A DNA stretch of 64,000 bases, taken from assembly GCA_041652815.1 (NCBI GenBank), contig JBAZGN010000002.1:77570-141569 (forward strand), read 5' to 3'. The translations under genes were made by a program, and so were the position numbers. Positions 1 to 64,000 of the stretch are shown here, piece after piece. Positions within the stretch are counted from its first letter, which is position 1; each line of letters begins with the position of its first letter. Below the pieces are notes generated by a model. The model was not told the DNA's origin and did no database searches. It worked only from the letters and a program-made list of their open reading frames with translations. The DNA comes from Candidatus Omnitrophota bacterium. Lineage in GTDB: Bacteria; Omnitrophota; Gorgyraeia; Duberdicusellales; 4484-171.

Positions 1-2
1 TA

Positions 3-3000
3 AAAATAGAAGAAGTGTTTACTGGCATAGAGGTACCAACTTACCCCTCAACCTTACCATTTAGGGAATCGTTACATGCCATTCTCCTTTCTCGGTTTCT
101 ACGCTCAACTCGAACCTTAGCTCATCATTTAAGCGGACAGGAGCAAAAATATTTGCATGTACGCACATTTAATCCGGAAGGTTTAACCGGCTATCCAAAA
201 TTAAAGGATATTTTCGAGAAGGTGTCCTTATTTGTTTATTATGAGCAAGATGGCAATACCATACACAGCTGGATAATTATTGCTCCGGATTTTATCGCAG
301 CCGCCGGCGAGGATTTAACTCGCAGGATGCATTATGTATTCTCGGTTATACACAACGTAGAACAAAAAGTTGTTAGAGACGGAAAGCCTATAGCAGATTT
401 GGATTTCACGGCGATTGATAGAGAAGCGAACAAATTTGCAAATGAAAATATGCAACCGGGAAGGCCTATGGTAGTTAGCGGTTACATATCGAGTCCGGCG
501 GCAGAGGAATGGTTTATAAGAAATTCTTCTGACACTGTTTCTTCTCCTACGGAGGCAAGCAATCATGATAGACTTAAGAGATTAAAAAATTTCATAAATC
601 AAGGAAGTGGCTTTTGTGCTTATGAAAGGCAAGTTTTATTTAATTACTTTGAGGTTTTAAAGAAAACTTTACGGGGAGAGATTGTCTTACCACGCCAAAT
701 AGAAATTCATACAACCACTCGTTGCCAGTTGCGTTGCCGTTGGTGCATTGGAGAAAAGGAAAGGCTTGCCGTGTCACCAACCGATTTAGGCATGCAGACA
801 ATTTTTAAATTGTTGGATGAAATAAAAGCGTATAACGCGCGTCAAGGCGAAGATACTAAAGTTGCATTAGTTAGATTTTCCGGATATTGTGGCGAACCTT
901 TACTTAACCCCGCAACATTACCAGCTATGAGACGGGCTTTAGATTATGATTTGGAAGTTGGTTTAGTTACGAATGGGGTTTTGCTTAGCGAGCCTACTGT
1001 TCAAGGAGTGGTGGCACAAGCAAAGTATGTCCATGTAAGCTTAGACGTAGGGTCCGATAAAACCTATAAATTGCTGAAAGGCGGCGTACTTGGAGAGTAT
1101 GATCAAATTATAGCTAATATTAAACAAATAGCTATGCTTCGTAAAGACTCAGGAGTAAAGATTCAAGTTGGTTTTATTGTGCAGCCGGAAAATTATAAAG
1201 AGTTTCCGGCATTAGCTGATACGTTAAAGGGCATTGGAGCTAATTATATCCGTGTACGGGCTGCGATGCGTGAAAAAAAGGGACAATTAACTCCTGCGCA
1301 GTGGCATGAAGCGTATCAAATAATCCGAGATGTTAAGCAACGGTATACCGATGATACATTCCGAGTGATTGTGATGTATGACGAAAAAGAAGCACAAAAT
1401 TTACAAAGGCCAGACTATCGTCTTTGTTACGCCCATACGTTTTTGGGTGTTATCGCTCCTGATGGAGAGGTACCGCCGTGTTGTCACTTGACGTATAAAG
1501 GAGCAGTGAGTTTTGGCAATATAAGTGAAGCCTCTTTCGAACATATTTATAGAAGTTTTCGTAGGGCAGAGGTAATGCGGAATTTAGATCCAGCTGTTTC
1601 CTGCTCAATCTGCCCGCCCATGGCAGACAGAGTTAACCGATTCATGGAATTTTTGCAGGCAGAATACGTAAAAGACCCCAATTTTATAGAGTGGCTTGAA
1701 TTATTTGTCCGGGAACATAAAAAAGAAGAATCTTCAAGCCCGGTTTCTCCGGATATTAATTTTCAAAATGCTTTCACCGCGCAACACCTTCTTTTGGAAG
1801 AATTACAGCCAGAAGCTGTTATTTTAATGCGGGGTATGTTGGCGGAGGCAAGAGAGCGCTTAGAAAAGGAAGCGGCTTTTATCAATCGGAATAACATAAG
1901 TAATGCGCAACAAAGAATAGCAAGGCTTAATGCCATTATCGCCGATATTGGCAATTTAACTTTCCAAGATGTAGAAAATATACTTAAGATTTGTAAAAAG
2001 TATTTTACTCAGGCGACCGCTCTTAGTAAATCTCTCTGCCAAGAGTTAAGAATAGAACGGAATAAGCTTGCAGGGTTATATCGTATTATTCAATATCTAA
2101 CGGAAATTCAAAACTTATTTGAGCACTATTCTTGTCAGCGACGAAGAATAAGTTTCTTGCGTGAGCCGCTTGTTCCTGAAAAAATCAGGCGTCTTAGGCC
2201 TATTTTTGAAGGAGGAAAGTGTTTGCCTTCGCATGTTGAATTTCATTTAGCGTTGGGGTGCAATTTAAGATGCGAAGGTTGCCCTAATACCGAAAAAGAT
2301 GAAAATGGCAAAATGCGTTTCATCGGCTATTCTAAAATAGGCGATACACTGACCGAAGAAAGAATGAAAATGCTAATTGATATGTTTTTTAATTATGGTG
2401 TTCGCAGTTTCAGTTTTGCCGGTGGGGGTGAACCTTCACTTTCCCCGTTAACTTTTAAAGGCATTCAGTACGTCGGTCAAACTTATCCAGAAGTATTTCA
2501 AGCTATATATACTAACGGCATTTTTCCTAAAAAGTTAACGCCTTCTCATTGGGAGACATTAGCTAAATATTTGAATAAGATTAGGTTTAGCGTCGATGCA
2601 ACAAGCAGAGAAGATTGGTCAAAGTATAAGGGCCGGCCGGCGGAATGGTTTGATATGCTTTGGAGTAATATCCGTCAGCTTGTAGAAATAAGAAATACAA
2701 TAAAAACTAAGTTAAAAATCGGCGCTAGCTGTCTTGCTTCACGAGTAACGCTTGAAAATATTTCAAGATTTCTCGAACAGGCACAAGCAGCGGCAATTGA
2801 TTTTTGCGATATCAAAGAATTGGCTGTTTGCACCGAAGCTAAAGAAGAATTTAGGCCCGATAACAATAAGGTATTACAAGTAGTTAGGAATATATCAGAA
2901 AAGATTAGAGAAGGCGTTTACCAGCCGCTACATATCGTCTTTGACGATACTCTTTTAGCCCCTCTTTCTGAAATGCAGCCTCAAGATTTTCTTTCAGACA

Positions 3001-6000
3001 GATGTTGGTGGGCGATAACCGGCCGCCTATTGACAATAACTCCATATGGCGAAATGTTTCCTTGTCCCGATGCAGCTGATCCTGGTTCTCAGAAGGCAAT
3101 GGTGCATAACCCCGGCCTAGGGGTTTTGAGGCGCTTTGAAAGCATTGAATCATTACGGGAAGAATTCGAACGGCTTTGGTCAGAGGGGTGTGAAAAGCGG
3201 TTATTGATTTCAAGGGAAAACTGCCATTACTGCGTTCCGTCGCACTATAATTACAATTTGGCATTGGAAAAACTTTTTCAAGATTGGTATTTCGGTATAG
3301 AACCAGAAGACCAGCCATTTGCCGGCTTAGAAGATGAATATTTACGTTCACGCGGTAAGGGGCCGGCTCTCAAGGTTCAAGGTAGTTCTCCTTCTTCGTC
3401 TGTCGTTGTCGGTCACTCGATAAAAGGAACAGCCGGCCCCATTGAAATGGCTGTCCGAAGCATTCTGCATCCCGCCTCTTCTCCCGTAACAAAGGCCGGA
3501 TTTTTTGATATTGATGGAGTGTTATTTAGAAAATGTGACAAAGATAGATATGAAACATTAGGCCGGGATTTTGTTTCTCGCGGTATAGCTAAATTACTTA
3601 GCACCGGAAAGATTTGGGAGAGCGTTTTTGAAACACAAAAATATATGCAGATGATTTTAAGAGGAAGTATCGGCGAGCAAGAATTTATCAGTGCCGTAAA
3701 CGCGAGATTAAGAAAACGCGGCCTCAAAAGAGAGTATCAGACCGCCGAAGAACTTTGGCGAGTATTCTTTAGAATCTTAGAGCCTAATTTTAAAATAGTC
3801 AGGATTTTAAAAACTATGCAGGCTTTAAATATGCCTTGCGGAATAATTTCTGACCGCTTTTTGGGTGATGTTCCAGTTATGATGGAGGCTATTGATGATA
3901 CATTTGTTGGCTTATTTGATAGGGATTTAGTTTTCCATTCCTGCGAACATCGCTTTACTAAGCAAGATGGGGATTTGTTTACTATGGTTGTTGATGTTTT
4001 ACGAGGTAAGCATGGTTTAATTAGCCCTAGTGAGATATTCTTCGTGGACGATAATGAAGATATTCTTACAGTTGCTCGGCAGGTTGGTTTACAAACAGTC
4101 CATTACGTATTTGCTGATGCGGTTGCGCCTGAACTCGACTACCCGATTTTTAGAGAAATTCTTAATAGACTCGCTTCTTCTCCCGCTGACGCCACTTCAC
4201 CTAAACGAAAAATATTGCTTAGCACTGACTTAGGCTTTTTCCCGGATGATTATGTGGCACTGGCGTTACTGCTAAATACTCCTGGAATTGATTTAGCCGG
4301 CGTGTTTTTAAGAGGAACGAAAAAATTCCCAGCAGAACCAGAGCAAGCAGAAAGAATTTTAGCGCTAAGCGGCAGAGCATATATTCCTGTGTATTCTGGC
4401 GTAAAGAAAACTTCTGACTCCATAGCAGAAGCTATAACTAAGGCTAAAGGCAACATAGCAATATTATCTATTGGTTTGTTGACAATTCCCTATAAAGCTT
4501 TATCAAAAGTAATAGCGCAGGGAAATGAAAGATTTCTTAAGAATTTGCGCATTGTGATTATGGGCGGGTCATTTAATCCCTGTGAAGATATGGATGAATC
4601 TGGCTTGACCGAATATAATTTCCGCGGAGATTTAAAATCTACCCAAAAGCTATTTAATTTATTTGAAGCACACCGATTTGCCGATGTCAGGATTACGCCC
4701 TATGAAGTGCTTATGCTAATGAGTGTAAATGAACAGATTAAATTTTTAGCAGGCAAGAAAAATTCTGCGGGCGGAATAGTTGCCGGTAAAATCATTGCGG
4801 CTATTAAATATTTTCGCAGAATTAAAAAACTTTTACCCAAAACCCGTTATAATTTCTGTTTGTTTGACCCGGTAGCAGCAGAAGTTTTAGTTAATCCCGA
4901 TATGTTAGTTTGGCAGCCGGTTGAATTTGCAGAGCTGCCTGTTACAGAAGTGCTCGGAAAAACATTCTTTGGTTTTAAACCCAGCAAAAACAGAAATGTT
5001 TTATGCGCTCTCGATTTCGCATCTAAAGTTAAAGAGGGCGAATTCAGAAAGAAACTTGGCAGCCTTTTTGATGATTTAGCAACGAAAGAACAGATTTCTT
5101 CACCGATAGAAGATAATAGCGTCATTGCTTTACTGCAAGAAACAATGCAGGGGCAGGAAATTTCTGAAGAAGGAAAGAAAAAAATAAAGGAAACCGCCGA
5201 AAGCAAGCCCGAGCTTTTTGGAAGAGTGCTATCAGGAGAGCGACGTGATGGCAATTTTAGAAATGCCGTAGATGATGATGAGCAGATGAAAGCATACCGG
5301 GGCGAGATTGAAGGCAAAATAAGCGAGATTGCAGAAATTGGCCGAAGATTACAAGTAAGAGTAGATATCAGGGATTTAATTGAAGACGCCCTGCAGATGG
5401 TCTTTGCGCTGACTCCGGAATATTTCTTTAAGACATATTATTTGGGCAAGGACGCAGCTAAAGAGCATGGCGTGCTGCATGCCTTGGAGGACTTATATTA
5501 CGGTTTAAGGATTATCGAGAAAGATGAAGAATTAAGGAATATGGCTATTGATTATGAATGCCTGATTTATGCCTGCCTTTTACACGATAGCGCCGGGATT
5601 ATTTCTAGGGTTAACCACAGCACCACCTCGGGTTATTTCGCAAAAGCGTTCCTTGAAGCCATAGGCAAAGAAACATTAGCTGCCAAAACATGGAAAGTAG
5701 CGAATGCACATCACGGTATAGAGGTTAAACAGATATGGGGAGAGGCCGTATATGATAATTGCCCCGAAGCAAGGATTATTAAAGACGCTGATTCGCTTGC
5801 GAGCGGTTTAGACGTTGAACGGCTTTGCAAAATGGTTATTTTATGGAAACCGCAACCGGGTGAATATAAAAACTATATTTTTGACGAAGCATACGGCAAG
5901 AAAACAAGATTAGAGCATTGGAACGTAAGATTTCCGCGGAAAAACGGAATAGTGGTAGAGGCAGAAGAAGAAAAATGGGTAATTAGCAAAAACGACAGGG

Positions 6001-9000
6001 ATTTTATACAATTTTTGCTCGATAACATAGTTTTCAAAACTATGCCTATTTATTATATGACCAAAGGCGCAGCAAGAATTTTGCGTGAAAACGAAAAACA
6101 TAGCGCCTTAGGATTTATTTTGGAGAAAGTAGATGATTTGATTGGCGAGTGGGAAAAGAAATGGAAAATTAAATTTAGCTCCGAAGAAAGAGTTGAAATA
6201 AAGAAGATAATTTCCGATTTATATGAAGAGGCGTTAAGAATAGTATGCGAAGAAAAAAATCTTGACTATACGCAGTTAAGGAGAGAATTTCCTGATATCG
6301 GCCAACGGGCAGTAGGTATATTTAAAATGTGCGCTTCTTCTTCCATAAGCTCACCGTTTACCGGCACAGCAGTAGCGGCCTTGAGCGATGAAAAAGGGTT
6401 TGCGTCTTCGCCATTAGCGGGAAGTTCGAGCGACGCAGAGAAAAGAACGCGGAATTTGAAATTTGCGTTAGGTTTATTATGTAAAAGCGGCGATTGGCGC
6501 AAGGCGGTTGAAGTTATAAATGAAATTGGCGAACTCAAATCGCCCGTTGCAATCACAGAAATAATACGTATTCTTTACCGGGATGATTTAGAAATATTGC
6601 ATCAGGATGCTGTTGCGGCTCTTCACAAAATTGATGTTTCAAAGCTTTCCGCCAAACACTACCGTTTTATCGTCACATTAATTTCCGGATTGATACGCAA
6701 CAGAATTTCCGGCAGCAATTTCGTCGGCATAGACCCGCTTTCCAAAGATTTATTTGAATTATTATGCCATACCACTCGTTCATGGAGCGATATCGAAACT
6801 TTCAGTAATTGGATGCTTACGCGGATAAATATGGTTTCCTACTTTGCGGACGAATATTCACAATCGATGTACATTATGTATTATATGGTTGAAACAGCCA
6901 AAATGTTTGCTGAGCCGGCAGCCGTAGAACTGGTTGTTAAAATCAAAGATAAAGCAGTAAAGTTCAGAAGTTATTTATCTGCCACAAAAATTGTCCGCAA
7001 ACACCGGCTGATTGAAAAGTTAGACGGCCTTATTGATTATGCCGATAGAGTATTAACTTATTTAGAGGCTGTGCCGTTTAACCCGGATAAATTGCAACAG
7101 GTATCTTCGCCCATAGGCAGAAGAGAAGTAGAAAGAATAAGAGGGCTGATTGAAAGAGTTGATGCCCTTGCTGCAGAAGTGAATAAATTAGCATGGGATT
7201 TTTCTCCCGCCGGCAACGAGCACACAATGCTTTCTACGAGAGGTCAGCAATTAATGAGCTTTGGGGAGATAGTCAGGAGCTCGGACACTCTCGACGAAAA
7301 ATATTTTGACTTTTTTAACATTTGGGAAAATTTATTATCTTGTTGGATGAATTTCTTATCCAGGCGTGTACGTAACTCACACGAGGCAGCTTTTAAGAAA
7401 GCAGAAAAAATGCTTCGTTTGAAAATTATCCCGGGATTTGAAGAAGCAATCAAGATGTGGCTGTTTACGAGCGAAGATTATTTAGGCAGATTTTATTTGG
7501 ATTTAGCCATTGTTAGGTTGGAAGAAGCAGAACGTTGCATAGACGAGTCGCAAGGAAAAATTCTCCTGCACAGAGAAGCTATAAGCCGTAGATTCAGACG
7601 GCATCATCTAAGTAATTTAGGAAGCAGCAGATACGAATTGGCAAAATTTGATAATCGCGTTGCTGATTTAGAAAAAATTAAAGCCGAAATAATTAGCGTC
7701 AACGATGAATTAGAACGTTGTCGTTCTGCAGGGTTTCTCGAGAATTTACCTGTAATTATTTCTTCATATCGAAGAGTTAAAAGAATAGCCGGGTTAATTA
7801 ATAGTGTAACAGTAAACGCGTTTTTAAGGATATGTTTATTCGAAAGAGGAAGCCTTATTTCCAGGGCAGAAGCCGACTTGGATGCAATAATAAAAACCGC
7901 CGCTTCAACCTCCAGCCCCCTCATAACCGGCACTTTCCGCACCCAACTTGGCATATTATCCGAAGCAATTGTTATAGATAACGTATTAATAAATACTTTT
8001 TCTTCATCGCCGGTGAGGAATATTTCTAATGGCATCCCTCGTTCCATGAACGCTTTTTTAAAAGAAGCGTTTACGCGTTATGAAAACGAAGGCGCTGCAT
8101 GGGCGAATAACTTTCTTTATCAGAATCATGAAGCCGGAGTATTTGCTGACGGAAGGTCTGCGCGGTCATTTCTTGAAGCAGTAAAAGTTATTACTGCTGT
8201 TGGTGAGCCGGATATGAGAGCCGGTGCAAAATGGATACTTTCTTTAAAGAATTTGCCCGATATCTTAAGCATGCTTAAGCCGGGAGAGCAGGATTGGCTT
8301 AATTATGCCTTAGGCATCGCTTCTCGGCTTGAGCATAACCTTCAGCCATTAAATGTTTGCAAACATAATGGTGACCTGAATAGTGCTTTAAAAAATTGTT
8401 CCTTTCTCTCTGGCGATGAAGGAAAAGTGACGGTTTCAAAATCAGATCCTTTCCACGTTACCCTATGTTATAAGAAAATCCCTGATTTTAAAGGAAAACT
8501 GTATCTTAGGTTAAAGGCTGGTAATAATAAAGAAGAAATTTTGCTTTTTGAAAATGCCAAAAATTATTCAGCAAACAATTCAGAATGCTACATTTGGCAG
8601 ATTGCCCCTTCAGCTTACGATGGATTCCTGGAATTCGATTTCATAATGTTAGATGAATACGGGTCATTTTCTTTATTGATAGACCGCAGAAGATTTAATT
8701 ACATAAATAAGATATCTCCCTTAAGTATACCTATGTTGGGAGTAAATTATCAAGCCGCGGATAGATTAAAAGAAACAAATGTGGTTGCTTATGCGATGGA
8801 AGCTGCTCTTCTGATGCAAACCCTTTCTGGAACCATGGGAGGCGGTTTAGGAATTTTGATGGGAAGTTTTTTACGGGCTTTAAGGTATTCAGGCGCCAAT
8901 GTTTATTTTCCGCTTCTAAGATACGCCAAAGGGATTGAGCAACGCGTAGCAGACGGCAAGCCCCAGGTAGTAAAAGGCGTCAGTTTGGATTATTCGGTTT

Positions 9001-12000
9001 TGGATAATTATGAAGACGAGTTTGAGCGATGGGAGAAAATAAAAGAAGCGGGGATTACGGTAAAAGTAGAAAACAAAGAATACAAAACAAGAGTATCTTT
9101 AGTTCGATTAACGGTTAAGGTAGATAAAGGCACGCCCGATTCTTACATATTATTTATTGATATACCTGAAAATTCTGATATAGCCTCAAATCTTTATCCG
9201 GGGAAACCAACCTCAAAAGAGCGTTTTAGGCAAGCAGCCTATTATTCACGCGCTACATTGGAAGCATTAAAAACTTTAGGTATCAAGCCGGATATATTGC
9301 AAGTCCATGAGTCGTTTCCGGCAGTAGCACTGGTTCCCGATTTGTTTTCCAATGAACATTCGCCTTACGCAAATGATAACTATTTTGACGGCGCAAAAAG
9401 AAATATTTTAGGTTTTTGCCATAGTATCGCCGCCCAAACAATGCCATGGATATTCCCTGGCTATATGGAGCAGATATTGGGTTATTCTCTGCCGGAGGAG
9501 TTGCTTACTACGCGAAAAGCCGACAGTAAGACATACAGAGTTTATGACCCGTTTCACGCTTTAAGCGTGAAAGCAAAAGCTATCGGCACAGTCGGCTTGG
9601 AACACCTTAACGCCATGCAAAGGCTTTTTCCTATGTTTGCGGATAAATATTTTGCGATAGAAGACTCAATCTGGCCTTATTTCTGGATGTTACCTGAACA
9701 AATTGCCAATAAAGGGAGAGTTCTTAGTTTAGAAGATATCTGGCAGGCTAAAGAAAAGACTGAAGCCAGGATGATTGGTTATATAGAGGGCCTATGCGGA
9801 GTAAAGCTCATAGCCGGAAGGCCTACGATAGTTGAAGCTCGGAGAATAGCTGATTTTAAAGACACCCTATTTTTTACCGGCCTTCCGGGAATAATTCTTT
9901 CCGGACAGTTATTATCAGGTATTTATTATCTAACCGCTGCAGTTGAAGAAGGTGGGCTTGGATTTAATCTTGTTTGCGCCGGGAAAGCTCACGAAGACGA
10001 TGAATTAGGGCAAGCCTGGGAAGGAAAACTAAGAGAATTTTCCGATGATCCGCGGCTTAAAGGAACATATGTGTATTTACCCTGGACGACCAACATTTCG
10101 AGGCCCATTATTCAGGGGGCTAAAGTATGTTTGCAAACATCAGTTCCTCCATACGAAGCCGCAGGGATGAAAGATAAAAAAGACATGCTTTGTTATAATG
10201 TGGTAGTTTCAAGTTATACCGGAGGGCCGATACAGCAGATTACCAATGTTTTATACAATAAAGCTGTTGAATATTGGAGAATCTTGAAAGGAAATTCATT
10301 GACAAAGATTATAAGTTTTCTGCTTTGGTTTTTTGGAATAGACCGAGAAAAATATCATCTTGGCAACGGATATCTATTTGAGCCTTTTAGCCAAGCTAAG
10401 CTGCAGGAGTGTATGGAAGACTTATCTGCGCGTTTTTACGCTTATATATACTATAAACAGGAAATAGCCCCGGAACAGGTAAAATCTCCCAATGAACATT
10501 GGTTAAAATTAACTCGCCGCTATATGAAAGAGGATCCAAGTGGGATATTGCAGATTATGCAAAATACTGCAAGGATGCTGCCAGTCTTTGATTCTCGTAC
10601 AGCCGCTTTAAAATTTGCAGCCATCTGGGCTTTTATGCAGGGAGAGCGTTTGGATTATTCGGGTTATGATGAATTCTTGAGAAAAGCTTTAGCAGATTTT
10701 GAAGAAAGGTTATCGCCGAGCTTTAAAGGAGAATTTGCCGCTAATGGTACGGCAAGTTCTTCCGCGCTTGAGGAAACTCGCCATGCAAGGCGCATTGATA
10801 AAATTAAAAATTTTGGCAGGAATATATCTTCCCCAATTAAGGCAGGGTTTTTTGACATTGACGGGGTGCTTTTAAGAAGCCCGCCAAAAGAAGAAAGATA
10901 TACAAGATTAGCCTTATCTTTACAAAAACTTGGGCTAAAAAGCGTTAGCGTTGAAGAACTTCACGAAGCTATTTTTGCCAATGAGGATAATGGTCAACGT
11001 AAGTTAAAGCTTTTGTGCGGGGATATAACCGAAGCTGAATTTATTGCCCAGATAAATCATAACCTAAGGAATCTTGGCTTAAGAACAGATTTAAGCCCCA
11101 AAGAGTTTTACGGGATGTTTTTCAGCGATAGAATGCCGAATTGGCAATTACTCGAACTTTTACTAATAATGAAGGCGTTAGAAATGCCAAGAGGCATTAT
11201 TTCTGACCGCCTTCCGCAAGACGCAGCAATAATGATGGGAAAAGTAAAAGGAGGTTTCCCGAAATTATTTAAAAACCACCGCCTTATTTTCCATTCATAC
11301 GAACATCATCACACAAAACACGAGGTTGAGTTTTTCAATCTGGCCGCCAAAGTATTATATGAACAATTTGGCATTACGCCACAAGAAACTTTCTTTGTTG
11401 ACGATAAGAAATCTATTATTGAAATAGCAAAACAAGCCGGTTTTCAAGCCATTCATTATGCTTTTAACGATAAGATTCCTCCGGAACTCATTCACCCTAT
11501 TTTTAAAGAAATTCTTGGTATGGCTGTTTCCAGCCCCATTTCAAAAGCAAATGTTCAGGTTGAGTTTGTTCCCGCAGATAAAAAATATGCTGGCATACAT
11601 TCTTTATATCAAGTTTTTGCTGTATCCCTTGAAGGGGGTTATGGAGTTACTGTTCGTTGCGGTATACCACATCCTTTTCTCCCGGGTGAATTTCAACCAT
11701 CCTGCGGTGAGATTAGATTTATAAAGGTAAGCAAAGAAGATTTTCCTACAGCAAAGCCCCAGGCACGTATCGACGCCGAAACTAGGGCAATTGAGGTAGA
11801 CCGCACTTCTGATTTGGGTAACATTGCCAGAAGAGGCGCTGCCACGGTTGTTGTTTCAGACGGCACAAGGCCTAAAACCGATATTTTAGAAGAATGGGCT
11901 TCTGCTTTAGCAAAGAAATCACTATTAGGCTGGGAATATACGCCGATAATAGGTTCCGGGATTGAGGAAGAAGATATGTGGACTATTGCAAACAGCGCTT

Positions 12001-15000
12001 ATAAAGTTTACGCTGCCGGTATCCGCCGCAAGGACATTAAAGAATATGTCGAAGAAGAAATTCCCCACTTGCCCTTAGAAACTTCCGGCCACGTAAAGCG
12101 TAATGAGCGCATAAAAGAGATACAAAAACTTTTGCGTGAAAAAAGGTGGCATGAAGTTCCTGCCGAACTTTTTAAAAACACAAAAGGGGCAATTCCGGCG
12201 GCGGGATGCCCTGAAGACAAAGGCGGTTACCCTCCGCATACCTGGGATCTTCTTACCGCTGGTTTTATTTCCGGTTTAAGGGTTTTATTCTGGTGGGCAG
12301 GAGAGAACGGTGATAAGCTTTGCCTGCCGCACACACTGAAAAATTCCAGTTCCGATAAAGAACCTTTAGGCAAAAAACCCTCACGTTTTATTTTTGATGG
12401 CGCAGATAGAAAAACGGGGCGCCCATTAATTCGCGGCATTATGAACCGTTTCTATGAAGATGTGGCTATCGCTGGTATAAGCCAAAAAGATAGGGGCGTT
12501 TACAGGCCTTACGGATTGCCGATGCGAGTGTTACGCTACTACCTTAGCCGCATGAAACAGGACGAGGAGGGGTCTTTAGTGAATAGTTTTAAGGGGCAGT
12601 GCCAGCTAACTTTTCATAATGAGCTTTTATATCAAACTACAGATGTCCTTGTTCTTGCCGACCGCAAGCGTAGATTTACCGATGAAGACATTGAACTTAT
12701 CAATGCGACCGTAGTTATGGAAGTTGTTCCGGGCGTATTGAGTTTAGACCAGATAAAAAGATTGGGCGAACGGGGAATATTTTATGTTTCTTCGATGTGG
12801 CTGCATTTGGCAACTCTTTATGCGGCCAGGGAAGAGTGGTTGCATCGTTTGGTAGCAAGGGAACGCCAGCATGTTAAAGATATGCGTACCCACGTTGTAA
12901 GCGTAATAGAAGGATTAGCAGCAGCGCTTATGTTTGAGGAATTAGACCGCTGTGAAAAAATTGGAGTTGCTTCCATACATTTAAAGGCTTGGACGGTCGG
13001 CAGGGAATTAGCAGCTACCATACAAAAAAATAGGGTATTACTATGGAAGGAAATTTCGAATTTTGCCGCAGAGTATGGCCTAAATTTAGAAGATTTAGTC
13101 CAACCAAAAAATAGTTCGCGTATTGCAATGCAGAGGATTGCGGTGTCGGAGGATAAGCAGTGCCAGCTAACTTTTCATGCAGTCTTACCTGTTTTAGAGC
13201 GCGTTTCAACATACCTTGACCAGGGAAGAAATCCTACTTTAGCCTGGGTGAGCGCGGTTTCAGAAGTAGCCTGGCAAAGCGCCATTTATAATGATAGATC
13301 TTTTGGCCGTTCAATTAGAGCATTAGAACGCCCAAATGAGATTCCAAAAGATATAGTTGGCGCTGTTAAGGCTGAAGTAGCTGCTTGGCACTTGCGCTGG
13401 TTAAAGCCGAACAATCCGGAGGTAGTTAGGCAGTTGCTGGAAATTTTGGACCACGAAGGCTCACATTATTTGAAGAGAAATTGCGTTCATACGTTAGGCG
13501 CGCTTTATTGGATAGTAGATGCGAATGTCCGGAAGGAAATTGTCGCCGGCAGTATTCTTGAATCTCCCCGCGAAGGATCATTGGGAGGATTAGTTTCTGC
13601 TTTGCTTGGCCCCGCTGATGTCCATGAATGGGCAAGGTGGGCGCTTTCTATCACTTACGTATCCTTACGGGATACCAGAAATGTTCTTAAGGCTGCGGCA
13701 GATGGCTACTTAAAATCGGAATACTTAGATGAGCAAGCAAAATATCGTTCCTACGAAATGGTTGGCAAGTTATACCGCGCTCTTGCTGCAATTGATGATT
13801 ATTTTGGGAAAGATGACGATGCTAATGATTGCCGCTTTAAGGCATTAAAATATTATCATAAGTCTATGGCGGAACAATATGGCCAGGGGGCTCTATACTG
13901 CCAATTAGAAGGGGCACGAAGCTATCATCAGGCTAATAATCCTCAAGAAGCTAGTAAAAGATATCTCTCTTTGATTGTGCCGTCCAGGCTGACAAGGACA
14001 TGGAGAGAAAGAGGCGCTAGGACAGGCAGGGCGAGCATAGTAGAGATAGATTTATGGGTAAGCGGCATACGCACATTAGCCTTAGCAGGAATTTTGAATA
14101 TATATTCTCCATACCATCCTGACGAGAATATGCTGATAGCTACGAGGCTAAATGAAGTGATTTCTGAGCTAAATTATTATTTTAGAGAAAAAATACGTGA
14201 GCGAAAAACTAAATTAGAAGCAATATTCGCCCATCAGGCAGCAGACCTTGCACAGTTTAATGTTCCATACTTAGGGATTTTGCTTATCTTAAGCACGGGT
14301 ATATTTAGAGATGGGGAGAAGATTAGCAGTATTTTTAAGGAAATGATAGAACGACAATCGTTAATTGATGGAAGTGAGCCTATATCTTCGGAGAAACTCC
14401 GAGCTTCCATGGATACCAAAGAGCGCCCTTTCGATAGTTTAAGGCCGGGCGAAAAGATGCTTATTGAGCATATTTTTACTGGCTTGAAACTCATTGATCC
14501 CAACGCCGCACCTCACAAGGCTTCCTCAGCGCTTACCTTTAGGGAGGTTTTAAGAGAATTAGGGAATTTAGATGATCGGGAAGCTATGAAAGAATGGGCC
14601 AGCGAGCATGCCTTATTTCTGCCTTTACCTTTTAGAGGTTTTTACCCCTATCAAAGGCTTATTATTGATTATTTTTATAATGACCGGAATTGGCAAAATC
14701 CGGAAAAAGTTTTAGCTGGCATCCGTAATAGTAACGAATGGCCGCTCGGCCCGATTAGAAATTTTATTATAGCTTATGGAAATACAACAAGCATAATGCA
14801 AGAGGTATGGCAATTTATAAATAGAATACCGGTGGGAAAGCATGCGTATGTGCAACAAAGAAATTTTCTTATTGACAGGTTGCCAGGATACCCAATACCA
14901 AACAACATGTCTGCTTTCGAATGGGCGGTGCGAGGGTTTTGCGAAAGCTTATCAATTTATAACGGCAAGCAATTGCTTTTTGGCGCGCAGGATATAAGTG

Positions 15001-18000
15001 GCATGACATTTCCTGATTTGCCTATCTGGCCGATAGATAATTGTGGCAATGTTTTAGAAGATAGAATTCAATGGATGGCAGAAAGAGGCAGGGCGCCGCC
15101 ATTAGAATATTACCAAGAAAGAAAAGTCTCGCTTAAAGAATTTTGGCCAGAGCTATATTCTCCGAAACGCCAACTAACCCTGTTTGAAGGTATATCGGCT
15201 CAATCAATTCCGCACGTAAGCCATTCTGAAGGAGAACACTCGTCAAAGCATACTGTAGCGCCGGATTCCCGGCAACTCACTTTGCCGTTTGCCGGCTCAT
15301 CTCCTTTGAGAAATGGTATGGCTCCTCAAGCACAAAGAGCACAATTAATTCAATCTATCATCAATGTCTTCAGTTTAGGTGAAGCCCTGGTTTTAACGTC
15401 TGAAGAAATTGAAACTGCTATAAGAATAGATACCACCAATGATGCTTACCGGATTGCAAACAATTTGCCGATTGTTATTGCGTTGCACGGCGAAATTTTT
15501 AAGAATTGCCCTCTTGATGTAAAACCGTTGTTAATGGTTTTTACAGGAAGAGGCGTGGTAGACGATAAAGCGCTTATTTTTGACGATCGAAGTTCCCAGG
15601 GCCTTGCCCTTGAGGGAAGCCGTTTAAGTAATTCTATGGAAATAAAGAACGCCATTTGGGAAATAGCTTATCACGGCAAAAAAACTACTTTTATTCTACA
15701 GAATCATGATAACTGGTTGGGTATGCCTGTGCTTTACGGGCCGGAGGATATTTATCTTAAAGGGCTGCTGATGGGCAAAGGAGGAGACAGAATTACCCGT
15801 CTTGGGATTGAAATTGCGAAGAAAGAAGGCGTAGCTGACGAAGACAAAATATTTGAAGAATATACCCAGGCGATGGTTGTAGCCCGGCTCTTAGGTTTTG
15901 CCATATTAGACGGCCCGGATATGATGCGCGATGTAGACAGGCGTATGGGGATTATGGTAAGAGCTGCTCGAAAAACTGCTCATGACATTAATTTATTTGC
16001 CGCCGAAAATCCTGATTATCCTGAAATTGACGAGAAAGAAGTTCTAAAAGCTACGACTTCTAATCCCAAAGAAGAAGGCGGATTTCCTCATACGGAATGG
16101 ATGGTAACTTCCGGCGGTGTAGTGCAGGGAACTGTCACTGCGCTACGTTGGTTACAGCATGTTTCAGATGCGCCTCAAGATAGATACATAGAGCCGGTAG
16201 TTGAATTTGTCAGGAATCTTAATATTGACTTTGAAAATGCAACCAGCCTTATCCAGGGGTTCGGTGACGTAGGCAGCGGTAATGCCAAGCTGCTCTTAAC
16301 TATTTTTGAAAAGTTTAAAATAGGTATACGCGGTATTTCCAATAAATATTTTGCTCTCTATCGTAAAGCCGGCCTCTCAAGAGAATTCCTGCTTAGCGCA
16401 AGGGAAGTTGCTGAAGAAAGTCCCGATAAGCTTACCGTAAGAAAAATCCTGGATTTGGCTGATTTGTATAATGATTTAAGCGGTGCGACAATTTGGATAG
16501 CCAATCCTGTTAGTAAAACTGCAAATTTAGCTGTTTATAGCCCCGAAGAAATCGCTGATTTAACTGCGCAATTTCTCGTAAGAGGCATTCAAGCTGTTTT
16601 CGGAGAAGCTTCAATCGTTGATGAACTTATTTATCAAGAAGCAACCATACTTTTCCCGGCAGCCGGGCCAAACCTTATCAAGGAAGCTGCGCAAATCGGG
16701 CGTTTAAGGGCCCCCATTATTGCCGAAGGCGCCAATAACGCAATTACGCAAGAGCTGCAGCCGCAGCTGCGCAAAAGCGGCATACTTTACCTCCCCGGCG
16801 AGCTTTTAAACGGCGGAGGAATCAGCACTTCTCAACAAGACAACCGGCACAATCATATTGATGGTACAGAAGCAATAGTACATAACCAGACTTATTATCG
16901 TATTCATGTTACCGATGAAATTGATAGTTTAGTTTTGCACAGGACAATTGCTTTCTTAGAGCGCTGGACAGAAAGCCGCGCAAATTTTGCATTGGAATTG
17001 GCTGAACATGTGCGTATTGTTGCCAGAGGTATTTTTACGCGGGCTGACGCATTAGTGCGCACAGAAGACGGTGATCTTATGCATTTTACCGCAATAGACC
17101 AGGAGCGTACCAAAGACCCGCATACGGGTATACCCAGATTACCGCGCCGGCATTCCCTTTATGAAATTGCGATAGAAATGGCGCCGGTAGGCATTCTTTA
17201 TCGCCCCCAGGAAGTTGCAATGTATTTAGAAGAACTTAGGCAATTGGCGTTTGATGTTAGAGAAGATGGCCGTCTCAATAACTATGCTATTTGCAAATTG
17301 AGATTTCGCCTTTTCGTGCTTATGAAAATGAGTTATTTCTTAAGCGCTGGCCAGCAGGCTGCCTTGATAGATATTCTGTTTAACATAATATCTAACAATG
17401 GCTTAGACGATATTGTCAGAAAAGAAGCAATGGTTTGTTTGGCGATGGCGCTTAAATGGAAACAGCAGGCGCATCAAGAAGATATTCAAAGAGCTGAAAG
17501 GCTTTATAGGACTATATTGGCTGACCCTTCAGAGCCAACCCGCCTCAATGTCTGGGCGCAATATTCGCTCTACCGGCTTATGGGTATTGGGTATCTTGAG
17601 GAAGCGAGAAATGGTATGTTTCCAGACTTTACGCAAGGAAAGGGTTGGGTTAGTTCACCGGTGGAGTGGGGTTGGGTTAATGGGGAATGCTTGCAATTTA
17701 ACGGTAAAGAAGGGTTGCTGATTCCGGGTGAAGTTGGTATCGGCAAAAGTACTCTTGCTATACAAATAATAAGAAAAGATCCGCGTTGGAAAGTTGTTGG
17801 TTGCGGTGCAAGTTACATCGGAGTTGATTATTTCGGCGCAAAGCCTGCGCTTTTAGCTAAATCAATAAGCCGCGGCAATATTATATTTTCCAGGCTTTTA
17901 GGAAACATACCTGTAACTATGGCTGGGAAAAATCCAGTAAGAGTAGATTTAATAGTTGCTTTAGATGAAATAGGCATTGAGATTCTTGGTCGCTGGGAAA

Positions 18001-21000
18001 CTATGAAATTATCATTTAATGATTTGGGCATAACTCTTATTGATGCCCGCGGGATAGACGCAACACGCGAAGCGGATAGGATTTTAGAAATCATTAGCAG
18101 TATGCTTGAGGAAAGAAAAGCAAAGGGTTGCTCGCAAATTTCTCCAACTGAAGCAAGCTTAATACCGCGTAAGGTTTCTTCTTCAGTTGGGCCATGGGAA
18201 CAAAGCGATTTTACAGCAATTAAGCCAGGAGAAGAATTTGGTAAATTTGAGAGGGATGTTTTATGGAGTGCAATGCGCACAAGAGGAGAATATGCCGTAG
18301 TGAGCATTAAAGATAACAAAGCCACAGTTCTTGCCTTTAAGCATGGAAACTTGGCAAATGATTCCTTAAGCACTGATGAAAAGTTAAAGATTGCTAGAAT
18401 ATTTGCGGTTGCCAGAAATCGAGTTAAGCATTATTGCGACGAAGAACAGGGGGAGATTATTGTCCCGGCACAATTATATGTAGTATTTGCCTTGCCGGAA
18501 AAAGTTAATATAGCTGTTTATCGTGGCCGTCCGGCAAAAGAATGCATTTTGTCAATTGCTGTAAATGGAGAAATTATAGTAAATGGTGCGAGAACGCGTG
18601 GCACCCACATAGAAAGTATGCCCGTGATTTCAAAAGTTGCCTTTAGCGATATTATTACTTTTTATACTGTCCTTGCTCACATAGCGAATGCTTCCCGTGA
18701 AGCCAAGACAGTAGTTGTGGAGGGAAATGCAATAAGAGGACCCGCGAAGTACGAACTCCACAAAAACGGCCTTTTTAGACAATTGATAATTTTGGGTGGA
18801 TTGAGAGCAGAAAAAATAATAACTAAAGAAGACTACGCCCGCGCATACGGCATAATCGCTAAGGATTTGGAGATCACCGAGGCAATGCGGAAAGCGTGGG
18901 ATAGAACCGAAGGAGATTATTCTGCAGGAAGAGTTTGGCAAAACGAAAATAAAACTTCCTCACCTGCCAATGAGAGAGATATGGAATCACAAATAGCTGG
19001 CTGGCTCAATAAAGCAACTCCAGAACAAGAAATACCAGCCAATGGAATTGAGCAGCAAACTCAGGAACTTACCCGCTGCATAATAGATGCCCAGCTGCTT
19101 GACGTCGATGCAAAAGGTTTCCTGCGTGAACAACTCACCGATTTTAGACAAAACCATTCACGAGCCCCGATATTACAAACCGCCGCAATAGCCGCACTTG
19201 AAACAATTTATGCGGATAGGCCTGTGGAAATCGGAAGAGAAGGGCATATAACAAATAGGGTTTATATAAATGTTTGTCCGATAGAATGGCCAGAGGCAAC
19301 ATTTAATTTTCCCTCAAAAAATCCAACGGCATTTCATTTCTTGCATAACAGCCTCGATGAAGGCGAAAGAGTCGTCGATATCTACATAACTCAAAGAGCT
19401 TGGCGTGAAACCCCGGCAAGAAAATTATTCATAGCCATAAGCGTAGAAATCATCACTGTTCTTACCAAAAAATCTCCCCGAGAAATTCTTCTGCTCTTTA
19501 AAACCCCAACTAGTCAACAACCTCAAGATACTCAAGGTACCGGAGAAGAGGTTTCTTCATCTGTAACTTCGGCTGCTGCGATAGAACTGGCTAATGCTCT
19601 TTCTAAAATGGATGACGCCGAATATACCGGTTTTCTTTTAGGAATACTGCGTTCTGCACCGCAAGATTTAGATGTTGTTGAAACTGCGGTAAGATTTTTG
19701 CGATACCCTCTCATTTTCGGTATGCGCCCAACCGCAATTATCAACGCCTATATGCGGGCTTACGAACACTATTGCCAGGTACGTATACGCTCAGTTATCT
19801 TAGATTCATTTGCTTTAGCGAAGCAGAGAGTACGAAACCGAATAAAAGTAAAAGATTGGCTTTTAAGGATTACACAGGCAGAAAAAAGAAAAAATTTAAA
19901 CCATCTTGCTCGGCAGCTTTTAACTTCCCTTGAAAACCAAAACCTGCGCCAGGACGAAAGTTCTTCACCCCTTGAGCGTGAAGTAACAGTAAAAAGAGGA
20001 GAATCATTTAAAGCTTTAAGCAAAGGGGATGCGGGAGAAGTTTTATATGTTGCAGAAGGAGAATTAGAAGTTACGCTTGACGAAGCCGAAGTTATTCTAG
20101 GCCAGGGAGAATTACTTATATTATACATTACCCCAGATAGCGAAAGAGTTTCATCGAAGATAAGAGGTTATCAAGCAGTAGCGCGTAGGCCGGCAAAGGT
20201 AAGGCAAGTACAGGTTAATAATGGCACAGTCAAGGTAGATTTAATGTTACAAAGAGAATTGCTATTGACTACGGGTGATATAGTTGAAGAAGTCCGCCGT
20301 GCAAAAGATGGCGCACTTATAGCGCATATATATAGAAATCCCGATTTTCAGCTTAGAGTATTTGACCCGGAACGCGCGTCTTCTTCGGTTACGCATAATA
20401 CTAAGTTAAATCGGTTGCGGCAGTTTAAAGAGGGTGGCCTCTTTCCGTGGCTGGTGGAGCCCCCTTCTGCCGCAGCCGTTTCTTTACCCCATAATTACGC
20501 TAATCTCGTAGGTTGGAATTTGCTAATTAGCCAGGGGTTAGGAAATTCAGGCTCCTCACCCATCGAATCTAACTTTGCCCTGGAAGATTATCTTAAGCGG
20601 AGTAATGAAATTGTAGAAATAGATATGACAACGAATATATTGGCAGAGCAAGATAAAATTGTTGATAACTTGATGGCAGGAAAAGTTTTGAAATTAACAA
20701 ATTGGCCGCAAGGCAAAGCCGCGCCTTATGAGGGCAAATGTTTACCTGCCACGAAAAATGCACTTGATTATTTTGCCTATGTAGTCACCATGGCTTTTCG
20801 TCTTTTGATTGACACTAACATTGAGTTTCTTAGCTTTCAAAGAGTGCTTACTGAATTGATTGCTAATGCTTTAAACCACGGCAATAAGTTCTTTTTGCAT
20901 TTACCAGTTTTTATGCACATCGATACGCAGAAGAAGCAAATTACAATATATGATTTAGCCCAAGAAAGAGCAGAGGATGACGAATGGGACAAGCTAGTTG

Positions 21001-24000
21001 TAGAGTCGGCGGATGTATTGTTAGGTGGTGGCACTATAGGTATGGAACTTATCGAAGAATATTTTAGTTATGAGAGGAAAACTTTATTCGAACCAGTATC
21101 AGGAGTAAAACTAGGAACAATGGTTTTAGCTACCAGGAAAGCTTCGTCATCGCCAGCTTCTTCGCCTTCTTGGCAAGACGCAGTTTCTGCATCAAGAAGC
21201 ATTCAACCATGGACTATTGGCGGCGGTAGTTATTATTTTGTCGAAGTTAAAAAAGGTACGGCTTTTGATGTTTATGTATCTACAGATTTTATAGACATAG
21301 ACCCGGGCCTTAAACAGGCAGGTTTTAGACCGGGTTTAAATATTCAGAGATACGAGAACGTTGTTAATGCAATTAGGTCCTCGGTAAGGGGAGATTTAAC
21401 CGTGCCAGCCGGCATAGACCCAAGGCCTATAGCGATGGATTTAGCCATAAGCACATTTTTTAATGCCGAGGAAAGAGCCGTGTTGGAAGATCGAGGCATT
21501 GCCGGTAAAGCTATGCGCGCGCAGATAGAAGATGTTTCTGATTTATTGGCGGAGCTGTTTAGAAAACAAAATATAGTTGAAGGCTATCGTGGGTTATTTG
21601 AAGAGCAGCGCGCGCGCTGGAAGACAAAAGAAGTTTTGGAATATTTTGATGCGCCCGAAGGCAAGTATTTTATCCCACGAAAAATTACAAAAGATGATCT
21701 GTGTATGCTTGCGGCAGGCTTGGTGCATTTGGGGGCGGTGGATATTAATAGAGAAGTTGACTCTATGCGCGAGTTTCTTAGCGGCGTAGAGGCGTTGAGG
21801 AAGAGGCTTGCTCCTGTCGCGCTTTCTATGGCTTATACCGTCTTATGGATGAAGGATTCACGTGTTTACCTTCCTTACAAGCCTGGGTGGCCTTATCGTT
21901 ATCTGGTAAGCGATGAACTTTATGTGAAAGAAATAATCAGGGAAGGAATGGTTATCTCAGGCATAGGCAAAACGCCTTTTATGATTTTTGCCGACACTGT
22001 TTCAAGGGCTCATCTTGAAGATTTACATAGGCATTTGAGGGCGATTGATGATTATCGTGATATTCGTTTTTACGTTTTTCCCGCAAGTTGGGTAACCGCA
22101 AGGATTCTTATTGACGATGAAGGTAGGAGTATCCCAGTTGAGTTCTTAATCGATAATTCACACCTTGACTGCGTAATGCAATTTATCCCCAGCCATTGCC
22201 GCCATAACCAGCAGGCAGCTTTAGAAATAGACCCATTGTATCATAACGAATTAATTGCCAAGAATCATCCTGAATTCTTACTCTTCAAGTCCGAGCAAGG
22301 CCTTGAGTTTGTCACAATCGATAGTGATGAAAGGCATCTTAATCCGGCTAATGCCGGCCGGCCAACTCCTGAACGCGATTTCTTTGTCTTTGCTCCAACG
22401 CCTACAGGCCGCTATAAAACAATAGAAAACTTAGGGTTAAAACAGGGCCACTTTTTAGTTCTTCCTTCAAATCCCCCTCTTCGTTACCTTTCTTTGGGCG
22501 GAGGCTGGATTGATTGCACTATGACTCCGGTTGAGCGGGATTTACGAGGAATTTTACCTTTTATCCTAACGGAAGAGTTCAAGAAAGCCGTAGCAGAAGG
22601 AGAATCTTCATCGTCCGCTGCAGCCATGTCAATTGCCTGGCTTAATGTGCATGGGTTTGTTGAAGACGTGGCGCAAAAAGGAATTCTTGAAACGCAAGTG
22701 AAAACTGCATTAGATTGGTCGAAGCGCCCCATGCAGATTTTTAACATCCCGTCTTCTATACCTCACGAAGAAATCCGTGCCCATACTCGATATCTTTTTA
22801 GAGATGTTAGGCACCAGGTCAATACAATCGTTGCCTGTGGCCATTATTTTTATTATATGAGAGATGAAGGTGGATGCATGGAGCAGGCAATCAGAGGCCT
22901 ATGCGATACATTTGGAAATAAGAGTTTTAGTTTAATATTGCCTCTTGATTTGATTGAGCATTTAGCGCGAGAAGGTTATGTAGTAAGCAGAGAAGATTTA
23001 TTGGATGTTTTAAGCTCTACGCAGTTAGCCTGTCGCGCTACGCGTGTATTCTTTGACGGCGTTGTTTCGCAAGGCTGGAATCCATTGGAAGTTAGAAACG
23101 AAGCCTACTTTTATACAACTTCTCAAGCAATGTTGCAACATTTCATGTCTTTACCCTCAATCCCTGTAGCTACCGTTAACAAATGCGCAAGACAGAATGA
23201 TGGTAGTTTTTATCATAATAGAGAAGAAATTTCATCGCCGCTGTATACAGGAAATAATTTCAGAATACTTTTCGTCGCTTTGCCGGGATTTGATACGATT
23301 AATCCTTATGCCTATATGACTTTTGCATCTTTGATTGCGCCGCTTAAAGATAAAACATTTTTGAATAGGTTGTTAGAAAAGGCAGGCTTATCGAAAGTAA
23401 TTCTTGATAGGCCCATTGAAACAAAAATAATTTATCCTAAGAACTTACGCCAATTTAGCAAAGATTTAAATTCAGGGGGGCGCTTTGATGCGTTATGCGT
23501 ATCTGCTACAAGCCGCCAAATAGAGGAAGCTCTATTGGTAGGGTACGCCTTTATGCGGGCTCAACCTCAGGCTTTACGTATTATCGGCGGAGCTCACGCA
23601 AGCGTAAGGCCTTCCCATTTTCTAAGGAATAATATTTACCAACTTGTTTGTTTAGGCGAAGGGACTGAAACTTTAGCGGAAGCTTTAGCTCTTCGCGCGG
23701 CAGGTTTAAATGATTTTAGAAACTTGGAAGGGGTTGCTTTTAATGATGAAAAAGGAATAAATATTAACCGCAGGAAAAGTTTTCTTTTTGAGCTTGATGA
23801 GTATCCCTGGTTTTCAATTGTATTAAATGATTTGTTGCCTTTATCTACAAAGGCAGAACTTGCTGATACGATGTTAATTTTAGGCGGGATAGGTTGTCCG
23901 AATAACTGTTATTTCTGTGCGCAAAGAGCTATCCATGACGGGAAAGTAAGGCTGCGTAGCGGAGCAAGCCTTTTAAAAGAAATGGAATATTGGCTTGAAA

Positions 24001-27000
24001 GGAAAATCAGTATGTTTTTTATTTTACACGAAAATTTTACTGCCGATAAAACGCGTTTAAACGAATTCCTTTCTTTGATTGAGGGCAAAGGATTTGACTG
24101 GCAAGTCGAAGCTGACGCAAGATTAACTATCGAAGAATTACAATGTATGCAAAGATGCGGTTTAAGCGCCATAGAATTCGGCATTGAAAACGCAGACCCA
24201 AGAGTGCTTGCGGCAGTAAATAAGCATTTTGACGTTAACCATGCTTTAGCTTTGATTGCGGAAGCCAGGCGTTTAGGAGTTGTGGTAGGCGCATACTATT
24301 TAGCCGGGCTTCCTCAAGAAAGAAGCGACAGCATAAACGTTACGCGCAACTTTATGAGGCAAGCGGGATTCAACGGAAAAAGCACAACCGCAAATTTTGG
24401 CATCGCTATCCCCTATCCCGGAACAATAGCGTTAGAGGAAGGTTTAATTAGGCTGGTTGGAATGAAAGATGACGGAGAAACCAATTTTCCACCGCGCCGG
24501 CCTGCCGCCAGCCAATGGACTTATACTGAAACTGACGCCGCAACCGCAGGAGAAATTGGAACGCATTACGCTTCTTTACGGGCATTATACAATCTGCTTA
24601 CCCAGCAAGCAGATGCAGGTTTTGGCTCATCACCGGTTTCCTATTATTTTGGAAACAACCCCCTTGCCTTAACTACTTCGCCCCTAGCGCAAAGCCAAAC
24701 AGCTTTCTTAGTTAGAAATGGCGATGGGAAGATGGCGCGTCAATATCGTCAAAGTAATGTTTTTGACAGCTATATGTACCCCTGGCTTTTAAGTCAAGAC
24801 GATACTTTTAGAAGCGTAACACGCGTACGATTAATAGTGAAACCTGTGCATATTTTTGAATCAAAAAATTCTTCTGATTGGGAGCTTTTACCTGAACATA
24901 TCAGGCAAATATACGAATCCGGAAACGCTCTTTTTACCGGCTCAACAAATGAAATCCTTGCCAATCCAAGCAGATATTCAGCGCTGATGGTTTCAGGCAG
25001 AGATGAAGGTTTCAGAGGGCGCACAGGAATTTTGTTTTATGACAATAACCCGGTAATCGTGAGAGTCAACGGACTGGAATTTTTTGTAGAAATTAAAGGT
25101 TTAGGGGTAGCCGGCGGAGGATTTCCTTCGGTTCATATCCGGGATGGTTTTGATTATCAAGTTACCGGAGCACAGAAGCCGGCTTCTTCAATGAGAGAAT
25201 TTGAAAATCTGGAATACGAAAGAGCAGCCGATACTGCGCTTTTTTCCGCAGGGAATACTGCCCGCGCGCTTAGGGCGTTTACCTATGAATACAATGGTAT
25301 AGATTCCCTTATTGCGAGAAGTAATTTACATCCCAATCAGCAAGACAGTGCTTTATCTGAATTAGGCAACAAGTTAGGTATGGTATTAAGGCTTTCTCCT
25401 TCCAGTTTAAGATGTGCTTACGGGTTAGAGCTGCGCCATGCAAAGCTTTTGGGCGTAGCTTATAGCCAGTGGTTGTGTTCAGATGCGCCGCGTATTCATC
25501 AATTTCCGCATTTCGAAAATCTTATCGAATGGCACAAAGGACAAGAAGTCGCCTGGACAGATTATGCTGATGTGAAGTTTATATTCGAAGGATATGATTT
25601 TCACCCGCCTTGTTTTCATTTCGTAAGCCGGCTTCTTTTTACAGATTCAAACGAGCATCTTAACCGGCATATAGAATTATTTAGAAAGTTAGGAATAATC
25701 AAACAGGGAAGCGAATTTATGACTGGATTCTACAAGGGTTTTGCCGAATACGCCCGTTCAATAAATTGGATATCAGATGCTACAGCAGCCCGCATAAACG
25801 CCTGCGGCGACTTAGACGATTTTATCGATATTTTGGTATTTGAAGTTATGGCGCTAAGTATATATAAGTGGTTTATGGTTCTACCTACGTTACGGACAAT
25901 CGAAATTGAACGTAAGGGCAGATATGAAAATTTATTAAGCGCGCTTAATGCAGCTTTGGTGCGGGCGCAGGAAACCGGGGATAAGGAAACTACGGCAGCG
26001 TTAATTGCTGATATTGATAAATTTAATCAGGGAGGAGTTGTATTGGGTTGTCGGGCTATACGTAAGGCTTCTTCTTCACTTATGGCTGAATATCTCACCA
26101 TCTCCGGCAAGCTCCGCGCACCGCCGGTTACAGATGTCAGATGTCAGCTATTGGCTTTGGCTGAAAGGAAAAGCCAAACCACGGCCCTCTGGCCAGCAGC
26201 GGTCAGCGGAGAAGGGAGTTCGCCTGTTTCAACAGATTTAACCGGGCAAAAAATAGCAAGCCAACCCTGGAGAGATATTTTACAATTCAGTTTATCCGAA
26301 GACCAGTTTAGGAAAAGATTAATTTACTATTACGAGCGCCAATCTCTGAGAGATTTTATTCTTTCTCTGGATGATCCAATAGCAAGTCAATTATTAGATA
26401 CATTACGGCAAACTCAGGCTACTGATTTATATATCGACCCTGAAATTACCGTCGAAGAACTCGCCAGATTTTTCCAAAACCCTGCAACAAGCGATATTTA
26501 CACAGTTTTATATCAATACTCAACTGGGTTAAGACTTGAATTTAGAAACTATAAAACTCTGGGAAAAGCCATAGACAACATTGCGACTAAGACAATCGAG
26601 ACAATTGAAGGCTGGGATAGGGATTGTTTCAGTATGCTTGTTGGAGGCAGAGGCGTTCCAAATGCAGATTTGGCTGCAGCCTGTAGAAAGACTTTAGTTC
26701 AAGCGCGTATTCCTTTTTCCGGAAAATGCGCTTTGGCGATTGCCGAAGCGCTCCAAAGAAGTTTAGAATTAAGGCGCGCATTTTTCGCAGCTTTACCTAT
26801 AGGAAGAATAGACTGTTCCAGTGAAGCCCTGTTACCGTTACTTGGCCAAGAGGAATATCTGGGAAATATTTCGCGCTTGCTCGATATAGAACTAACGCCT
26901 CACTACGCAGAGAACGGTGGGAGAGACCCTATGCGGGTGAAAGACTTGTTCTGTAAATGCGCTGACGTAGCATTTAGCGAGCACGTATTAAGGCGGGTAG

Positions 27001-30000
27001 TAGAAATCGCTACTGCTCCGGTAGATCGCTTCAATAATTTTTGTTCTCTTTTAGCAGAGAAAAGGCAGCGCGAACAGGAGATAGTATTACATACCTTAAC
27101 CGATAACGAGCCTTTTGAGTTTGGAGAACCTGGAGCTGTACGGAAAGTTACATATTGGAATGACGGTACAGCTGATTTGCCTTCGCCATACCCACGTATT
27201 GCTGCTTTTGGCGATACGGGTACCTATAGAATTGCCAAAATAGTATTTCCTGATTATCGGCCGGGAATAGGAGATTTTTCAGATCTTTTGGAAGGGTATC
27301 TACTTTTAAGCAATCGCCAGAGACTGGCGGAATTAGCCGCAACCAACGAAAGTATTTTTTCAAAGTTTCCGCCGCACCTGCTTAGGGCGCTTGCCGGAGC
27401 TTTTTTCATCAGGGATATAAAGTATCTAACCGGCGGCCAAGACCAAAGCAATACTTTTACTGCGGTGTCAGATTTATTATTGAAGTTGCACGATGGTTTT
27501 GGAAGCCAATGGTTTAATTCTAAAAACAGAGTTACACAACCATTGCCGGAAATCTTTAATAGGGATTTTGATTACTTTACACCTACCCAGACCTACTTTT
27601 CTCCCGAAGAATTTTTAGCAAGCCATGATATAACCGTTACCGGGCCGCTTTGGGCTAGCGGAAGAGCGCTTTACGGAAGGCTGCCCGATGGTAACCGAAT
27701 TATGTTTAAGCTTGTTAATGAAGAAATTGCTCGTAACAAAAGTAGAAGCCGCAGTGAGGAACTGCGAGAATTAGAAACAGAAGCCAAGCTTCTTGCTTAT
27801 GTAGGGTCTAATAGAGCCGAAGTCGGACTGGAAGGCAATTATCCTGTTCCGGTAAAGGCTTTTCCCGATAGTGAAGAATACATTTTTGGGATGCATTCTT
27901 TAGGCGCTCTTTCGGCTGGACAGAGAAGAAACCTTATGTTTAATCCGGCCAATGAAACTTGCGGTTATACTTGCATATGTTACATCGCCAGCGAAGACTG
28001 TTTTGTTTATCTGGATGACCCACGTCAGGAGTATTTCCCAGAAGAGTATTTATTGCGGGGTATCCGCGACCGCAGCCGTTTGTTGGCTAAATTAGGGTTA
28101 GCTTTAAACAATTGGGATAGTTATGTGCATCGGCCTGGCTTGGTATACGATTGGTCAATTGAACGCGGTGCAGGCACAATTCCTAACTGGATAAATAATG
28201 CTCGTTATACCAATTATAGAAGAGCGGGAATTCTTGACTGGGGCCATGCGATAAAATTGGGTACTAATTGTAAGTTTAAAACTGTACGCAGCCACTGGGG
28301 CAATATTCCGTTTTTCGCCGTACTTAGCGAAGCAGCTAATATGTGGAAACATTACGATTTTACGTTTAAATTTTACTATCCCGAAGAAAGAGCGTGTTTC
28401 ACGCAATTTATGCGGCAGGCCTACAAACATTCTTACGAACAAACTACCGACACCTATACATATCTTTTTGACGATAATCGTTTAATTGATTGGGATAATA
28501 TTGCGGACAGGTTTATGTATGAGGCAGGTTCGGTAATCCGGCGTGAAATATATATGCCGGGCGATGAAGCCAAAGAAAGGAAAGAGAAAGAAGGCGAATT
28601 TATGAATTTTGATTTGGGTTATGGCCACGGAGTTTTCCCCTGCCCTGAACTTATCCGGGCAACGTTTATTGTAAGCACCCTTGCACTTATCGAAATGAAT
28701 GTGCGTAACGGCGTAAGCTCATCTTCGGTTATTCTCCAAAGGCCTTATCTTATTCAAGGCAGGGTTTTGGAGCGATACACAAAAAGACGCATCACAACGC
28801 CTTTAGCAATTTCCGGAACAGAGTTCTTAGTATCTTCAGTAGATATTTTTTCTCCGTCTTTCGAGCGCCCCAGAGGCATTATTGAATATGTAAACGAAGC
28901 TAAGTTTATTCTTGTCGAGATGGAAACAGAAGAGGCAGTAAGAAAAGCTTACTTTTATCCTGGAGGCCCGGCAATAGCTGTTCATGGTGAGACCCAGGAA
29001 GAAAAATTATGCGCAGAAGGCATACCTCTTAATCTAATTATCAATGCGATGTTCAAAGGCGCCGACATATCCAAAGTTTTAGTTATTAGCTGTAATGATA
29101 ATAACGGAATAATAAAAGATACAATCGTTCCTTGTGTATATAGCAGTCAAGGTATATCAAGATTACAAGGAGAAAGTCTAATGACACCTATCAACATTTT
29201 CACGCATATAACGCTGGAAAATACACAAGTTGTGCCGGTAGATAAAGATTGGCATATAGCTTTTTGCCGCGCTGGAGGCCTCTGGTTAACTACCGACAAT
29301 AAAGAAGGCTTATTGTTTCCGATTCATTCCTTTAGCCCAACAACTGCGGTTCTACAAGGAATAATGTCAGAAAATCTTCAAAACGATAATATTTCTTCCC
29401 CGGCAGCTTTAACTGGTAGCCTCAAAACCGCAAAGCGCGCACCACCGGTTTCAGCTATCAGCTATCAGCTTTCAGATATTAACTCAAGCGGCAGTTCGCC
29501 CCTCGCAGCCACCCCAGAGTTGTCGAAAGCCATTTACCAACTTACCTTAAACGCCCATCAACCGGCTGGAACGCGCTGGTCAGGCGAACATTTCTTTGCT
29601 ACTTATCTGCCTACTTTAGCTTCGCTGCTTTTGCCTAAGGAGGAGGGTACGGTTCAAATCGTAAGAGGCCGCCGTAGACAGGTTAAACTTAATTACAGTA
29701 TTTCTTTAACCTTGTCAAAAGAAATTCAGGACTATATTCAATCGCTTCTAAAGATTACAGGTAACGGCCCAGCCGCATTTTCCTGGAAGAAGAAAGAAGA
29801 AGAAATAAAACAACTGGTAGCGGAACGAAAACTATATGAAGATATCGAATTAATATTGAAACCCGTTAATCTATGGACAGCCGATGATGTCCGTTACGTG
29901 CATAATTGGCATTGGCAGATTGCCTGGGAATATAAATTCGGGCATAACGAAAACGGCAACCAAGTTCCCTGGTGGCCGGCTTTCACCCAACTTTACAAAA

Positions 30001-33000
30001 GTTTAACCCAAAAGGGAGAATTGTTTGAGGAAGGTTCTGAATGTAAAGCCGAAATTTCTCAAGACGATAAAATAAAAGCCAAAGCTATGCTACTGGGGAT
30101 GAATTTAACTCTTTTTAACCGTTATCTTTTTATTAATCGGCCGCAGTTTAGCAACGAACTGATGCTTTTAGCCGGAGTTCCGGTTGGCGCTACACTTTCT
30201 GCCGGCAGAGGACAAGAACTGCGAGAGCCATTGTTTTTCCCCGGCGACAAAAAGACGTATGTAAATGGCGAAGAAGGTTTAAAACACCTTTATTTTGAAC
30301 GCCGAATTGATTTTACCGAGTTTTTAGGCGTTGAAGGTGTTGAAGGGCTTATCGCTTTTGCCGGTAATAACAAGAAGTGTGCACGGTTAGTATACGAAAT
30401 GACAAAAGCAATGGCAATATTCCCTAATTTAATAGCTTTGCTTTCTATAGAAGATGAATTAGCTATAGCCGATAAAGAAGGGATTAATTTGGATGAAATT
30501 ATGGAGCGTGGTGAACGAGAAGGTTATGGAAAATATTATAAATGGCAAGAAAGAGGACAAATCGGATTTAGCGTTACTCCGCATATCATTTCTGCAGCTT
30601 TGGCTGACCAGAAAGGTTTAGTTGAAGAAAGTGAAGGCTCACGCTGGGGAGTTTATCCGATGAAGCGGCCTCAGGATGTAGACAACCAGATTATTATGGC
30701 TAAAGAACATTGCCGCAAAGTGTATGGGCAACAGACTATGCGTTGGATATGGAATGCTGAAGGCAATATGGACAGGGTATTTGCTGAGTTACTTGCTAAG
30801 CATGGTGTACAGTTAGCTTATGCCGGCAGTGAATATTTTGAGGAAAAAGTAAAACCAGCTAATGGCATGCAGGTTTTTAACCGGATGCAGCCGGTTATTT
30901 TTCAAAGAGGTGTTTACCGAAATAAAGTGTTGCGTTTATTCGGAAACTTTGATAATTCCTGGAAAAAGTTTTTTGAAAACCCCGATAATCCCGATACGCA
31001 AGGCCGTATTCAATTTAAAAGAGGTGCTGAGCAGTTACAGCTTTTCCAAAAATTTATTTTGCAGCCTCACGGCATGCTCGATAATCACCGTCGGCATAGC
31101 CTTTTCAGGCTTTGGCAGCAGGATGCTATGGGCTTGATTTTATGCCCCTATTCCCAGGATGATAAGTATGTAGATTTTAAAGCAGCCGGAAATACCAGGG
31201 CTCAAGCCGCGGTAATGGCAACTCATATTTACGGATGTTGCGATATGCCTATTTCTTATGACAGTGCTAGCTTTGGCTGCTCGCAAACTCTAAAAATTAT
31301 AACTGAATTCACCGATATGGAAAATTGTGTTCAAAAACTTGACGAAACATCAATGGTTTGGCTAAGAATGATAGCCGCAGTGATTAATGCTGACGTAGCA
31401 GAAGTTATGACCAGCGGCGAGGTCATTAATTTAGTTCATAGCTTACAGCGCCAAGGCGAGCCTAACTTAGCACGGATAACGCAACTACCTTTAGGCACTT
31501 GGCATCCGCGCGGAAGCACCCGTGATTGGATTGGAGGTTGTGATGAGCATTGGTGGCTTTATGATTATTTAGATATGACAATAAGAGCATTAGAACAGGC
31601 AGGTTTGCCCAATTGGCGTGCGCAAGGCGCAACCGAAGATACAAACCATATCTGGGAAAAAGGAATTTTCTTAGGTGCAGAGGTAAGTTGTTTTGCCTGG
31701 CACCTTGTGCGGGGAGATGGAAAACAACAGGATCCGATAGCTTTTACGGAGCTTTTCTTCAGACACTTAGCCTGGACAATAGAACAAGCATGGGAGATGG
31801 GATATGCGGTTGTCCCGCCTTTGGTTAATGGAGGAAAGCCTGGATTCAGGATGGTTGTAGAAGGGAAAGAAATTATAGTCTTACTAAAAGTTAAAGGGCA
31901 AATCGCCAAAAAAGCTGCATTAAAAGCGCACGAAGAAGAGATAGAGTTTCCGCGTTTAGGTCATACACGAGAATCAAGAAGAAAAGTCAGGCAAGCACTT
32001 TTAGCTATTTCTGCTATATATGATGCTTGTGCAGAAATATTGCAGAGACCGGGGCCGCAATTATATAAGAATATGTTTGAGGGGGAGGAATTAAATTCAC
32101 AAGATAGAGAAAGCATCCAAGAGATGCAGGCTTTGGATGCAAATTTAGCCGGATTTTTGCGCCAAGATTGGCAAAACCACGATAGTACAATTGCCAGTCA
32201 CATTGCCCAAAGAGATGATGTGACTTTGGCGGCTTGGATGACTAATGCCCCCAGAAGTTTTATTGAGTTAGCAGCGGCAGCGCATATGATTTCGGGCGCG
32301 CAACCGGAAGCACCAGCTATCCGGAATAAATTTAAGACCTTCTTTGAAGAGGTACGCAACAATGCTGAACGCCAAAAAGCTTTAGGCGTTTTAGCGGGAG
32401 AGCTATTCCGCCTTATAGAAGAAGAGATAGCGCAGGGTGATGGTATAGAAGGATACCGCCGCGCCATGGAAGAAGTAGCCGTATTATTAGGTCCGCGGTT
32501 TGCGCCGGCATTAGAGATAGCGCTTATTAAATGTAATGGCGATGCCTCAAAATTAGCAGAACTATTCAACTCACTAAATATCCAGCAGTTTAGAGAGCTA
32601 TTAGACGCGGCTTTAGGCAATTCGAGCTCTCCGGTAGAATCTTTGAGTTTACGTGAGCTTACCGCCCGAAGTTTGATTGTTATATTAGACTCAGAGGCTA
32701 AAGAAGGCCGTTTCGGTTTCTTACGCAGGTTATTAGGTGAAGCTTATTTGCCGATGGACAGGCTAATGTTGCTTTCGCCGGAAAAAATCATTCCTACGCT
32801 TGCCGATAGTATCCGCGGCGTTGCTAAATTGATAGATAAAAATTCTCCGCAAGGAATTCAATTACCGAAATTATTCAATTATGCAGAACAATTCGGACTG
32901 CAAATTGAAGAAAATAACTGTCCTCATAATGTAGCCGCTACAGAGTTTCCTAAGGCTGAAGGCGCTGTAAAAAACAGCCAGGGTATTCCTTTGCAGATTT

Positions 33001-36000
33001 GCCCGCCGCAGATTACTGAACGCGGGGTATTATTTAGAGTCTATGCGCCGGGAGTAATGTGGATTTCCGTGGTTGGTGATTTCTTTAAGGCAATTAAAAG
33101 AAAAGATGTTTCCTGGGGTTGGGACCCGGCGCAATTTTCTATGCACAGGAATGACGGCGATATTTGGGAAATAACCATTCCTCTTGAACCGTCAGATGAT
33201 GCATATGAATACCGCTATGCCGTTGCAGTTGAAGGCAGAGGCGGCTGGGATGAAATTAGACCGGCTGCGGATGTTAATTTCCGGCTCAAAGTTACTACCC
33301 CTTATGTGCCGGGCACTACCGAACTGCCACCATCTATTAAACCGGGTTCAAGAATCTATGAATTATTTTTGCGGGTATTTGGCAATTTCGGCCCTAAAGA
33401 GCATATGGAAGAAGGAATAGACATAACTTCCCAGCGTTTAGGAAAGGACGATTTTGATATAGCTCAAATAATGCCGGTGCATCCAGTAGGCATAGAGCAG
33501 AGAAAAGGCGAACCCGGCTCTCCTTATGCGGTTAGGAACGATTTTCAAATCCAGAGTATAGAAACTGTACCCGGCGGATATTTTGGCGAAGAAGGGTTGC
33601 TGTATTTAATCCAGAGTTTAAAAAGTCAGGGAATATTGCCAATATTCGATGTAGCGCTTAATCATACTTCGCCCGACCATTTTCTCATTGGCCTTGTTCC
33701 TCAGATGTGGGTAAGAATTGCCAACTGGGCAGTCCAGCCGAATGAAACTTTTTCTGATATAAGGCAGCTTAATCCTTTGAATTTAGCTATGCGCGATTTT
33801 TCACTTGTATATTTAGCCTGGTTAATTACCCGTTTCGGCGCAAGAGGTTTTCGCTGTGACCTGGCTGAATTCTTACCGATAAGTTTTTGGCAGGAATTGT
33901 TTACAGTCTTAGAGAGATTTGAAGTTTGGTTTTATCCCGACCGGGAAGGCGGCAACGGCTTGCTAAAAATTATGGAAGGGGGATATCTCTACGACCAGGA
34001 AAAAGACAGGGATGATTTAAGATACATCGGGGAAGGCAGGTTTAACTGCGCTTATGGAGTGAGGTTTATGAATGTGGTGGATTATTGTATTAAGGAGCGT
34101 TTGACCGCTTTGGATTTAATTGAAGCAGTGAAAGAACAACAGGCTTTCGGCGGAGCTTCTCTTCTGCAGTTAAGCAATCATGATTGGAGCGCCACAACAG
34201 CAACCGCTGTCCGTTTAGGCAAGCATTTACGTTCCTTTGCCTTTTTCCAGGAAACCGTAGGCGGACCTAAGAATTTAACGTTGACTTTCAGCGGCGATGA
34301 ATATGCTTACCCGTACGCTATCGGCCATATCGGGTTGCATCATTTAAATTTGGAAGCCGGCGACGTGGAATATCATAAATGGCTGCTAAATCTTTTAGCT
34401 CACACCAGAGCGCAGGAATTGGCGGATTTTAAAGCAATCCAACCCGTATTCTTAACCGATAAATTTTCTAAAGAAGACAATAAACGCTGTGTAGTTGCTT
34501 ATTCCAAAACTGCTCAAGACAGAACGTTATATTATTTATTTATCGCCAGAGAGAACGAAGAGCGCTGGGTTCCGGTTGGCGAGCTTATCGGAAGAGAGCT
34601 CACTGGCAATGAAGTTTTTTATGATATAACCGGCGGCAAGGCTCTTGAGCGAGGCGCTCAAATTTGCCAAGGCAAAACCCCGGGCGAAAATAAAGAATTT
34701 ATTATCCTTAAGCCCGGCGCGCCGCTTATGCTTGAGGTAAGATCAAAACAAGGACAAGCTACAAGTTCACCCGTGAAAGTTATAGCTAATAATAGAATTG
34801 AGTTTATAGATCGGTTGCGGCAGGATAACAGGAGGAGCCTCTTCCGTGGCTGGTTGGACCCTCTTGCTGCCGCAGCCGCTATATATATAGGTAAGAGAGG
34901 AGGTTTTGTTCTATCTCCTTTTGAGAAATATTTTGTTATCTCCGGTAAAAACCACGCCCCACCTACGCACTACGCGCTTCCTTCTTCGTTGAAACTCCGC
35001 AGGACAGGCTGGCGGACAAGCCCGCCTGCTGTTTCTTCACCTACTCTTGAGACCAAATTAGAAATCGCATTAGCTACAAACGAAGTTGATAGTAATCCAA
35101 GTTTAGTAATTCCATATTTGGGAGATTGGATTAAAGAGAAACGTTGGTTCATAGATAAAGAAACAACTATTTTAAGCCTTGAAGTAGCCGATACCTTTTT
35201 CTTTTTAAACGATAAACGTTTACAGGGTGCAGTTGTGCAATTCGAATTAAGAGACCCGGAAGGAGCAGTTTTTACAAAACGTTATTTTATACCGGTAATT
35301 ATTTCTATACAACCCGTCGAAACTGTTCCTAAAGCTGATCTGATAAGCGTTACACTCAACGATGGCCAACGTTATTTTTGCTTAGCCGAAAACACTATTA
35401 TTTATCAACGTGCCGTGGTTCAGCTATATCAAAGTAGAGGCTCGCTTAGAACAGACAACGGTGCAGTTATCACTTTTGAATCAATAGAGAAAAATGTCGC
35501 CGCTATCGATGTTAATTCCTTAGGAGTTGAACTGTTAGGTTTGCGTGAACCTTCAAGTAATGCTTTAGTACCGGTTACTGCCAACGAGGACAGGCTAATG
35601 AGCAAAACATATAAAGATATGAGAGGCGATGGTTTTCCTCCTAATTTTGAAGCGCCACGATATCAAGCTTTAGCCCAGGCAGGTTATCCTTATATACCGC
35701 ATATATACGGCACAGCGTATTACACATTAAGCGGTTCAGAGAATATTCCTTTGCATGCTCTTATGGAGGGAATTCAAAAAGAAAATCAAGTTGGATACGT
35801 TTTTTATCGTTCGCTAATAGATATCTTTAATCTTTTTGATACTACCCAGCCTTCTGATTGCCATCAAAGGTATCAAGATAAAATTTTCGCTATTGTTTAC
35901 TTTGCTTATGAACTCGGAAAAACAATCGCCCGCATGCATGCGGCATTTCTATCGAGTGATAGGCCAGATTTTCAGGCAGTATGCGCGGGTAGCAATGATT

Positions 36001-39000
36001 TTCAGAAATGGTCTGGGTTAACCAAGCATAATTTTTCAGAAGCGATGGCAACTTTATGCAACAGGGTTCAACGCGGAACACAATTGGAAGTATTAGCAGA
36101 ATTAGTTAGAAGGCTTGAACAAGTATCACCAGTGGTTATGGATACAATTTCCGGATTCAGGAAGCTTGAGGGTACAATAATGAAAGCGCAGGGCCATGGT
36201 GATTTGCATACTGACCAGGGGTTGATTAAAACTTCAGAATTTTCCCCGTTGATAGAGGCATTTATGGATGCGGTAAATAATGGCGATAAAGCTCAAGCTC
36301 AAAACTTAGCTTGTAATCTTGCTTCAATGGTGCGCTGGCTTGATTTTGAAGGCGTACCGGCAAAAGATAAGGTTGGGCCGGATTATGATTCGCGTTTAAA
36401 CCCATTAGCGGATTTAGCCGGCAGTATCGGAGGAGTCAGGTTTATGCTTCATGTGGTGACAATGCATGACCGTCTTGGTTTACGGCGGGAGAATATTCAA
36501 CATCATGAGGCACAGCGAAAAGCTTCGCTGGTGCTTTCCGGGCAGATACCTGCAGAAGAAACAGCGATACCAGGATTAACTAGCCCGATGATTGATATTT
36601 TCCATATTTGGTTGAACGATATCACTGAATATTTTATCGAAGGATATCTTGAAGAAGTCGAAACTTTAGGCACAGAGGGAAGTATTTTAAAGAAGTGGAA
36701 CAGGGCTCAAGCCAAATCCCTGGTTTATTTCTGGAGTTTTGCAAGGACTATTCATGAATTGCGTTACGAAACCTATGCAAGAGATTGGGGTTGGGAGGGT
36801 ATACCGGCAGGTAATTTGTTGCAGATAATGCATTTACGAAATTTTGCTGGTTTATTGGAAAATGGTTCTTCTCCCGTTGAGGTATATTCCCTGCCTAAAG
36901 CCTCAAGGTCATTCTTGGGTATGCGCACTTTTGGATTAGCTGCGCCTATTTCATACTGGCGAAGTGATTTTGATTTGGGAACGGGGGATTTGGATGGATA
37001 TTTAAAACTTGTTAAATTTTATAAAATGGTAGGAGTCTCTATAGGGTCAAACTTGCCTTTAAATATACCGTTAAGTGATAATTGCCCGTATAACAATGCC
37101 AGCGCCTATATGATGGACCCTGTTTATATTGGAATAAATATGCTTTTAGATTATTTAGGGGTTAATGGCGAAAATGCCCAAAAATATCCTCGCATATTAG
37201 AATTGGTTAATTTAATAAGCGAAGACTATGGCCCGATATTAAGAGCCAAGGCTAAAGCCACTAATTCTTTAACCAGGCAGTTGAAATATTGGGTTTTTCA
37301 ACCGCTTTTTGAGGCATTCAGGGATAATGAATTGCAGCAAGAAGCTTCTTTGATTGCCGATTTCATTATTAATTCCGATACGGATTTAGCTGTAGATAGA
37401 GGAAGCGGGCTCGCCAGAAATTTTAAAAATTACTGTTTACGTAACCCATGGCTGGGAGACCATCTTTTGTTTTTCGTTTTGGCAGATAAATTTAAGAGTT
37501 ATGATTTTAGGCGCTGGCCTAAAGAATTTGCCACACGGAATGCCGCAACAATTACCCAGGCTAAAGTAACATACCAGCAGGATATTATGCTGGGGGCTTT
37601 TCTGCAGTGGATTCTGGCTGAACAGATACTTGAAATAAGAAGGGTTTCCGGCGAGGGAGATTCTGTAGTCGACCATATGTTTGATAAACCTTTTAGCTTT
37701 GGGGCTGCTGATGTTTGGTGTAACTTAGAAGCATTCTTAATTGACCCGGTAACTTTAAAACTGCCATATACACAAGGTGTGCCTCCGCACAGGCTTGATA
37801 TCCCCCAGCATTGGCAATTTTATCTTCTTAATATAAGAAATCCAGCTGCAAAACGCCTGTTGCTTGACCGGTTACGTTTTATGCTGCAATTTTGCGACAT
37901 TTTACGTATTGACCACCTTATCGGATATTACCGCCTTTATCATATGAGCGAAGACCCAGGGTGGGAGATGACTTTAGAGAATCTGGGCATTTGGGCAAGA
38001 GTGCAGGAAATTATGAATAGCAATATGGATGCGGCTGGCAAGCGTTATTGGATTTTTGATGCCATTATCGCCGCCATAAAACAGCATTTTCCTCAAGATG
38101 TTGTAGCCCAGGTTTTCGATGCCAACGGATTTATGCATCATGCCCATACGGTATTAGCTGCCCGTAAGTCTTATGACTTTGCCCAGTGGAATGCACAGAC
38201 CGGCTGGTACAAACAACATTCTTCCGAGCACAGGCAAGATTTACTTTACTGCATGCTTAATCCCAGCGAATACGGCAGCGTGGATTATCTTGAGAAAATT
38301 ATCCAGGAAAATAACGATAAAGGAATGTTTTTGCAGCCGACAGATAGTATACGGGTTTGTTTCTTTAGCCCGGGATTGGGAGAAGAAATAGTATCTGAAT
38401 TCATGCAAATTGCTCAAGAGCAGGGAAAAGCGTTGGTTTTTGAGGATTTAGGAGTTGTGCCGGATAAGCTTGCTCATTCTTTATGGCAGTTACGAGCGAA
38501 GCGTTTTCGAGAACTTTATTTTGGTTATAAACATTTCTTAGGCGACACCAATCCTTATTGGTTTGACCAGATAAAATCTCACGATTTCGCCTGCTTTTGT
38601 TCCCCGGACAGAGTAACCGCTAAAGGTTGGTGGGAAGGAACTGGTCCTCTTTCGCTCCAGAAGTTTTATTTTGCGAGAGATGAGCAAAGACAAAAGGCAC
38701 AAAAGAAACCTATAATCAATTGGCTTAACGACCACGGATACCTGCCTTTAGATTTAGCGCCTATAAATGTTGTTGAGGGAGTGCTTACTTCAGTAGCTGA
38801 TTCCGATGCCCAAGAAGTGGTGGAATTGGCTCCAAACATATTTGATTCCGGAGATGAGGGTATAATTAATTTGCCGGGCTATCTTGATATGTGGACCGCC
38901 CGGGCACCGGTAACAGTGGAAGATTTAATTTATGAAGCCGGCAATCAAAATGAGCCTCGTAACGCAATTGCCGCAAAAGCAGTTAGGCGCATAAGACGTC

Positions 39001-42000
39001 TTTCGCAAATGCGTAACAGAGATTTGTTTGCCAAGCAAGTTCAGCATTTTGACCCCTCAAGGCCGCACATCCTTGCTGTTTATGCTGTCACAGGCGACGA
39101 TTCGAAGCAAATACGCTTCCAAGGAGAGAAATTTTTAGTTGATGTAGTTGTGTATGGTGACTACCGAAAAGTTTCTTTATGGCTTTCTGATGCGGCGGCA
39201 GTTGAGATGAGAGAGGTCCAAGTTATGAAGGGATTGCCGCCGAAAGTTAAGATTGTAAGGGCATATGTTCCTGCCAATTTTATAGGGACACGTGTTTATG
39301 AAATTGATTTATTTGGCCCAAGCCACTATACTTCCAGAATTAATGCTGCCGGCAGAGGTTATCTAATTAGTTTGCCTCAAGGCACAGATTGCAATCCTTT
39401 ATCCAGCCGCTATGGCCGGCCGAAAGCCGGCTCGTCTCCTCTAAGCACAAAGGGATGGAAATCGCCGGCATTAGAAGGGTTTGTTTATTCATTATGGCAT
39501 AAGTTATTTTGTGAAAAAATCGATATAAAAGGTTATTATAGGCAAGAGCTTATGTATCTTGCTGAACAAGAAGTAATGATACCCGCGCTTGGAGCTTACC
39601 TTCTTGACAGCAAATATCTTATAGCCCTTGAAGCCCGGGCAGCTCCCCACCGTATACCTAAAGACCAAATTATGTGGTTAGGAGGCCTTGAGGTTGTTGA
39701 GAGATTAGATTTATTATTACAAGGAAAAGGCTTTAGAGATTTGAATAATGAACAACGCGCTATGGTTCGAGTTATAGTGCGCAATACACTCCAGCATGCT
39801 GTCTCGCAGGGTTTATATAGAGATAGCGATGCAAAAGCGTTAGTGCTTTTGTTGTCTGAGGACAAAGAACCATATATTTATATAATTGATTCAGGTCCAG
39901 GCATGCCGGTAGCGGAAGTAATGGAGAAGGGTTACCTGCGTCAAGCTAGCACTGTGTTCGGAAAAGATTTATTAAGTTTTCGTAAACAGTATGGAGATGT
40001 TAAGTGGGTTATCGATTCAAGGGGGAATGAGGAAAATGTTCCCCAGCGTTGGGATGGAGCGCTTGATAGATTAGCAGACGAGCGTAATACTCCACAAGAC
40101 ATGCCGTCTCAAGGCACGCTTTTTGGAATGGAATTAATGCTTCGCAGCTTAGGTTCTTCTCCGGCCAGTAGCTCATCCGGCGCAACAGTTGCTGTCAGTT
40201 CAGCTGTGATTATTGGTAAAGCTAGAAACAGAGAATATAGGCAGAGCCGCGCCCGCAGGGGAGATGTCAGCTATTCTTCAACTGGCTATATGGGGAGAAC
40301 ACTGATAGTCGATGAGAATGAACCGTTTGAATTAGCCCCTTCCGTTATGCGGTGGCATGATCGGGAGAGTATTGAAGGGTTTGAGCGGTCATTGGATAAC
40401 GCTATCGCTCTTGATTGCGTATCCACGCTATACGCGTTGCTTTCTCTCGAAGCCCGGGATGCGGCCAGGTATGATAAAGAGCCTGATACGTTACCCGAAT
40501 GGATACGTTTCCGCCAGCATCTCGAACAAACAATATTTCGTGTACAGGTAAACCAGCTAAAAGAAGCAGTTGCCGCAGGAAGTGTTAAAGCCATAAGAAG
40601 AGTTTTACGCCGCCTTGTTGATTTAGAAGTATGGTCGGAAAGCCTCCTTGAGCAATATTCCCGGACTCTTGGGCCGCATATTAGCGTCACAAAGGAATTT
40701 ATAGTTTTTAAGAAAGCGCTGCAGGAAGCTTCAAGAATTTTATTCCGTAATAACGCCTCCAGCCCAGCGCCAGATAGAACCGATAATATTGTGCCAATCA
40801 TTTTGATGGAGATTAGTAGAAGAGCAGGGGGGGCTGTGGAGAACCCGGATAGGGTATTAAGTGTAAATACCCCGGAATTTCATCAAACTATCACTAAAAA
40901 TTATGGTGTTAAAATTGGCTACCGTGAATTTATCAGAGTTCTTGGGAGAGATGATTTTACTGATTTCAACTTGCGGCCGTACGGCCAGTGTTGTTTAGTT
41001 TTTACAGATAATGGTAAAGATGAATTTGTAATTACAACATGGGATGAATACTCTTCCAGCCCTGTTTTAGATGGTGTGATGAGCTTGTTTCTGAGGAAAG
41101 AAGGTGTTTCATCTCCCCCCAATATCACTAATGAAGCCATCAGTCCATCTTATGGTGATTTGGGTTTATCGTCCAGAGAAATGATGGGTTTTTGCGGTTC
41201 ATCGCCTGCGCCGGACAAGGAAAATTTATTTTCTGCAAACGCATCCAGCCCCTGCGATGAGCGTCGGAGCCTCAAAAATCCTTGGGCATATTGGGATTTT
41301 AGATACTTGAATCCCGAGACTTTATCAAGACTTAAACAAGACCTTGAACTATGGAAGGCATATTGGAGGCGGGAGAGGTTTTTCTTATTAACTAGAGTAC
41401 CTGCCCACTTAGCCGCCGTGCTGCATAGGGAATATTATGGTTTCGTTGACAGGATGGAAAATGAAGGCCGGAGATATACAGATGCAGAATTATTGTTTGA
41501 GATGATTATGGAGCATGGAAGAGATATAGTTGATAACAATGCGCGGCATGTCATACGGGAAGCTGAAGGTAGAGAACCGGACATAGAAGATGTGCTGGAT
41601 GAACACATTAAAAATCCTGTTTTTGAAAGGCTTTTTATCCAAGAGGAACTATTCGCAGCTGATTATTTAGACTTAGAAAGTATTGCGTTTGATTTCCCGC
41701 CGTATCTTGCGCATCAAAAAAAGGAACCTTTGTTAGATTATCAAGAGATAAAAAGACGCCAAGATGCTGTTCATGAGATTAAAGAACAATGGCTCAAAAC
41801 CAAGGCTGGCGTAGAGGCTGTCTCGAAGACCTTCGCAGATTGCCTAGATGGCTTGCACTGTTTTTGTGGACATCATTTAGGGGGGTGGGTAAATCCCGTT
41901 TCGTTAATCAGTAACGAATTATCAAATGCTATGCATTATAAAAAGCCTTTCGATTCTGCCTGTGAAACAGTAGTTGGTATTGTAGGGGGAGCCAGAATCA

Positions 42001-45000
42001 TTTTAAACTATCTTAACAATGTTTCTTCAGACCGGTTGAAGCAGCTTCGCCGGGTGCTTGAATCTTTGACTGATTCATCTCATCCTTATGGGATTTTTGA
42101 ATTGGGGAATAGCCAAAGCTATAGGACATTGGCTAAATTATCTGAAGGAAAGAACGAACAAATAAGTTTTTTACTTAAAGCGCTTTTTGAGCTAAATACC
42201 TATTTTCAAATCGCCAGATACAATCAGGAGAATGGCTGGGATACTTTCCCGACGGTTTTAGACCCCAAAGACGGACAAGTTCTACGCATAACAAGGGGGC
42301 ATTCGCTTAGAACTTGGGAAGAAGCAAAGTGTGATACGAAAAAAATTTCTGTTCCTAATGATGTTAACTTGGGAGACGGTGATTTTCTAAAAGCTATGGT
42401 AGTGCTTGGGCCAAATGGTAATGGAAAATCTACCTATATTCATATGATTGCGCAATTTTTAGTTTTAATGTCTATGGGTTCTGCCGTGCCTGCTGAATCT
42501 ATGGAAGCTACTCCTGTTGCGTTTACCGCTCTTATTCAGTTAACTAGTAATACTAAACAAGGTGCAAGTCTTGGCTTAAATACTTTCGATAAGCTTAGCG
42601 ACATTCAACGTTTTGCCAAAGTATATCCCCGTTCACTTGTATTTCTGGATGACGTTTTCCGTGTCAGCGATTCCGGGGTTGACTATGCAGCGGAAGAATC
42701 TAACATACGCTACCTTATAGAACAAGGAAACCTTGCAGTTGCAGTTAGTCATCATACTGGTAGCCGAGGGTTACGGGAGTTATGCCGGCAGCAAGGTTTT
42801 AATGCTTTCTATGTTACCGAAGGCCATGAGCTTAAAGAAGGGTGGATACCGGCAGAGGTATTAGTTGCATATCCTAGGGAAGCAATTGAAATGGCAGAAA
42901 AGGTAGGATGGCCGGAAGGATTGCTCACTGATTTTAGAAAAAAACTGGTTAATAACTATGGCAAAGAGTGGTTATTTACTCCGGATTACTTAAAAGATAA
43001 AACAGATAATGCCAATGGAGAAGAAAAAACTAGCTCGCCAACGGAAGATAGAAAATATTTATCAGCAGCGGCTCCGGTTGCACAAAAAATAATAAAAGAG
43101 CCGCAATTTTCAGGGAAGGCAAGGATTATCAGGGAAGGATTGGAAGAATTTGGAATACACGGCCAGCCGGAAAAATTCGCTAATGTTGATAGGCTTGAAG
43201 GAGTTTTAGAGGAAAGAAATTTATTAGCTGTTGAGCCATATGAAGCAACTTCTGATGGAAATAGGAGGAATGTCTACGTGGGCGGTATGTTTGAGGACTG
43301 TATCTGGCGTAAGGTATGCTATGCTGTTTATGAAGTGACGCTACCTTCCCCCGATAATCATTTAAAATTTCTGGAAGTGCTTATGAGTTACGACACTCTT
43401 GTCTGCGGTAGCGAAGATAACAACCCGGTATCACTTTGCTTCAAGGCAGATCCCCCAATTAAACTTTATACGGATTATCTTAGTCAATTAAAGTTGAATT
43501 ACCGTGCATACGACGATGAGGGTAGAATAGTAAATGAAACTGTTAATAATGACACGCAGCACTATCAGGTTGTGTTTAGATTCTTTAATGATATCGCATC
43601 TCTCGTTGCATATCTGGAAGCGACAGCTGTTAGTAGCGTGGTATTAACTCATTATGGTAGAAGAGAATCTTTATCCGGTTCTTCGCCGTCGGCTAATGAC
43701 GGAAAGAAAAAACACGTTGGCCCCAATGATCCTTGTCCCTGCGGAAGCGGGAAGAAATTTAAGAAATGCTGTCGTAGCAAACCATTCCTTCCTTTTGGGG
43801 ATAAGCCTTCTATTCCAGCTCCATTTGTATTACCGCCTCAGCCCTTAAGGCAAGTAACAATAGTAACGGCGGAAAAATTATTAAGAGACGCCTGCGGGCA
43901 AGATATGCAAGAAGGTATAGTGCTTCCCCGCCGCCGCGGCAGATACACATTTTATGAGTTATCTAGACAAGAGGAACATGAATTACGTTCTCTTAACAAA
44001 TGGACCCCAGATTCCGATGACGTTGAAGTAGATAAATTACGGCGCATAGACATGGCAGCTTTAAAAGAAGTAGTTAGGGCACCGTTTTTAATATTTGGCA
44101 TACCGCAGATAGGCCTTTTTGTAGTTGATATTATGGCAGGCAGCGGTTTTCTTGAAGAGGTCTTAGGAAAAGAATTTATAAGCAATAATGGGGTTTTATT
44201 ATTAGACCACAGCTTGGTGCTTCTTAAACAAGCTCAAGATAAAGATTTAGCACCACGCATTGCTGTCGTTAACGTAGAAACTGATTTTCCCGAAGTCGCC
44301 CGAGGGGCCGATGTTTATATGACACTGGACGGTTGGGATATTTTAGTGCGTCCTGATATTGCGGCACGTAAGCTTTTTGAAGCAGCTATACCCGGAAGTA
44401 TTTTGATGGCTTTTCAGTCCGTTAAAGTAGCAACAGGGCCTTTAATGCATGAGCTAAAAGCTTTAGGCTATGGTTATTGCGGCAACCTCAATGCTTTTTT
44501 CATTTCGCAGGAAGGCTCTTACCTTATACATAAGGCCGAAGCAGAGTTAAAGAAAGCTTCAGAAAGAGGTTTTAGTTCTTTAGAGTATTCCCATGCCAAA
44601 GAACGCCTAAGAAGCTTATATAATAATTATACCCTTGACGCGAATCACTATTTTATTCTGAAACTTGCCTGGTGCTTGGAGCAAGCAGGATTTGAAATTC
44701 TTCATAAAGGTGAAATTTGCCGAAGCGCAATAGTGCCTAGAGAGGAAAGGCATAATAAACTTCCTGACGATAAGGGTGGTCTTCGTGAGATGTCGCCGGA
44801 TATAAATAGTACAACGTCAGTGCATGGTTTTGGTAGGGCTTTGCCAAGTGCAGGAGTTTCAGAAGGGAATTTTTATGAGGAATTAACGGTTGGTGCTGTT
44901 GTGGCGCGTAAACCCCTGGTTTTAGGGGGTCAAAAAGCAAAAACCGGCACACAAATTACCGCACGGCTGCCTTTATTATGTAGTTATCGAAATCACTTAA

Positions 45001-48000
45001 GGCAAGCTCAAGGGAAAGATTTAAGAAGCCAATGCATCGCTGAAATGAATTTAGCGCTTTTTGAGAGAGGGTTTGCTGAAAACATAATACATGATGAATT
45101 ATTACAACGGTTTTTCGGCGCAATCGGCGGGCTGCTTACTTTCGAAAATTATTTTTTACAATTTGCTGCCTCAGGAAAACTTGTTGATATGATTCGAAAT
45201 ATTATTGGGATTATGGTTATGCATTACAACCTAAGCTTAGAACAAGCTCAGCTTTTCAGTAACGCTATTAATCAGTTTGTTTCAGCTAAGCTGCGGGTTA
45301 TACAGGGTGTTGAAATAGTTGGGGAAGAGCATTGGGGATTGATAGACGATGAAGCTAGTTCATCGCCGGTACCGGCTGCAAACCATACAGAAGGTTATTT
45401 TAATTTTTATGCCGGTAACCACAGTGAGCAGTTAGAGTTTCATCAAAAGCAAGGCAGAGCGCGTTTACCTACTTCGCAAGAGAACAGATATTTAGCGCCA
45501 CAATTAGAAGCGGCACTTAACTTTTTACGCAGAGAAGATGCTAAAAATTCCCCGGCTTATGCGCCGCCGATAAAAATTATCGATACTGTTGAAATTACTT
45601 TCGGTGTTTGTTTCGACGGACAATATATTTTTGTCGAAAGTCCCCTAATTGATAACCCTCTTTACAATTTAGACGAAATATTCGTTTATATATTTAAATC
45701 CGGTTCAGATTTTTCCAGATGGCGGGTTCAGGCAAAATTTGCCTTATTTGAAATATTTGGCTTAAACAAAAAAACACCGCACAGGATTTCTTCCCCGGTA
45801 AATCTTAGCGACCTAGACCTGATTAAGCAAGTTAAGATAGGAAGCGGCGGTTGGTCTGATATCTTTGTTGCCCCGCACAAGGTGACGGGTATTAGGTATG
45901 CCATTAAGGTATACGAGGAAACCATTGTTAGCGGGTTCAATATGATGCGCGTAGCAGGAGAGGAGCGTTTTCGTATTATTAACCATGTTATGAAACTTTG
46001 CCGTCAACACCCGGAACTGGTAGAAAAAGGTTATATGTTGCGCTATTATTCAAGAGGAGTTTGCTATGTCGAAGAAGATAAAATAATAGAAGAGTCCGCT
46101 GGCAGGAAGGAGCGCCCCTACGTTATCATGGATTATATTGAAGGAGATAACTTATTTGATTTGATGATTAAAGAGGAACACGCGGCTGTGTTAGACGAGA
46201 GAGATACCCGACAATTCCAATTTGATTATTGGACAAAAAGGCTACGTTTAGCCCTTAATGTGGCAATAGCCGTTTCAGCATATCATCATAGCGGATTATT
46301 AGTAAAAGAACTGAAGCCAGGAAATATCATGGTACGGCCGGATAGAACCGTCTGCCTGATAGATTCGGATGGCACGGTGCCAAAGGATTATGATTGGGTG
46401 AGCAATCCACAAGGCATTGAAGATAGGGTAAGGCGTATCCATACGGACTGGTATTCTGAAGGCCACGAGCCTTTTGGTGCTATGTACGACAGGCAAGAAC
46501 AGCTTGAGGAATCTGTAAAGCTATTCACAGAGCAATGGGATATTTATAGTTTCGGATTAACGATGTTTGAGATACTATGTTCGACTTTTGTTATGCGTTT
46601 CATGCCTACAGATGATGATAGCGATATGGAAACGGGTATTCAGGCACTGAGAAATTACCTAGATAGAATGATAGAGGATATCAAAAAAAGATGCAGGTTC
46701 GACCCATTAATGTATGAAACTGAGTCAGAAGTATGCCGTATTATAAGAATGTGCATCGAAAAAGAGCGCAGCAAGCGTTACGAAAATATGCAAAAGGTAA
46801 TAGCGGATTTTGAAAGACAATTACAGAAATTAGAACAAGTGTTTCCTAAAGCCAAAGTTCCCCGTGTCAGCTCGCCTACGGAAAAAAATCAGCTTCAACC
46901 ACAATTTGCGGTAAGCTTTGATGCCGAAAGATTAATTTTAAACAACGCCGCAGATTTAAAAATTGGCGAACTCCCAACGAAGGATATTATTGATATTGCT
47001 CATTTAACTATGCCACGCAGTACAATGCCGGACAATAGGCTTTTTACTTTCGCAATTCAAGAATTAGAAAAAAGAGAGTGGAAAAGTTATTGCGGTTATC
47101 TGCTCGATTCCGACTTGGAATATCTTACGGTGTTCGGAGACAATATTTCTAATTTAGATGGTTGTTATGAAACCGGAGATTATGATGAAGTTATACAGGC
47201 ATTAGGCCTTTGGGACTATATCCATGATTTCTTGCTTGGCAATGCCGCAGGCGTTTATCAACACGTTAAAAACGGCTGCTGGGTTTGTTTAGGTAAACAT
47301 ACAATTATTGCTGATAGCAACGACGTTATTGAGGTTGTAACTTTTGACAATGGAAAGGGGTTTAGGAATCGAGCTGGCAGGCAAGCCAGGATAGCAACTG
47401 CTCTCAAATATGGAAAAACTTTTGATGATGAAGGTATGGGCACAGGATTAAATCACTCTTTACGTTTAAGCGATTTGTTCAGAATTACCCAAGGAACCGA
47501 AATTGCTATTTACCAAAACCGCGGTTATGCGCTTGAGTGGGGCAAAGATAGGCGTGTTTTTTACGCTGATAAATTACCGCTTCAGCCCGGCGTGCTTACC
47601 GAAGCCTGGTTTTATAAAGAAACCCCAGAAGGAGATTATTGGCAGCAATTAGTTACCGAAGAGCAAGAAAGGCTTCCCCATTTGTTATCAACCGCTGGCC
47701 GCACTAGCTCGCCCAGTTTCGATAAAAGCACGTCAAGTAATTTTTATGCTTATATTCGTCAAGGGCTTATTGATACGAATACCCTTAGCCCCGATATTGC
47801 AAATAGAATTAGCGATGAAGAATTAGGGGCATTGGTGCGAATTACAATCACAAGGGAGCGCATAGCCATAGATGATAATACCCAATGCATGTTAAGTATG
47901 ATTACGCGTTTAAACTTGGCTCAATCAGAGTTGTACGATATTATGATTTTTATTGCGCGCTACCTGCCCCGTATTATATCCAATATATTTAGTGATGAAA

Positions 48001-51000
48001 TTGTAGATAATGAAGACGAGATACGAAAGTTTTTTAGTGGAAATCTTTGGAATGCCGAGCGGCAAACTTATGGTGTTGGGGGAGGTAGAGAGCTTGTTCG
48101 TTTAGCTATTGGACGCACTATCAATTATGTAATTAGCAATGGCTTTGATGCTGCGACCAGAACAATCATAGATGTTGGCGCCGGAGAAGGGTTTTTGGAA
48201 ACACTTATTACGCCCTGCGCAATCAATAACGCGGAGGTCATACCATTTGATATTAGTCCTCATTTCCTTTCGCGCATACCCAAGCAGGGGCCCGTTAAAA
48301 GATGTGTAGTTGGGGATGTTTACAACTTTACGCAATGCCTACAAGACAGGGGCATAAAAGAAGCCGATGCAATCATTGCTTTGGATAGTTTTGATACCTT
48401 TGAAAATCTTCCTGCGGCAACGCAGCAATGCTTTAGCCTTCTTCGAGAAGGAGGCAAGATATTTATTTTTCAATCACTTCGGGCAGACCCTCGGCCGAAT
48501 ATAAAAGCAGCACGCAAGCAGGGCGCTGTATATTGCCCAAGGATAGACGCATTTTTCGAAAATCTTGAAGCAGCAAAAGCTGTTATGTATCCTTATTTTG
48601 TTGCAGAGACTAAAGGAAGAAGCGTTGATCCTACTGAATTTTTCTACGCGCAGTATACAAAATTGCGCATGAAGTTAGAACTTAATATTACCACAACTGT
48701 TTATTTCCCACGGCTTATTCAGGCTACAGAAAAAGCTGGTTTCAACATTTTGTACGCAGCAGGCCAAAAATCAAATATCCTCACAGAACGCTGCGCCCGT
48801 CACGAACAGGCAAAGACAGACGATGGGGCTATGATTGTTCCGGACAGGGTTAATATGGTCGATTCTTATTATGGTCAGATAGGCTTGTTAGATATTCCTG
48901 GCGTGCCGCCTGGGAAAATACTGGAGCAGGCTGAAGTAATGATCGTCATTGCGGAAAAACCATCTGCCAGCTCACCCTTAGTACCAGATTTTATGACAAA
49001 AGATATGCGTAATTTAACTGATATCGCACATAATGTTATGCCAGGTACGGCTTCTTTTGATATGGAAAAGTTCAGAACAGCAATGCGTTCCTTACGCCGA
49101 AAAGGTTTTAAGGCAGGATTTATCTCATCCAGAGGTGCCGTGAAACTCACAAAAACAGTATTAGGCAGAGAAGTTGTTGATTTTGTATTCAGTTATGATG
49201 GCTTTGATTGGAGCGGCAATGACGTACCTTTTAAAATTATAAGCAGACATTTAGAAATAGGGCATTTTTGCCAGGGCTTTATTGAGCATCATTTTGATAA
49301 TTTTTTCACTCATGTAAATAAAGGATACGACGTAATTTTAGTGAAACAATTCATGAGCGGCAAACAACCGCCTCTTTTTGTAATAGTATCTTTCGATAGC
49401 GGAAGAGGGTTTCAAGACAAAATATTAAACAGGATAAAGATAGAAGAGGTATTAATTAAAACACGCTCTGCAGGTTGGGGAGGTGACTGCGGCGTTGGTA
49501 TTAATTATGCTCTTGAGCGCTGCGCACTTTTTAGAATAATGCAAGGAACAGAGTGTGCAATATATAAAAATCCCGTTTATAGGCGTCACTTTCCTTTGCG
49601 TCAGCAGATATTCTATGTAGATAGTTTGCCTGAACAAATAGGAGTTTTTACCGAAGCCTGGTTTTATGAAAATAAGCCACCAAGAAATTACTGGCAAGGT
49701 ATGGTAAGCAATGAAATAGAACGGTTTAAGGAAAATTACCCTCAAGCTGCGATAAGAACGCCTGCGCAGGTTTCTTTGCCGGAAGGCGTTTCTTCCCCCG
49801 CGCAAGAGCTTACTCGGGAGGATATTGACAGGAACATTACTGCAACTTTAAGGCGCTTAAGAAACTGGAGGCATCGGGTTATTCATTTATCAAGAAGCAG
49901 CGACATTATAAAAAGATTCTTTAGCAGCCGTAATCTTTATGAAAGAATAGCCGATTCTTTAAATAATATGGCAATAGAAATACATATTCTAAGAGCTTTG
50001 CCTCATAGCGGATATTGGCAGATAGAAGAAGGGCGTCTATTAAAGATTTTTATAGAGAGAAAACTCTGGTCTAACGGCCCGTGGCGGGGAAAAGTAGTCT
50101 GGTTAACAGCTGCTGCCATAACCGCAACCTTTCCTGAGCCGAAATCACGTGAGATTCGGCCTACTTCTCCTGAAACTAATCAGGAAATTGAAGAAGATTT
50201 CCAAGATTGGTACGCTTGCGAAGCGCGTAATCTTGCAGGGGAGGAGAATGATAGTTTGCCCGATGGGTTTTCCGAGAAAGCTTTATCCGAAATCGCCGGA
50301 GAGATGGCAGGCATAGAGGATTTGTTTGTTTCCATAGAGGTTTCTTCCCCGATTATTTATACTATCGGCCAGACTGAGTTAAGTTTTAGGCGAGGCAAGG
50401 CAAAATTTAATAAAAATTATTCTTTATCTTCCGCCGTATCGTCAGCAGCTATCGGAGCAGAACCGGAATTTCCTGCACAATCATTGCCGGATGCTAAGCG
50501 ATTCTGCCGCGCCTATGAAAGTTTTGAGAGCGTAATTAGAGAAGAAGCCATTAAGGAGAGGGCGCTATTTGTCGAATCGTTAGGTTTAAGAAATATTTCT
50601 TTGTCTTTTGCGAAAGTCCGCTTGCCGGATGGTTCGGAAACAAAAGACGATGATTTTCATAATTTCCGAGACCTCGAAGCATTGGTCCAATACCTGGTCA
50701 AACAATTTGTTATGAACGGCGTTCACGTAAAAGATTATATTAGCAAGTCATACCCGCTTAAGCTTGATATTATTATGGTGCAAGAAAAAGATTTGACGGT
50801 TGAAGTGGTAACCCCAGGGACAACGATGGATCTTGAGAAAACCAGCGCTTTTGGGTTTTCTACTATGGTGAATCGGATACCCGGCATAGGCGGCAGAGGC
50901 ATTGCCCTTTATTACATTTTGGCTTATTTTAAGCAATGGGGCATCGGAAAACTTGAGGTATATTCCGGAGAAAGTAAATGGGAGGCATCGAAAGGCTTGA

Positions 51001-54000
51001 TTAAAAAATCAGCAGTTCCTTTTAGGGAAGGAGTTAGTGTAAAATTTTCCATAAAGGCAAGCAGCCACGATATAGCTTCAAGCCCTGCTTCCATAAAAGT
51101 TTATTTGGTTTATCCTTATGGCGATACAGTTTCAATTAGTAAAACCCCATCCCCTGTTCTTTCTAAAAGCGAATACCCAAATGGTTACAGCCTTACCGTT
51201 TGGACATTCAATCATTTAATAGAGCCGGGCCTTTGGTGGGATAATGAGCGGTTTGAAAAAATAGTAAGGGCGGTTAAGCAAAATCAACCGGACATTTTAT
51301 TACTACAGGAGACTACCGTAAGATGGGGCGGGAATACAATCTTTAATAGCGGTTTTGAAATTGCCCGTGCATTACGGGCGGATAATTGTCAACCTGGTTG
51401 GCAGGAGCATCTCAAAGATACAGATTGGGGAAGAACGGGTAATGCTATTATCTGGAGTGATAAACTTGTCAGGATGGATGACAATGAAAAATATTATTGT
51501 GACCTTACTTCCCGCAAGACCGGCGAGAATTTTCTGTTGGGAGTCCGCCTGGCAGTAAAAGCTACCGGTCACGAATTTTATGTTTTAGCAACCCATCTTT
51601 GCCCTTTTTCAAGCCAGGAAAGGGGATATCAACTTGAACAGTTGATTTCATATATCGAAAATAATCTTAAAGCAGGAGTCACTATTATCCTCGGCGGCGA
51701 TTTCAATACTGCGAGCGAAGTAGAAACAAAGGCTATGGTAGAAAGATTAAGCGCCAAAGGTTTTAGAGATGCCGAGCAGGGTTTATATGCCGGTAGATAT
51801 CAATATACCTGGGAGCCTACTAACCGTTACGTATCGGGGTACGATAAAGCCCATTTTGGCCCTAGGGGCTGTGACCGGATTTTTGTCCGTGGACCGCCGG
51901 AAGTTAAAAGTTTTGAAATAGGTTTTAGCAGCGAAGAAACAGCTCTTTCTGACCATAGTGTTCCCGTAGCAACATTGAATATTCCTTTATTTGACCCGCC
52001 TCAAATACCTTGGCTGCTCTGCGCAGGAGATTCGATATTACATGGCCAAAAGTATCCACACGGCTATGTTAATTGCCGGACGCCCTTGGAGCATAATTTG
52101 CGCAAAGCAGAAAGCCCCTATGTCTTTAGAGGCCCTTTTCATGATCCTTACGTTGTCAAAGACCAACAAGCTAACGCTCATCTGGCTTGGAGCGGTATCT
52201 ATACTCATAATGTATATGAAAACCACCCCTTGCTTCCTTATGGGTTGTACGAGCTTATAGAAAGATATCTTGCCGTATCTATGCCGCTTCGTAACCACCC
52301 TCGTTCGGCAGTTTTTATCCATATCGGCACCAATGACGTATCTGATTTAAATGTTTCTTTAGACGAATCAGTTGCTTACGTTAAGAAGATGATTGATTTC
52401 ATCGATAGCTATGACCCTACCATCAGCGTATATGTTGCCTTGATTATCCCTAGAAACGGCGATAACTCAAGAACCGAAGAATATAACCGAAAACTTAAGA
52501 AGATGCTTTTAGCCTACAAAAGGGGAAAAACCAATCTTTATATTATTGATATCTATGGCGCATTTTTGAGTAACCCGGACTGGAGAGGGAATTATTTTTA
52601 TCCTTGGGACCACATACATCCTAATGGCGCAGGATATAAAGCCATTGCCAGAGCCGCTTCCGAGGTAATAGTTAAGTCATCAAGCCCTATCGAAGACAAT
52701 GTCCAGCTACGGCAGGGTGGGGTGCGATTTAAAGATTTTTCCGCTTTTTCGCAAAATGAAGCGATTAGCTTATTCCCTTTAACGCAAATTAAAGCAGTGT
52801 TTGATTTTCTATCGAACGATTTGTATGTGGCAAAACATCTCGGCGCTAGAATATCTTTCTTAACTGACGGCGATTGTCGTTGTTTCGCAATTCCCTTAAC
52901 GCAAGATGGTTTTGTTACCCTAGAACTCCTTAATGGGGTGAATTGCTTAGCCAAATTAGAGGCGGCTATCGATTCCAATAAAGGCAATATTTATTTTAAG
53001 CCTTGGTTAAGTGAAACACCAAACCTGCGTCATAAAGGGGTAGGTTCGGCATGGGCCAGAGAAATTATTTTGCCTTATTTCAGCAGGCAAGGCGCGAAAA
53101 AAGCAATCATTTATTGGCAATGCTCACATTCTGAATATGAACATCTATTGGGAAAGCTCGTCGGCGCTGTAAGCTATGTAACTTCAACTCAAGGCCGAAC
53201 TGCCTATATGGTCGGTGAAATTGACTTGAAAGATTATAGTTCATCTCCCTCTATGCTTTTGTTGGAATGGTCATTCAGCGGAGAAAAAGATAGAAAAAAA
53301 GCAGCAGAGATGGCCACATATTTTGGTAATGAGCTAAGGAGGAAGTTAAAAGAGAAAAATTTTGATTACCTTACTGCCGGGGTAGGAAACGCCTGTTGCG
53401 AAATGGCTTTGAATATGATGGTGCATGCCGGAGGCGGAAGCATCGAAATATTCTACGATGAGGATTTAGAGGGCGTACAACATCTCAAGGCAATAGGCGT
53501 AGACAATGGCCCGGGGATGGACAATCCGAATGAGTTATTGCAGGAAAGCATAAAAATACACAGAGCATGCCGCGCCGGCACAGGCGATGGATATGCCGGT
53601 ATAGGCATAAGAGACATTGTGATATATCCAAATGGGGTTATTGTTAATACAAAAATCGAAACGAAACCGGTAGCTGAAAAGTGGATTAAGATAGGCGCAA
53701 GCTTAAGGTGGCCGGTTGGAATTAACCGGATAAATATGGTTGAATTACATCAAGAGGAAGAAAGGATAGAATCAGGTCTCGCATTAAGATGCGTTGGTAA
53801 TCCCGAAATCGAGAGAGGGACCGAAATTATTCTAACCTGGAAACAAATGCCGGATGAGGAAATGTTTGAGCTCGAGGAAGAATTACCTGTCGAGGAAAGG
53901 ATTAGCTCGCCGTTAAACCGTAATACTACTTACATTCAACAACCGATAGATAGTAATGTAAACTTCAGCGCCTTTGATATCAAGGAATTAGCCGCGATAA

Positions 54001-57000
54001 ACCCTGATGGCCTATATCTTAATGTGTCGTCAAGTTGTATCTCGGACGCGACTATACCGGAAAAAATAGAGCTAGAAATTCCTGTTGAATGGTATTCGGA
54101 TGATTCCGTGGTATCAATAAAATTGGCTACCCCCCTGGAAGGGGACCCTATAATCAGATATGCACAGGCATCAATTACTCCTCTTGAATATCAAGTTGAT
54201 TGCCTTTTAGAAATCGTTGAGCATATTGAGCCTAATGCTGTGATGCTTAATTTAGGCTGCGGTGTAAACCTTATACGAAACAGATGGAAGCTACGTGTTT
54301 TAGTATATAATTTCGATTATCAATATTCAGCAGTATGCCCCGAATATGAAGCGGCACGTATCGGTGCGAATTACAGAAAATATGATTGCAGTGAATTATC
54401 TTCTTGGGTGGAAAGCTTTAAAGTCGGTAATCCCCATTGCTTAATACAATTCATTCTTCTTGCCAAAGATATGTGTTTTTGGTTTGGCCAGTATTTTTCG
54501 GACAAACGGTCATTGTACCAGGCCAGGCATATTCACGGGATTTTGAGAAACGCCTGGAAAGCGCTTGAAGGGCCTGCTGCCTATATAATCGTAACTTCTC
54601 CGGGTTGCGATAAGTATTTGCAATATCTTTCAGCTTTTTCTCCCGGATTGACGAAAATTATTGTTGTCGGTGCAGCGCTTGGAGATTTCAAAAAAGCAAA
54701 AGCTGTATTATTTCAAAAAGAGAGCACCAGCTCACCTCTTTTTGCCAAAACTTCTCAGGCGAGCCAGATGGTTTTACGCTGCGTGGACACTACCAAAGAG
54801 CCTTGTTGTATCAACCATCAGGCAGTCAGGGATATCGTTGAGTTATGCGAGAAAGATAATAGTTTTCTGGGAATATTTGCTGATGTTATCGTTAAATATT
54901 TAAGTGACGATAATTTATTATTGAGAAATGTACTCTATGAAATCGTTGAAATGTTAAATGGCCATAGTTGTGCCAGGAAGTTGCCTACGCTTTTCGCTGA
55001 GTTATTAGCCAGAAGGCTTCCGGGGGATGAATTGGTAAAATTATTAGCTAAGTGTTCTCATGTAAACGCAGAAATGGTGCCGGACGACAATAAGACCACA
55101 TTCCCGCCATATGTTAAAAGCGGATATGTGCAAGGCGATATTGATTTAAGCCATGAAGAGCCGGGTTTAATTTTAAAATTATATAGGCATGCACGATATT
55201 ACTACATAGAATATCAGGGTAAAAAGGCAGAATATAAAGGAAAAATAATTGGCTTTGTACAAACCTACCGTCCCAGCGTAGAAGACATAATATTTTTAGG
55301 CATTCGTGTTTTTGAGAGAGTTGAACCGGGAATAGGCACTACAGTAATGCGTTGGGCCGCAGAATGGGCAGGCAGTAATGGTAATGTTGTTTTTCAGTAT
55401 CCTGTTGATGAAAACTATATCAGATTTATGCTGCACTGTGAGCGCGAAGGAATATTAGATGCTATAGAAATTGCACTGCTTCCTATTGCGGAAATACCGT
55501 TTATACCCCATTCTGCTTTATGCCGCTTGCCGCAAAAATATACACCGGACGAACAATCTTTCTGGCAGAGAGTAAATAATATTGAACATGTTGCGGCGTT
55601 AAGGCCTAAATTATCTCCCGGCACAAATATTTTTGTCCGGGGAAAAGTAACCTCAAAAAATACCAGTTCAACCGAGGCCAGCTCGCCGCTTACTGACGTA
55701 AATGCATATCTGACAAGTTACCTTGCAAAATATGTAACCAGAAGCAGTAAATTTGGAGAAAAGGAATTGAAGCTGCAAGAGAAATACGATAGGCAACTAA
55801 CTTTGAATTTGCCAAAATTTGATGAGTCTGATTTAGCTGTCGCCATAGAACATATTATGGATAATGCCGTGCATTTCTCACCGCAAGGAGGAGTGATAAC
55901 CGTAATGACAAGCTATGAAGTTAAAAATCGAAAAAGAAAAGCGGTAATCGCGATATCCGATAACGGTAAAGGTATTGATGTAGCGCAAATTGTAGAACGT
56001 GCGCTCGCAAGAGGGGTTATCTCCAAAGAAAAATTAAGAAAAATGACATATAGACAAATATTCCAATTGGTTTTTTTACCCTTTATTACCACCAAACCAC
56101 AAGGCTTTGGAGGCTGTGGCCTAGTTTGGGCGAAGATAGCTATAGAAAGGAATAAAGGAGCTATTAAAATACATTCAAAATGGGGTAGCGGCACCACAGT
56201 ATTTATTACCTTATCTATTATGCACATCGCTTCTAGCCCCACCCTCGAAGAAAGTGACGAACAAATAAAAGCACGTATTATGGCTGTTATAGAGGAGTAT
56301 AACTTTTGTCGCCGCCGAGCGCGTGAAATTTGGTTGGAGTTCGAACCGAATTTTGATTTACCGCTTGAAATTTCCGGAATGCTTGGAGTAGCTACTGGCC
56401 ATATTGATAGAATTCCTCCGGAATTTCCTACAGCATTAACAATGTTGAGAAAAGGCATATCTCGATATGAGCGATTTATGGATGAGCTTAGAGGGCGTAA
56501 TACAGAAGTAACTCTTGCCAAAGCCGAAGCATTAAATAGCGCATTAATTCTTCTTGATTACGCAAAATCTAAGTTAGAATCAGCTGTCTCTATGCTTGAA
56601 GCGCATCTCAGCACGAATGGTACCGAAAATACTTCAAGTGCTGTTTCGTATATAGAAGGGAGAGAATCATTCGAATATAAATCGTCCATCAGACAAAATA
56701 ATAATTCTCGGTTGCGGCAGAGTTCAAAAGGGCGGTTTGCCTCTCCGTGGCTGGTGGGGGCCGCCCTCTCTGCCGTAACCGTTTCTTCGCCAATACAGAA
56801 TGGTAATGGAGATAATTCAGAGAAACAGAACAGTGAGTTTACTACCGCAACAATGCGGTTACGACGCCTCAAGAGCGAAGCGGAAATTATCCAAAGCTTA
56901 AAGTCGCTTCTGGCGCAACTGCATTTGTTAATGCCCAACGATAATGAAAATGGCAACGGGAATATATATCTGCCAATGTTAGCCAACCAAATTGATTCAT

Positions 57001-60000
57001 TAAATGGTTGGGGAGGAATTTTGCAAAGAGTAAGAAATGATTTCCGGGGCGAGAGAGATGTGCAATCTTTAGCAAATATCTGTATGCTGGAAAAAGCTTT
57101 AGGCGTTTCTATCGACGATCAGGCAGCTTCAGAAAGCACGCCACCAGAGGCAAAAGAACAGGCATATTTAGCTTTTGTTGCGAATGCCCGCGCTGAAAGA
57201 ATACTACGTGAAACAATGCGTACAAAAATGGGGCTAAGTAGGCAACAGCTAAGACATTCACGCAAGATGGCAGCAAGGCGCGAAAAGGCAAGAATTGCCG
57301 AGCAAAAAGCTCAGCAAGCCGCAAAGCCAAGGCATAGCCCAAGAGCGTTAGCAAAAGAAACTCGAGAAGATGCGAAGCAACAAGAAAAGTTAGCTCAACA
57401 AAAAGAAAAAACGCACAACAAAGCATTAAAAAGACAAAATAAATACTATAGGGCTCACCAGAGAGAACTCCGGCGTAAACGCCGTAAGGTCTGGCTGTGG
57501 GCTAAAAAAGCTTCTCGTTCCCGGAAAACAAATACAATTATACTTAGCGATATAGAAAAGTTGGTAGCAAAAAAACATTTCAGCCCCACCTATTATTCTC
57601 TTCTTACTATTGCTAGAGAATTAAATTTAAGCCCGCCGCAGGTGTGGCTTATCGCAAAAAAAGTTTTGTTAAAATATTGGATTTCTGCTTTAGAACGGCC
57701 CAATCCTAAATATTCAATCGAAGAACTCGAAACTGCTGTAAATCCGGTTGCAACGCTTTCTCTAATTGTAAATACACCTTTTGTGCGCCAGTTACTTTGG
57801 AGAAACAATCAGCTGGAATTGCCTGTTATTCCTTTAGATTTTAATCCAGCAACGCCAGAAGAGTTTTTAACGAGGCTGCAAGCGCTTTTAAATATTCTGG
57901 AGATAATGGAAGCAACTTACCAAGAAAGTTCAATGTTTGATGAACTTTTCTTCGTTACAGAAACGCTGCAGCATTTGGCTTTAGCCGGAGAAATAAAAGC
58001 TGTTGTGCGGTATAATTTAGTGCGCTTGCGCCATACCAGTGCCTATAAAGCGCAGCCGGATAAAGCTTATCTAGAACGGCATATCTCTCGAGCAGATTTA
58101 GCTCATGAAATAGGAACTAATTCGCGCACAATTGCCTGGGTAGAAAAAGGCCAAGAGCGCGTTCCTTACTCTATGGAACTTTTAGGCAAAATTATACGTT
58201 TATTGGCATTCTCCGGCAAATTCGAATTAGATTACGCAAATACTTCATTGCCCGGCAAGGCTCAAGCTGTTGTAGGCTTACTTTGTGATAACCGAAACTT
58301 AGATTTGTCTTATAACATAGTTCTTGCTGCCAGAACAGTTAATACCGGGCTGGCTTTGCGCGCGGAAAATATTCTGATTTCTTCGCAGAAAATAAATACT
58401 AATTTTGTTGCAGCCTCTGAGAAAAGTAAACAAAAAACCTATGCCGCAAAAACTGAGCTGCTTCTTCCGCAAAGAGGGTACCCTTGGGAGTTAAGAGGCC
58501 AGGCTGCCGCTATTTTCCGATTAAATTTAAGGCTCGTATTAGAACAAGGGACTACCGTAACCAGAGCGCAGGGAAAAGGGGAGAAAAGTAATTCCAAAAA
58601 AGAAGCGCTTATGTCTTATAGAGATATAGCGCAAAGCATACACCGGCCGGTTTCTTTTGTGCTGGCAGTTGCACAAAATCGCCATGACGAAGGAAAGCTC
58701 TGGATTTTTAATGTGGATTCTATTTTGTCGTATCTTGCCTCATCACGGGTTATTTTATATGCTATCAGCCAAGACCCGCATAAAAGTTTCGAGGATGTAT
58801 TAAGGCTAATGTTTAATGTCGATAGTATGGCAAGAATGAGAGGTATTATCGAACAGGTAGAGGCGATTAATGGAAATAGGGCTGCAACTATTACTAACAT
58901 TTCACCCGAGGAAGCAGTTTTATCAGGAATGTATAAGCAAGGAAAAGAAAAGCGGTTTGCAGGCGCGGCCTTAGAGCGTTTAGGGGGAAATTTAAAAACT
59001 ACAATGCAGGCTGTTTCTATTTGCGGGAAACCTCTTACTTATAAACGCTTGGCAGATTTGTTGCACATATCTCTTAGGCAGATTAAAGGGATTGCTGCAG
59101 CCGAAAGGCCTATTACTTATCCTGCGGCATACAGTATTATCTGGACGTTTTCTGGATTACGGTATCAGGAAGGAAAAGACAGGGAAAATCTTTTTAAAGA
59201 AACAACGGATTTACTATTTTCATCCTCTTCGCCTATTCAGCCAAAGCGTAATAGTCAAGATAAAGGTAAAATAATAAGGCCGCGCAGCTCTCAACAAGTA
59301 GAAAAAATGATTGAGACGGCAATGGGACTGGCTCCTTTGCCGCGTATTTCAATGCTGTGGCATGCTAATTTGTTCCATAATTCCGAATATGATTGGAGAA
59401 ACAGTTTCATTATGACAAAAATCGCAAAAGCGTACGTTAAGCTTGATAATTATAGCAGAGCAGAAGCATGGTTATTGCGTGCCGTAAAAGCGGATATGCA
59501 CCTTTTAGCTCTCAGCCGCAGATACCCTTACGATCGTTTCCGTGAATATGCGTTTCACAGCCAGGCAGTAGGTTATTGTATGCTTTCCCAGTTTTATTTA
59601 GATTGTGCAAACAAAGGAATAGATTCGAATCGTATGTTTGAAATGGCACAAATGGCAATTATGCGCGCAGTTAAAATTGATTCTTATCGCAATAATCATG
59701 ATCTTAGGGTGGCAGAACAGCGAGATAAAGTTTTCGCAATTACAGGAAAAGCTTCATCTCCTGCGCCCAATGAAAGTGATGTTCCGGTAAATAAGCATAT
59801 CTCTATTCCTTATACCGTAAAGCGCGGCGATATTTTTCATTCAGGAAGAAAAATTGAACTGATGATTTTTGAAATTAATCGTGGATTTATTGTATTTGAA
59901 ATATGCAGGCCTAACCAGGATTTTATTGAAGGAAAAGGCCCGAGAGGCCCGCCAGCTTACCATGACAGAAGAACTGTAACTGCCAACAATCGCACCGTAC

Positions 60001-63000
60001 AAATTATTCCCGGATTTAATATACGGGTCGAGAAAATAAAAAATAGCAAAGCTTATATCCATCTTATCTCTCCCGCCAACCGTCAATTTGAGGAAGGACA
60101 AGTTCCCGAACGAGGCTCAAGCCCTGTAAAAGCTGATACAACAAAAAATAAACGAACCGCTGAAACATATCGAAGGCAGGCAAAAGTTTTTAAAACCGTA
60201 CAACGGCTTGCAAAGAGAAGGCATAACACCGCCAATTGTAATATAACAGTTTCCGAAGTGGCCGCAGAATTAAAAGATACATTAAGCCGTAGGGCTGTCG
60301 GTAAGGACTTGTTAAGGCTTGAGGAATTTCATTTATTGACAGGTAACCGCAGAAACAGAAAAAATATTTGGACATTTTGGTTGGCAAAAGATATTGGTAC
60401 CTTTACGCGTCAGGATTTAGATTGGCTTACTCAATATATTGAACGTGTTAACAATAATACGCGATACGTATCAAAGCTTTTCGAAGCAGCTATTGGCCAG
60501 TACCCGAGGGATATACGGCTTGGAGCGCTACATAGACAATTTACCGAACTTTTGCAATCTGATGATGCAGCGGCCTTAGCATTTATCCGAGACGCAGCAA
60601 AATTTTTGGATTACCGTGGCCCATACGAAAAACAAATTCAGCTTGCCGGCATGTTGTTTTTTTCGCAATATGTCCCCTCCGGCTATTTATTCATACCCCA
60701 ATCAGTGAAGCACAAAAGAAAGAATCTAAAAAAAGAACGGCTTTTAACAGGAGAGGAATTATATTTACAGCGGATAGGCGAGTACCCACTTTTATCTGCT
60801 CTCGCAGAGGTGGTTTTATGTATAAGGGCGCGATACGGCGATAAAGAAGCTACGCAAAGAGTGTGGGAGTCAAACCTGCGGCTTGTAGTAAGCATTGCAA
60901 AAAAGTATGCAAAGAGATATAGATTTGCCCTCCTGGATTTAGCGGACGTAGGAAATATCGGGCTACGCAACGCAATACCTAAATTTGAACCGCAATTAGG
61001 TTTTAAATTCAGTACCTATGCCACCTGGTGGATACGCCAGGCAATACTGAGAGAAATTGAAATGCAGCGAACGCAGATTCGTATCGCAGGGAAACAGCGG
61101 GATACAGATGAAGAATTCAGGAGACTTTGCCTTACGAAATTTGGCATTGACCCGGCAAGCCCTCAGGCATCACCTGAAGTGTCCCCTGTGCATATCGCTG
61201 AAATTACCGGCGTTCCCGTTGAAGAAGTTGAAGATTACCGCCGGCGCAGCTTGCCAATGCCGTCAATTGATCAAGCGTTTTCCGGAAAGGATAAAGATGA
61301 ACCGGAAGCAACATTTAAAGGTAATTTAGGAGAGGAAGACGAGGCCATTGATATTATGACTATCCGTAGAGTGATAGAAGAAATTATTGCAAGGACTGAT
61401 TGGGCGCTTACGCGAAAGTGGAGGAAAAGCCCCAATCGCGGAAGAGATATGTTAATTTGGAAGTTACGCGTAGCAGATGATTTATTGGGCGCAGTGGGTG
61501 CGGAAGAATCTTTGACATTAGAAAATACCGCAAAGCGTTTATATGAGCTCGGCTATACTGGGGAATCAAAAGATAAGCCATTAACAAGAGAAAGAATACG
61601 ACAAATAGAGATAAAGATAAGACGTGTGCTTGAGCCAATTGCGGTTGACGTTTTAAAAGATGCCGGCATGGGCGTAGATTTCCTTAGTCTTTACGAAAGC
61701 TTCTCGGAAAAATCTCAGGGTGGAATTAATGAAACTGCCGCCAGCTCGCCGGCACCGCAAACCGATAATTCCCATATTCCTTATCCGAGAAAAGGGTCAT
61801 CTTTAGAGCGCCAGCGTAGGCTGCAAGATTTTATTAAAGAGCATACATTTACCCATAGCCGGCTTGTTAAGTACGGCATGCATCCTACACGTTTACCTTT
61901 CGAGATATTAATCAAAGCTTTAAACGAACTTGAACTGCGCTTCGGCGGTCCCGGAAGTTTGAGAGGTAAACGGCTTCTTGATTTAGGAACTGGTGACCTG
62001 CGAGTGGGGCTGGCAGCTGCCTATCTTTATGGTATGTATGTAACTGCGGTAGAAATTGATGAGGATGTGCACAAAAAAGCATTTGAAGTTTATAGGAAGG
62101 CACAGGCACAAGGTTTTACTGAAAGACTTACCTTTATAGATAGACCCCAAAATGCCTTTGGCCTTCGATGGGAAAAGAATGGGGAGAATTTCGACATTGT
62201 ATTTTTCTTTTATACTGAGCCCGCTCAAGACGTTGCGATATGGAGGAAAACTCTTAAAGCTTGCACGAATACTTTGAAACCAAGCGCTGTCTTGGCTATT
62301 GTGGCTAATGAAGTTAATAAAAGCCAAGGGCAAAAATATAATGTTGACGAGCTTAAGGCGCTTTTTATAAATTCACCGCAGGAGATGTATATTGGCAGCC
62401 ACAATGATCTCGGTAATCTTTATGTTTTTTATCCCGATAATTCCGCAAGCTCGTCGCTTAATAATGGCAAAAGTTCCAGCATCGCCACGCAGAATCAGAA
62501 TAATGCTTTGGTAAGCTCAAGCCCCCTCTCGCAAAATTTATGGCCGGCTGTAATAAAACGCATTACAAACTCTCTTTATTATGACAAATTGGTTTCTGTC
62601 GGTATGGCTATACCAGTGTTATCGGCTGATGACACTTTATATTCCCGTTTAAGCCATATTTGTAGAGTCGAAACAGCTGCAAAGCTCTGGGCGCAAAAAT
62701 GGCGTAAAGGCTTATGCAATCGCGTTAAGCTGCAGCCGGATATAATTACATTTTTCGCTATTTGCCAACAGCTTGGCGCTGCTGCTTTTGCGAATTATAC
62801 TGGAGAGGTTTTAAAACTTAACGGAAATAATTCCGGAGAGCTTCATTTTGCACAGGCAATTGTCCATGATTTATGTCATTCCAAGAGAGCAACACTGAAT
62901 TCAATACAGGGCTATTTACAGGAAATCCAGCAACTTGCTTTGGAGAATATTCCTAATTTATCTTTTGAAGCCAAATTCGTCGTAGCCAGCAATGTGCTTA

Positions 63001-64000
63001 TAGGCTTAATTGAGGATGTTGTTTTTGCCCGGCGGCTGGGTTTAATAGATGAGCAAAACGCTAATCAACCCTTATGTGTATTTGAACAAAGGTTTGGCGC
63101 AAATAGCCTAAACCGCGTTGATACCTTATCCGATAATAATACTAATGAAAGAATAAGCTATATAGCCGTAAATTTTATAAATAGATTTAATGGCAGGCTT
63201 GATTATGAAACATTAAGGCAATTAAGTAGATTGCATAACGATGTAATTACGGTTATTAGGGAAAGGCTGCGCCAGATTTATAAGGTAGAGGCGTTTAGTG
63301 AAGCGGCAAATAAAGTCTTTATAGCTTTAAAGACGCATCTACGCAATAATTTACAAGCTGTATGTATGGAATTTCTCAAATTAGGAGAACCGCAATTGCT
63401 TAACCGGGCAGCTTGTTTGGAGAATTTGCCTCCACAACGCTGGAAACAACATTTAAAAAGAATTCAAGACACTGGTACGGCCGCAGTAGGTTTTGCACAA
63501 ATTTCGCGGATGTACTTGATAGAACATAGGCCGATAAGAAGAATAAGCGCTGAATTCGGCATAGCCGAACCCCTTGTTTGGTTAATGACCCGCCGCGCGC
63601 AGATAAGGCACCTAATGCGAAATTCTTTACCGCTGGAGGAGGCATTGCGCCGCATTGAGCCCCTCCTAACCTTGCATACAATAGTAGACATTCCTTTTGT
63701 TAAGAAAGAGCTAGGCATAAATAAAGAGTTTGCCGAATTGCCGGAAGAAATTACCGAAGCTAATGTTCGTAGCGTGCTTAAAAGCTTAGAAGAATTCTTA
63801 CAAATACTTGAAGATACTTACGCTAATCCCGCAATGCCTTTTGATAATTTATTTTCGGTTGCTTTAATGAATTATAAAGAGCGTCTCGCGCTTTGCGGGC
63901 CTCTAGCGGCAATAGTAAGATATAATCTTAGTTTTGCAAGGAATAGCGGCATAAATAAAAGCATTGCCGCAAAGTCAAAGCATGGCCATTATATAACCTG
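3..64000 (+). CDS. Internal fragment of a giant multidomain ORF. It is open at both window edges, has at least 21,332 codons and no in-frame stop.
   Basis: Frame with codon starts divisible by 3. Verified codon by codon for 3-692 ([11 protein letters not shown]...[20 protein letters not shown]) and 63951-63998 (...[16 protein letters not shown]). The remainder was read continuously with no TAA/TAG/TGA met. The supplied ORF track has zero entries in this frame, while every listed + ORF starts at a position with start mod 3 = 1 or 2. Dozens of canonical enzyme motifs read cleanly in this single frame across all 64 kb. Confidence 0.85.
690..1650 (+). other. Domain: radical SAM core with a C-terminal Cys-rich SPASM/twitch-like extension (copy 1).
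   Basis: CxxxCxxC at 723-746 ([13 protein letters not shown]). Gly-rich [10 protein letters not shown] at about 885-910. Downstream Cys cluster PPCCHLTY...SCSICPP at about 1470-1620. Confidence 0.78.
2200..3260 (+). other. Domain: radical SAM core with a SPASM-like Cys cluster (copy 2, tandem to copy 1).
   Basis: CxxxCxxC at 2259-2282 ([12 protein letters not shown]). [13 protein letters not shown] motif at about 2410-2450. Cys-rich tail CWWAITG...[11 protein letters not shown]...[10 protein letters not shown] at about 3000-3245. Confidence 0.72.
3495..4130 (+). other. Domain: HAD-superfamily hydrolase (copy 1).
   Basis: Motif [10 protein letters not shown] at about 3501-3527. C-terminal [10 protein letters not shown] at about 4040-4070. 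It follows an SSP linker ([16 protein letters not shown]). Confidence 0.7.
4210..5050 (+). other. Domain: inosine-uridine nucleoside hydrolase-like.
   Basis: N-terminal [21 protein letters not shown] resembles the DxDxxxDD aspartate cluster of IU-nucleoside hydrolases (cf. DCDPGHDDAxAL). [13 protein letters not shown] follows downstream. Confidence 0.4.
5380..5830 (+). other. Domain: HD metal-dependent phosphohydrolase-like.
   Basis: [11 protein letters not shown] (H-D dyad at about 5583-5588). Downstream [13 protein letters not shown] acidic motif at about 5775-5810. Confidence 0.45.
8700..10330 (+). other. Domain: alpha-glucan (glycogen) phosphorylase-like, GT35-like.
   Basis: [17 protein letters not shown] at about 8838-8880 resembles the phosphorylase GNGGLGRLAACFLDS motif. 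[17 protein letters not shown] at about 10140-10190 resembles the E-A-S-G-x-x-x-M-K PLP-lysine region. Confidence 0.42.
10840..11470 (+). other. Domain: HAD-superfamily hydrolase (copy 2), paralogous to 3495-4130.
   Basis: [18 protein letters not shown] at about 10826-10870. [10 protein letters not shown] and C-terminal [10 protein letters not shown] at about 11390-11415. The whole module is collinear with copy 1 (GIISDRF..., FHS(Y/C)EH..., FFVDD..., Q(T/A)(V/I)HY(V/A)F). Confidence 0.7.
15650..16900 (+). other. Domain: Glu/Leu/Phe/Val amino-acid dehydrogenase-like.
   Basis: [10 protein letters not shown] at about 15765-15795 (compare the GDH catalytic-Lys GGxKGG box). [16 protein letters not shown] at about 16250-16300 matches the ELFV dinucleotide-binding GFGNVG motif. 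Confidence 0.45.
17700..17760 (+). other. P-loop NTPase Walker A motif.
   Basis: [17 protein letters not shown]. GxxGxGKST at 17727-17750 was verified codon by codon. Confidence 0.5.
20410..20485 (+). repeat. Copy 1 of a roughly 75-nt conserved element (peptide [25 protein letters not shown]).
   Basis: The 13-nt tcggttgcggcag is shared with the copies at 34810 and 56708. ccgtggctggtgg is shared with all copies. ctgccgcagccg is shared with copy 2. Confidence 0.7.
23260..24450 (+). other. Domain: B12-binding-like N-terminal module plus radical SAM core (class B-like, copy 3).
   Basis: Rossmann-like [12 protein letters not shown]...RIIGGAHAS at about 23260-23600. CxxxCxxC at 23895-23918 ([14 protein letters not shown]). 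Downstream AIEFGIEN...YYLAGLPQE is typical of radical SAM TIM-barrel strands. Confidence 0.68.
33020..34450 (+). other. Domain: CBM48 (E-set) followed by a GH13 alpha-amylase-family catalytic domain.
   Basis: [21 protein letters not shown]...GDIWEITIP at about 33020-33200 (CBM48 pattern FxVWAP..V.V.GDFN..W...GxWE). GH13 region [14 protein letters not shown] at about 33640-33680. Region [13 protein letters not shown] at about 33843-33875. Confidence 0.65.
34810..34885 (+). repeat. Copy 2 of the roughly 75-nt conserved element (peptide [25 protein letters not shown]).
   Basis: tcggttgcggcag...ctcttccgtggctggttgg...ctcttgctgccgcagccgct. Near-identical nucleotide strings to copy 1. Confidence 0.7.
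36950..38700 (+). other. Domain: GH77 4-alpha-glucanotransferase (amylomaltase/MalQ-like).
   Basis: Three family-typical boxes. [18 protein letters not shown] at about 37085-37140 (compare SPYxxxSAFAxNPLxI). [17 protein letters not shown] at about 37900-37950 (compare the LRIDH nucleophile box). [11 protein letters not shown] at about 38433-38468 (compare the EDLG acid/base box). Confidence 0.7.
39700..39960 (+). other. Domain: GHKL-type ATPase-like (anti-sigma/Ser-kinase-like).
   Basis: [12 protein letters not shown] (N-box-like) ...[25 protein letters not shown] (G1-like DxGxG). Confidence 0.4.
42280..42900 (+). other. Domain: MutS-family (domain V) ABC ATPase-like.
   Basis: Walker [21 protein letters not shown] at about 42404-42445 closely resembles the MutS ITGPNMGGKSTYMRQ box. 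Walker-B-like [18 protein letters not shown] at about 42640-42690 (compare MutS DExGRGTSTxDG). Confidence 0.55.
43726..43776 (+). other. SEC-C zinc-binding motif.
   Basis: [16 protein letters not shown] is near-identical to the SecA C-terminal SEC-C consensus ([15 protein letters not shown]). Confidence 0.75.
44100..44460 (+). other. Domain: possible class I SAM-dependent methyltransferase fold.
   Basis: [18 protein letters not shown] (motif I-like hhDhxxGxG) ...[10 protein letters not shown] (motif II-like). Confidence 0.3.
45810..46800 (+). other. Domain: eukaryotic-type Ser/Thr protein kinase-like fold, possibly a pseudokinase.
   Basis: Gly-loop [12 protein letters not shown] at about 45834-45870. 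VAIK-like RYAIKVY at about 45895-45915. Catalytic-loop position reads [13 protein letters not shown] at about 46296-46330, where the HRD Asp position is read as Glu. DFG position reads LIDSDGT at about 46350-46370. Subdomain [15 protein letters not shown] at about 46536-46580. Confidence 0.55.
47260..47640 (+). other. GHKL-ATPase-like module, copy A of a tandem paralogous pair.
   Basis: [10 protein letters not shown]...[34 protein letters not shown]...[22 protein letters not shown]. Confidence 0.45.
48080..48500 (+). other. Domain: class I SAM-dependent methyltransferase.
   Basis: Motif [18 protein letters not shown] at about 48160-48215. Downstream [10 protein letters not shown] and GGKIFIF are motif II/III-like. 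Confidence 0.55.
49330..49700 (+). other. GHKL-ATPase-like module, copy B (paralogue of 47260-47640).
   Basis: [10 protein letters not shown]...[37 protein letters not shown]...[22 protein letters not shown]. Collinear with copy A. Confidence 0.45.
51160..51990 (+). other. Domain: endonuclease/exonuclease/phosphatase (EEP) family.
   Basis: [19 protein letters not shown] at about 51286-51320. LGGDFNT at about 51688-51710. [12 protein letters not shown] at about 51945-51975. Confidence 0.65.
52000..52680 (+). other. Domain: SGNH/GDSL hydrolase.
   Basis: Block [12 protein letters not shown] at about 52015-52045. Block [11 protein letters not shown] at about 52318-52340. Block [12 protein letters not shown] at about 52605-52635 (DxxH). 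Confidence 0.65.
53380..53650 (+). other. Domain: GHKL ATPase-like (RsbW/SpoIIAB anti-sigma-factor-like).
   Basis: [48 protein letters not shown]-box E..N...HA and G1 box DNGPGM. Confidence 0.45.
55150..55450 (+). other. Domain: GNAT acetyltransferase-like fold (tentative).
   Basis: [47 protein letters not shown] resembles GNAT motif A (V-x-x-x-x-R-x-x-G-x-G). Confidence 0.35.
55840..56220 (+). other. Domain: histidine-kinase-type HATPase_c catalytic ATPase.
   Basis: N box [12 protein letters not shown] at about 55852-55885. G1 [10 protein letters not shown] at about 55950-55980. G2 [13 protein letters not shown] at about 56095-56130. G3 [11 protein letters not shown] at about 56184-56215. 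No convincing upstream H-box was found. Confidence 0.7.
56708..56785 (+). repeat. Copy 3 of the roughly 75-nt conserved element (peptide [27 protein letters not shown]).
   Basis: tcggttgcggcag...cctctccgtggctggtggg...ctctgccgtaaccgtttct. Confidence 0.65.
57120..57500 (+). other. Lys/Arg/Gln/Ala-rich highly basic low-complexity segment.
   Basis: ...[81 protein letters not shown]... Confidence 0.5.
57560..58060 (+). repeat. Internal protein-level repeat module, copy 1 (homologous to 63500-64000).
   Basis: ...[12 protein letters not shown]...[41 protein letters not shown]...[17 protein letters not shown] is collinear with ...[11 protein letters not shown]...[42 protein letters not shown]...[17 protein letters not shown]. 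Confidence 0.55.
58070..58200 (+). other. Possible XRE/Cro-type helix-turn-helix.
   Basis: [42 protein letters not shown] (compare the Cro/C1 pattern LSQxxLAxxxGVSxxxIsxxExG). Confidence 0.4.
60750..61650 (+). other. Domain: sigma-70-family RNA polymerase sigma factor, regions 1.2/2 through 4.
   Basis: [14 protein letters not shown] (region 1.2). [18 protein letters not shown]...[43 protein letters not shown] (regions 2.1-2.4, verified codon by codon at 61002-61040). [15 protein letters not shown] (region 3). [15 protein letters not shown]...[19 protein letters not shown] (region 4.2 HTH, about 61500-61645). Confidence 0.8.
61900..62350 (+). other. Domain: class I SAM-dependent methyltransferase (second copy of the fold).
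   Basis: Motif [20 protein letters not shown] at about 61965-62020. Motif [14 protein letters not shown]. Post-II FDIVFFF. Confidence 0.55.
63500..64000 (+). repeat. Internal repeat module, copy 2 (paralogue of 57560-58060). It continues past the window edge.
   Basis: See the alignment under 57560-58060. The AIVRYNL / AVVRYNL signature is shared. Confidence 0.55.

Follow-up and report, generated by a model that had tools for sequence, protein, structure and literature searches.

Does one gene mean one protein? The question is raised by a 64,000-nucleotide stretch of an Omnitrophota contig (hereafter, the window) that reads as a single frame and is punctuated by a Ser-Ser-Pro (SSP) motif, its most informative feature and one absent from an earlier note on this DNA. 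The stop count proposed in that note was run on the + frame whose codons start at 3, 6, 9 and so on (amino acid i being nt 3i..3i+2), and no TAA, TAG or TGA was found in 21,332 codons (nt 3-63998), which bears out the claim of one giant frame over the whole window. Base composition gives a stop probability of 0.065 per codon, so that such a run would arise by chance with a probability of ~1e-619; the remaining five frames contain 768-1,859 stops each, with a longest open stretch of 214 codons among them. GC content stays between 0.39 and 0.45 in every 2-kb block, and the order GC1 > GC2 > GC3 is kept across all 6-kb blocks of the + frame, indicating that it is uniformly coding. As the same note had anticipated, the gene continues beyond both edges: the ORF is open at either end, and 21,332 codons is therefore a lower bound. 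Stop-codon reassignment is not required to explain the frame.

We consider it extremely improbable that the frame is an artefact, be it from chimeric assembly, from repeat collapse or from coding sequences joined artificially after removal of their stops. The public collections searched yielded no close relative of the window sequence (none above ~35-45% identity), as such an artefact might predict, but a mis-join would not keep one frame over 64 kb, composition and codon-position GC are uniform, and a search for large DNA repeats within the window found none available to collapse. Moreover, every module is highly divergent, as genes copied from known genomes would not be, the architecture and Pfam repertoire agree with those of independently assembled Omnitrophota giants, and analogous punctuation is present in public MAG proteins. 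The window is best explained as an inner part of a genuine giant gene (>64 kb) belonging to the 'multi-enzyme' type known from Omnitrophota, and we are highly confident that its ORF is genuine, continuous and modular, with punctuation at the boundaries.

Genes of this kind are already known, the SSP punctuation being the new feature. Proteins of up to 85,804 aa have been described (West-Roberts et al. 2023, bioRxiv 10.1101/2023.11.21.568195), and a later catalogue lists 5,761 proteins at or above 10 kAA; in the authors' own collection 209 reach 30 kAA or more, and the longest protein has 147,155 aa (Nielsen & Lui 2026, bioRxiv 10.64898/2026.06.07.730766). The statement that only a handful of proteins exceed 20,000 aa is thus outdated, as is the view that the domain content is unusual, since the window matches the catalogue's class 1, the 'multi-enzyme metabolic clusters', whose Pfam repertoire (PF08323 GT5, PF08241 methyltransferase, PF02518 HATPase_c, HAD, HD, radical SAM) it shares. 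Both consist of ORFs above 10 kAA with near-unique sequences, tiled by many Pfam families of which none dominates. Two differences were noted: about 2% of catalogue residues lie in transmembrane segments, whereas no convincing transmembrane helix was found in the 21-kAA stretch, and SSP punctuation is not described by Nielsen & Lui (2026). Archaeovorins and dockerin-type giants, such as the 39,678-aa protein of Velamenicoccus archaeovorus (West-Roberts et al. 2023), likewise combine GT5 and metabolic enzyme domains in a giant single ORF, in ultra-small bacterial hosts. Unlike them, the window lacks dockerin, TSP3 repeats, C39/S8 peptidases, the SecA DEAD helicase and TM-rich regions, and has only a 16-residue SEC-C metal-binding motif.

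Pfam and NCBIfam scans returned 23 domain matches, all in the same frame, from ~20 Pfam families and 4 further NCBIfam families. The single frame stated earlier therefore stands, with ~24 families rather than ~30. All are divergent and include radical SAM, HAD, nucleoside hydrolase, HD, GT5, GDH-like, maltokinase and GH77 members, together with MutS-like, kinase, methyltransferase, EEP, GDSL and HATPase domains and a near-complete sigma-70 factor (Table 1). As the note had also stated, this is not an adhesin or Ig-repeat protein but a set of cytoplasmic-type enzymes plus a sigma factor. The giant gene is not a repetitive scaffold; it is best explained as a chain of ~50 protein-sized modules (median 264 aa) joined head to tail in frame, each being a self-contained enzyme or regulator whose counterparts in ordinary bacteria have genes of their own. 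AROM, CAD, FAS and NRPS/PKS also fuse enzymes that are encoded separately elsewhere, but these perform consecutive steps of one pathway and stay intact, with carrier domains or channelling. The window, in contrast, is without carrier, condensation or ketosynthase domains and mixes glucan metabolism, radical SAM enzymes, a MutS-like ATPase, kinases and a sigma factor.

Table 1. Coordinates of features in the window (aa, amino acids; nt, nucleotides)
Feature	aa	nt	Strand	Basis
Continuous ORF, 21,332 codons, both window ends open		3..63998	+	stop count, composition
Two radical SAM modules (first with SPASM domain)	180-577; 578-1127	540..3383	+	PF04055, PF13186
HAD hydrolase module 1, SSP at either side	1159-1391	3477..4175	+	PF00702
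Nucleoside hydrolase; HD phosphohydrolase	1392-1698; 1699-2115	4176..6347	+	PF01156 (55 bits), PF01966
GT5 starch/glycogen-synthase-like module	2668-3608	8004..10826	+	PF08323
HAD hydrolase module 2, SSP at either side	3609-3842	10827..11528	+	profile match, paralogy
Two Glu/Leu/Phe/Val-dehydrogenase-like modules	3843-5098; 5099-5883	11529..17651	+	PF00208 (64 bits), GdhA/GdhB models
Hairpin copy 1 (GC-rich RNA/DNA), peptide [25 protein letters not shown]		20405..20482	+	-39.6 kcal/mol, z = -4.4
B12-binding radical SAM module	7744-8208	23232..24626	+	PF02310, PF04055
Large module with SidJ-related pseudokinase region	8739-9797	26217..29393	+	NF033874, E = 2.4e-6
CBM48 module (isoamylase/branching-enzyme N-terminal)	10875-11587	32625..34763	+	PF02922
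Hairpin copy 2, in frame		34805..34882	+	-40.4 kcal/mol, z = -3.7
Maltokinase; GH77 4-alpha-glucanotransferase	11678-12288; 12289-13143	35034..39431	+	TIGR02457; PF02446, 149 bits
MutS domain V-like ATPase module	13748-14343	41244..43031	+	PF00488; MutS, KamC models
SEC-C motif and methyltransferase-like module	14560-15119	in 43680..48968	+	PF02810
Ser/Thr protein kinase	15263-15622	in 43680..48968	+	PF00069
Module of no assigned family	15623-15901	in 43680..48968	+	
Methyltransferase	15902-16322	in 43680..48968	+	PF13489
Endonuclease/exonuclease/phosphatase and GDSL hydrolase module	17026-17559	51078..52679	+	PF03372, PF13472
HATPase_c (histidine-kinase/HSP90-like ATPase) module	18560-18743	55680..56231	+	PF02518, 50 bits
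Hairpin copy 3, in frame		56702..56785	+	38 bits, E = 1e-9; -48.9 kcal/mol, z = -7.0
Sigma-70 family factor module, regions 1.2 to 4	20039-20580	60117..61742	+	PF04542, PF00140
Methyltransferase module	20581-20838	61743..62516	+	PF13847
59 SSP junction motifs, consensus [GASVI]-S-S-P-[VALI]		489..62525	+	
SSP first bases		489, 540, 1734, 3384, 3477, 4176, 5097, 6348, 6405, 7104, 7911, 8004, 10827, 11529, 15297, 17652, 18957, 19962, 20553, 21147, 21159, 23232, 24627, 26217, 29394, 29493, 32625, 34764, 35034, 36867, 39432, 40155, 40758, 41055, 41109, 41199, 41244, 43032, 43680, 45360, 45789, 46869, 47706, 48969, 49791, 50343, 51078, 52680, 53241, 53904, 54729, 55680, 56232, 56784, 59226, 59754, 60117, 61743, 62517	+	

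The SSP tripeptide occurs 59 times in the whole frame against 3.7 expected, and the full consensus 57 times against 0.64, with a median spacing of 264 aa and nine spacers of only 4-33 aa. It is encoded by 43 distinct 9-mers that between them use the full set of six Ser and four Pro codons, which places selection on SSP at the amino-acid level. The motif brackets complete folds: no SSP falls within a Pfam domain envelope, which for the 34 sites internal to the Pfam chunks compares with 6.2 expected (P = 0.001), and domain matches adjoining SSP begin or finish at their profile ends. The HATPase_c match stops 7 aa short of the following SSP. The sigma-70 module is nearly complete, covering positions 45-307 of 329 of the RpoS model (141 bits). 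The two HAD modules (233 and 234 aa) are 42% identical over their full SSP-to-SSP length, so that the paralogous modules are themselves SSP-to-SSP units. Paralogy was also found between the two adjacent radical SAM modules (24% identity) and within the partly duplicated block at 43680..48968 (pairs 14560/15902 and 15623/16323). In an AlphaFold model of HAD module 1, pLDDT was 86-98 between SSP 1159 and SSP 1392, and both flanking SSPs lay in coil at the edges of the confident region.

Comparison with other sequences indicated what these boundaries correspond to. At locus L001 of a Deltaproteobacteria MAG, separate genes encode maltokinase and GH77 and overlap in an ATGA stop/start, and this overlap aligns with the SSP at nt 36867 ('...[13 protein letters not shown]...') that divides the same two modules in the window. 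SSP is thus best explained as occupying the place held by stop and start codons in an ordinary operon; in effect, the gene is one or more operons in one reading frame, with the punctuation in the protein and not in the mRNA. The maltokinase/GH77 block is flanked by other motifs elsewhere, namely GARLA in the Omnitrophota giant ORF L003 (16 occurrences versus 0.1 expected) and RSExR in P0001, the latter motif occurring 24 times in P0014 (7,560 aa, Omnitrophota), while P0063 has 10 copies of xSLG, which borders the orthologous HAD module there. SSP, GARLA, RSExR and xSLG all vary at synonymous sites, and motif-blind cuts placed none of 18 GARL[AS] and none of 24 R[SA]ExR sites inside Pfam domains (P = 0.035 each). 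Several related large proteins (P0021, P0011, P0047) show no obvious motif, a point against the cleavage reading set out below. The nearest relatives of the maltokinase/GH77 pair are Desulfobacterota genes (45% identity, versus 29% for Omnitrophota), and for the HAD and HD modules, proteins from Omnitrophota MAGs are the nearest named homologs, the HD module sharing 31-37% identity with modules in large proteins from Omnitrophota.

What, then, might SSP do? We tentatively favor the reading, plausible though short of probable, that it is a cleavage site and that the product of the giant gene would be a polyprotein. SSP would be recognized by a dedicated endopeptidase encoded outside the window, which would divide the chain, during or after its synthesis, into separate proteins, releasing alpha-glucan enzymes, radical SAM enzymes, hydrolases, kinases, methyltransferases and the sigma factor. 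Cleavage site and protease may co-evolve lineage by lineage, in which case different motifs (RSExR, GARLA, xSLG) at equivalent boundaries are expected. Enzymes needed in unequal amounts would be more readily understood as released proteins, and so would a sigma factor, which must bind the RNA polymerase core. Ribosomes drop off at ~1e-4 per codon, so that full-length synthesis of >21,000 codons would be inefficient unless finished modules were useful alone. Viral polyproteins (picornavirus 3C, potyvirus NIa, coronavirus Mpro, retroviral) similarly carry many mature-sized proteins in one ORF, with a short, strict, family- or lineage-specific motif at protein boundaries and short spacers between paired sites, which the SSP doublets 4-33 aa apart appear to resemble. 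Retroviral type-1 sites have Pro then Ile/Val at P1'-P2', as in the SSP motif. The window differs in its cellular genome, its 10-100x larger scale and its metabolic and regulatory cargo, and in that cleavage is only proposed here. West-Roberts et al. (2023) suspect proteolytic processing of giant proteins from their peptidase domains and state that the cleavage points are unknown. Several points count against cleavage: searches of the window for a protease domain gave none, even with E relaxed to 1, and a Pro-containing site is atypical for many endopeptidases, type I signal peptidase being blocked by Pro at P1'. SSP flanks are only slightly more polar than average, and site exposure is thus supported solely in the one modelled module.

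The lack of a protease in the window would suit a chain that stays intact as a tethered metabolon or scaffold, with SSP acting as a passive structural junction, a short rigid breaker that insulates the folding of neighboring modules. Pro readily breaks helices and strands, Ser often serves as a capping residue, and the modelled SSPs do lie in coil at domain edges; Nielsen & Lui (2026) interpret giant proteins as intact, membrane-anchored, multi-domain enzymes. We nevertheless regard this as rather unlikely. A passive linker should accept TSP, SAP, GSP and variable length, but only exact SSP is enriched, single-substitution variants (e.g., TSP, STP, SAP) showing no enrichment in the frame. Furthermore, the motifs found elsewhere at the same boundaries are chemically unlike SSP (charged RSExR, hydrophobic GARLA, xSLG), a pattern more in keeping with specific recognition than with a common physical role, and the function of a sigma factor tethered in a >2 MDa chain is hard to picture.

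Motif strictness would also suit recognition by a non-proteolytic factor, such as an embedded kinase performing proline-directed phosphorylation, a parvulin-type prolyl isomerase or a chaperone acting module by module while the very long chain is being translated. Ser-Pro is the minimal site for proline-directed kinases and Pin1-type isomerases, a Ser/Thr kinase and a SidJ-like pseudokinase are both encoded in the ORF, and a conserved Rotamase_2 prolyl isomerase gene lies beside giant genes (West-Roberts et al. 2023). However, RSExR, GARLA and xSLG are without Ser-Pro, so that a common mechanism would need a different enzyme in each lineage, and no isomerase or chaperone was seen in the window; this explanation appears improbable.

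Finally, separate products could arise with no proteolysis if translation started internally, if the mRNA were processed (e.g., at hairpins) or if peptide bonds were skipped at SSP; loss of stop codons would in that case have left the long frame as a by-product. We judge this highly unlikely. Three very stable in-frame hairpins, the top three structure outliers in the window, do lie within 0-24 aa of SSP sites, with TTTCTT after two of them: copy 1 is 24 aa upstream of an SSP, copy 2 is 13 aa downstream of one, and copy 3 abuts the SSP at nt 56784. But there are only 3 hairpins for 59 junctions, and any departure of the mRNA near SSP from average is towards less structure. Downstream of SSP there is no excess of Met codons or of Shine-Dalgarno-like sequences, promoter-like and terminator-like sites in the window are no more numerous than by chance, and peptide-level selection on SSP shows that the junctions are translated. 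To our knowledge, 2A skipping peptides need ~18 conserved residues and are inactive on bacterial ribosomes. The hairpins gave no Rfam match and no homology to a described element. They recall the Rickettsia palindromic elements, in-frame palindromic repeats inside protein-coding genes, in forming a ~75-nt palindrome, in frame, in unrelated protein contexts and with a stem conserved at the nucleotide level; unlike those elements, they are present in three copies only and close to module boundaries, where they could be relics of intergenic hairpins or functional mRNA structures.

Translation of the forward strand in the frame whose codons begin at nt 3 gave no stop in 21,332 codons (nt 3-63998), and this frame is open at both edges of the window, in agreement with the single uninterrupted frame described in the earlier note. 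The other five frames carry 768 to 1,859 stops each, with a longest open run of 214 codons, and at a stop probability of 0.065 per random codon, as calculated from base composition, a frame of this length would arise by chance with a probability of about 1e-619. Since the frame is free of stops of any kind while stop densities are normal in the other frames, reassignment of a stop codon is not needed to explain it. The GC content remains between 0.39 and 0.45 in every 2-kb block, and the coding signature GC1 > GC2 > GC3 is kept in every 6-kb block. No large direct or inverted DNA repeats were found in the window, nor any repeat families beyond five short ones, scans of the window for tRNAs and Rfam families were negative, and it contains no marker genes. 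The window is thus occupied by a real, continuous and modular ORF, and the alternative that this frame is an artefact appears extremely remote.

Pfam and NCBIfam scans of the frame revealed a succession of modules that belong to about 20 Pfam families, none of which exceeds three copies (radical SAM and methyltransferase), and the best score was obtained for a GH77 4-alpha-glucanotransferase (see the table below). Roughly half of the chain matched no family and family scores are modest throughout, indicating that the modules are divergent. The content is cytoplasmic in type, with modules that need Fe-S clusters, SAM or ATP and others that bind DNA or RNA polymerase. According to Kyte-Doolittle hydropathy, no convincing transmembrane helix is present in the 21,332 aa (top window of 1.9 at aa 14690; both protein termini lie outside the window). 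A block duplication was also observed at nt 43680-49790 (aa 14560-16596), in which a methyltransferase-like module and a module without assigned family both occur twice (aa 14560-15119 versus 15902-16322, 27% identity; aa 15623-15901 versus 16323-16596, 31% identity), with a kinase module inserted in the first copy.

Features of the window, with modules listed in their order along the frame, and junction motifs of other large modular proteins
Feature	Location	Strand	Details
GC-rich hairpin copy 1	nt 20405-20482	+	-39.6 kcal/mol, z = -4.4
GC-rich hairpin copy 2	nt 34805-34882	+	-40.4 kcal/mol, z = -3.7
GC-rich hairpin copy 3	nt 56702-56785	+	-48.9 kcal/mol, z = -7.0
Radical SAM with SPASM; second radical SAM	start of order	+	Pfam/NCBIfam
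HAD; inosine-uridine nucleoside hydrolase; HD	next	+	Pfam/NCBIfam
GT5 starch synthase; second HAD	next	+	Pfam/NCBIfam
Two Glu/Leu/Phe/Val-dehydrogenase-like modules	next	+	Pfam/NCBIfam
Cupin; B12-binding radical SAM; SidJ-like pseudokinase	next	+	Pfam/NCBIfam
CBM48; maltokinase; GH77 4-alpha-glucanotransferase	next	+	Pfam/NCBIfam; GH77 149 bits, top score
MutS-domain-V ATPase; SEC-C motif (PF02810)	next; SEC-C at aa 14575-14590	+	Pfam/NCBIfam
Ser/Thr kinase; several methyltransferases	next	+	Pfam/NCBIfam
EEP nuclease/phosphatase and GDSL hydrolase; HATPase_c; helix-turn-helix region	next	+	Pfam/NCBIfam
Sigma-70 family factor	next	+	RpoS model positions 45-307 of 329, regions 1.2 to 4
Methyltransferase	last in window	+	Pfam/NCBIfam
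P0014 (Omnitrophota), 7,560 aa	L007 20-22702		RSE[AMVTL]R, 24 sites; RSE 26 versus 2.9 expected
P0036, 3,763 aa			RSExR, 10 sites; RSE 14 versus 1.4 expected
P0012, 3,425 aa			RSExR, 9 sites; RSE 10 versus 1.2 expected
P0001, 2,675 aa			RSExR, 4 sites
P0063, 2,661 aa	L008 8001-15986		xSLG, 10 sites; SLG 10 versus 1.25 expected
P0017, 2,784 aa			xSLG, 7 sites; SLG 7 versus 1.15 expected
ORF of Omnitrophota Bin_62, over 7,935 aa	L003 563-24367		GARLA, 16 versus 0.1 expected

Large ORFs of this kind have been reported repeatedly in Omnitrophota. Most Velamenicoccia genomes contain ORFs above 20 kb (Seymour et al. 2023, PMC10066038), curated proteins reach 85,804 aa (West-Roberts et al. 2023, bioRxiv 10.1101/2023.11.21.568195), and Nielsen & Lui 2026 (bioRxiv 10.64898/2026.06.07.730766) catalogued 5,761 proteins of at least 10 kAA, the longest of 147,155 aa, which they divided into three classes. 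Their class 1, termed 'multi-enzyme metabolic clusters', combines many Pfam families with none dominant, and its co-occurrence modules join methyltransferase, HATPase_c, HAD and HD on the one hand, and GT5, radical SAM and sugar enzymes on the other. With at least 21,332 codons, the window lies above the class 1 size threshold (at least 10,000 codons), and all of the named families (GT5, methyltransferase, HATPase_c, HAD, HD and radical SAM) are present in it. This match with the published repertoire shows that the core interpretation of the earlier note, a giant multi-enzyme ORF, was right, while its statements that only a handful of proteins of this size have been reported and that the domain content is unusual have been overtaken by these publications. 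Transmembrane helices and/or a signal peptide were reported in 94% of the catalogued proteins and in 100% of those above 50 kAA, with about 2% of residues in transmembrane segments. In contrast to the archaeovorin/dockerin-type giants of West-Roberts et al. 2023, which are characterized by dockerin, TSP3, SecA DEAD-like helicase and C39/S8 peptidase domains and by numerous transmembrane regions, none of these domains was detected in the window, where only a SEC-C motif (PF02810) was found. The window also lacks the domains of NRPS/PKS megasynthases (carrier, condensation, adenylation, ketosynthase and acyltransferase), as well as the repeat-domain families and tandem DNA repeats of giant adhesins of the RTX, Ig- or cadherin-repeat type.

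At the level of sequence, the window is strikingly isolated among known proteins. Its first 60 nt had no exact match in collections of genome and metagenome contigs. When three modules (aa 1128-2135) were compared exhaustively by HMMER with 1.84 billion protein representatives, just 63 weak single-module matches were returned, the best at E = 5e-29 and 34% identity. Word-indexed searches gave three matches at 27-28% identity for aa 11678-13747, two at 24% identity for aa 7744-9797, and none at E <= 1e-10 among 5.8 billion proteins for a 4,996-aa query (aa 13748-18743). For the HAD and HD modules, the named homologs come from MAGs labelled 'Candidatus Omnitrophota bacterium', at about 30% identity. 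The maltokinase/GH77 pair is nearest to Desulfobacterota, with 45% identity to the Deltaproteobacteria MAG MB3D_Bin_18 (locus L001) and 34-41% to Desulfonema magnum (L004) and D. limicola (L006), versus 29% to the Omnitrophota versions; these identities hint that modules may have been acquired horizontally or that the host may lie outside Omnitrophota. The window probably comes from Omnitrophota or a related group. It is a highly divergent further giant of a kind known since 2022-2026, a multi-enzyme ORF from an essentially unsampled lineage.

Most useful here is the unusual clarity with which the 59 occurrences of a tripeptide, Ser-Ser-Pro (SSP), reveal a strict, peptide-selected motif between modules, where only 3.7 occurrences would be expected in the window translation. 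The flanked form [GASVIT]-S-S-P-[VALITSF] was found at 57 sites versus 0.64 expected, and no enrichment was seen for single-substitution neighbours (TSP, STP, SAP and others) or for the permuted PSS and SPS. The sites are encoded by 43 different 9-mers that draw on every one of the six Ser and four Pro codons, which shows that the junctions are translated and that SSP is kept by selection on the translated peptide. A DNA-level origin of SSP, as a repeat or recombination site, was rejected on account of the same 43 distinct 9-mers. The median spacing of 264 aa is close to the length of a typical bacterial protein; nine intervals are short (4-33 aa), and some of the long stretches free of SSP, which reach 1,256 aa, may each comprise several domains.

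SSP is a module-boundary marker. No Pfam envelope contains any of the 59 sites and, because the Pfam chunks had been cut at 25 of them, a fair test of domain avoidance was restricted to the other 34, internal sites, none of which lies inside a domain versus 6.2 expected (P = 0.001). Matches adjoining the cut sites begin or end at profile ends, indicating that the cuts did not bisect domains. Many SSP sites are found 3-13 residues from a domain edge, and paralogous modules are exact SSP-to-SSP units, as in the HAD pair (233 and 234 aa), which is 42% identical end to end. Moreover, the HAD unit between SSP 1159 and SSP 1392 was modelled by AlphaFold with a pLDDT of 86-98. In this model, the upstream SSP falls in the coil that immediately precedes strand 1, and the last confident helix ends at the downstream SSP. 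For the nucleoside-hydrolase part of the construct the pLDDT stayed below 50, and the HAD unit alone is informative.

SSP also matches the point at which, in an ordinary genome, the stop of one homologous gene meets the start of the next. At L001, maltokinase and GH77 are encoded by two ordinary genes (35% and 45% identity to the window, respectively) whose stop and start overlap in ATGA (...VALA-stop / MNHSR...), and this junction aligns to the window SSP at aa 12289 to within about 10 residues in either direction. Stand-alone HAD homologs likewise have their initial Met at the position just after SSP. With SSP at the stop/start position of separate genes, the giant ORF is thus a set of genes, like those of an operon, joined in a single frame, and the former boundaries between genes now carry a peptide motif.

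Several other large modular proteins, recovered as remote homologs and in several cases derived from Omnitrophota MAGs, contain different junction motifs, namely, RSExR, xSLG and GARLA, each of which is strict, domain-spaced and variable at synonymous sites. In P0017 and P0063, xSLG flanks the HAD module orthologous to that of the window, where the flanking motif is SSP. Upstream of the maltokinase and GH77 block, SSP is found at 11 aa in the window, RSELR at 15 aa in P0001 and GARLA at 9 aa in the L003 ORF; downstream, the block ends at an SSP in the window and is followed by RSEMR after 10 aa in P0001. With motif-blind pieces, 0 of 18 GARL[AS] sites and 0 of 24 R[SA]ExR sites were inside Pfam domains (about 3.1 expected and P = 0.035 for each), and the combined probability of domain avoidance for these two motifs and the window SSP is about 1e-6. 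From these alignments and counts, other giants carry lineage-specific equivalents of SSP at the same places. Three large relatives (P0021, P0011 and P0047) show no obvious junction motif. The papers on giant proteins covered here make no mention of such motifs, and a literature search for RSEMR/RSEAR brought nothing relevant.

Two observations concern the ends of these relatives. P0014 is a complete protein with a twin-arginine-like leader, MAAFSRRAFLTGLG..., at its start (residues 1-31, L007 20-112), and its first RSEAR is at residue 27, approximately where the leader would be removed. A similar C-terminal stretch ending in ...[AS]A (LTAA, LVAA, ARAA, AVAA or ISASA) was found in many large modular relatives (P0001, P0007, P0008, P0014, P0015, P0017, P0028, P0036 and P0063), which suggests that they may share a common C-terminal domain or signal.

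What the giant gene products of ultra-small bacteria do, and whether they work as a single chain or in cut form, is a recognised puzzle, and cleavage points were stated as unknown by West-Roberts et al. 2023. SSP could be a recognition site at which the giant product, as a polyprotein, would be processed by proteolysis, and we consider this reading the best supported, albeit tentatively. The motif is strict and is replaced by chemically unrelated motifs in other lineages, the same pattern as that of viral polyprotein sites co-evolving with their protease; the modules are autonomous and protein-sized; and some SSP sites lie in pairs with short spacers between them. A near-complete sigma factor is furthermore hard to imagine working while tethered and, with ribosome drop-off at about 1e-4 per codon, the completion of more than 21,000 codons would be inefficient unless finished modules were useful alone. 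The window ORF also resembles a viral polyprotein in that it encodes mature-sized modules with complete folds, which are separate genes elsewhere, and in that its short junction motif never falls inside a domain. However, viral polyproteins have their cognate protease in or next to the ORF, whereas scans of the window revealed no peptidase family even at permissive thresholds, about half of the modules being Pfam-dark and the rest of the gene lying outside the window. This result argues against cleavage, as does the presence of Pro in the site, which is atypical for many endopeptidases. An intact mega-enzyme, in which SSP would be a passive insulator and the sigma factor would have to function within the chain, is a somewhat unlikely alternative. 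Recognition of SSP without proteolysis, by a kinase, a prolyl isomerase or a chaperone, is consistent with the Rotamase_2 gene conserved beside giant genes (West-Roberts et al. 2023), and we regard it as improbable. Separate products arising by internal initiation, RNA processing or peptide-bond skipping are very improbable, as no signal came from Met codons, Shine-Dalgarno-like sequences, promoters or terminators, on which grounds internal genes were rejected, and general RNA structure at SSP junctions was rejected as well. The mRNA within 25 nt on either side of SSP is on average slightly less structured than elsewhere in the ORF (GC-corrected MFE residual of +1.8 kcal/mol, z = 2.6).

Extending proteolytic processing beyond the window, giant bacterial ORFs of this type might be cellular polyproteins, that is, operons rewritten as one frame, in which stop and start codons were replaced by short lineage-specific motifs that a co-evolving protease would cut, releasing ordinary enzymes and regulators by the dozen, a sigma factor among them. 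We advance this as a conjecture with rather more reserve. If true, it would represent a mode of gene expression undocumented in cellular organisms at this scale and would provide the first usable map of giant-protein cut sites; were processing confirmed, viral polyprotein expression would have its counterpart in cells. SSP and its equivalents are concrete candidate processing sites that make giant-protein processing a testable question, and they offer a simple rule for where to divide giants before annotation and structure prediction.

An in-frame hairpin element, GC-rich and about 75 nt long, is present in three copies, which are the top three outliers in RNA structure within the window; it has no match in Rfam. 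All three lie 0-24 aa from an SSP (rough chance of 0.007), and TTTCTT follows two of them. In the 5' arm, CGGTTGCGGCAG, the codons for RLRQ are identical between the three copies. In the 3' arm of copy 3, pairing is kept through G.U and A-U changes and the peptide goes from AAA to AVT, which suggests a nucleotide-level constraint on the hairpin. These hairpins could be Rickettsia-like in-frame palindromic elements, relics of intergenic hairpins or functional mRNA structures. Use of the stem as a lineage tracer was abandoned, as a metagenome scan gave 10 contigs with unrelated loops. Five small metagenome contigs (L012, L014, L015, L016 and L020; GC 0.45-0.48) contain a conserved hairpin of about 69 nt that has the same 12-bp stem as the window element, an unrelated loop and a T-run before it, and that is apparently a separate conserved element.

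Follow-up and report, generated by a model that had tools for sequence, protein, structure and literature searches.

A Ser-Ser-Pro mark between the units of a giant gene of Candidatus Omnitrophota

A giant reading frame and its units

The window, meaning the whole 64,000-base stretch that was analysed, is an inner part of a giant Omnitrophota gene of the "multi-enzyme" type, which encodes more than 21,332 amino acids. It is occupied by a single open frame that runs off both ends (Table 1). The encoded protein has its nearest relatives among the giant "multi-enzyme" proteins of Candidatus Omnitrophota, in which units of the window recur in another order and with other neighbours. No close orthologue of the gene was found, and the relatives identified are distant.

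The gene is a chain of about 50 complete proteins of normal length together with nine short spacers. The units are delimited by the tripeptide Ser-Ser-Pro (SSP), and the lengths of the intervals from mark to mark (median 307 aa, quartiles 216-550) are distributed like those of normal bacterial proteins. Nine junctions carry two or more marks, which enclose linker-like spacers of 4-33 aa. The cargo consists of cytoplasmic-type enzymes, with just one hydrophobic segment, itself borderline. Paralogues within the chain are only 24-41% identical, so that the units flanking the marks are highly diverged, and they keep identical SSP-to-SSP limits. Among the cargo are also a sigma-70-like unit and enzymes of kinds that usually work as free oligomers.

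Table 1. Reading frame, selected units and SSP marks of the window
Feature	Position	Strand	Details
Giant open reading frame, internal part	1..64000	+	frame +3, codons from base 3; 21,332 codons, no stop
u02 (398 aa): radical SAM + SPASM	546..1739	+	SSP at 540 and 1734 as limits
u05 (233 aa): HAD hydrolase	3483..4181	+	41% identical to u13, full length
u06 (307 aa): inosine-uridine nucleoside hydrolase	4182..5102	+	Pfam, free-standing homologues
u07 (417 aa): HD-domain protein	5103..6353	+	homologues in P0032, P0030
u13 (234 aa): second HAD hydrolase, paralogue of u05	10833..11534	+	u05-like SSP-to-SSP limits
u22 (465 aa): B12-binding + radical SAM	23238..24632	+	
u30 (855 aa): GH77 4-alpha-glucanotransferase	36873..39437	+	free-standing homologues
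u41 (360 aa): Ser/Thr protein kinase	45795..46874	+	Pfam
u45 (184 aa): unnamed family	49797..50348	+	also in Omnitrophota giants P0075, P0076, P0077, L004-L011
u47 (534 aa): endonuclease/exonuclease/phosphatase + GDSL lipase	51084..52685	+	
u52 (184 aa): HATPase_c	55686..56237	+	envelope stops 6 aa short of SSP at 56232
u57 (542 aa): sigma-70-like, regions 1.2 and 2	60123..61748	+	
u58 (258 aa): class I methyltransferase	61749..62522	+	
SSP mark	489..497	+	aa 163-165
SSP mark	540..548	+	aa 180-182
SSP mark	1734..1742	+	aa 578-580
SSP mark	3384..3392	+	aa 1128-1130
SSP mark	3477..3485	+	aa 1159-1161
SSP mark	4176..4184	+	aa 1392-1394
SSP mark	5097..5105	+	aa 1699-1701
SSP mark	6348..6356	+	aa 2116-2118
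SSP mark	6405..6413	+	aa 2135-2137
SSP mark	7104..7112	+	aa 2368-2370
SSP mark	7911..7919	+	aa 2637-2639
SSP mark	8004..8012	+	aa 2668-2670
SSP mark	10827..10835	+	aa 3609-3611
SSP mark	11529..11537	+	aa 3843-3845
SSP mark	15297..15305	+	aa 5099-5101
SSP mark	17652..17660	+	aa 5884-5886
SSP mark	18957..18965	+	aa 6319-6321
SSP mark	19962..19970	+	aa 6654-6656
SSP mark	20553..20561	+	aa 6851-6853
SSP mark	21147..21155	+	aa 7049-7051
SSP mark	21159..21167	+	aa 7053-7055
SSP mark	23232..23240	+	aa 7744-7746
SSP mark	24627..24635	+	aa 8209-8211
SSP mark	26217..26225	+	aa 8739-8741
SSP mark	29394..29402	+	aa 9798-9800
SSP mark	29493..29501	+	aa 9831-9833
SSP mark	32625..32633	+	aa 10875-10877
SSP mark	34764..34772	+	aa 11588-11590
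SSP mark	35034..35042	+	aa 11678-11680
SSP mark	36867..36875	+	aa 12289-12291
SSP mark	39432..39440	+	aa 13144-13146
SSP mark	40155..40163	+	aa 13385-13387
SSP mark	40758..40766	+	aa 13586-13588
SSP mark	41055..41063	+	aa 13685-13687
SSP mark	41109..41117	+	aa 13703-13705
SSP mark	41199..41207	+	aa 13733-13735
SSP mark	41244..41252	+	aa 13748-13750
SSP mark	43032..43040	+	aa 14344-14346
SSP mark	43680..43688	+	aa 14560-14562
SSP mark	45360..45368	+	aa 15120-15122
SSP mark	45789..45797	+	aa 15263-15265
SSP mark	46869..46877	+	aa 15623-15625
SSP mark	47706..47714	+	aa 15902-15904
SSP mark	48969..48977	+	aa 16323-16325
SSP mark	49791..49799	+	aa 16597-16599
SSP mark	50343..50351	+	aa 16781-16783
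SSP mark	51078..51086	+	aa 17026-17028
SSP mark	52680..52688	+	aa 17560-17562
SSP mark	53241..53249	+	aa 17747-17749
SSP mark	53904..53912	+	aa 17968-17970
SSP mark	54729..54737	+	aa 18243-18245
SSP mark	55680..55688	+	aa 18560-18562
SSP mark	56232..56240	+	aa 18744-18746
SSP mark	56784..56792	+	aa 18928-18930
SSP mark	59226..59234	+	aa 19742-19744
SSP mark	59754..59762	+	aa 19918-19920
SSP mark	60117..60125	+	aa 20039-20041
SSP mark	61743..61751	+	aa 20581-20583
SSP mark	62517..62525	+	aa 20839-20841

Enrichment and form of the mark

No other tripeptide of frame +3 is nearly as over-represented as SSP (16-fold, z = 29), which occurs 59 times where composition predicts 3.66; in 1000 residue shuffles its count averaged 3.6 (sd 2.0) and reached 11 at most. 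The massive enrichment reported by a first-pass annotation, as well as its chance expectation of about 3-5, is thereby borne out, while its total of roughly 50 was too low. All eleven examples that it quoted exist, at most a few bases from where it placed them (codon starts 1734, 4176, 10827, 21147/21159, 34764, 39432, 43032, 49791, 53904, 55680, and 62517), but the range it gave for the motif, beginning at 1731, leaves out two marks further upstream, at 489 and 540.

The residue before SSP is G, A, S, V, I, or T at all 59 sites (background 0.378, P about 1e-25), and the residue after it is V, A, L, I, T, or S at 56 of them, the remainder being F, P, or C. Both flanking sets are wider than in the originally proposed motif, (S/A/G)SSP(V/I/L/A). 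The full motif, [GASVIT]SSP[VALITS], occurs 56 times against an expected 0.57. Its information is confined to these five fixed positions, and there is no low-complexity stretch around SSP, the composition returning to background 3-6 residues to either side. Not one of the 59 breaks the rule for the preceding residue, though about three chance occurrences of SSP breaking the flank rules were expected, and this dearth weakly suggests that the motif is avoided within units.

Each of the six Ser codons and each of the four Pro codons occurs at the sites, the third codon positions carry about 0.2 bit of information, which is near background, and the antisense frame contains 30 SSP against 30.1 expected. 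Together these observations mean that the constraint acts at the peptide level, as had been argued earlier from the variety of Ser codons. No nucleotide conservation was seen at the SSP sites beyond the constrained codon positions. The second Ser is mildly biased in its codon, with TCG at 19 of 59 sites against a background of 10%.

Placement of the mark relative to free-standing proteins

None of the 59 marks lies inside a Pfam envelope, the 23 envelopes together taking up 17% of residues (P about 1.6e-5); the distance from a mark to an envelope edge is in many cases 2-12 residues. The kinase envelope of u41 begins 10 aa past one SSP and stops 25 aa short of the next. In three unit families (GH77, HAD, and nucleoside hydrolase), free-standing homologues start at, or no more than 10 residues from, one SSP, and those of GH77 and HAD additionally terminate at the next. 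Free-standing enzymes of 838-859 aa match the GH77 unit from end to end at 44-51% identity; their Met1 aligns with the residue right after the SSP at 36867, and their C-termini fall 0-3 residues short of the SSP at 39432. Free-standing HAD homologues likewise have their Met on the residue following SSP and end where the unit ends. For the nucleoside hydrolase u06, position 1 of the Pfam profile is 9 aa past SSP, and Met1 of the free-standing enzymes aligns 8-10 aa past it.

Since the termini of these homologues fall at or close to SSP, the mark occupies the place of a stop, a spacer, and a start: each junction between units bears [G/A/S/V/I/T]-S-S-P-[V/A/L/I/T/S] where separate genes would have a stop codon, a spacer between genes, and a start codon. 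The placement of SSP at domain boundaries in the first-pass annotation, including its position before both HAD modules (u05 and u13, whose SSP-to-SSP limits are alike), thus holds, and the sequence data support the view that SSP punctuates the chain between functional modules at the level of the peptide. These modules are whole proteins, with free-standing homologues that begin and end at the marks; the choice that was offered between protease site, modification site, and hinge is one that sequence analysis can rank and not prove. The endonuclease/exonuclease/phosphatase and GDSL portions of u47 are separable domains, yet no SSP stands between them.

Possible roles of the mark

The SSP mark is absent from the related Omnitrophota giants. 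Some of these instead have other regularly spaced marks at equivalent inter-domain positions: R-S-E-x-R, which occurs in three protein clusters, and, in L007, [FLY]-D-N-G-G, which contains neither Ser nor Thr. Homologues of the HD-domain unit u07 in P0032 and P0030 start directly past the RSExR marks of those proteins. Most of the distant relatives examined have no exact repeated mark at all, so that such punctuation is not universal in this class of giant proteins, and no published description of these inter-unit marks was found in the literature. The occurrence of differing marks at equivalent positions argues for recognition by a lineage-specific factor, possibly a protease, and marks that differ among relatives while being equally regular would be the pattern expected of cleavage sites co-evolving with their protease.

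The reading that we favour, at about even odds, is that SSP is the recognition site of a putative processing protease, and the giant gene a bacterial polyprotein. A dedicated, sequence-specific endopeptidase would recognise the mark and cut the chain, during or after its synthesis, into the separate enzymes, with SSP serving as a lineage-specific cutting code. Cleavage of Omnitrophota giants has been suspected, without the sites being located (10.1101/2023.11.21.568195; PMC11573180). If SSP is such a code, then whether giant bacterial proteins are cleaved becomes directly testable. Several points count against the cleavage reading: no known protease specificity fitting x-S-S-P-x was identified, and no Pfam peptidase domain was found among the units of the window, though the gene extends past both of its ends. 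A Pro beside the presumed scissile bond is disfavoured by many endopeptidases. The lack of a mark between the two domains of u47, and of any exact repeated mark in most of the distant relatives, also speaks against it.

A chain that stays intact, in which SSP is a short structural motif kept by selection between the folded units, is a possible but rather doubtful alternative. The mark might then be a rigid Pro-containing kink, an insulator, or a co-translational folding pause in a beads-on-a-string arrangement that limits interference between enzymes. Such a role would suit marks placed exactly between units, the Ser and Pro typical of linkers, the linker-like spacers at the nine multi-mark junctions, and the lack of a detected protease domain in the window, and earlier papers depict the giants as intact, membrane-anchored assemblies. 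A hinge, however, has no need of an exact tripeptide with a restricted preceding residue at every site, the composition near the mark is not of an extended low-complexity or disorder type, and the abutting homologue termini leave practically no linker beyond the three residues. The R-S-E-x-R and [FLY]-D-N-G-G marks of the relatives are unlike a flexible linker, and the latter is free of Ser, which also argues against a generic hinge. Sigma-70-like proteins, and enzymes that act as free oligomers, are hard to imagine working inside a multi-megadalton chain, and it would be difficult to see how such units function if the chain stayed whole. Modification or docking, in which the central Ser is phosphorylated or O-glycosylated or a chaperone, translocase, or scaffold binds unit by unit, appears improbable. 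The motif is strict, short, and contains Ser-Pro, which would suit proline-directed phosphorylation, the same chain carries a protein-kinase unit, and a central Ser recurs in the RSExR of relatives. This would leave the junction-only placement and the absence of the mark from unit interiors unexplained, and the Ser-free mark of L007 speaks against Ser-directed modification as a function common to the marks. Given the cytoplasmic-type cargo and its single borderline hydrophobic segment, periplasmic O-glycosylation in particular is unlikely in the window.

That SSP is a functionless footprint of in-frame gene fusion, by recombination or insertion, is very unlikely; it would account for a mark that exactly replaces stop, spacer, and start, and for the mild TCG bias, but not for Ser codons of both the TCN and AGY types, the use of every Pro codon, or third positions near background. 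A neutral 9-nt footprint would also decay at the protein level, yet S-S-P and the rule for its preceding residue are kept at all 59 sites between units as diverged as these. Least credible is a signal in RNA or translation (internal ribosome entry, re-initiation, RNase processing, or 2A-like skipping), even though it would give the same outcome of separate units without a protease, and 2A sites likewise have a Pro at the motif end. No conserved peptide of the kind that 2A needs lies upstream of SSP, and 2A skipping is, to our knowledge, restricted to eukaryotic ribosomes. The unconserved nucleotides at the marks also count against such a signal. Shine-Dalgarno-like sequences are not enriched at the marks (9 of 59 sites, compared with 7.3 +/- 2.5 at random codons), and start codons after the mark are, if anything, depleted (7 vs 12.2 +/- 3.1).

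The giant reading frame and its Ser-Ser-Pro peptide

Frame +3 of the window runs for 21,332 codons without a stop over all 64,000 bases and is open at both ends. The other five frames carry 768-1859 stops each, and no second ORF above 202 aa was found anywhere in the window; the finding therefore concerns the internal part of a single giant gene. GC content is even along the window (0.40-0.43) and GC skew is constantly positive. A Pfam search of the window placed about 25 families along the chain, none of them dominating: radical SAM/SPASM, two HAD hydrolases, nucleoside hydrolase, HD, GT5 starch synthase, Glu/Leu dehydrogenase, cupin, B12-radical SAM, CBM48, GH77, MutS domain V, SEC-C, protein kinase, methyltransferases, endonuclease/exonuclease/phosphatase, GDSL lipase, HATPase_c, and sigma-70 regions 1.2 and 2. 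The two sigma-70 regions belong to one unit that lies between a 121-aa unit and a methyltransferase.

This set of families fits the "multi-enzyme metabolic cluster" class of Candidatus Omnitrophota giants (Nielsen & Lui 2026, 10.64898/2026.06.07.730766; for "Archaeovorin"-like giants, West-Roberts et al. 2023, 10.1101/2023.11.21.568195). Giant Omnitrophota genes are the longest known, at up to 147,155 codons, and, like the window, they consist of a stop-free ORF of tens of kilobases tiled by many Pfam families with none dominant. They also share with it GT5 starch synthase, HATPase_c, methyltransferases, HAD, HD, and radical SAM (10.64898/2026.06.07.730766, section 8, a paper that counts 5,761 Omnitrophota proteins of 10,000 aa or more), and the frame is well above those 10,000 aa, the size in one ORF that defines the giant class. 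One difference is that most of the giants described have many transmembrane segments (about one helix per 370 residues in published giants), whereas the window has almost none: by the Kyte-Doolittle measure with a 19-residue window, a single, borderline segment in 21,332 aa came near transmembrane strength, with a best score of 1.91.

The tripeptide Ser-Ser-Pro (SSP, here called the mark) occurs 59 times in the frame, against 3.66 expected from composition and a mean of 3.6 (maximum 11) in 1000 shuffles of the frame. No other tripeptide comes close to this excess (16-fold, z = 29), and those ranked next (SSS, VSS, ASS, GSS, SPV, SPA, and SPL) are its flanks. The first-pass annotation had reported this excess from the sequence, and every example that it listed was found in its place. 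The residue preceding SSP is G, A, S, V, I or T at all 59 sites (P about 1e-25) and the residue following is V, A, L, I, T or S at 56 of them, such that [GASVIT]SSP[VALITS] is present 56 times where 0.57 would be expected. Conservation is limited to positions -1 to +1 around SSP, with none further out, and composition is back to background within 3-6 residues, with no low-complexity tract. The window's excess of AVS, VSS, and SSS mostly reflects this flank, or degenerate copies at most 30 aa from a mark; copies of the types SSA, SSV, and SSS-V lie within that distance of some marks.

The marks use all six serine and all four proline codons, with only about 0.2 bit at third codon positions, and among the 59 sites no nucleotide conservation was detected beyond the constrained codon positions. 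The antisense frame contains 30 SSP against 30.1 expected. Given this free choice of codons and an antisense count at expectation, the constraint acts on the peptide. Codon usage within the mark is mildly biased at the second serine, which is TCG in 19/59 sites compared with 10% of background serine codons; AGY codons are rarer within the mark (25% and 20%, against 39%), and the proline is CCC in 18/59 sites (background 18%).

SSP marks the junctions between whole-protein units

None of the 59 marks falls inside the 23 Pfam envelopes, which take up 17% of residues (P about 1.6e-5), and for many marks the distance to an envelope edge is 2-12 residues. The limits of free-standing homologues coincide with the marks. 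The GH77 unit, 855 aa between the marks at 36867 and 39432, shows 44-51% identity, end to end, with stand-alone 4-alpha-glucanotransferases of 838-859 aa, the Met1 of which aligns with the residue directly after SSP and the C-termini of which stop 0-3 residues short of the next SSP. Stand-alone HAD proteins of 202-233 aa likewise align from mark to mark, with MTKIFLFDIDH opposite SSP|[11 protein letters not shown], while stand-alone nucleoside hydrolases start 8-10 residues past the mark, confirming the N-terminal side only. Within the chain, the HAD paralogues (units u05 and u13), with 41% identity across their whole length, have the same limits at marks, and limits are shared in the same way by the paralogous pairs u42/u44 and u39/u43. 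The 49 intervals of at least 60 aa between marks have a median of 307 aa (quartiles 216-550), as for ordinary bacterial proteins, and nine junctions have doubled or multiple marks around spacers of 4-33 aa. Since the termini of free-standing homologues fall at marks, SSP stands in place of the stop, spacer, and start that lie between separate genes. The analysis shows the marks to be borders between whole-protein units that selection on the peptide maintains.

PDB sequence searches with the nucleoside-hydrolase and kinase units gave weak partial matches only, uninformative on termini, and an AlphaFold model spanning the GH77 unit and its two flanking junctions (8-sequence alignment) was too poor for use, with a mean pLDDT of 48.9. 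In unit u47, endonuclease/exonuclease/phosphatase and GDSL-lipase domains occur together with no SSP separating them, and an SSE lies near their boundary; u47 is either a true two-domain protein or a case of a lost mark.

Positions of features in the window and in related giant proteins and loci
Feature	Position	Length	Remark
Doubled or multiple marks	window 489-548, 3384-3485, 6348-6413, 7911-8012, 21147-21167, 29394-29501, 41055-41252		
Four marks	window 41055-41252	within 66 aa	
GH77 unit	window 36873-39437	855 aa	
Borderline hydrophobic segment	window 44085-44141		aa 14695-14713
u45, unnamed family	window 49797-50348		
u47, two-domain unit	window 51084-52685		SSE at aa 17309
u56	window 59760-60122		
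Sigma-70-like unit	window 60123-61748	542 aa	regions 1.2 and 2
P0032 (MFA7255641.1)	L003:20-22702, GCA_041674705.1 JBAYVF010000019.1	7,560 aa	RSE 26 vs 2.9 expected
AA_kinase in P0032	475-739		profile positions 5-233 of 234; marks at 451 and 763
P0052	L002:10001-21292, GCA_003140935.1 PLLJ01000037.1	3,763 aa	RSE 14 vs 1.4 expected
P0030		3,425 aa	RSE 10 vs 1.2 expected
[FLY]-D-N-G-G locus	L007:2-9055, JAQUOR010000063.1 (Ca. Omnitrophota STD1_205)	3,018 aa	6 vs ~0.03 expected
D-[LP]-H-R-A-K in P0077	aa 2027, 3231, 3578, 4290		
u45 and u56 homologues in P0075	aa 2417-2702		neighbours
u47 (GDSL end) and u40 homologues in P0076	aa 17-273		adjacent

About 35 related long proteins or loci were examined, and SSP enrichment was seen in none. 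In its place, a regularly spaced R-S-E-[A/M/V/T/I/L]-R (RSExR) recurs in three protein clusters independent of one another, represented by the giants P0032, P0052, and P0030. The enrichment of RSExR is confined to the gene's own reading frame, and its codons (CGC TCC GAG) are more biased than those of SSP. All Pfam domains of P0032, such as its nearly complete AA_kinase, fall between consecutive RSExR marks, and homologues of the HD unit in P0032 and P0030 begin directly behind a mark. The gene ends are visible in two giants of this type (loci L002 and L003), both of which finish with F-A-[V/R]-A-A and a stop codon, and the N-terminus of P0052 is a hydrophobic anchor. A further locus, L007, carries [FLY]-D-N-G-G at about 200-fold enrichment, at sites between domains: after GDE_C, about 20 aa before a homologue of u45, and on both sides of a methyltransferase. 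This mark ends in Gly-Gly, which we take to recall the double-glycine sites of C39 peptidases.

The sequence D-[LP]-H-R-A-K, present in four copies in P0077 and also found in loci L008 and L006, may be a fourth punctuation mark; two of the P0077 copies open paralogous repeats, and the other two are in unrelated contexts. Other candidates were rejected: VRQAA in locus L010 is part of HEAT repeats, HEA in P0077 lies inside paralogous repeats, and FSN, SGL, and AKD in relatives were unconvincing. Many other relatives examined had no exact repeated mark.

Proposed cleavage and rival readings of the marks

The marks would be recognised by a factor with sequence specificity, most probably a processing endopeptidase, and the chain would be cut during or after its synthesis, so that incomplete products would still be useful. 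That SSP is a cleavage site is given about an even chance. It is favoured because the motif is short and fixed, with restricted flanks and without a low-complexity tract, as is typical of protease sites and unlike linkers, and because the termini of the units are native-like and essentially without linker. A chain of tens of thousands of codons would also be slow to translate and prone to ribosome drop-off, and among the cargo are a sigma factor and enzymes that usually work as free oligomers. Against cleavage, proline beside the scissile bond is disfavoured by many peptidases. No peptidase family was recognised by Pfam in any unit of the window, even at E-values of 0.05-0.1 on most single units, many units being unannotated, and the window has no CPD or gingipain-like domain. 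The termini of the gene lie outside the window, and of an anchor or signal, a C39 or S8 peptidase, and SecA-like features, only a SEC-C motif was seen. The type I signal-peptidase (-3,-1) rule asks for a small or aliphatic residue at -3, a small one at -1, and no proline at +1. A cut after the second serine would give G/A/S/V/I/T at -3 and S at -1, which fits this rule; a hydrophobic segment upstream is absent, and proline at +1 blocks canonical LepB.

It is rather unlikely that the marks are uncleaved joints. The Ser/Gly/Pro-rich linkers of multidomain enzymes resemble SSP in lying between folded domains and in being rich in serine and proline, but they vary in length and sequence, while SSP is one fixed tripeptide with flanks restricted before it at 59/59 sites, and a flexible inter-domain linker was rejected on these grounds. 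Unrelated marks have the same positional role across lineages, one of them without serine, which argues against both a generic hinge and serine modification and for co-evolution with a recogniser; that the marks serve for modification or docking is considered improbable. A neutral scar is very unlikely for a peptide under the selection described, and an RNA or translation signal is the least credible reading of all: Shine-Dalgarno-like sequences are at 9/59 sites compared with 7.3 +/- 2.5 at random codons, and are not enriched; ATG, GTG, or TTG in the five codons past the mark are depleted (7 against 12.2 +/- 3.1); and nucleotides are conserved nowhere outside the constrained codon positions. 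Ribosomal skipping of the 2A type, for which a conserved stretch of about 18 aa upstream, with NPG|P at its end, is characteristic, was rejected, as conservation here ends at -1 to +1.

Building on the cleavage reading, it is tentatively proposed, with the balance slightly against, that some Omnitrophota giant genes may be chromosomal polyproteins, the units of which would be separated post-translationally at a peptide code that is specific to the lineage and would co-evolve with a dedicated protease. Dozens of enzyme and regulator genes, the sigma factor included, would then have given up their stop and start codons, and the codes would be x-S-S-P-x in the window and R-S-E-x-R and [FLY]-D-N-G-G in other lineages. 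Two hallmarks of polyproteins were found in the window: tandem complete proteins in one ORF and a short conserved junction motif. Viral polyproteins, cut at sites such as Q|G (picornavirus 3C) or LQ|S/A/G (coronavirus Mpro), similarly concatenate complete proteins in one ORF, with a short motif of few strict positions at every junction, short spacer peptides between some sites, and variation of the motif by lineage. The window gene differs in being of cellular chromosome type and longer by an order of magnitude, and its metabolic and regulatory cargo is of a housekeeping-like kind. In MARTX toxins and gingipain-type polyproteins, an internal cysteine protease autoprocesses the chain between effector or adhesin modules; these arrays place independent modules on one bacterial chain, exchange them between relatives, and release them at inter-module sites. 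Module shuffling is common to such arrays and to the window and its relatives, but the former are 10-fold smaller, are secreted virulence factors, and have loose sites (Leu, or Arg/Lys, at P1).

Whether the products of the giants remain one chain or are cut up is explicitly an open question in the literature. The giants were undividable for structure prediction, with cleavage points unknown (10.1101/2023.11.21.568195), and a survey of huge proteins named missing protease motifs as an obstacle (PMC11573180). No junction motif like that of the window is mentioned in either giant-protein paper or in the survey (10.64898/2026.06.07.730766; 10.1101/2023.11.21.568195; PMC11573180), and literature searches on Omnitrophota polyproteins or cleavage sites, and on RSEMR, turned up nothing relevant. 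The giant gene class is already known, and its polyprotein-like organisation would be new. A five-residue mark at homologue termini provides a rule for parsing giants into units for annotation and structure prediction, and gives exact peptides to seek in proteomes, either junction-spanning or as neo-termini; co-variation of mark type and protease offers a handle on the processing enzyme. The interest is high because an open question becomes a direct experiment. If cleavage is true, a single translation unit would be enough for a bacterium to produce an operon-like set of unrelated enzymes, and if the polyprotein reading holds, this would be a mode of organising gene expression undescribed for cellular organisms at such scale.

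Relatives and shuffling of the units

A word-based protein search with aa 1128-2368 found no close relative, nor did the GH77 unit when scanned against genome and metagenome contigs; close orthologues are therefore absent from the collections searched. In sensitive searches, the nearest relatives of several units were fragments of giant proteins from Omnitrophota MAGs; for units u40, u45, u56, HAD, and HD, they were Omnitrophota or Omnitrophica MAG proteins at 30-45% identity. The GH77 unit is closest to free-standing enzymes of Desulfobacterales (Desulfonema magnum and bacterium HSG2; 50%), and no match of another unit to Omnitrophota reached that identity. Such proximity suggests that a whole GH77 gene was acquired horizontally and became part of the giant ORF. 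No part of the neighbourhood of the free-standing Desulfonema gene is shared with the window.

Units u45 and u56 are separated by about 3,100 aa in the window, but their homologues are neighbours in the giant protein P0075, and those of the GDSL (C-terminal) end of u47 and of u40 are adjacent in P0076. As unit order differs among giants, the SSP-delimited unit is also a unit of evolutionary shuffling. The u45 family has a signature, H-E-x-A-A-A-[IV]-T-A...I-R-P-T-S-H-E-T-N, that is conserved in three relatives; in the window's copy W-L replaces H-E and P replaces the second H, and by these altered residues that copy may be inactive.

What the first reader, a model, noticed from the sequence alone, without database searches (positions are those of the whole stretch)
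690..24450. Three radical SAM domains inside the giant protein: two tandem rSAM/SPASM-like and one B12-binding-type
Canonical CxxxCxxC boxes sit at 723-746, 2259-2282 and 23895-23918. Each has a GGEP-type glycine motif. The first two are followed by auxiliary Cys clusters. SPASM/twitch-type radical SAM enzymes are classically peptide or protein-modifying maturases. Their presence within a punctuated polyprotein raises the possibility of intramolecular (cis) post-translational modification of the giant protein itself. It also raises the possibility of an on-board maturase module. The B12-binding rSAM type is typically a C-methyltransferase.
Basis: partly seen in the sequence, partly recalled or inferred. 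Interest (0 to 1): 0.7.

Follow-up and report, generated by a model that had tools for sequence, protein, structure and literature searches.

The report
Three radical SAM modules, giant protein
Three intact radical SAM enzyme units sit inside a single open reading frame longer than 21,000 codons, and their closest relatives are free-standing enzymes that remodel sugars, so they look like built-in metabolic enzymes and not devices that modify the giant protein itself.

Summary
Frame 3 is open across all 64 kb (21,332 codons, no stop). It contains exactly three CxxxCxxC boxes, at the stated coordinates, against 0.035 expected by chance.

The subtypes need correcting:
- **D1 (aa 189-570) and D2 (aa 710-1113).** These are distant paralogues in one uncurated radical SAM family. 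Each has only the first four auxiliary cysteines (CX12-14GX4C...CX2C), which makes them twitch-type (one auxiliary cluster), not full SPASM. All seven cysteines and the SAM motifs are conserved across 146 family domains.
- **D3 (aa 7745-8210).** It has the two-domain class-B (B12-type) fold. It has no GGEP motif, its Pfam B12-binding score is below threshold, and cobalamin binding cannot be read from sequence.

The functional idea of cis maturation of the giant protein is not supported. D1 and D2 relatives are fused to, or sit next to, DegT aminotransferases, NDP-sugar epimerase/dehydratases, nucleotidyltransferases, glycosyltransferases and Wzx flippases. The best fold match for D2 is DesII. 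D3 relatives sit in small-molecule uptake and catabolism clusters. I found no RRE domain and no precursor-like repeats.

Two preprints already list radical SAM domains among the frequent domains of Omnitrophota giant proteins. This is a new member of a known kind, of moderate interest.

A side observation may be more novel: an [S/A/V/G]-S-S-P-[V/I/A/L] tripeptide punctuates the protein 59 times and brackets each module.

The parts
3..63998 (+). Giant open reading frame that runs through the whole window. Both ends lie outside it, so the protein is longer than 21,332 aa.
   Evidence: No stop in frame 3, against 768-1859 stops in the other frames. Only one marginal hydrophobic segment is present.
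540..548 (+). SSP punctuation site (aa 180-182) immediately upstream of module D1.
   Evidence: The alignment of Omnitrophota protein P0047 to the window starts at its own SSP987, which matches this site.
567..1712 (+). D1: radical SAM plus twitch module (aa 189-570).
   Evidence: Pfam Radical_SAM aa 236-406 and SPASM aa 475-538. Family HMM envelope aa 189-570. 39% identity over 368 aa to the free-standing rSAM-DegT fusion P0001.
723..746 (+). D1 CxxxCxxC box (C241, C245, C248), ligands of the SAM-binding [4Fe-4S] cluster.
   Evidence: These columns are 100% conserved in 146 family domains.
882..899 (+). D1 GGE-type SAM motif, GYCGEP (aa 294-299).
1425..1613 (+). D1 twitch auxiliary-cluster cysteines: C475-X12-G488-X4-C493 ... 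C534-X2-C537.
   Evidence: The four columns are 88-98% conserved. No CX5CX3C follows.
1734..1742 (+). SSP site (aa 578-580) between D1 and the D2 module.
1743..3383 (+). D2 module (aa 581-1127): helical N-terminal extension, radical SAM core and twitch domain. It is collinear with a whole free-standing protein.
   Evidence: 45% identity over 468 aa with no gaps to residues 47-514 of the 519-aa protein P0177. Family envelope aa 710-1113. AF2 model pLDDT 74.6. Top fold match is DesII.
2259..2282 (+). D2 CxxxCxxC box (C753, C757, C760).
2421..2435 (+). D2 GGE-type motif, GGGEP (aa 807-811).
3003..3233 (+). D2 twitch auxiliary-cluster cysteines: C1001-X14-G1016-X4-C1021 ... C1074-X2-C1077.
3384..3392 (+). 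SSP site (aa 1128-1130) closing the D2 module. It lies about 6 residues beyond the point that corresponds to the C-terminus of free-standing P0177.
23232..23240 (+). SSP site (aa 7744-7746) opening the D3 module.
23256..23702 (+). D3 N-terminal Rossmann-like (B12-binding-type) domain (about aa 7752-7900), carrying the family motifs GGxH and GEGxE.
   Evidence: Pfam B12-binding 24.5 bits, below the gathering score of 32.1. Homologues carry PF02310. Invariant G118, G119, G141 and E142, and nearly invariant H121. Fold matches to TsrM, TokK, OxsB and MgmA extend over this domain.
23865..24407 (+). D3 radical SAM core (about aa 7955-8135).
   Evidence: Pfam Radical_SAM 45.5 bits. AF2 model pLDDT 79.8, pTM 0.81. 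PDB sequence match to AprD4, E = 1.3e-11.
23895..23918 (+). D3 CxxxCxxC box (C7965, C7969, C7972).
   Evidence: Invariant in 25 homologues.
24627..24635 (+). SSP site (aa 8209-8211) closing the D3 module.

Best explanation
The three sites are intact radical SAM enzyme modules embedded in frame in a multi-enzyme giant protein of the kind described for Omnitrophota. Each module is bracketed by an SSP linker motif and corresponds to a whole free-standing enzyme found elsewhere.

**D1 and D2.** They belong to two subfamilies (22% identical) of one uncurated twitch-type clade. Each would bind a SAM-cleaving [4Fe-4S] cluster on CxxxCxxC and one auxiliary [4Fe-4S] cluster on four C-terminal cysteines. 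I infer that they make a 5'-deoxyadenosyl radical, abstract a hydrogen from a sugar or nucleotide-sugar substrate, and use the auxiliary cluster as electron acceptor or substrate anchor. This would resemble BtrN, DesII, BlsE or MoaA, and feed or follow a DegT-type transamination in glycan or deoxy-amino-sugar chemistry.

**D3.** It has class-B architecture (Rossmann-like domain plus radical SAM core). Its chemistry is unknown. It probably also acts on a small carbohydrate-like substrate, and it is not necessarily a methylase or a cobalamin binder.

**What is shown and what is inferred.** Shown: domain identity, intact ligands, family relationships, fusion partners and gene neighbourhoods of relatives, and folds. 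Inferred: substrate class, cluster content, activity, Omnitrophota origin, and that the modules act on free metabolites and not on the giant polypeptide.
For: - **Motifs and Pfam.**
- **D1 and D2 are related.** They align with each other and with P0001, with all 3+4 Cys invariant.
- **Ligands are conserved.** In a 146-domain family alignment the seven Cys are 88-100% conserved. G..GEP, TNG and S.D are also conserved, and both D1 and D2 keep all of these.
- **The family is large.** The exhaustive search gives 867 representatives at E < 1e-30. 32 of the top 150 are at least 1000 aa long.
- **Fusion partners of the family:**
  - DegT aminotransferase in P0001, P0026 and P0027.
  - NAD epimerase/dehydratase in P0029 and P0037.
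  - NTP_transferase plus LbH in P0055.
- **Gene neighbourhoods of D2.** Free-standing D2 orthologues (38-48% identity, full length) were found at nine metagenome loci. In the four loci I annotated they lie in glycan clusters with some combination of a Wzx flippase, DegT, GT1/GT2 and NDP-sugar epimerases.
- **Solved-structure matches for D1.** PDB sequence matches are BlsE, DesII and MoaA.
- **Fold matches for D2.** The top fold match is DesII (TMq 0.62 over about 400 columns), then SuiB, SkfB, BlsE and anSME.
- **D3.**
  - Fold matches are TsrM, AprD4, TokK, MgmA, OxsB and CysS.
  - Homologues of about 685 aa sit beside sugar ABC transporters, PfkB, transaldolase, xylose-isomerase-like proteins, SDR, aldolase, and MFS/DeoR genes.
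- **Omnitrophota link.** Long proteins carrying the D1/D2-type module are named Candidatus Omnitrophota in NCBI.
- **Literature.** PF04055 is listed in 90 long Omnitrophota proteins within a sugar-metabolism co-occurrence module (10.64898/2026.06.07.730766).
- **Location.** Almost no TM helix is predicted in the window, which fits a cytoplasmic Fe-S enzyme.
Against: - No curated family cut-off is reached by D1, D2, D3 or ten free-standing family members. The best is TIGR04317 at about 90 of 380 bits, so no substrate is known for any close relative.
- No DegT-like module was found in the 21,332 aa of the window.
- Twitch and SPASM enzymes that modify peptides (SkfB, SuiB) are also among the fold matches. 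Class-B enzymes that modify proteins exist too (MgmA).
- One D3 homologue context is an amino-acid-type ABC system with an FAD oxidase, not a sugar cluster.
- Some D1-family relatives are fused to TIR or DUF4062 plus TPR, which points to another biology.
- The source organism could not be located.
- Nothing here shows that the giant ORF is translated, cleaved or active.
Confidence: 0.6

Rival explanations
1. On-board maturases. The radical SAM modules act in cis or in trans on the giant polypeptide itself, for example on the recurrent SSP linkers or on cysteines. They would install crosslinks, methyl groups or oxidised serines before or instead of proteolytic processing.
For: - Many SPASM/twitch-superfamily members are peptide maturases, and SuiB, SkfB and anSME are among the fold matches of D2.
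- MgmA, a protein glutamine methylase, is among the D3 matches.
- ApyD, a RiPP enzyme, is one of the two best NCBIfam models for D3.
- The giant protein carries a 16-fold over-represented S-S-P motif. Its S-x-P core loosely recalls the (C/S)-x-P-x-R target of anaerobic sulfatase maturases; that comparison is from memory.
Against: - Only four auxiliary Cys are present (twitch), whereas anSME and most RiPP maturases have the full SPASM motif (PMC6231123).
- No PqqD/RRE hit was found.
- There are no tandem repeats and no precursor-like repeated peptides.
- Free-standing orthologues of D1 and D2 occur outside giant proteins, in glycan clusters or fused to NDP-sugar enzymes.
- In the SSP logo, position +2 after Pro is not Arg.
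- D3 homologues sit in catabolic clusters.
Confidence: 0.06
2. D3 is a genuine cobalamin-dependent radical SAM methyltransferase (C- or P-methylation of a small molecule or glycan), as the first reader assumed for the B12 type.
For: - It has class-B architecture, with fold matches to the methylases TsrM, TokK, MgmA and CysS.
- The family motifs GGxH and GEGxE in the Rossmann-like domain are conserved.
- NCBIfam gives weak matches to several methylase models, including PhpK, KedN5, HpnR and the RiPP C-methyltransferase model.
Against: - The best PDB sequence match is AprD4, a diol dehydratase that does not bind cobalamin (PMC12931638).
- The best NCBIfam models are HpnJ and ApyD, at about 100 bits against cut-offs of 578 and 750.
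- Pfam B12-binding is below the gathering score.
- Non-methylating class-B enzymes cannot be distinguished by structure (PMC12931638).
- D3 lacks the roughly 200-aa C-terminal domain of its 685-aa homologues.
Confidence: 0.25
3. The modules are degenerate relics. They would be structural or scaffold remnants of fused genes that no longer bind clusters or turn over.
For: - The sequences are very divergent (22-47% identity to the nearest relatives), and no curated family threshold is reached.
- D2 gives only weak Pfam scores.
Against: - All 3+4 Cys, the GGE-type motif, TNG and S.D are retained in D1 and D2. All three cluster Cys are retained in D3.
- The D2 alignment to a free-standing orthologue has no gaps over 468 aa.
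- The predicted folds are confident.
- The same module types recur with intact Cys in other Omnitrophota long proteins.
Confidence: 0.05
4. Nucleotide-modifying, defence-like chemistry. D1 and D2 would act on nucleotides or nucleosides, in the manner of viperin or MoaA, together with the downstream HAD, nucleoside hydrolase and HD modules.
For: - Weak NCBIfam matches to prokaryotic viperin (51 and 42 bits against a cut-off of 180) and to MoaA.
- Viperin and MoaA are among the fold matches.
- The next modules downstream are HAD, IU_nuc_hydro and HD.
- Family members are fused to TIR or DUF4062 plus TPR.
Against: - The viperin matches cover only the radical SAM core and are far below cut-off. 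To my knowledge viperins lack the four-Cys twitch domain.
- The closest relatives and neighbourhoods point to NDP-sugar and glycan enzymes.
Confidence: 0.1

Closest known systems
DesII (TDP-4-amino-4,6-dideoxy-D-glucose deaminase, PDB 8HZV)
   Same: - It is the best fold match of the D2 model and a sequence match of D1.
- It has a three-part layout: helical N-terminal domain, radical SAM core, and a C-terminal beta-hairpin plus helices (PMC11434129).
- DesII acts on the product of the DegT-family aminotransferase DesI (from memory). D1 and D2 relatives are fused to, or adjacent to, DegT genes.
   Different: - DesII binds a single [4Fe-4S] cluster (PMC11434129), whereas D1 and D2 keep four auxiliary cysteines.
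- The TIGR04426 model scores only 42-49 bits in family members against a cut-off of 450.
- Identity in the structural alignment is about 17%.
BtrN (2-deoxy-scyllo-inosamine dehydrogenase), the archetypal twitch enzyme
   Same: - Four cysteines fully ligate one auxiliary [4Fe-4S] cluster in a truncated SPASM domain.
- The substrate is a small amino-cyclitol.
- It works alongside a DegT-type aminotransferase in butirosin biosynthesis.

(PMC6231123 and PMC9012708 for the cluster and substrate; the pathway partner is from memory.)
   Different: BtrN was not recovered as a sequence or fold match in the lists shown. There is no evidence for the same substrate.
BlsE (cytosylglucuronate decarboxylase, PDB 7VOB)
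   Same: It is the best PDB sequence match of D1 (E = 1.1e-7) and a fold match of D2. Its substrate is a nucleoside sugar.
   Different: The match covers only the core (137 residues). TIGR04466 gives 35 bits against a cut-off of 400.
AprD4, HpnJ and ApyD, among class-B-architecture radical SAM enzymes
   Same: - All have an N-terminal Rossmann-like domain plus a radical SAM core.
- AprD4 is the best solved sequence match of D3.
- HpnJ and ApyD are its best NCBIfam models.
- TsrM, TokK, MgmA, OxsB and CysS match by fold.
   Different: - All scores are far below family cut-offs.
- D3 ends at an SSP site, without the C-terminal domain of its 685-aa homologues.
- The cobalamin status of D3 is unknown, and AprD4 binds none (PMC12931638).
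Omnitrophota multi-enzyme giant proteins (Archaeovorin-type; the 'multi-enzyme metabolic clusters' class)
   Same: - A very long ORF tiled by many different enzyme Pfams: GT5, HAD, HD, HATPase_c, methyltransferases and radical SAM.
- Radical_SAM is listed among the frequent domains (10.1101/2023.11.21.568195, legend of its Fig. S1; 10.64898/2026.06.07.730766).
- Long NCBI proteins that share the D1/D2 module type and the SSP motif are labelled Candidatus Omnitrophota.
   Different: - The source of this window was not found in the collections searched, so membership is inferred.
- Neither preprint subtypes the radical SAM domains or mentions an SSP motif.

Membership tests
Radical SAM superfamily (PF04055) | A CxxxCxxC motif providing three Cys to the SAM-binding [4Fe-4S] cluster. 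| tested here: met
   Three motifs, at aa 241, 753 and 7965. The columns are invariant in 146 (D1/D2) and 25 (D3) homologues.
Radical SAM superfamily (PF04055) | Pfam model score above the gathering threshold. | tested here: met
   72.7 bits over two stretches (D1 and D2) and 45.5 bits (D3), against a cut-off of 29.5. D2 on its own also gives Fer4_12 at 27.6 bits against 22.
Radical SAM superfamily (PF04055) | A GGE-type SAM-binding motif after beta-2. | tested here: inconclusive
   Present in D1 (GYCGEP) and D2 (GGGEP). No such motif exists in D3, where the family column reads HENF/QETF. Whether that is the functional equivalent was not tested.
SPASM domain (two auxiliary clusters) | The seven-cysteine motif CX9-15GX4C-gap-CX2CX5CX3C-gap-C (PMC6231123). 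| tested here: not met
   D1 and D2 have only CX12-14GX4C...CX2C. No CX5CX3C or terminal C follows, in D1, in D2, or as conserved columns of the 146-domain family alignment. The Pfam SPASM hit on D1 (38.7 bits) covers the shared first half.
Twitch domain (one auxiliary cluster) | The first four Cys of the SPASM motif, with the conserved Gly, in a C-terminal extension. | tested here: met
   C475/G488/C493/C534/C537 in D1 and C1001/G1016/C1021/C1074/C1077 in D2. The Cys columns are 88-98% conserved and the Gly column 77%.
Twitch domain (one auxiliary cluster) | A beta-hairpin followed by a helix, packed on the partial TIM barrel. | tested here: inconclusive
   The D2 model shows short strands at residues 300-303 and about 309, followed by helices. 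Its top fold matches are SPASM/twitch-type enzymes. pLDDT in this region is only 50-80, and model coordinates could not be inspected for Cys geometry.
Twitch domain (one auxiliary cluster) | Actual binding of an auxiliary Fe-S cluster. | not testable with these tools
   This needs Fe/S analysis, EPR or Mossbauer spectroscopy on reconstituted modules.
RiPP / protein-modifying rSAM-SPASM maturases | An N-terminal RiPP recognition element (PqqD-like winged helix). | tested here: not met
   No PF05402 or other RRE hit at E <= 0.01. The D1 N-terminal extension is about 40 aa. The D2 extension (aa 581-709) is shared with free-standing P0177. A fold-level search for an RRE was not done.
RiPP / protein-modifying rSAM-SPASM maturases | An associated precursor peptide or repeated core peptides. 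| tested here: not met
   No tandem repeats in 64 kb. The only internal similarities are whole enzyme modules. Neighbours of free-standing orthologues are glycan enzymes.
Class B (cobalamin-dependent) radical SAM enzymes | An N-terminal Rossmann-like B12-binding domain fused to the radical SAM core. | tested here: met
   The AF2 model (pLDDT 79.8) aligns over about 400-440 columns with TsrM, TokK, OxsB, MgmA and CysS. Homologues carry PF02310. Pfam PF02310 on D3 itself is below threshold (24.5 against 32.1).
Class B (cobalamin-dependent) radical SAM enzymes | Cobalamin is actually bound and used. | not testable with these tools
   Binding is base-off with no diagnostic sequence motif, and AprD4 has the fold without cobalamin (PMC12931638).
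Curated NCBIfam equivalogs (DesII, BlsE, MoaA, viperin, anSME, W_rSAM_matur, HpnJ, ApyD, AprD4 and others) | Whole-protein score at or above the curated cut-off. | tested here: not met
   - D1 best: TIGR04317, 88 of 380 bits.
- D2 best: viperin_w_prok, 42 of 180 bits.
- D3 best: HpnJ, 100 of 578 bits.
- Ten free-standing family members also fail every cut-off.
Omnitrophota multi-enzyme giant proteins | An ORF of more than 10,000 aa tiled by many unrelated enzyme Pfams with no dominating repeat. | tested here: met
   More than 21,332 aa with about 25 distinct Pfam families. No tandem repeats.
Omnitrophota multi-enzyme giant proteins | Encoded in an Omnitrophota genome. | tested here: inconclusive
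   The source was not found in genome or metagenome collections. The link is indirect: relatives sharing the module type and the SSP motif are NCBI Candidatus Omnitrophota proteins.

The most novel reading that the evidence does not exclude
The radical SAM modules are on-board maturases that act on the giant polypeptide. The most specific version is that they act on the S-S-P linkers that bracket every module, for example serine oxidation, epimerisation or crosslinking that marks or controls inter-module processing. The giant protein would then carry its own radical post-translational modification machinery.
Probability: 0.05. Interest if true: 0.85.

Novelty: new member of a known kind. Interest (0 to 1): 0.4.

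Why it matters
This shows that the radical SAM content already counted at Pfam level in Omnitrophota giant proteins consists of complete enzymes with all their cluster ligands. These enzymes belong to uncharacterised sugar-associated clades. That supports reading such giant ORFs as in-frame concatenations of whole metabolic enzymes.

It raises practical questions:
- How are five or more Fe-S clusters loaded onto one polypeptide of more than 21,000 residues?
- How is that polypeptide reduced and kept anoxic?
- Are the modules released by processing?

The SSP-delimited boundaries give exact construct limits for expressing each module. The free-standing orthologues in glycan clusters give tractable proxies for finding the substrate.

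Tried and rejected
1. **Locating the source or close orthologues of the giant gene.**
   - Two genome-contig scans returned nothing, or only distant generic radical SAM matches.
   - A first metagenome scan with exact peptides from D1 and D2 returned nothing.
   - The word-indexed protein search with 900 aa gave a single hit and no self-hit.
   - Taxonomy therefore rests on indirect evidence.
2. **Naming the D1/D2 family with NCBIfam.** No cut-off was reached for the modules or for ten free-standing members.
3. **Full SPASM assignment.** Rejected because the second half of the seven-Cys motif is absent.
4. **Looking for a DegT module inside the window** with BLAST and phmmer. None was found.
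5. **Precursor-like repeats.** TRF and self-BLAST found none.
6. **Internal translation starts after SSP sites.** SD plus ATG occurs near 1 of 59 sites, against 3.8 ± 1.9 at random positions, so independent initiation is not indicated.
7. **SSP as a DNA-level signal.** Rejected because all synonymous Ser and Pro codons are used.
8. **The second radical SAM gene in locus L024 as a D1 orthologue.** It is only 22% identical, so it is a distant relative.
9. **Reading the Grell et al. 2015 SPASM/twitch review.** It is not held. The definitions were taken from PMC6231123 and PMC9012708 instead.

Full report
**1. What is in the sequence**

The window is not a set of genes. It is the interior of one ORF. 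Frame 3 (nt 3-63998) has no stop codon in 21,332 codons, while the other five frames carry 768-1859 stops. GC content is even, at 0.39-0.45.

Within this translation the pattern C...C..C occurs exactly three times: aa 241, 753 and 7965. With 1.18% Cys, 0.035 occurrences are expected by chance.

Pfam supports the three sites:

| Module | Pfam result |
|---|---|
| D1 and D2 | Radical_SAM 72.7 bits over two stretches (cut-off 29.5) |
| D1 | SPASM 38.7 bits at aa 475-538 |
| D2 | Fer4_12 27.6 bits at aa 749-867 |
| D3 | Radical_SAM 45.5 bits; B12-binding 24.5 bits at about aa 7787-7894, below the gathering score of 32.1 |

The rest of the ORF is tiled by unrelated enzyme domains. These include HAD, IU nucleoside hydrolase, HD, GT5, Glu/Leu dehydrogenase, cupin, CBM48, GH77, MutS_V, SEC-C, a protein kinase, several methyltransferases, EEP, GDSL, HATPase_c and sigma-70 region 2. 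Only one marginal hydrophobic segment is present, so the stretch is predicted to be soluble.

**2. D1 and D2 are twitch-type, not full SPASM**

D1 (aa 189-570) and D2 (aa 710-1113) align with each other at 22% identity, and with the free-standing protein P0001. The shared features are:
- CxxxCxxC;
- a GGE-type motif (GYCGEP at aa 294-299 in D1, GGGEP at aa 807-811 in D2);
- TNG and S.D;
- four C-terminal cysteines. In D1 these are C475-X12-G488-X4-C493 ... C534-X2-C537. In D2 they are C1001-X14-G1016-X4-C1021 ... C1074-X2-C1077.

The SPASM definition is the seven-Cys motif CX9-15GX4C-gap-CX2CX5CX3C-gap-C, which binds two auxiliary clusters. The twitch domain is the truncated form with one cluster, and BtrN uses four Cys to ligate it fully (PMC6231123; PMC9012708). 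D1 and D2 have only the first four Cys, so they are twitch-type.

I built a family alignment of 146 full-length domains from the exhaustive search:
- the three cluster Cys are 100% conserved;
- the four auxiliary Cys are 97, 97, 88 and 98% conserved;
- D1 and D2 keep every conserved column that matters for ligands and SAM binding.

They are therefore not degenerate. They are also not recent tandem duplicates, because each has its own closer free-standing relatives:
- D1 is 39% identical over 368 aa to P0001, 39% to P0176 and 55% to P0031.
- D2 is 45-47% identical, without a single gap over 405-468 aa, to the 519-aa protein P0177.

**3. What the D1/D2 family does elsewhere**

No curated model names it. 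The best NCBIfam hit for D1 is TIGR04317 at 88 of 380 bits. For D2 it is prokaryotic viperin at 42 of 180 bits. Ten free-standing members also fail every cut-off.

The exhaustive HMMER search gave 58,262 hits at E <= 1e-3 and 867 at E <= 1e-30.

Fusion partners of close members point consistently to nucleotide-sugar chemistry:
- DegT/DnrJ/EryC1 aminotransferase in P0001 and P0027, and in P0026, which reads rSAM-DegT-rSAM-X;
- NAD-dependent epimerase/dehydratase in P0029 and P0037;
- sugar-phosphate nucleotidyltransferase plus a left-handed beta-helix in P0055.

Two others (P0060, P0049) carry TIR or DUF4062 plus TPR.

Gene neighbourhoods agree. P0177 lies between a Wzx-type flippase and a DegT gene. 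A methyltransferase, two NDP-sugar epimerase/dehydratases, GT2, GT1 and another rSAM/SPASM gene follow. A targeted metagenome scan returned nine further D2-type loci at 38-48% identity. In the three long loci I annotated, the neighbours were as follows.

| Locus | Gene immediately downstream | Other annotated neighbours |
|---|---|---|
| L029 | class-B-like radical SAM gene | Wzx flippase, DegT, GT1 |
| L030 | class-B-like radical SAM gene | GT2 |
| L033 | class-B-like radical SAM gene | DegT, GT1 |

Solved structures agree as well:
- D1's sequence matches are BlsE, DesII and MoaA.
- The AF2 model of D2 (pLDDT 74.6, pTM 0.80) is closest to DesII (TMq 0.62, about 400 aligned columns). It is followed by SuiB, SkfB, BlsE, anSME, viperin, NifB, PqqE and MoaA.
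- DesII has a helical N-terminal domain, a radical SAM core and a beta-hairpin C-terminal domain, but a single cluster (PMC11434129). D2 shares that layout and in addition keeps the four auxiliary Cys, as BtrN does.

**4. D3**

The module between SSP7744 and SSP8209 has homologues that are free-standing proteins of about 650-700 aa carrying PF02310 plus PF04055. One is 50% identical and about twenty are 31-35% identical. The three cluster Cys, GGxH and GEGxE are invariant or nearly so.

The AF2 model (pLDDT 79.8, pTM 0.81) matches class-B enzymes across both domains: TsrM, AprD4, TokK, MgmA, OxsB and CysS. The architecture call is therefore right.

The function call is not safe, for four reasons:
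- The best solved sequence match is AprD4 (E = 1.3e-11), which does not bind cobalamin (PMC12931638).
- The best NCBIfam models are HpnJ and ApyD, at about 100 bits against cut-offs of 578 and 750.
- The same review states that non-methylating class-B enzymes show no distinguishing structural features.
- D3 has no GGE(P) motif, and it lacks the roughly 200-aa C-terminal domain of its longer homologues.

Neighbourhoods of the homologues are uptake and catabolism clusters:
- Two nearly identical loci hold a sugar ABC transporter, PfkB kinase, transaldolase, xylose-isomerase-like TIM barrels, MFS and SDR. One of them also has a class II aldolase.
- One locus holds MFS, DeoR and a ribose-type ABC system.
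- One locus holds an amino-acid-type ABC system plus an FAD oxidase.

None of these is a RiPP or protein-modification context.

**5. Modules and punctuation**

The tripeptide SSP occurs 59 times against 3.7 expected and is the most enriched tripeptide in the protein. Its consensus is [G/A/S/V/I/T]-S-S-P-[V/A/L/I]. All synonymous codons are used, so selection is on the peptide and not on the DNA.

None of the 59 sites falls inside a Pfam match, although those matches cover 17% of residues (P about 2e-5). The sites bracket D1 (aa 180 | 578), the D2 module (578 | 1128) and D3 (7744 | 8209).

The D2 module is collinear with essentially the whole free-standing P0177. That protein ends 5 residues after the end of the alignment, and the giant has SSP about 6 residues further on.

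The same enrichment, with the consensus [S/A/V]-S-S-P-[I/V/A], occurs in long proteins that carry the D1/D2-type module and that NCBI labels Candidatus Omnitrophota. Examples are P0183 (27 against 1.6 expected) and P0187 (22 against 1.3). Other long carriers lack it.

SD-plus-ATG starts are not enriched after SSP sites.

**6. Comparison with what is known**

West-Roberts et al. list Radical_SAM among the most frequent domains of Archaeovorin-type giant proteins. Their legend glosses it as 'SAM-dependent methyltransferase' (10.1101/2023.11.21.568195). A 2026 preprint counts PF04055 in 90 long Omnitrophota proteins. It places the domain in a sugar-metabolism co-occurrence module and describes a class of 'multi-enzyme metabolic clusters' (10.64898/2026.06.07.730766).

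Neither preprint subtypes the domains or mentions SPASM, B12 or an SSP motif. The presence of radical SAM domains in such proteins is therefore known. New here are:
- the subtype assignment (two twitch-type subfamilies and one class-B-architecture module);
- the demonstration that the ligands are intact;
- the link to free-standing glycan-cluster enzymes;
- the module boundaries.

**7. Verdict**

The domain identification is correct. The cis-maturase idea runs against all the contextual evidence but is not formally excluded.

The best explanation, with confidence about 0.6, is three catalytically competent radical SAM modules acting on sugar-type small molecules within an Omnitrophota-style multi-enzyme giant protein. 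Novelty is a new member of a known kind, and interest is moderate (0.4).

What remains inferred: substrate class, cluster and cobalamin content, taxonomic origin, and whether the modules work within the intact polypeptide or after processing.

Noticed in passing
window 3-63998 (59 sites, e.g. nt 540-548, 1734-1742, 3384-3392, 23232-23240, 24627-24635): The tripeptide S-S-P, consensus [G/A/S/V/I/T]-SSP-[V/A/L/I], occurs 59 times against 3.7 expected, with mean spacing about 360 aa. All synonymous codons are used. None of the 59 sites lies inside a Pfam match (P about 2e-5), and the sites bracket modules that equal whole free-standing proteins. The same roughly 17-fold enrichment is seen in several NCBI Candidatus Omnitrophota long proteins (P0183, P0187, P0145, P0065, P0047) but not in others (P0032, P0039, P0170). 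It is a candidate processing, linker or phospho-site motif, and neither giant-gene preprint mentions it.
   Followed up: partly
window 3477-4184 and 10827-11537 (aa 1159-1394 and 3609-3845): Two copies of a HAD-hydrolase module, 42% identical, each starting and ending at an SSP site. This is an old internal duplication of a whole module.
   Followed up: no
window 60864-61067, 42396-42731, 45828-46793, 55821-56213: Sigma-70 region 2 (52.6 bits), MutS domain V, a Hanks-type protein kinase domain and an HATPase_c domain all lie inside the same ORF as the metabolic enzymes. Information-processing and signalling domains inside a polyenzyme are unusual.
   Followed up: no
L029:8450-12815, L030:9875-13168, L033:8528-12682: In free-living glycan clusters the D2-type twitch radical SAM gene is immediately followed by a second gene of about 425-437 aa. 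This gene is class-B-like, with a Rossmann-like N-terminus, and is 23-25% identical to the D3 core. A DegT aminotransferase gene lies next to this pair in two of the three loci (L029, L033). The result is a recurring, uncharacterised rSAM-rSAM(-DegT) set.
   Followed up: partly
proteins P0060 and P0049: Members of the D1/D2 radical SAM family occur fused to an N-terminal TIR domain or DUF4062 plus TPR repeats. This layout resembles anti-phage defence proteins.
   Followed up: no
L023:30-1991 (protein P0002): The closest homologue of D3 (50% identity, 653 aa) has hydrophobic, TM-like stretches at both its N- and C-termini instead of the C-terminal domain of the 685-aa homologues. Its reading frame is open to the 5' end of its 2-kb contig.
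   Followed up: partly
protein P0026 (1631 aa, Logan assembly): A four-part protein, rSAM(twitch)-DegT-rSAM(twitch)-unknown 300-aa domain. Both of its radical SAM copies are about 40% identical to D1. It looks like a compact version of the tandem arrangement in the window.
   Followed up: partly
literature: 10.1101/2023.11.21.568195, legend of supplementary Fig. S1: The legend expands the Pfam name Radical_SAM as 'SAM-dependent methyltransferase'. This appears to be a mis-gloss and may have hidden the Fe-S radical enzymes in earlier descriptions.
   Followed up: no

Follow-up and report, generated by a model that had tools for sequence, protein, structure and literature searches.

How does a bacterial gene come to span tens of kilobases, and does it do so by copying its own parts? 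This question is raised by the 64,000-nucleotide stretch of Candidatus Omnitrophota DNA analysed here (the window). The initial annotation had read its internal repeats as evidence of growth by module duplication. We found that duplication did occur, in five pairs, but that these account for 10 of the 51 modules compared and about 12% of the residues, and that most of the gene probably came together in another way.

One reading frame and about 60 modules

Reading frame +3 of the forward strand (nt 3-63998) runs through 21,332 codons without a stop, against 768-1859 stops in each of the other five frames, and is open at both ends of the window. The 64 kb represent an interior segment of a giant gene whose N-terminus and stop codon lie beyond the window ends, so that the 21,332 codons (at least 21,332 aa) are a lower bound on its length. 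At least 22 Pfam families tile the ORF and none dominates it (a maximum of three copies, reached by radical SAM and methyltransferase). The Pfam matches of all matching modules fall in this single frame. The polypeptide is a chain of about 60 self-contained modules, mostly enzyme-sized. They include radical SAM, HAD, nucleoside hydrolase, HD, GT5, Glu-dehydrogenase-like, cupin and B12-radical SAM modules, as well as CBM48, GH77, a MutS-like ATPase, a Ser/Thr kinase, methyltransferases, EEP-GDSL, HATPase_c and sigma-70. The sigma-70 module matched the RpoS model with an E-value of 1e-41, profile positions 45-307 of 329 being aligned.

Along its 21,332 aa the chain has about three transmembrane candidates, each of them a weak hydrophobic segment. 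Pfam searches of the window returned no match to SecA_DEAD, C39, NUDIX or HEAT, no match to other tandem-repeat-scaffold families (TSP3, dockerin, WD) and no peptidase domain, a SEC-C motif being the sole Sec-type match. TRF detected micro-repeats only. A 50-mer taken from the window had no exact match among genome contigs.

A peptide motif and a hairpin at the module junctions

The boundaries between modules carry a short motif, [GASVIT]-S-S-P-[VALITS] (SSP), which occurs 59 times where 3.7 occurrences are expected (16x), at a mean spacing of about 360 aa. Not one of the 59 lies inside a Pfam envelope (10.5 expected, P about 1e-5), and Pfam domain starts are nearer to the preceding SSP than in all 10,000 randomisations. 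The motif marks all recognisable domain boundaries in this gene. A small or aliphatic residue occupies position -1 in 59/59 junctions and position +1 in 56/59. The codons vary freely, with 43 different 9-mers and with serines that switch between TCN and AGY. Two other interpretations of the junctions were discarded: internal translation starts were ruled out, there being no enrichment of Met or Shine-Dalgarno sequences, and generally structured RNA was rejected (Mann-Whitney P = 0.23).

We then compared the junctions with those of 14 confirmed relative loci, mostly Omnitrophota MAG contigs with some binned as Planctomycetes, Gastranaerophilales or Deltaproteobacteria. Nearly all of these loci are one stop-free ORF, of up to 20.7 kb. 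None of the 19 SSPs in relatives falls within a Pfam domain, and in some relatives the boundaries of the GT5 module carry SSP at the same places. At these boundaries other lineages carry generic linkers (SGSG, TASN, TSP, QSP), and a search of the SSP-poor relatives for an enriched tripeptide that could serve as an alternative junction motif found none.

Three of the junctions in the window are accompanied by a hairpin of 78-90 nt, which we call D1; two further giant genes of Omnitrophota carry copies as well. Its apical 18-nt core is invariant, and its stems covary, among genomes that range over 36-48% GC. The core, CUUCCGUGGCUGGUGGGG, is translated in all three codon phases, which indicates that the constraint acts on the nucleic acid. 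With filters off, we detected no further copy in the window, and the D1 pattern had no match in metagenome contigs. Rfam gave no gathering-level match in the window and, at a relaxed E-value, generic hairpins only. A one-mismatch core at site 33066, within CBM48, and four matches to the core in viral contigs all lack the hairpin and were set aside as chance.

The SSP junction may be a processing site. We tentatively propose that in one Omnitrophota clade the giant gene is a bacterial polyprotein, a possibility to which we give clearly less than an even chance. SSP would then provide the sites where some 60 enzymes and regulators, a sigma factor among them, are released or individually controlled, and D1 would act at module boundaries, on the giant mRNA or its DNA, as a nucleic-acid signal in processing, pausing or module recombination. 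The reading in which SSP is not a processing site comes close to an even chance. SSP would in that case serve as a passive linker, either flexible or helix-breaking, or would shield the linker by being glycosylated or phosphorylated. This view is consistent with the lineages that have generic linkers at the same boundaries and still keep fused ORFs, with the likewise enriched tripeptide SSS (5.8x in the window), with the absence of a peptidase domain from the window, and with a PMT_2 glycosyltransferase module in the SSP-bearing relative L005. However, a passive linker needs neither three invariant residues nor constrained -1 and +1 positions, and here both are kept through free synonymous change.

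The motif gives concrete candidate cut points in the giant protein, and with them a prediction open to a direct check by N-terminomics. The motif also permits a rational splitting of such proteins for structure prediction, and the conserved in-frame D1 at junctions offers a new lead on the expression or rearrangement of genes of 60-250 kb.

Five pairs of diverged modules

Paralogous modules were detected by self-BLASTP of 400-aa chunks and by phmmer of modules, in a comparison of the 51 modules that reach 80 aa. The five pairs make up 11.8% of the residues, and 41 of the 51 lack any paralogue in the window. Every duplicated module is flanked by SSP junctions, and the duplicated units are whole SSP-to-SSP modules. 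Coordinates are given in the table.

Table. Features of the window, all in window coordinates (nt)
Feature	Position	Strand	Details
SSP junction motifs, n=59	489..62525	+	first at nt 489, last at nt 62517-62525; delimit ~60 modules
Radical-SAM module 1	657..1385	+	module aa 180-577, with SPASM
Radical-SAM/Fer4_12 module 2	2193..2948	+	module aa 578-1127; adjacent tandem paralogue of module 1
HAD copy 1	3477..4184	+	aa 1159-1394; SSP on both sides; FDIDG, ISD, FVDD kept
HAD copy 2	10827..11537	+	aa 3609-3845; SSP on both sides; FDIDG, ISD, FVDD kept
GT5 (starch-synthase-like) module	8004..10826	+	aa 2668-3608; common to Omnitrophota giant proteins
Exact 22-nt repeat, copy 1	12596..12617	+	peptide QCQLTFH
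Exact 22-nt repeat, copy 2	13157..13178	+	561 nt (187 codons) downstream of copy 1, in frame
D1a	20409..20486	+	followed directly by degenerate junction VSLP
35-nt element, copy 1	26115..26149	+	micro-tandem CAGATGT x2.4 at 26131-26147
35-nt element, copy 2	29436..29470	+	micro-tandem TCAGCTA x4.1 at 29451-29479
D1b	34809..34886	+	15 aa after SSP11588; core in different codon phase
Methyltransferase-like region X	44121..44915	+	module aa 14560-15119
Module Y (initially 'GHKL-like', copy 1)	46980..47675	+	module aa 15623-15901
Methyltransferase module X'	48165..48962	+	module aa 15902-16322; Pfam Methyltransf_23/11/12
Module Y' (copy 2)	49008..49727	+	module aa 16323-16596
Module aa 16597-16780	49791..50342	+	36% identity with L011, L012, L014; homology bounded by its SSPs
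D1c	56706..56789	+	ends exactly at junction SSP18928
HTH-containing region (initially 'C-terminal', copy 1)	57609..58088	+	module aa 18928-19741
Paralogue of HTH-containing region	63543..63998	+	module aa 20839 onward; cut by window end
Sigma-70 module, SSP-delimited	60117..61742	+	aa 20039-20580; RpoD/RpoS-like, regions 1.2 to 4

The HAD module is present twice, as had been noticed initially, with 42-44% identity between the copies (42% over 241 aa, E 1e-52). Copy 1 scores 33.0 bits against PF00702 (cut-off 26.4) and copy 2 scores 25.1 bits, slightly under the cut-off. On this profile evidence and the motifs kept in both, the two modules belong to the HAD superfamily. Among all homologues found by HMMER in 1.84 billion representative proteins, the copies are mutual closest relatives, and they were sisters in 199/200 bootstraps of a neighbour-joining tree. 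A word-indexed protein search with copy 1, a method insensitive below ~40% identity, gave no match.

Two further pairs are new to the list. The radical-SAM modules match each other with E-values of 2e-9 to 1e-11, and the methyltransferase-like modules X and X' share 26.5% identity (E 1e-16 to 4e-17) at offsets from the module start that agree (139 vs 145). Modules Y and Y' (31-32% identity, E 8e-32) share the tail GV(L/F)TEAWFY, within which an 18-nt identical patch encodes TEAWFY. This pair had been described as tandem GHKL-like modules; the pair and its tail are confirmed, but X' sits between Y and Y', and the arrangement is therefore not strictly tandem. X..Y and X'Y' are collinear. The resemblance of Y and Y' to GHKL is confined to DxGxG and GxGxG-like motifs, and a comparison by hhalign with the HATPase_c of the window itself gave a probability of 1.2%. 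Neither has a Pfam, NCBIfam or PDB match, and an AF2 model built from the two sequences was unusable (pLDDT 32). In the word-indexed protein search, insensitive below ~40% identity, Y-X'-Y' had no outside relative at E 1e-3, and aa 14401-19400 had no outside match at E 1e-8.

The fifth pair comprises the HTH-containing region and its paralogue (30% identity, E 2e-12 to 7e-14), for which a PDB profile search of the HTH-containing module gave no match. The repeat had been reported correctly, but its label as a C-terminal module does not hold, as the reading frame is still open where the window ends. A weak sixth pair joins 20886-21212 and 25866-26270 (E 8e-4).

Across the paralogue pairs, amino-acid identity is 23-42% and nucleotide identity 40-57%. 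The same codon is used at only 34-52% of identical residues, and synonymous sites are near saturation. Judged from this divergence, the module duplicates are ancient, and the earlier description of the repeats as fresh footprints of recombination-driven expansion does not stand.

Short nucleotide repeats

The repeat initially described as a 21-nt identical string is exact, but it is 22 nt long and lies 1-4 nt from where it had been placed. It is the longest exact direct repeat in the window and scores 41 bits, against a maximum of 38.3 in 20 codon-shuffled controls; its flanks show no homology. A supposed 45-nt element does occur in two copies, but it measures 35 nt at 83% identity, with non-homologous flanks, and its score (37.4 bits) is borderline, as 1/20 shuffles reached 38.3. 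The 7-nt micro-tandem noted in each of its copies is indeed there. The E. coli Chi octamer GCTGGTGG shows no overall over-representation in the window.

Growth by accretion of unrelated modules

The 14 relative loci each share just one or two modules with the window gene, in completely different neighbourhoods. The only modules in common are GT5 and that at aa 16597-16780. The best matches of the GT5 module are partial Candidatus Omnitrophota MAG proteins, with 41-47% identity over the full module and 43-61% over the best-matching stretches. Because most modules of the window are mutually unrelated and their neighbours differ in other genomes, it is likely that this giant Omnitrophota multi-enzyme gene, with SSP-to-SSP modules as its units, owes most of its growth to the accretion and shuffling of heterologous modules, and that duplication made a minor contribution.

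In the proposed mechanism, heterologous modules would have been accreted and shuffled, and five whole-module duplications within the gene would have given rise to the pairs, whose copies have since diverged. Two of these duplications would have been local, namely the radical-SAM tandem and the X..Y / X'Y' block, and the other three would have been at a distance of 5-8 kb or are of uncertain range. The SSP-to-SSP module is the evolutionary unit of the gene, and the span from one SSP to the next defines the unit of duplication and part exchange in these genes; the recombination breakpoints would lie at the SSP junctions. We infer that the duplications were intragenic, with an outgroup at hand for the HAD pair and none for the other 4/5 pairs.

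Similar modules might instead have entered the gene separately, whether from related stand-alone genes or from another giant gene. Modules evidently move, as GT5 and the module at aa 16597-16780 have other neighbours in relatives, and further Omnitrophota giants contain HAD modules of this family (28-38% identity). Separate recruitment is nonetheless improbable, given that the HAD copies group with each other before any other homologue and that Y and Y' have no other relative detectable by the word-indexed search, while the collinear X..Y / X'Y' arrangement and the adjacent radical-SAM pair are as expected from local duplication.

The initial proposal, in which the gene expanded chiefly through recombination-driven module duplication and the short identical strings are its recent footprints and substrates, is a little less probable still. 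The five paralogous pairs, the 22-nt repeat that exceeds its shuffled controls and the identical TEAWFY patch all speak for it. It is opposed by the large majority of modules that lack a paralogue, by the near-saturated synonymous sites of those that have one, by the unrelated flanks of both short repeats and by the borderline score of the 35-nt element; as the main mechanism it is largely refuted.

Giant genes are difficult to assemble, but it is very unlikely that assembly error produced the repeats (by collapse or chimerism) or kept the giant ORF open, since exact direct repeats no longer than 22 nt and paralogues of at most 67% nucleotide identity leave nothing collapsible, 21,332 sense codons in a row are impossible by chance, and independent MAG contigs have the same architecture. 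With so short a longest repeat, assembly collapse or repeat-mediated misassembly is no realistic concern, and the short strings, isolated between non-homologous flanks, are not the substrate for misassembly that had been feared.

Comparison with known systems

The closest known systems are the Omnitrophota giants described as 'multi-enzyme metabolic cluster' or Archaeovorin (West-Roberts et al. 2023, bioRxiv 10.1101/2023.11.21.568195; Nielsen & Lui 2026, 10.64898/2026.06.07.730766). Giant proteins have been defined by thresholds of ≥30,000 aa in the first of these studies and ≥10,000 aa in the second; at 21,332 aa or more, with its ends outside the window, the ORF passes the ≥10,000-aa threshold. 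Like those giants, it is a single ORF of tens of kilobases with many Pfam families and none dominating, the set is the same (GT5, methyltransferases, HATPase_c, HAD, HD, radical SAM, glycoside hydrolase), the domains have diverged strongly, and Omnitrophota MAG proteins are its closest relatives in sequence. Old, diverged duplicates of some Pfam families within one protein have been reported for 65% of long proteins (West-Roberts et al. 2023; Nielsen & Lui 2026), so that internal duplicates in such genes are already reported and are not new here. The published giants have many TM helices, SecA_DEAD and an N-terminal C39/S8 peptidase (West-Roberts et al. 2023; Nielsen & Lui 2026), whereas the window is almost without predicted TM helices, has cytoplasm-type modules (sigma-70, MutS-like, radical SAM) and contains no SecA_DEAD, C39, NUDIX or HEAT; the TM helices, SecA_DEAD and the peptidase may lie beyond its ends. 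Its domain content places the gene, in all likelihood, in the Omnitrophota 'multi-enzyme' giant class. Neither paper mentions a junction grammar such as SSP or a hairpin such as D1 (West-Roberts et al. 2023; Nielsen & Lui 2026).

Processed polyproteins, as in picornavirus and birnavirus, likewise concatenate complete enzyme-sized units in one ORF, with a short, strictly conserved peptide motif surrounded by small residues between the units; in the window, SSP is such a motif and lies exactly at the domain junctions. The window gene differs in being bacterial, at least ten times longer and without a peptidase domain in the window. NRPS/PKS megasynthases, too, are bacterial ORFs of great length and modular build, and they evolve as their modules duplicate and recombine. 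Their modules, however, are homologous repeats of a few domains in an assembly line, unlike the mutually unrelated enzyme modules that form 41/51 of those compared here. Rickettsia palindromic elements (RPE) and REP-like sequences are short palindromic repeats, and RPE-like elements lie in frame within coding sequence in several copies, as D1 does. D1 is set apart from them by its invariant apical core with covarying stems, by its low number (three copies in 64 kb) and by its tie to the junctions between modules.

A single frame of unrelated domains

Frame +3 of the window is free of stop codons from nt 3 to nt 63998 (21,332 codons), and the five remaining frames contain 768-1859 stops; an ORF listing of the window gave nothing further of note beside this giant frame. 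GC content is ∼41-44% across the entire window, coding-strand GC skew is steadily positive, and amino acids occur in proportions usual for ordinary globular proteins. Pfam and NCBIfam models showed that the frame carries a long series of unrelated domains. These include radical SAM with SPASM, and radical SAM/Fer4_12; HAD, inosine-uridine nucleoside hydrolase and HD; a starch-synthase-like GT5 followed by a second HAD; Glu/Leu/Phe/Val dehydrogenase and cupin; B12-binding with radical SAM; CBM48 and GH77 (E 5e-43); MutS domain V ATPase and a SEC-C motif; a Ser/Thr kinase and a methyltransferase; EEP with GDSL, and HATPase_c; and an RpoD/RpoS-like sigma-70 (regions 1.2 to 4) with a second methyltransferase.

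A peptide motif at module junctions

Alignment of the two HAD copies showed that both start and finish with the tripeptide SSP. The window contains 59 SSPs (489 to 62525), against 3.7 expected by composition (16-fold) and 14.8 by a first-order Markov model. The preceding residue (-1) is G, A, S, V, I or T in all 59 (P = 1e-25) and the following one (+1) is V, A, L, I, T or S in 56 (P = 2e-18), with no information in positions beyond these. The motif is encoded by 43 different 9-mers, in which serine is spelled by TCN as well as AGY codons and proline by each of its four; since its nine nucleotides vary freely, selection acts on the peptide. Pfam envelopes contain none of the 59 (10.5 expected, P about 1e-5), and domain N-termini are nearer to the preceding SSP than in all 10,000 randomisations, the gap being 0-2 aa for HAD, 4 for cupin, 9 for nucleoside hydrolase, 10 for the kinase and 12 for SEC-C. 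We refer to SSP-to-SSP units as modules.

We searched 1.84 billion representative proteins with the GT5 and second HAD modules using full HMMER, and obtained 121 matches. The top matches, with 43-61% identity in the stretches that match best and 41-47% across the full module, are incomplete proteins (868-7452 aa), nearly all named as Candidatus Omnitrophota/Omnitrophica MAG proteins. Patterns back-translated from their alignment retrieved 12 genome and 3 metagenome loci (one weak, 31%), mostly Omnitrophota MAG contigs, and nearly every locus is a single stop-free ORF end to end (≤20.7 kb). An exact 50-mer of the window had no match among GTDB species representatives, an exact pattern had none in JGI metagenome contigs, and a word-indexed protein search with window queries gave no homologues.

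SSP is enriched in several relatives: observed and expected counts are 5 and 0.27 in locus L001 (protein P0003), 8 and 1.0 in locus L005 (P0005), and 6 and 0.44 in protein P0094, and proteins P0007, P0008, P0009 and P0011 have 2-3 each, 15-18 times expectation. In these relatives SSP occurs at the identical two boundaries of the GT5 module. In L001, L005 and P0094 the SSPs flank guanylate kinase, GT5, CofD, HAD and EamA, and 0 of 19 fall in Pfam domains. Loci L002, L004, L007, L008 and L013 lack the motif and have generic linkers at equivalent sites, with no alternative enriched tripeptide.

We favour the interpretation that an enzyme recognises SSP, most likely a processing protease, because five positions are strict, because the motif is placed exactly between complete proteins of stand-alone size, and because some modules, such as the sigma factor, should need freedom to act. 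A serious rival, of about equal standing, is that SSP is a passive or modified linker, in keeping with which no peptidase domain was found in the window. That the modules are hidden cistrons is ruled out, since neither Met nor Shine-Dalgarno sequences are enriched at the junctions.

The SSP-delimited sigma-70 module is a nearly complete RpoD/RpoS type (RpoS model E 1e-41), and its binding to RNA polymerase is difficult to envisage unless it is released from the giant protein.

Duplicated modules and growth of the gene

Protein self-comparison confirmed all three module pairs of the initial annotation (HAD, 'GHKL-like' and 'C-terminal', the last listed below as HTH), and detected two further pairs and one weak pair. 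Each duplicated unit is an SSP-to-SSP module, or lies at matching offsets within one. The radical-SAM modules are adjacent, the HAD copies are spaced 7.3 kb apart and the HTH copies 5.9 kb. The methyltransferase-like module X and the 'GHKL-like' module Y, separated by two modules of which one is the kinase, are collinear with X' and Y', which fits duplication of a two-module block followed by insertion or loss. The 'GHKL-like' label has only DxGxG and GxGxG motifs in its favour, and found no support from profile, PDB, hhalign and AF2 tests.

Identity between the HAD copies is 42%, and they formed a sister pair in 199 of 200 NJ bootstraps; the highest identities of outside relatives are 37-38% with copy 2 and 28-30% with copy 1. 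Nucleotide identity is 40-57% across all paralogue pairs, with the same codon at only 34-52% of identical residues; all of the pairs are old. Y and Y' share an identical 18-nt patch encoding TEAWFY (ACC GAA GCC TGG TTT TAT), beyond which they have 47% nucleotide identity; the patch could reflect local gene conversion, or strong constraint and chance.

We compared the window with 14 related giant-gene loci (each ≤∼6,900 aa; BLAST on 11, phmmer on all) and the 121 database proteins. Two modules of the window, GT5 and module 16597-16780 (aa numbering), were the only ones shared; homology ends at SSP boundaries and every neighbouring module is different. In L001 (4040-5725), an SSP closes the shared GT5-type module, and directly after it comes a further GT5 domain, a canonical starch synthase (E 3e-43), where the window has HAD. 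The gene has grown by accretion and shuffling of modules, and occasionally by duplication of a whole one. The initial annotation was largely right in what it observed, and its reading of module duplication is correct in kind but not in weight or age; duplication did not drive the expansion, as among the 51 modules that reach 80 aa only 10 are paralogous to another one (five pairs, 11.8% of residues), the pairs are old, and shared modules have different neighbours in relatives.

Positions of modules and repeats in the window and of the D1 hairpin in related loci
Feature	Positions (nt)	Nucleotide off-diagonal (bits)	Remark
Radical-SAM pair	657-1385, 2193-2948
HAD copies 1 and 2	3477-4184, 10827-11537	43.7 and 39.2
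GT5 module	8004-10826
Exact 22-mer	12596-12617, 13157-13178	41.0
CAGATGT x2.4	26131-26147		within ORF
TCAGCTA x4.1	29451-29479		within ORF
X and X'	44121-44915, 48165-48962
Y and Y'	46980-47675, 49008-49727
TEAWFY patch	47598-47615, 49650-49667	44.6
HTH pair	57609-58088, 63543-63998
Sigma-70 module	60117-61742
D1, window	20409-20486, 34809-34886, 56706-56789	58 and 56	hairpin
D1, L006	5812-5901		covariance model 36.5 bits, E about 1e-7; inside giant ORF
D1, L005	13346-13432		covariance model 19 bits, E 0.002-0.02 by search size; inside giant ORF

Short repeats and a junction hairpin

The nucleotide self-comparison called for by the initial annotation gave off-diagonal signals above all 20 codon-shuffled controls (maximum 38.3 bits), the strongest being a hairpin element, D1, that had been missed. 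An element described as 45 nt exists, at a size of 35 nt with 83% identity, and is borderline (37.4 bits); neither its flanks nor those of the 22-mer show homology. The 22-mer copies are in the same frame, 561 nt (187 codons) apart, so that a deletion between them stays in frame, and are situated in a 1,256-aa module (aa 3843-5098) without a recognisable domain. Both reported heptanucleotide micro-tandems are present, and since 7 nt is out of frame, slippage that adds or removes a unit would cut the giant protein short. The worry that repeats had collapsed does not hold: the longest exact repeat is 22 nt, so nothing in the window is collapsible during assembly.

The three window copies of D1 are the most stable 80-nt folds of the whole window (-37.6 to -46.1 kcal/mol; window mean -14.2, sd 4.5), and a covariance model built from them located further copies in L006 and L005. 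With these, D1, at 78-90 nt, is present in giant ORFs of three different Omnitrophota genomes. Pairing of the 12-14 bp outer stem is kept with a different sequence in each genome (covarying), and the apical CUUCCGUGGCUGGUGGGG is invariant. Across the five copies, each of the three reading phases is used for the core (PWLV, RGW(L/W) and SVAGG, the last preceded by SSP), so the constraint acts at the nucleic-acid level. Every window copy is ≤30 aa from an SSP, as are 16% of residues (P about 0.004), and the L005 and L006 copies are both in junction regions. No Rfam family matched D1. It may serve as a signal for mRNA processing or pausing or as a site of recombination, or it may be a mobile palindrome that keeps the frame.

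The octamer GCTGGTGG, in sequence the E. coli Chi site, occurs in junction contexts only. Every full D1 core contains it (in the window, those at 20450 and 56750), and so do two 25-nt 'SSPVGALV' junctions of L005 (3885-3909, 6612-6636) that are identical in nucleotide sequence. Overall it is not over-represented (2 in the window, 0.87 expected), so its association with junctions may be coincidence.

Comparison with known giant genes

The window gene is a new member of an already known class of giant genes. Its domain repertoire fits both the 'Archaeovorins', with GT5, methyltransferases, glycoside hydrolases, radical SAM, HATPase_c and HAD (West-Roberts et al., 2023, bioRxiv 10.1101/2023.11.21.568195), and the 'multi-enzyme metabolic clusters' (Nielsen & Lui, 2026, bioRxiv 10.64898/2026.06.07.730766); the latter study found at least one Pfam family repeated in 65% of long proteins, the repeats being old and diverged. 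In locus L006 (7211-14126) the giant ORF stops at nt 7368 and is followed by separate same-strand ORFs of 898 and 1,438 aa, making this one of the few places that offer a view of the 3' end of a giant gene.

Unlike published giants, the window has no SecA_DEAD, C39, NUDIX or HEAT domains. Published Omnitrophota giants have ∼1 TM helix per 1,000 aa, whereas a Kyte-Doolittle scan of all 21,332 aa gave only ∼3 hydrophobic segments, each of them weak (at aa 1418, 14690 and 18483), and this stretch of the giant protein looks cytoplasmic. SSP, cleavage sites and a polyprotein go unmentioned in both giant-gene papers; the junction grammar and its hairpin are previously undescribed, and are of more interest than the duplications themselves.

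Follow-up and report, generated by a model that had tools for sequence, protein, structure and literature searches.

The 64,000-nucleotide stretch of Candidatus Omnitrophota DNA analysed here (the window) in our view likely lies inside a giant "multi-enzyme" gene built of whole-enzyme cassettes, comparable to an operon encoded as a single protein. About 60 whole-enzyme cassettes would follow one another nearly without linker, joined at a conserved Ser-Ser-Pro (SSP) junction. Four of them, a GT35-like, a CBM48-GH13, a maltokinase-like and a GH77 cassette, would act on alpha-1,4-glucan or maltose, and the single ORF would make co-expression of all cassettes obligatory. The relevant features are:

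3..63998, plus strand: giant ORF, internal part (>21,332 aa), open at both window ends (stop count)
8004..8012, plus strand: SSP junction opening the GT35-like cassette (aa 2668); homology to the giant ORF L004 starts at aa 2667, and L004 has an SSP at the matching position 3095
8004..10826, plus strand: GT35-like, alpha-glucan-family phosphorylase-like cassette, aa 2668-3608, SSP to SSP (TIGR02094, profile, hhalign)
10827..10835, plus strand: SSP junction (aa 3609) between the GT35-like and the next HAD cassette, whose motif FFDIDGVL follows a few residues on
32625..34763, plus strand: CBM48 + GH13 cassette, aa 10875-11587 (Pfam, PDB match, alignment, AF2/Foldseek)
34764..34772, plus strand: SSP junction after the GH13 cassette (aa 11588; motif scan against domain envelopes)
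35034..36866, plus strand: maltokinase-like (Mak/Pep2-type kinase) cassette, aa 11678-12288 (TIGR02457, Mak_N_cap, stand-alone homologues)
36867..36875, plus strand: SSP junction between the Mak-like and GH77 cassettes (aa 12289; alignments, operon comparison)
36867..39431, plus strand: long-type GH77 4-alpha-glucanotransferase cassette, aa 12289-13143 (Pfam, stand-alone homologue, alignment A1)
39432..39440, plus strand: SSP junction (aa 13144), 2 residues past the end of GH77 homology (GH77 alignment)

Four alpha-glucan cassettes in one reading frame

A six-frame stop count over the 64,000 bases found zero stop codons in frame 3 of the plus strand across nt 3-63998 (21,332 codons), whereas each of the remaining five frames has between 768 and 1,859. 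As one stop-free frame spans the window, the alpha-glucan enzymes lie on the same polypeptide, in agreement with the original prediction. The domains foreign to glycogen metabolism that it saw interspersed were also detected, among them radical SAM, HAD, nucleoside hydrolase, glutamate dehydrogenase, MutS, kinase and sigma-70 modules, and the alpha-glucan set is embedded among ~60 unrelated enzyme units. The CBM48-GH13, Mak-like and GH77 modules form three consecutive cassettes with linkers near zero, and the GT35-like module lies ~7,300 residues upstream of them, with roughly 20 unrelated cassettes intervening. The idea of a full glycogen toolkit needs trimming: GT35-like, CBM48+GH13 and GH77 modules are present, but Pfam and NCBIfam searches returned no GT5 synthase, GlgB, GlgX/GDE, GlgC or PGM in the window, leaving it without synthase, branching or debranching enzyme. 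No convincing transmembrane segment was found in the 21,332 residues (top 19-residue Kyte-Doolittle mean 1.9), and the window carries ATP-, SAM-, B12-, Fe-S- and NAD(P)-dependent modules, which together suggests that this stretch of the giant protein resides on the cytoplasmic face.

The phosphorylase-like segment had been placed at 8700-10330; its GT35-like identity stood, but the conserved module is longer (~nt 8004-10826). It matched NCBIfam TIGR02094 ("alpha-glucan family phosphorylase") with E 9e-16 and 57.7 bits (cutoff 191.7), and all 47 of the 47 PDB matches of a 15-sequence family profile were GT35 phosphorylases (best 9l6i_A, E 7.8e-15). A GT35-like rather than PF08323 (GT5) identity was favoured by hhalign, which aligned the module with a TIGR02094-type GlgP at 98.4% probability over 446 columns, versus 42% over 60 columns for a GT5 GlgA. 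Homology with the GT35 family (TIGR02094; 9l6i) is collinear over both halves, and the signatures GGLG (loop at aa 2947-2950), HT (His3140), ARRxxxxK (Arg3280/3281 and Lys3286, equivalents of R569/K574), GKAH (aa 3327-3330) and E-x-x-G-x4-K are kept. The last of these contains Lys3393 (nt 10179-10181), the equivalent of the PLP-binding Lys680, within EAAGMKDKK, not EASGTxxxK. The unit is predicted to convert glucan and Pi to glucose-1-phosphate in a PLP-dependent manner. Unlike the family at large, to which identity is ~25%, this divergent type, with EAAGM instead of EASGT, occurs solely within giant ORFs: its relatives (36-56% identical) all reside in stop-free giant ORFs, mostly from Omnitrophota MAGs, with different neighbours in every one of them, in keeping with an Omnitrophota source for the window. 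Consequently, the four alpha-glucan modules do not behave as one conserved assembly, the GT35-like unit being distant and its flanks wholly different in relatives. Furthermore, ~220 conserved residues upstream of the GT35-like core and a conserved C-terminal helical tail match no family; the AF2 model of the module (pLDDT 50) was unusable.

The anticipated CBM48+GH13 module with regions I/II at 33020-34450 was recovered as a CBM48 at nt 33021-33221 (Pfam CBM_48, 32 bits, cutoff 22.4), followed by GH13 catalytic and C domains at ~nt 33354-34682. In an alignment with 12 relatives, regions I-IV hold all seven invariant residues, comprising the catalytic Asp11286 (nt 33858), Glu11325 (nt 33975) and Asp11394 (nt 34182) as well as Asp11216/His11221, Arg11284 and His11393. 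The motifs quoted earlier, a 12-residue one at nt 8838, NHTSPDH at nt 33660 and GFRCDLAEF at nt 33846, were found in place. A glgX or glgB identity did not hold, as GlgB models are matched by the CBM48 alone and the catalytic domain is nearest to small AmyB/3DHU-type amylases. Its best match in both sequence (4gkl_A, E 3e-18) and fold is AmyB of Thermotoga neapolitana (PDB 4GKL, "noncanonic maltogenic alpha-amylase"), the top Foldseek match (E 4e-26, target-normalised TM-score 0.79) of an AF2 model with pLDDT 77.7 and pTM 0.82; the Lactobacillus plantarum amylase 3DHU groups with AmyB as closest, with the catalytic residues conserved. By alignment and predicted structure, the GH13 is therefore AmyB-type (maltogenic amylase-like), not GlgX or GlgB, although identity in the structural alignment is ~19% and the giant's module has two additions, a CBM48 at its N-terminus and six residues inserted ahead of the catalytic Glu. 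It would be expected to bind glycogen or maltodextrin and to release maltose hydrolytically.

Between GH13 and GH77 lies a maltokinase-like module that was missing from the original list. Its top NCBIfam match is TIGR02457 ("TreS_Cterm putative maltokinase"; E 1e-18, profile positions 32-396 of 529, far below cutoff), accompanied by a weak Pfam Mak_N_cap match, the catalytic-loop motif HGDLHTDQ (aa 12065-12072) and DFEG (aa 12114-12117), and its predicted reaction is maltose and ATP to maltose-1-phosphate. This arrangement is reminiscent of TreS-Mak (Pep2) fusions, in which a GH13 module likewise stands immediately N-terminal to the maltokinase, and of the GlgE alpha-glucan pathway, since GlgE chains are among the weaker PDB matches of the giant's GH13. 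In contrast to both, that GH13 is of the AmyB/3DHU type with CBM48, neither TreS nor GlgE, and the window yielded no GlgE-type maltosyltransferase.

The GH77 module (nt 36885-39428; Pfam E 2.3e-41) had been expected at 37085-38468 with all three signature boxes. The identity stood and the Asp/Glu/Asp triad is present, while the third catalytic Asp lies beyond that range: the residues are Asp12637 (nt 37911), Glu12814 (nt 38442) and Asp12869 (nt 38607), in columns invariant in alignment A1, with Pro replacing the usual family His that precedes the third Asp. A stand-alone enzyme of Desulfonema magnum aligns with the module over its full length (residues 4-847 of 848, to aa 12295-13142) at 49.5% identity, and a long-type GH77 of this kind would disproportionate maltooligosaccharides.

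In sum, the GH13 and GH77 Asp/Glu/Asp residues and the equivalent of the GT35 PLP-Lys are all retained. Because each alpha-glucan cassette corresponds to a complete stand-alone enzyme with the catalytic residues intact, each is probably an autonomous enzyme. Their substrate specificities may differ from the names given here for the GT35-like, GH13 and Mak-like modules, as these three score below the curated family cutoffs.

Ser-Ser-Pro junctions and operon origin

The translation contains 59 SSP tripeptides versus 3.9 +/- 2.0 expected (z 28.9; 21,332 residues), and none of the 59 falls inside a domain envelope, where 15.6 would be expected from the 26% of the length that envelopes occupy. The junction consensus reads [G/A/S/V]-Ser-Ser-Pro-[V/A/L/I], and SSP brackets modules, every alpha-glucan cassette included. 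All Ser and Pro codons are used at these sites, which indicates selection on the peptide. SSP also flanks the homologous module in the giant ORFs L004, L007, L011, L014 and L017, and paralogous cassettes align SSP to SSP; for instance, the HAD cassettes at aa 3609-3842 and 1159-1391 are 41.9% identical end to end. Enrichment is limited to a subset of the related giant ORFs, so the junction motif is lineage-specific.

Unfused counterparts occur on sediment metagenome contigs. L024 and L026 encode Mak-like and GH77, then GH13, GlgP and GlgA, as separate neighbouring genes, bearing out the statement that such enzymes are normally encoded singly, and L025 has the Mak-like and GH77 pair only. Stand-alone genes of ~660 aa that immediately precede long GH77 genes share 35-41% identity with the Mak-like module; this homology starts at aa 11656, residues 6-655 of 662 aligning to aa 11656-12285. 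In these clusters the Mak and GH77 genes overlap by a few bases, and the SSP at aa 12289 coincides with this overlap of stop and start codon in L024, L025 and L026. Together with the shared enzyme families, the same Mak-GH77 order and 35-51% identity over each gene's full length (D. magnum GH77 included), the alignments establish at the sequence level that the Mak-GH77 pair joins, in frame, the two genes of an operon found unfused in sediment bacteria. The unfused clusters differ in being separate genes without an SSP junction, the stand-alone GH77s showing no SSP enrichment; moreover, their GlgP is TIGR02094-type and their GH13 only remotely related to that of the giant.

Relation to known giants and competing explanations

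Omnitrophota giant "multi-enzyme" proteins with a sugar-metabolism theme are already known from the parts consulted of two preprints, one describing a "multi-enzyme metabolic cluster" class and a sugar-metabolism module (Nielsen & Lui 2026, 10.64898/2026.06.07.730766), the other GT-rich "Archaeovorins" (West-Roberts et al. 2023, 10.1101/2023.11.21.568195). The window resembles these as a stop-free giant ORF tiled with diverse enzyme families, combining a sugar theme with radical SAM, HAD, methyltransferase, HATPase and kinase modules and having relatives in Omnitrophota MAGs. However, the preprints name PF08323 (GT5), GT1, PGM and ROK, and the text examined mentions neither GH77, CBM48-GH13 nor maltokinase; the PF08323-matching module of the window is GT35-like. 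The window's 21,332 residues also lack a TM helix. Counting against the cytoplasmic placement suggested above, an outward-facing topology is predicted for some multi-enzyme giants (10.64898/2026.06.07.730766, portion consulted). A junction motif is not mentioned in the text of either preprint consulted under the terms cleavage, linker and motif.

The original prediction was that the fusion may serve as a metabolon or channelling scaffold. In that reading the enzymes would stay covalently tethered in the mature giant, and maltooligosaccharides, maltose, maltose-1-phosphate and glucan ends would pass between neighbouring active sites. The consecutive CBM48-GH13, Mak-like and GH77 cassettes with their plausibly sequential chemistry are consistent with it, as are the bifunctional GlgX/MalQ and TreS-Mak fusion families of NCBIfam and the recurrence of alpha-glucan modules in other giant ORFs: GT35-like relatives often lie near GT5, GH77 or GDE (L002 has GT35-like, GH77 and GDE; L007 has GT35-like, SSP and GT5 in that order), and P0023 contains two GH13 modules and CBM48. 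We nevertheless consider it unlikely, given the remoteness and varying neighbours of the GT35-like cassette, the origin of the Mak-GH77 adjacency by operon inheritance, and products that are small diffusible sugars derived from a polymer that is already a scaffold. Moreover, SSP also links functionally unrelated enzymes (HAD, kinase, MutS, sigma-70), which argues for a generic rather than pathway-specific fusion mechanism. Proteolytic processing, in which a protease would cut at SSP into ~60 ordinary-sized enzymes and fusion would be a gene-expression strategy only, is a real possibility, if still short of probable. It would explain a strictly conserved tripeptide at module boundaries under peptide-level selection with small residues at -1, cassettes sized like stand-alone enzymes (941, 713, 611 and 855 aa for the alpha-glucan units if cut at SSP), SSP at stand-alone start/stop codon sites, and duplication and shuffling of cassettes as SSP-to-SSP units; cleavage was proposed, with cleavage points stated as unknown, in the part consulted of West-Roberts et al. 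(10.1101/2023.11.21.568195). By analogy only, viral and other polyproteins share many autonomous enzymes per ORF and a short conserved junction motif, but here the organism is bacterial, the units number ~60, and no protease domain was found within the 64-kb window. In addition, SSP is not enriched in many related giant ORFs, several SSP pairs are merely 4-33 residues apart, and Ser-Pro might just as well be a target of phosphorylation or glycosylation, or act as a structural breaker of domains.

Delivery of the giant, or of released cassettes, to an archaeal or bacterial host of predatory or episymbiotic Omnitrophota, there mobilising host glycogen, seems to us distinctly improbable. The window's set is catabolic or remodelling, without synthase or branching enzyme, and in Chlamydia glycogen enzymes are secreted into the inclusion. 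Likewise, the parts consulted of the literature tie Omnitrophota giants to predation and attachment, the peptides of one giant ORF being up about 3-fold in attached cells (PMC10066038; 10.1101/2023.11.21.568195). However, domain searches found neither secretion signal nor adhesion domain in the 64-kb window, which also lacks a TM segment, and sigma-70, MutS, radical-SAM and B12 modules need cytoplasm and cofactor supply. L007 moreover couples the phosphorylase-like cassette to a true glycogen synthase, which suits endogenous storage metabolism, and glycogen synthesis is reported to be encoded in Omnitrophota MAGs as well (PMC8542988). Least credible of all, and hardly tenable, is that the modules stem from captured genes, ride as passive cargo in a growing ORF and have ceased to act as enzymes; three of the four score under curated thresholds and the GT35-like flanks vary between genomes, but there are zero stops in 64 kb, every catalytic residue tested is retained, and many MAGs have the modules conserved, free of stops, at 36-60% identity.

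Returning to the operon-like concatenation of cassettes that we favour, we lean slightly towards release at SSP, or functional independence, over tethering. The SSP punctuation speaks for whole-enzyme cassettes strung together, perhaps as a polyprotein that undergoes processing, and such an arrangement would fit co-expression, possibly with proteolytic release, at least as well as it fits a scaffold.

A stop-free frame across the window

Frame 3 of the forward strand is open from nt 3 to nt 63998, a run of 21,332 codons with 0 stops in a six-frame count, against 768-1,859 stops in each of the other five frames. The window is uniform in GC content (0.39-0.45) and in its positive GC skew. Since no stop interrupts the frame anywhere, the window lies inside one gene that exceeds 64 kb. 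Its product exceeds 21,332 aa and contains about 30 distinct Pfam families, none in more than 2-3 copies, and Pfam and NCBIfam scans together recover about 30 unrelated families of both enzymatic and regulatory character. The original prediction had placed several alpha-glucan enzymes on one polypeptide, interspersed with unrelated domains, and the single frame and its domain content bear this out; the three motifs that it quoted also lie where it had located them. Domains recognised by Pfam/NCBIfam outside the alpha-glucan modules include the following.

Within the ORF, forward strand: radical SAM/SPASM, two HAD phosphatases, nucleoside hydrolase, HD domain
Within the ORF, forward strand: Glu/Leu/Phe/Val dehydrogenase, cupin, B12-radical SAM
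nt ~42396-42731, forward strand: MutS domain V
nt ~43725, forward strand: SEC-C zinc motif
Within the ORF, forward strand: Ser/Thr kinase, methyltransferases, EEP nuclease/phosphatase, GDSL lipase, HATPase_c
nt 60759-61067 (aa 20253-20355), forward strand: sigma-70 regions 1.2 and 2 (Pfam E 1.3e-14)

The sigma-70, MutS domain V and SEC-C modules are of a housekeeping type that is unexpected within a multi-enzyme protein. Two weak, sub-threshold matches, to a SidJ-related pseudokinase (nt ~27690-28268, aa 9230-9422; NCBIfam E 6.5e-5) and to Effector-associated domain 4 (nt ~63741-63821; Pfam E 1.6e-3), could each be due to chance.

No 19-residue window among the 21,332 residues reaches a Kyte-Doolittle mean of 2.0, and the eight windows above 1.6 either include charged residues or are located within globular domains; therefore, no membrane-spanning segment is seen in this stretch. 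Furthermore, the TM helices, SecA-like domain and N-terminal peptidase of Omnitrophota giants were found by hydropathy and Pfam nowhere in the window, beyond both ends of which the ORF continues, and the SEC-C motif is the sole SEC-type feature that Pfam detects there. From the lack of TM segments together with the presence of ATP-, SAM-, B12-, Fe-S- and NAD(P)-dependent modules, we infer a cytoplasmic setting for these 21,332 residues.

Four alpha-glucan modules

Four of the cassettes, that is, stretches running from one Ser-Ser-Pro (SSP) tripeptide to another and corresponding roughly to one whole enzyme, concern alpha-glucans. The last three are consecutive (nt 32625-39431), and the GT35-like one lies about 7,300 residues upstream.

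aa 2668-3608, forward strand: GT35-like, phosphorylase-related
aa 10875-11587, forward strand: CBM48+GH13
aa 11678-12288, forward strand: Mak-like (maltokinase-like)
aa 12289-13143, forward strand: GH77

The sole Pfam match of the GT35-like module is a weak one to Glyco_transf_5 (PF08323, 22.8-26.5 bits), and neither Phosphorylase (PF00343) nor DUF3417 (PF11897) of Pfam matches it; from NCBIfam, TIGR02094 'alpha-glucan family phosphorylase' matches with E 9e-16, at 57.7 bits against a curated cutoff of 191.7. When a family profile made from the window sequence and 14 relatives from genome contigs (15 sequences aligned) was searched against PDB, 47 of the 47 matches at E <= 1 were GT35 phosphorylases and none was a GT5 synthase, the best (9l6i_A, E 7.8e-15) spanning both Rossmann-like halves. 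Likewise, hhalign paired the module with the TIGR02094-type GlgP of L024, a sediment metagenome contig with unfused genes, at 98.4% probability over 446 columns, as opposed to 42% over 60 columns for the GlgA of the same contig. The GT5 (starch synthase) identity that Pfam suggests for the module at nt 8838 is ruled out by these two comparisons.

Invariant throughout the family are a GGLG loop, an H-T/S motif, ARRxxDxK, GKAH and EAAGMxDKK. Arg3280/3281 and Lys3286 are aligned with 'RRFATYK', and Lys3393, the final Lys of EAAGMxDKK and invariant in all 15 members, with the Lys of 'EASGTSGEK' in 9l6i; we take their counterparts in rabbit muscle phosphorylase to be Arg569, Lys574 and the PLP-binding Lys680. 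The profile search, hhalign and the invariant residues thus argue that the phosphorylase family had been called correctly from the outset. As to the PLP-Lys that such an enzyme was expected to carry, a candidate can be aligned, but the Ser and Thr of EASGT are replaced to give EAAGM, and the module, which falls under all curated cutoffs, is very divergent. An AF2 model of the cassette from a 6-sequence alignment (pLDDT 50.1, pTM 0.37) was too poor for use. After the putative PLP-Lys region there is an insertion of ~31 residues (nt ~10254-10356, aa ~3418-3451), absent in most relatives, present in a shorter form in four others and similar in L004, a related giant ORF.

In the second cassette, CBM48 (PF02922) scores 32.0 bits against a gathering threshold of 22.4 at aa 11007-11073, immediately before the GH13 barrel, and takes the form of a beta-sandwich N-domain in the AF2 model; PF00128 on GH13 stays below its gathering threshold (12.6 bits against 22). 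All seven GH13 invariants are present, namely Asp11216/His11221 (region I), Arg11284/Asp11286 (II), Glu11325 (III) and His11393/Asp11394 (IV), and the catalytic and invariant columns are conserved across 13 aligned sequences. A HMMER pairwise alignment in which the acid/base Glu seemed to be missing was superseded by the multiple alignment, which shows that 6 residues are inserted and that Glu11325 is conserved. By phmmer against PDB, the module matches 4gkl_A (E 3e-18), also 3dhu_A, and GlgE chains weakly. The AF2 model built from 50 sequences (pLDDT 77.7, pTM 0.82) finds as its best Foldseek match 4GKL, the 'noncanonic maltogenic alpha-amylase AmyB' (E 4e-26, target-normalised TM-score 0.79), followed by 3DHU and then by CBM48-bearing branching enzymes, and all 50 matches listed are GH13 enzymes. 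Library-wide HMMER yielded two close relatives, each a fragment of another very long ORF, and ~190 further small GH13 amylases at E <= 1e-10 and roughly 30% identity. The NCBIfam GlgB models cover residues 17-90 only, that is, CBM48, with E of at least 1e-3; therefore, the module is neither GlgX nor GlgB. Of the original description, the CBM48 and the GH13 domain with regions I/II are retained, and the glgX-or-glgB identity gives way to small amylases of the AmyB/3DHU type, the nearest in both sequence and fold.

The ~570 residues upstream of CBM48 (nt 31311-33020, aa ~10437-11006) are conserved with P0022/L003, a relative of the CBM48-GH13 stretch, and the last ~340 of them also with a second such relative, P0023. 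Pfam, NCBIfam and PDB sequence searches give no match for this segment, an unknown domain that travels together with the CBM48-GH13 module. The SSP at aa 10875 falls within it.

Between GH13 and GH77 lies a module of ~610-630 aa that had been overlooked. A PDB sequence search with this region came back empty; among the NCBIfam models, TIGR02457 'putative maltokinase (TreS C-terminal)' aligns with it over 365 of the model's 529 positions (E 1e-18, 67.4 bits against a cutoff of 375) and is followed by glucosamine kinase, and Pfam Mak_N_cap matches weakly (15.4 bits against 22). The module carries HGDLHTDQ (aa 12065-12072) and DFEG (aa 12114-12117), both identical in the stand-alone homologue of L024; HGDxHxxQ/N and DFE/DFG are the Mak catalytic loop and metal-binding motifs.

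The PF02446 model recognises GH77 at E 2.3e-41, with 142.6 bits where 25 would suffice, and NF011081 of NCBIfam matches it at E 1.2e-41, under that model's own equivalog cutoff. Its catalytic residues are Asp12637 (RIDH, nucleophile), Glu12814 (FEDLG, acid/base) and Asp12869 (SPD, transition-state stabiliser), whose columns are invariant in an alignment with nine relatives including canonical ~500-aa enzymes, and RIDH and EDLG fall on the known sites in a Thermus alignment; the predicted GH77 with its Asp/Glu/Asp triad is thereby confirmed at the level of residues. Where a His usually precedes the third Asp, Pro is found here (CSPD); the relatives mostly read THD or IHD, and two read TQD. Over its full length the module is 45-51% identical to stand-alone 4-alpha-glucanotransferases of ~840 aa, for instance that of Desulfonema magnum, in which residues 4-847 of 848 correspond to aa 12295-13142. 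This long subfamily (~850 aa) has a ~130-residue insertion between nucleophile and acid/base and a ~130-residue C-terminal extension.

Stand-alone Mak-like homologues, 35-41% identical, were found in L024 and in two further sediment metagenome contigs, L025 and L026 (full length in these two). In all three contigs the Mak-like gene lies immediately upstream of a long GH77 gene and overlaps it, and in L024 and L026 three more genes follow the pair: GH13, encoded on the opposite strand, GlgP of the TIGR02094 type, and GlgA.

L024:3-9434: unfused cluster
L026:6424-16974: unfused cluster
L025:2295-6832: first two genes only

In the giant ORF the Mak-GH77 junction is only ~10 residues long. Given these unfused overlapping genes elsewhere, the pair is an in-frame fusion of a two-gene operon.

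GT5, GlgB, GlgX/GDE, GlgC and PGM were found by Pfam and NCBIfam nowhere within the window, past both ends of which the ORF extends, so that to call its content a 'full' toolkit was an overstatement.

The Ser-Ser-Pro junction

The translation contains 59 SSP tripeptides, against 3.9 +/- 2.0 in composition shuffles (maximum 11; z 28.9), which makes SSP the strongest tripeptide outlier by far; its context follows the consensus [G/A/S/V]-S-S-P-[V/A/L/I]. None of the 59 falls inside the 25 recognised domain envelopes, which occupy 26% of the length and would be expected to hold 15.6 (binomial ~1e-8), and many lie within a few residues of module ends. Examples of sites and their distances to modules are as follows.

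nt 8004, 10827, 32625, 34764, 35034, 36867 and 39432, forward strand: SSP sites (examples from 59)
GT35-like cassette: from SSP aa 2668 to SSP aa 3609
Second HAD domain: starts 3 residues past SSP aa 3609
GH13 cassette: ends at SSP aa 11588
Mak-like module: nearest SSP aa 11678 and 12289
GH77 homology, aa 12295-13142: nearest SSP aa 12289 and 13144
Protein kinase: starts 13 residues past SSP aa 15263

SSP positions correspond to the start and stop codon positions of stand-alone homologues, and the same junction links units as different as glycogen enzymes, kinases, MutS-like and sigma-70-like modules. Furthermore, in an all-against-all comparison the paralogous cassettes of the window align from SSP to SSP. 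Two HAD cassettes (nt 3477-4175 and 10827-11528; aa 1159-1391 and 3609-3842) are 41.9% identical from SSP start to SSP end, which points to a cassette-level duplication; two further pairs, c15623-15901/c16323-16596 and c14560-15119/c15902-16322, are likewise paralogous. Each of the six Ser and four Pro codons occurs among the sites, and the DNA on either side shows no conservation; selection on SSP therefore acts at the peptide level, and a DNA-level cause such as a recombination site can be set aside. SSP is a candidate inter-cassette delimiter or processing site.

The original prediction had also suggested that the chain might function as a metabolon or substrate-channelling scaffold. What emerges instead from the sequence is a series of whole-enzyme cassettes that share one generic junction, and not a pathway-specific scaffold. 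The alpha-glucan cassettes are probably active, because they retain their catalytic residues and are conserved without stops, and the three consecutive ones would form a coherent chemistry: GH13, targeted by CBM48, would release maltose, the Mak-like unit would phosphorylate it, and GH77 would disproportionate maltooligosaccharides, with phosphorolysis supplied by the distant GT35-like unit. For the metabolon reading, what the sequence shows is co-linearity in the ORF, and the data neither support nor exclude it. That the cassettes are released by processing at SSP seems to us possible but doubtful, and true substrate channelling is less probable still. Tentatively, and in the knowledge that it may well prove wrong, we hypothesize a bacterial polyprotein or 'cassette array' in which ~60 complete enzymes follow one another, a small glycogen/maltose pathway among them, and SSP would mark the boundary of cassette gain, loss and duplication as well as a site of processing or other junction-specific modification.

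Related giant ORFs and implications

Database entries related to the GT35-like module are partial proteins, and the names of several refer to Omnitrophica/Omnitrophota MAGs; the nearest relatives (at most 56% identity) come from MAGs mostly labelled Omnitrophota and in a few cases Planctomycetia or Gastranaerophilales. The GTDB species collection has the module at 16 loci, mostly Omnitrophota-labelled and nearly all stop-free over the entire available stretch, up to 21.8 kb. Sequences flanking these ~900 residues mostly show no relation from one locus to another, and the neighbouring or accompanying enzymes differ, as in the following examples.

L002:2494-11814: GT35-like, then response regulator, GH77, GDE_N/GDE_C and HATPase
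L007:4862-5725: true GT5 glycogen synthase (PF08323 E 1e-41), directly after GT35-like and right behind an SSP
L014: GT35-like, then a second weak PF08323-matching module
P0023: two GH13 modules and CBM48

Alpha-glucan enzymes are a recurrent theme of Omnitrophota giant ORFs, in differing combinations. SSP is enriched in some of these (L004, with 24 against 1.5 expected, as well as L017, L014, L011 and L007), and in the same five it brackets the GT35-like module, beyond which the sequences diverge completely. Other relatives lack the enrichment, and in such SSP-poor relatives no alternative delimiter tripeptide was evident, with only a mild enrichment of SSS. Close orthologues of 'block B' were not found in single-protein scans of genome and metagenome contigs. 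Frame switches with overlapping open stretches occur in the related loci L001 (~nt 6921-7032), L002 (~nt 2494-2552) and L009 (~nt 7211-7368 and 9813-9904); either genuine frameshifts or errors of sequencing or assembly could account for them.

Giant ORFs have been noted to be common and poorly annotated (Seymour et al., PMC10066038), and glycogen synthesis is reported to be encoded by Omnitrophota MAGs (PMC8542988). West-Roberts et al. (10.1101/2023.11.21.568195) present Omnitrophota giants, their 'Archaeovorins', with an abundance of 'GT5' and GT1 domains, speculate about glycogen, and propose cleavage at points stated to be unknown. Nielsen & Lui (10.64898/2026.06.07.730766) describe a 'multi-enzyme metabolic cluster' class whose location and function are left open, and a sugar-metabolism Pfam module of PF08323, GT1, PGM and ROK; their class 1 is defined by a length of 10,000 aa or more and by a tiling with numerous different enzyme Pfams of which none dominates by copy number, and the window ORF matches it in size and in its tiling with enzymes. 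Our analysis refines these accounts in three respects: the PF08323-matching module is here assigned to GT35 and not to GT5; a Mak-GH77 fusion of operon origin adjoins a CBM48-AmyB-type GH13; and SSP emerges as a putative delimiter. No junction motif was found by a term search of the two preprints, nor by a library search for 'Omnitrophota' with 'polyprotein'.

The Omnitrophota giant genes are puzzling with regard to whether their product works as one megadalton chain or in separate pieces, to which membrane side it acts on, and to why housekeeping-type enzymes are present. Here, the alpha-glucan modules are whole and apparently active enzymes, one pair of which is traceable to an ordinary operon, and the 'starch synthase (GT5)' Pfam label widely reported in surveys denotes in this case a phosphorylase-like GT35 relative. 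With SSP as a simple delimiter, the question of cleaved or not becomes testable by proteomics, and giant proteins gain a practical segmentation for structure prediction. If the polyprotein hypothesis is true, a single translation product would in effect take the place of transcriptional operons, SSP would represent the missing 'cleavage points' of Omnitrophota giant proteins, and every such protein would become computationally parsable into functional units.
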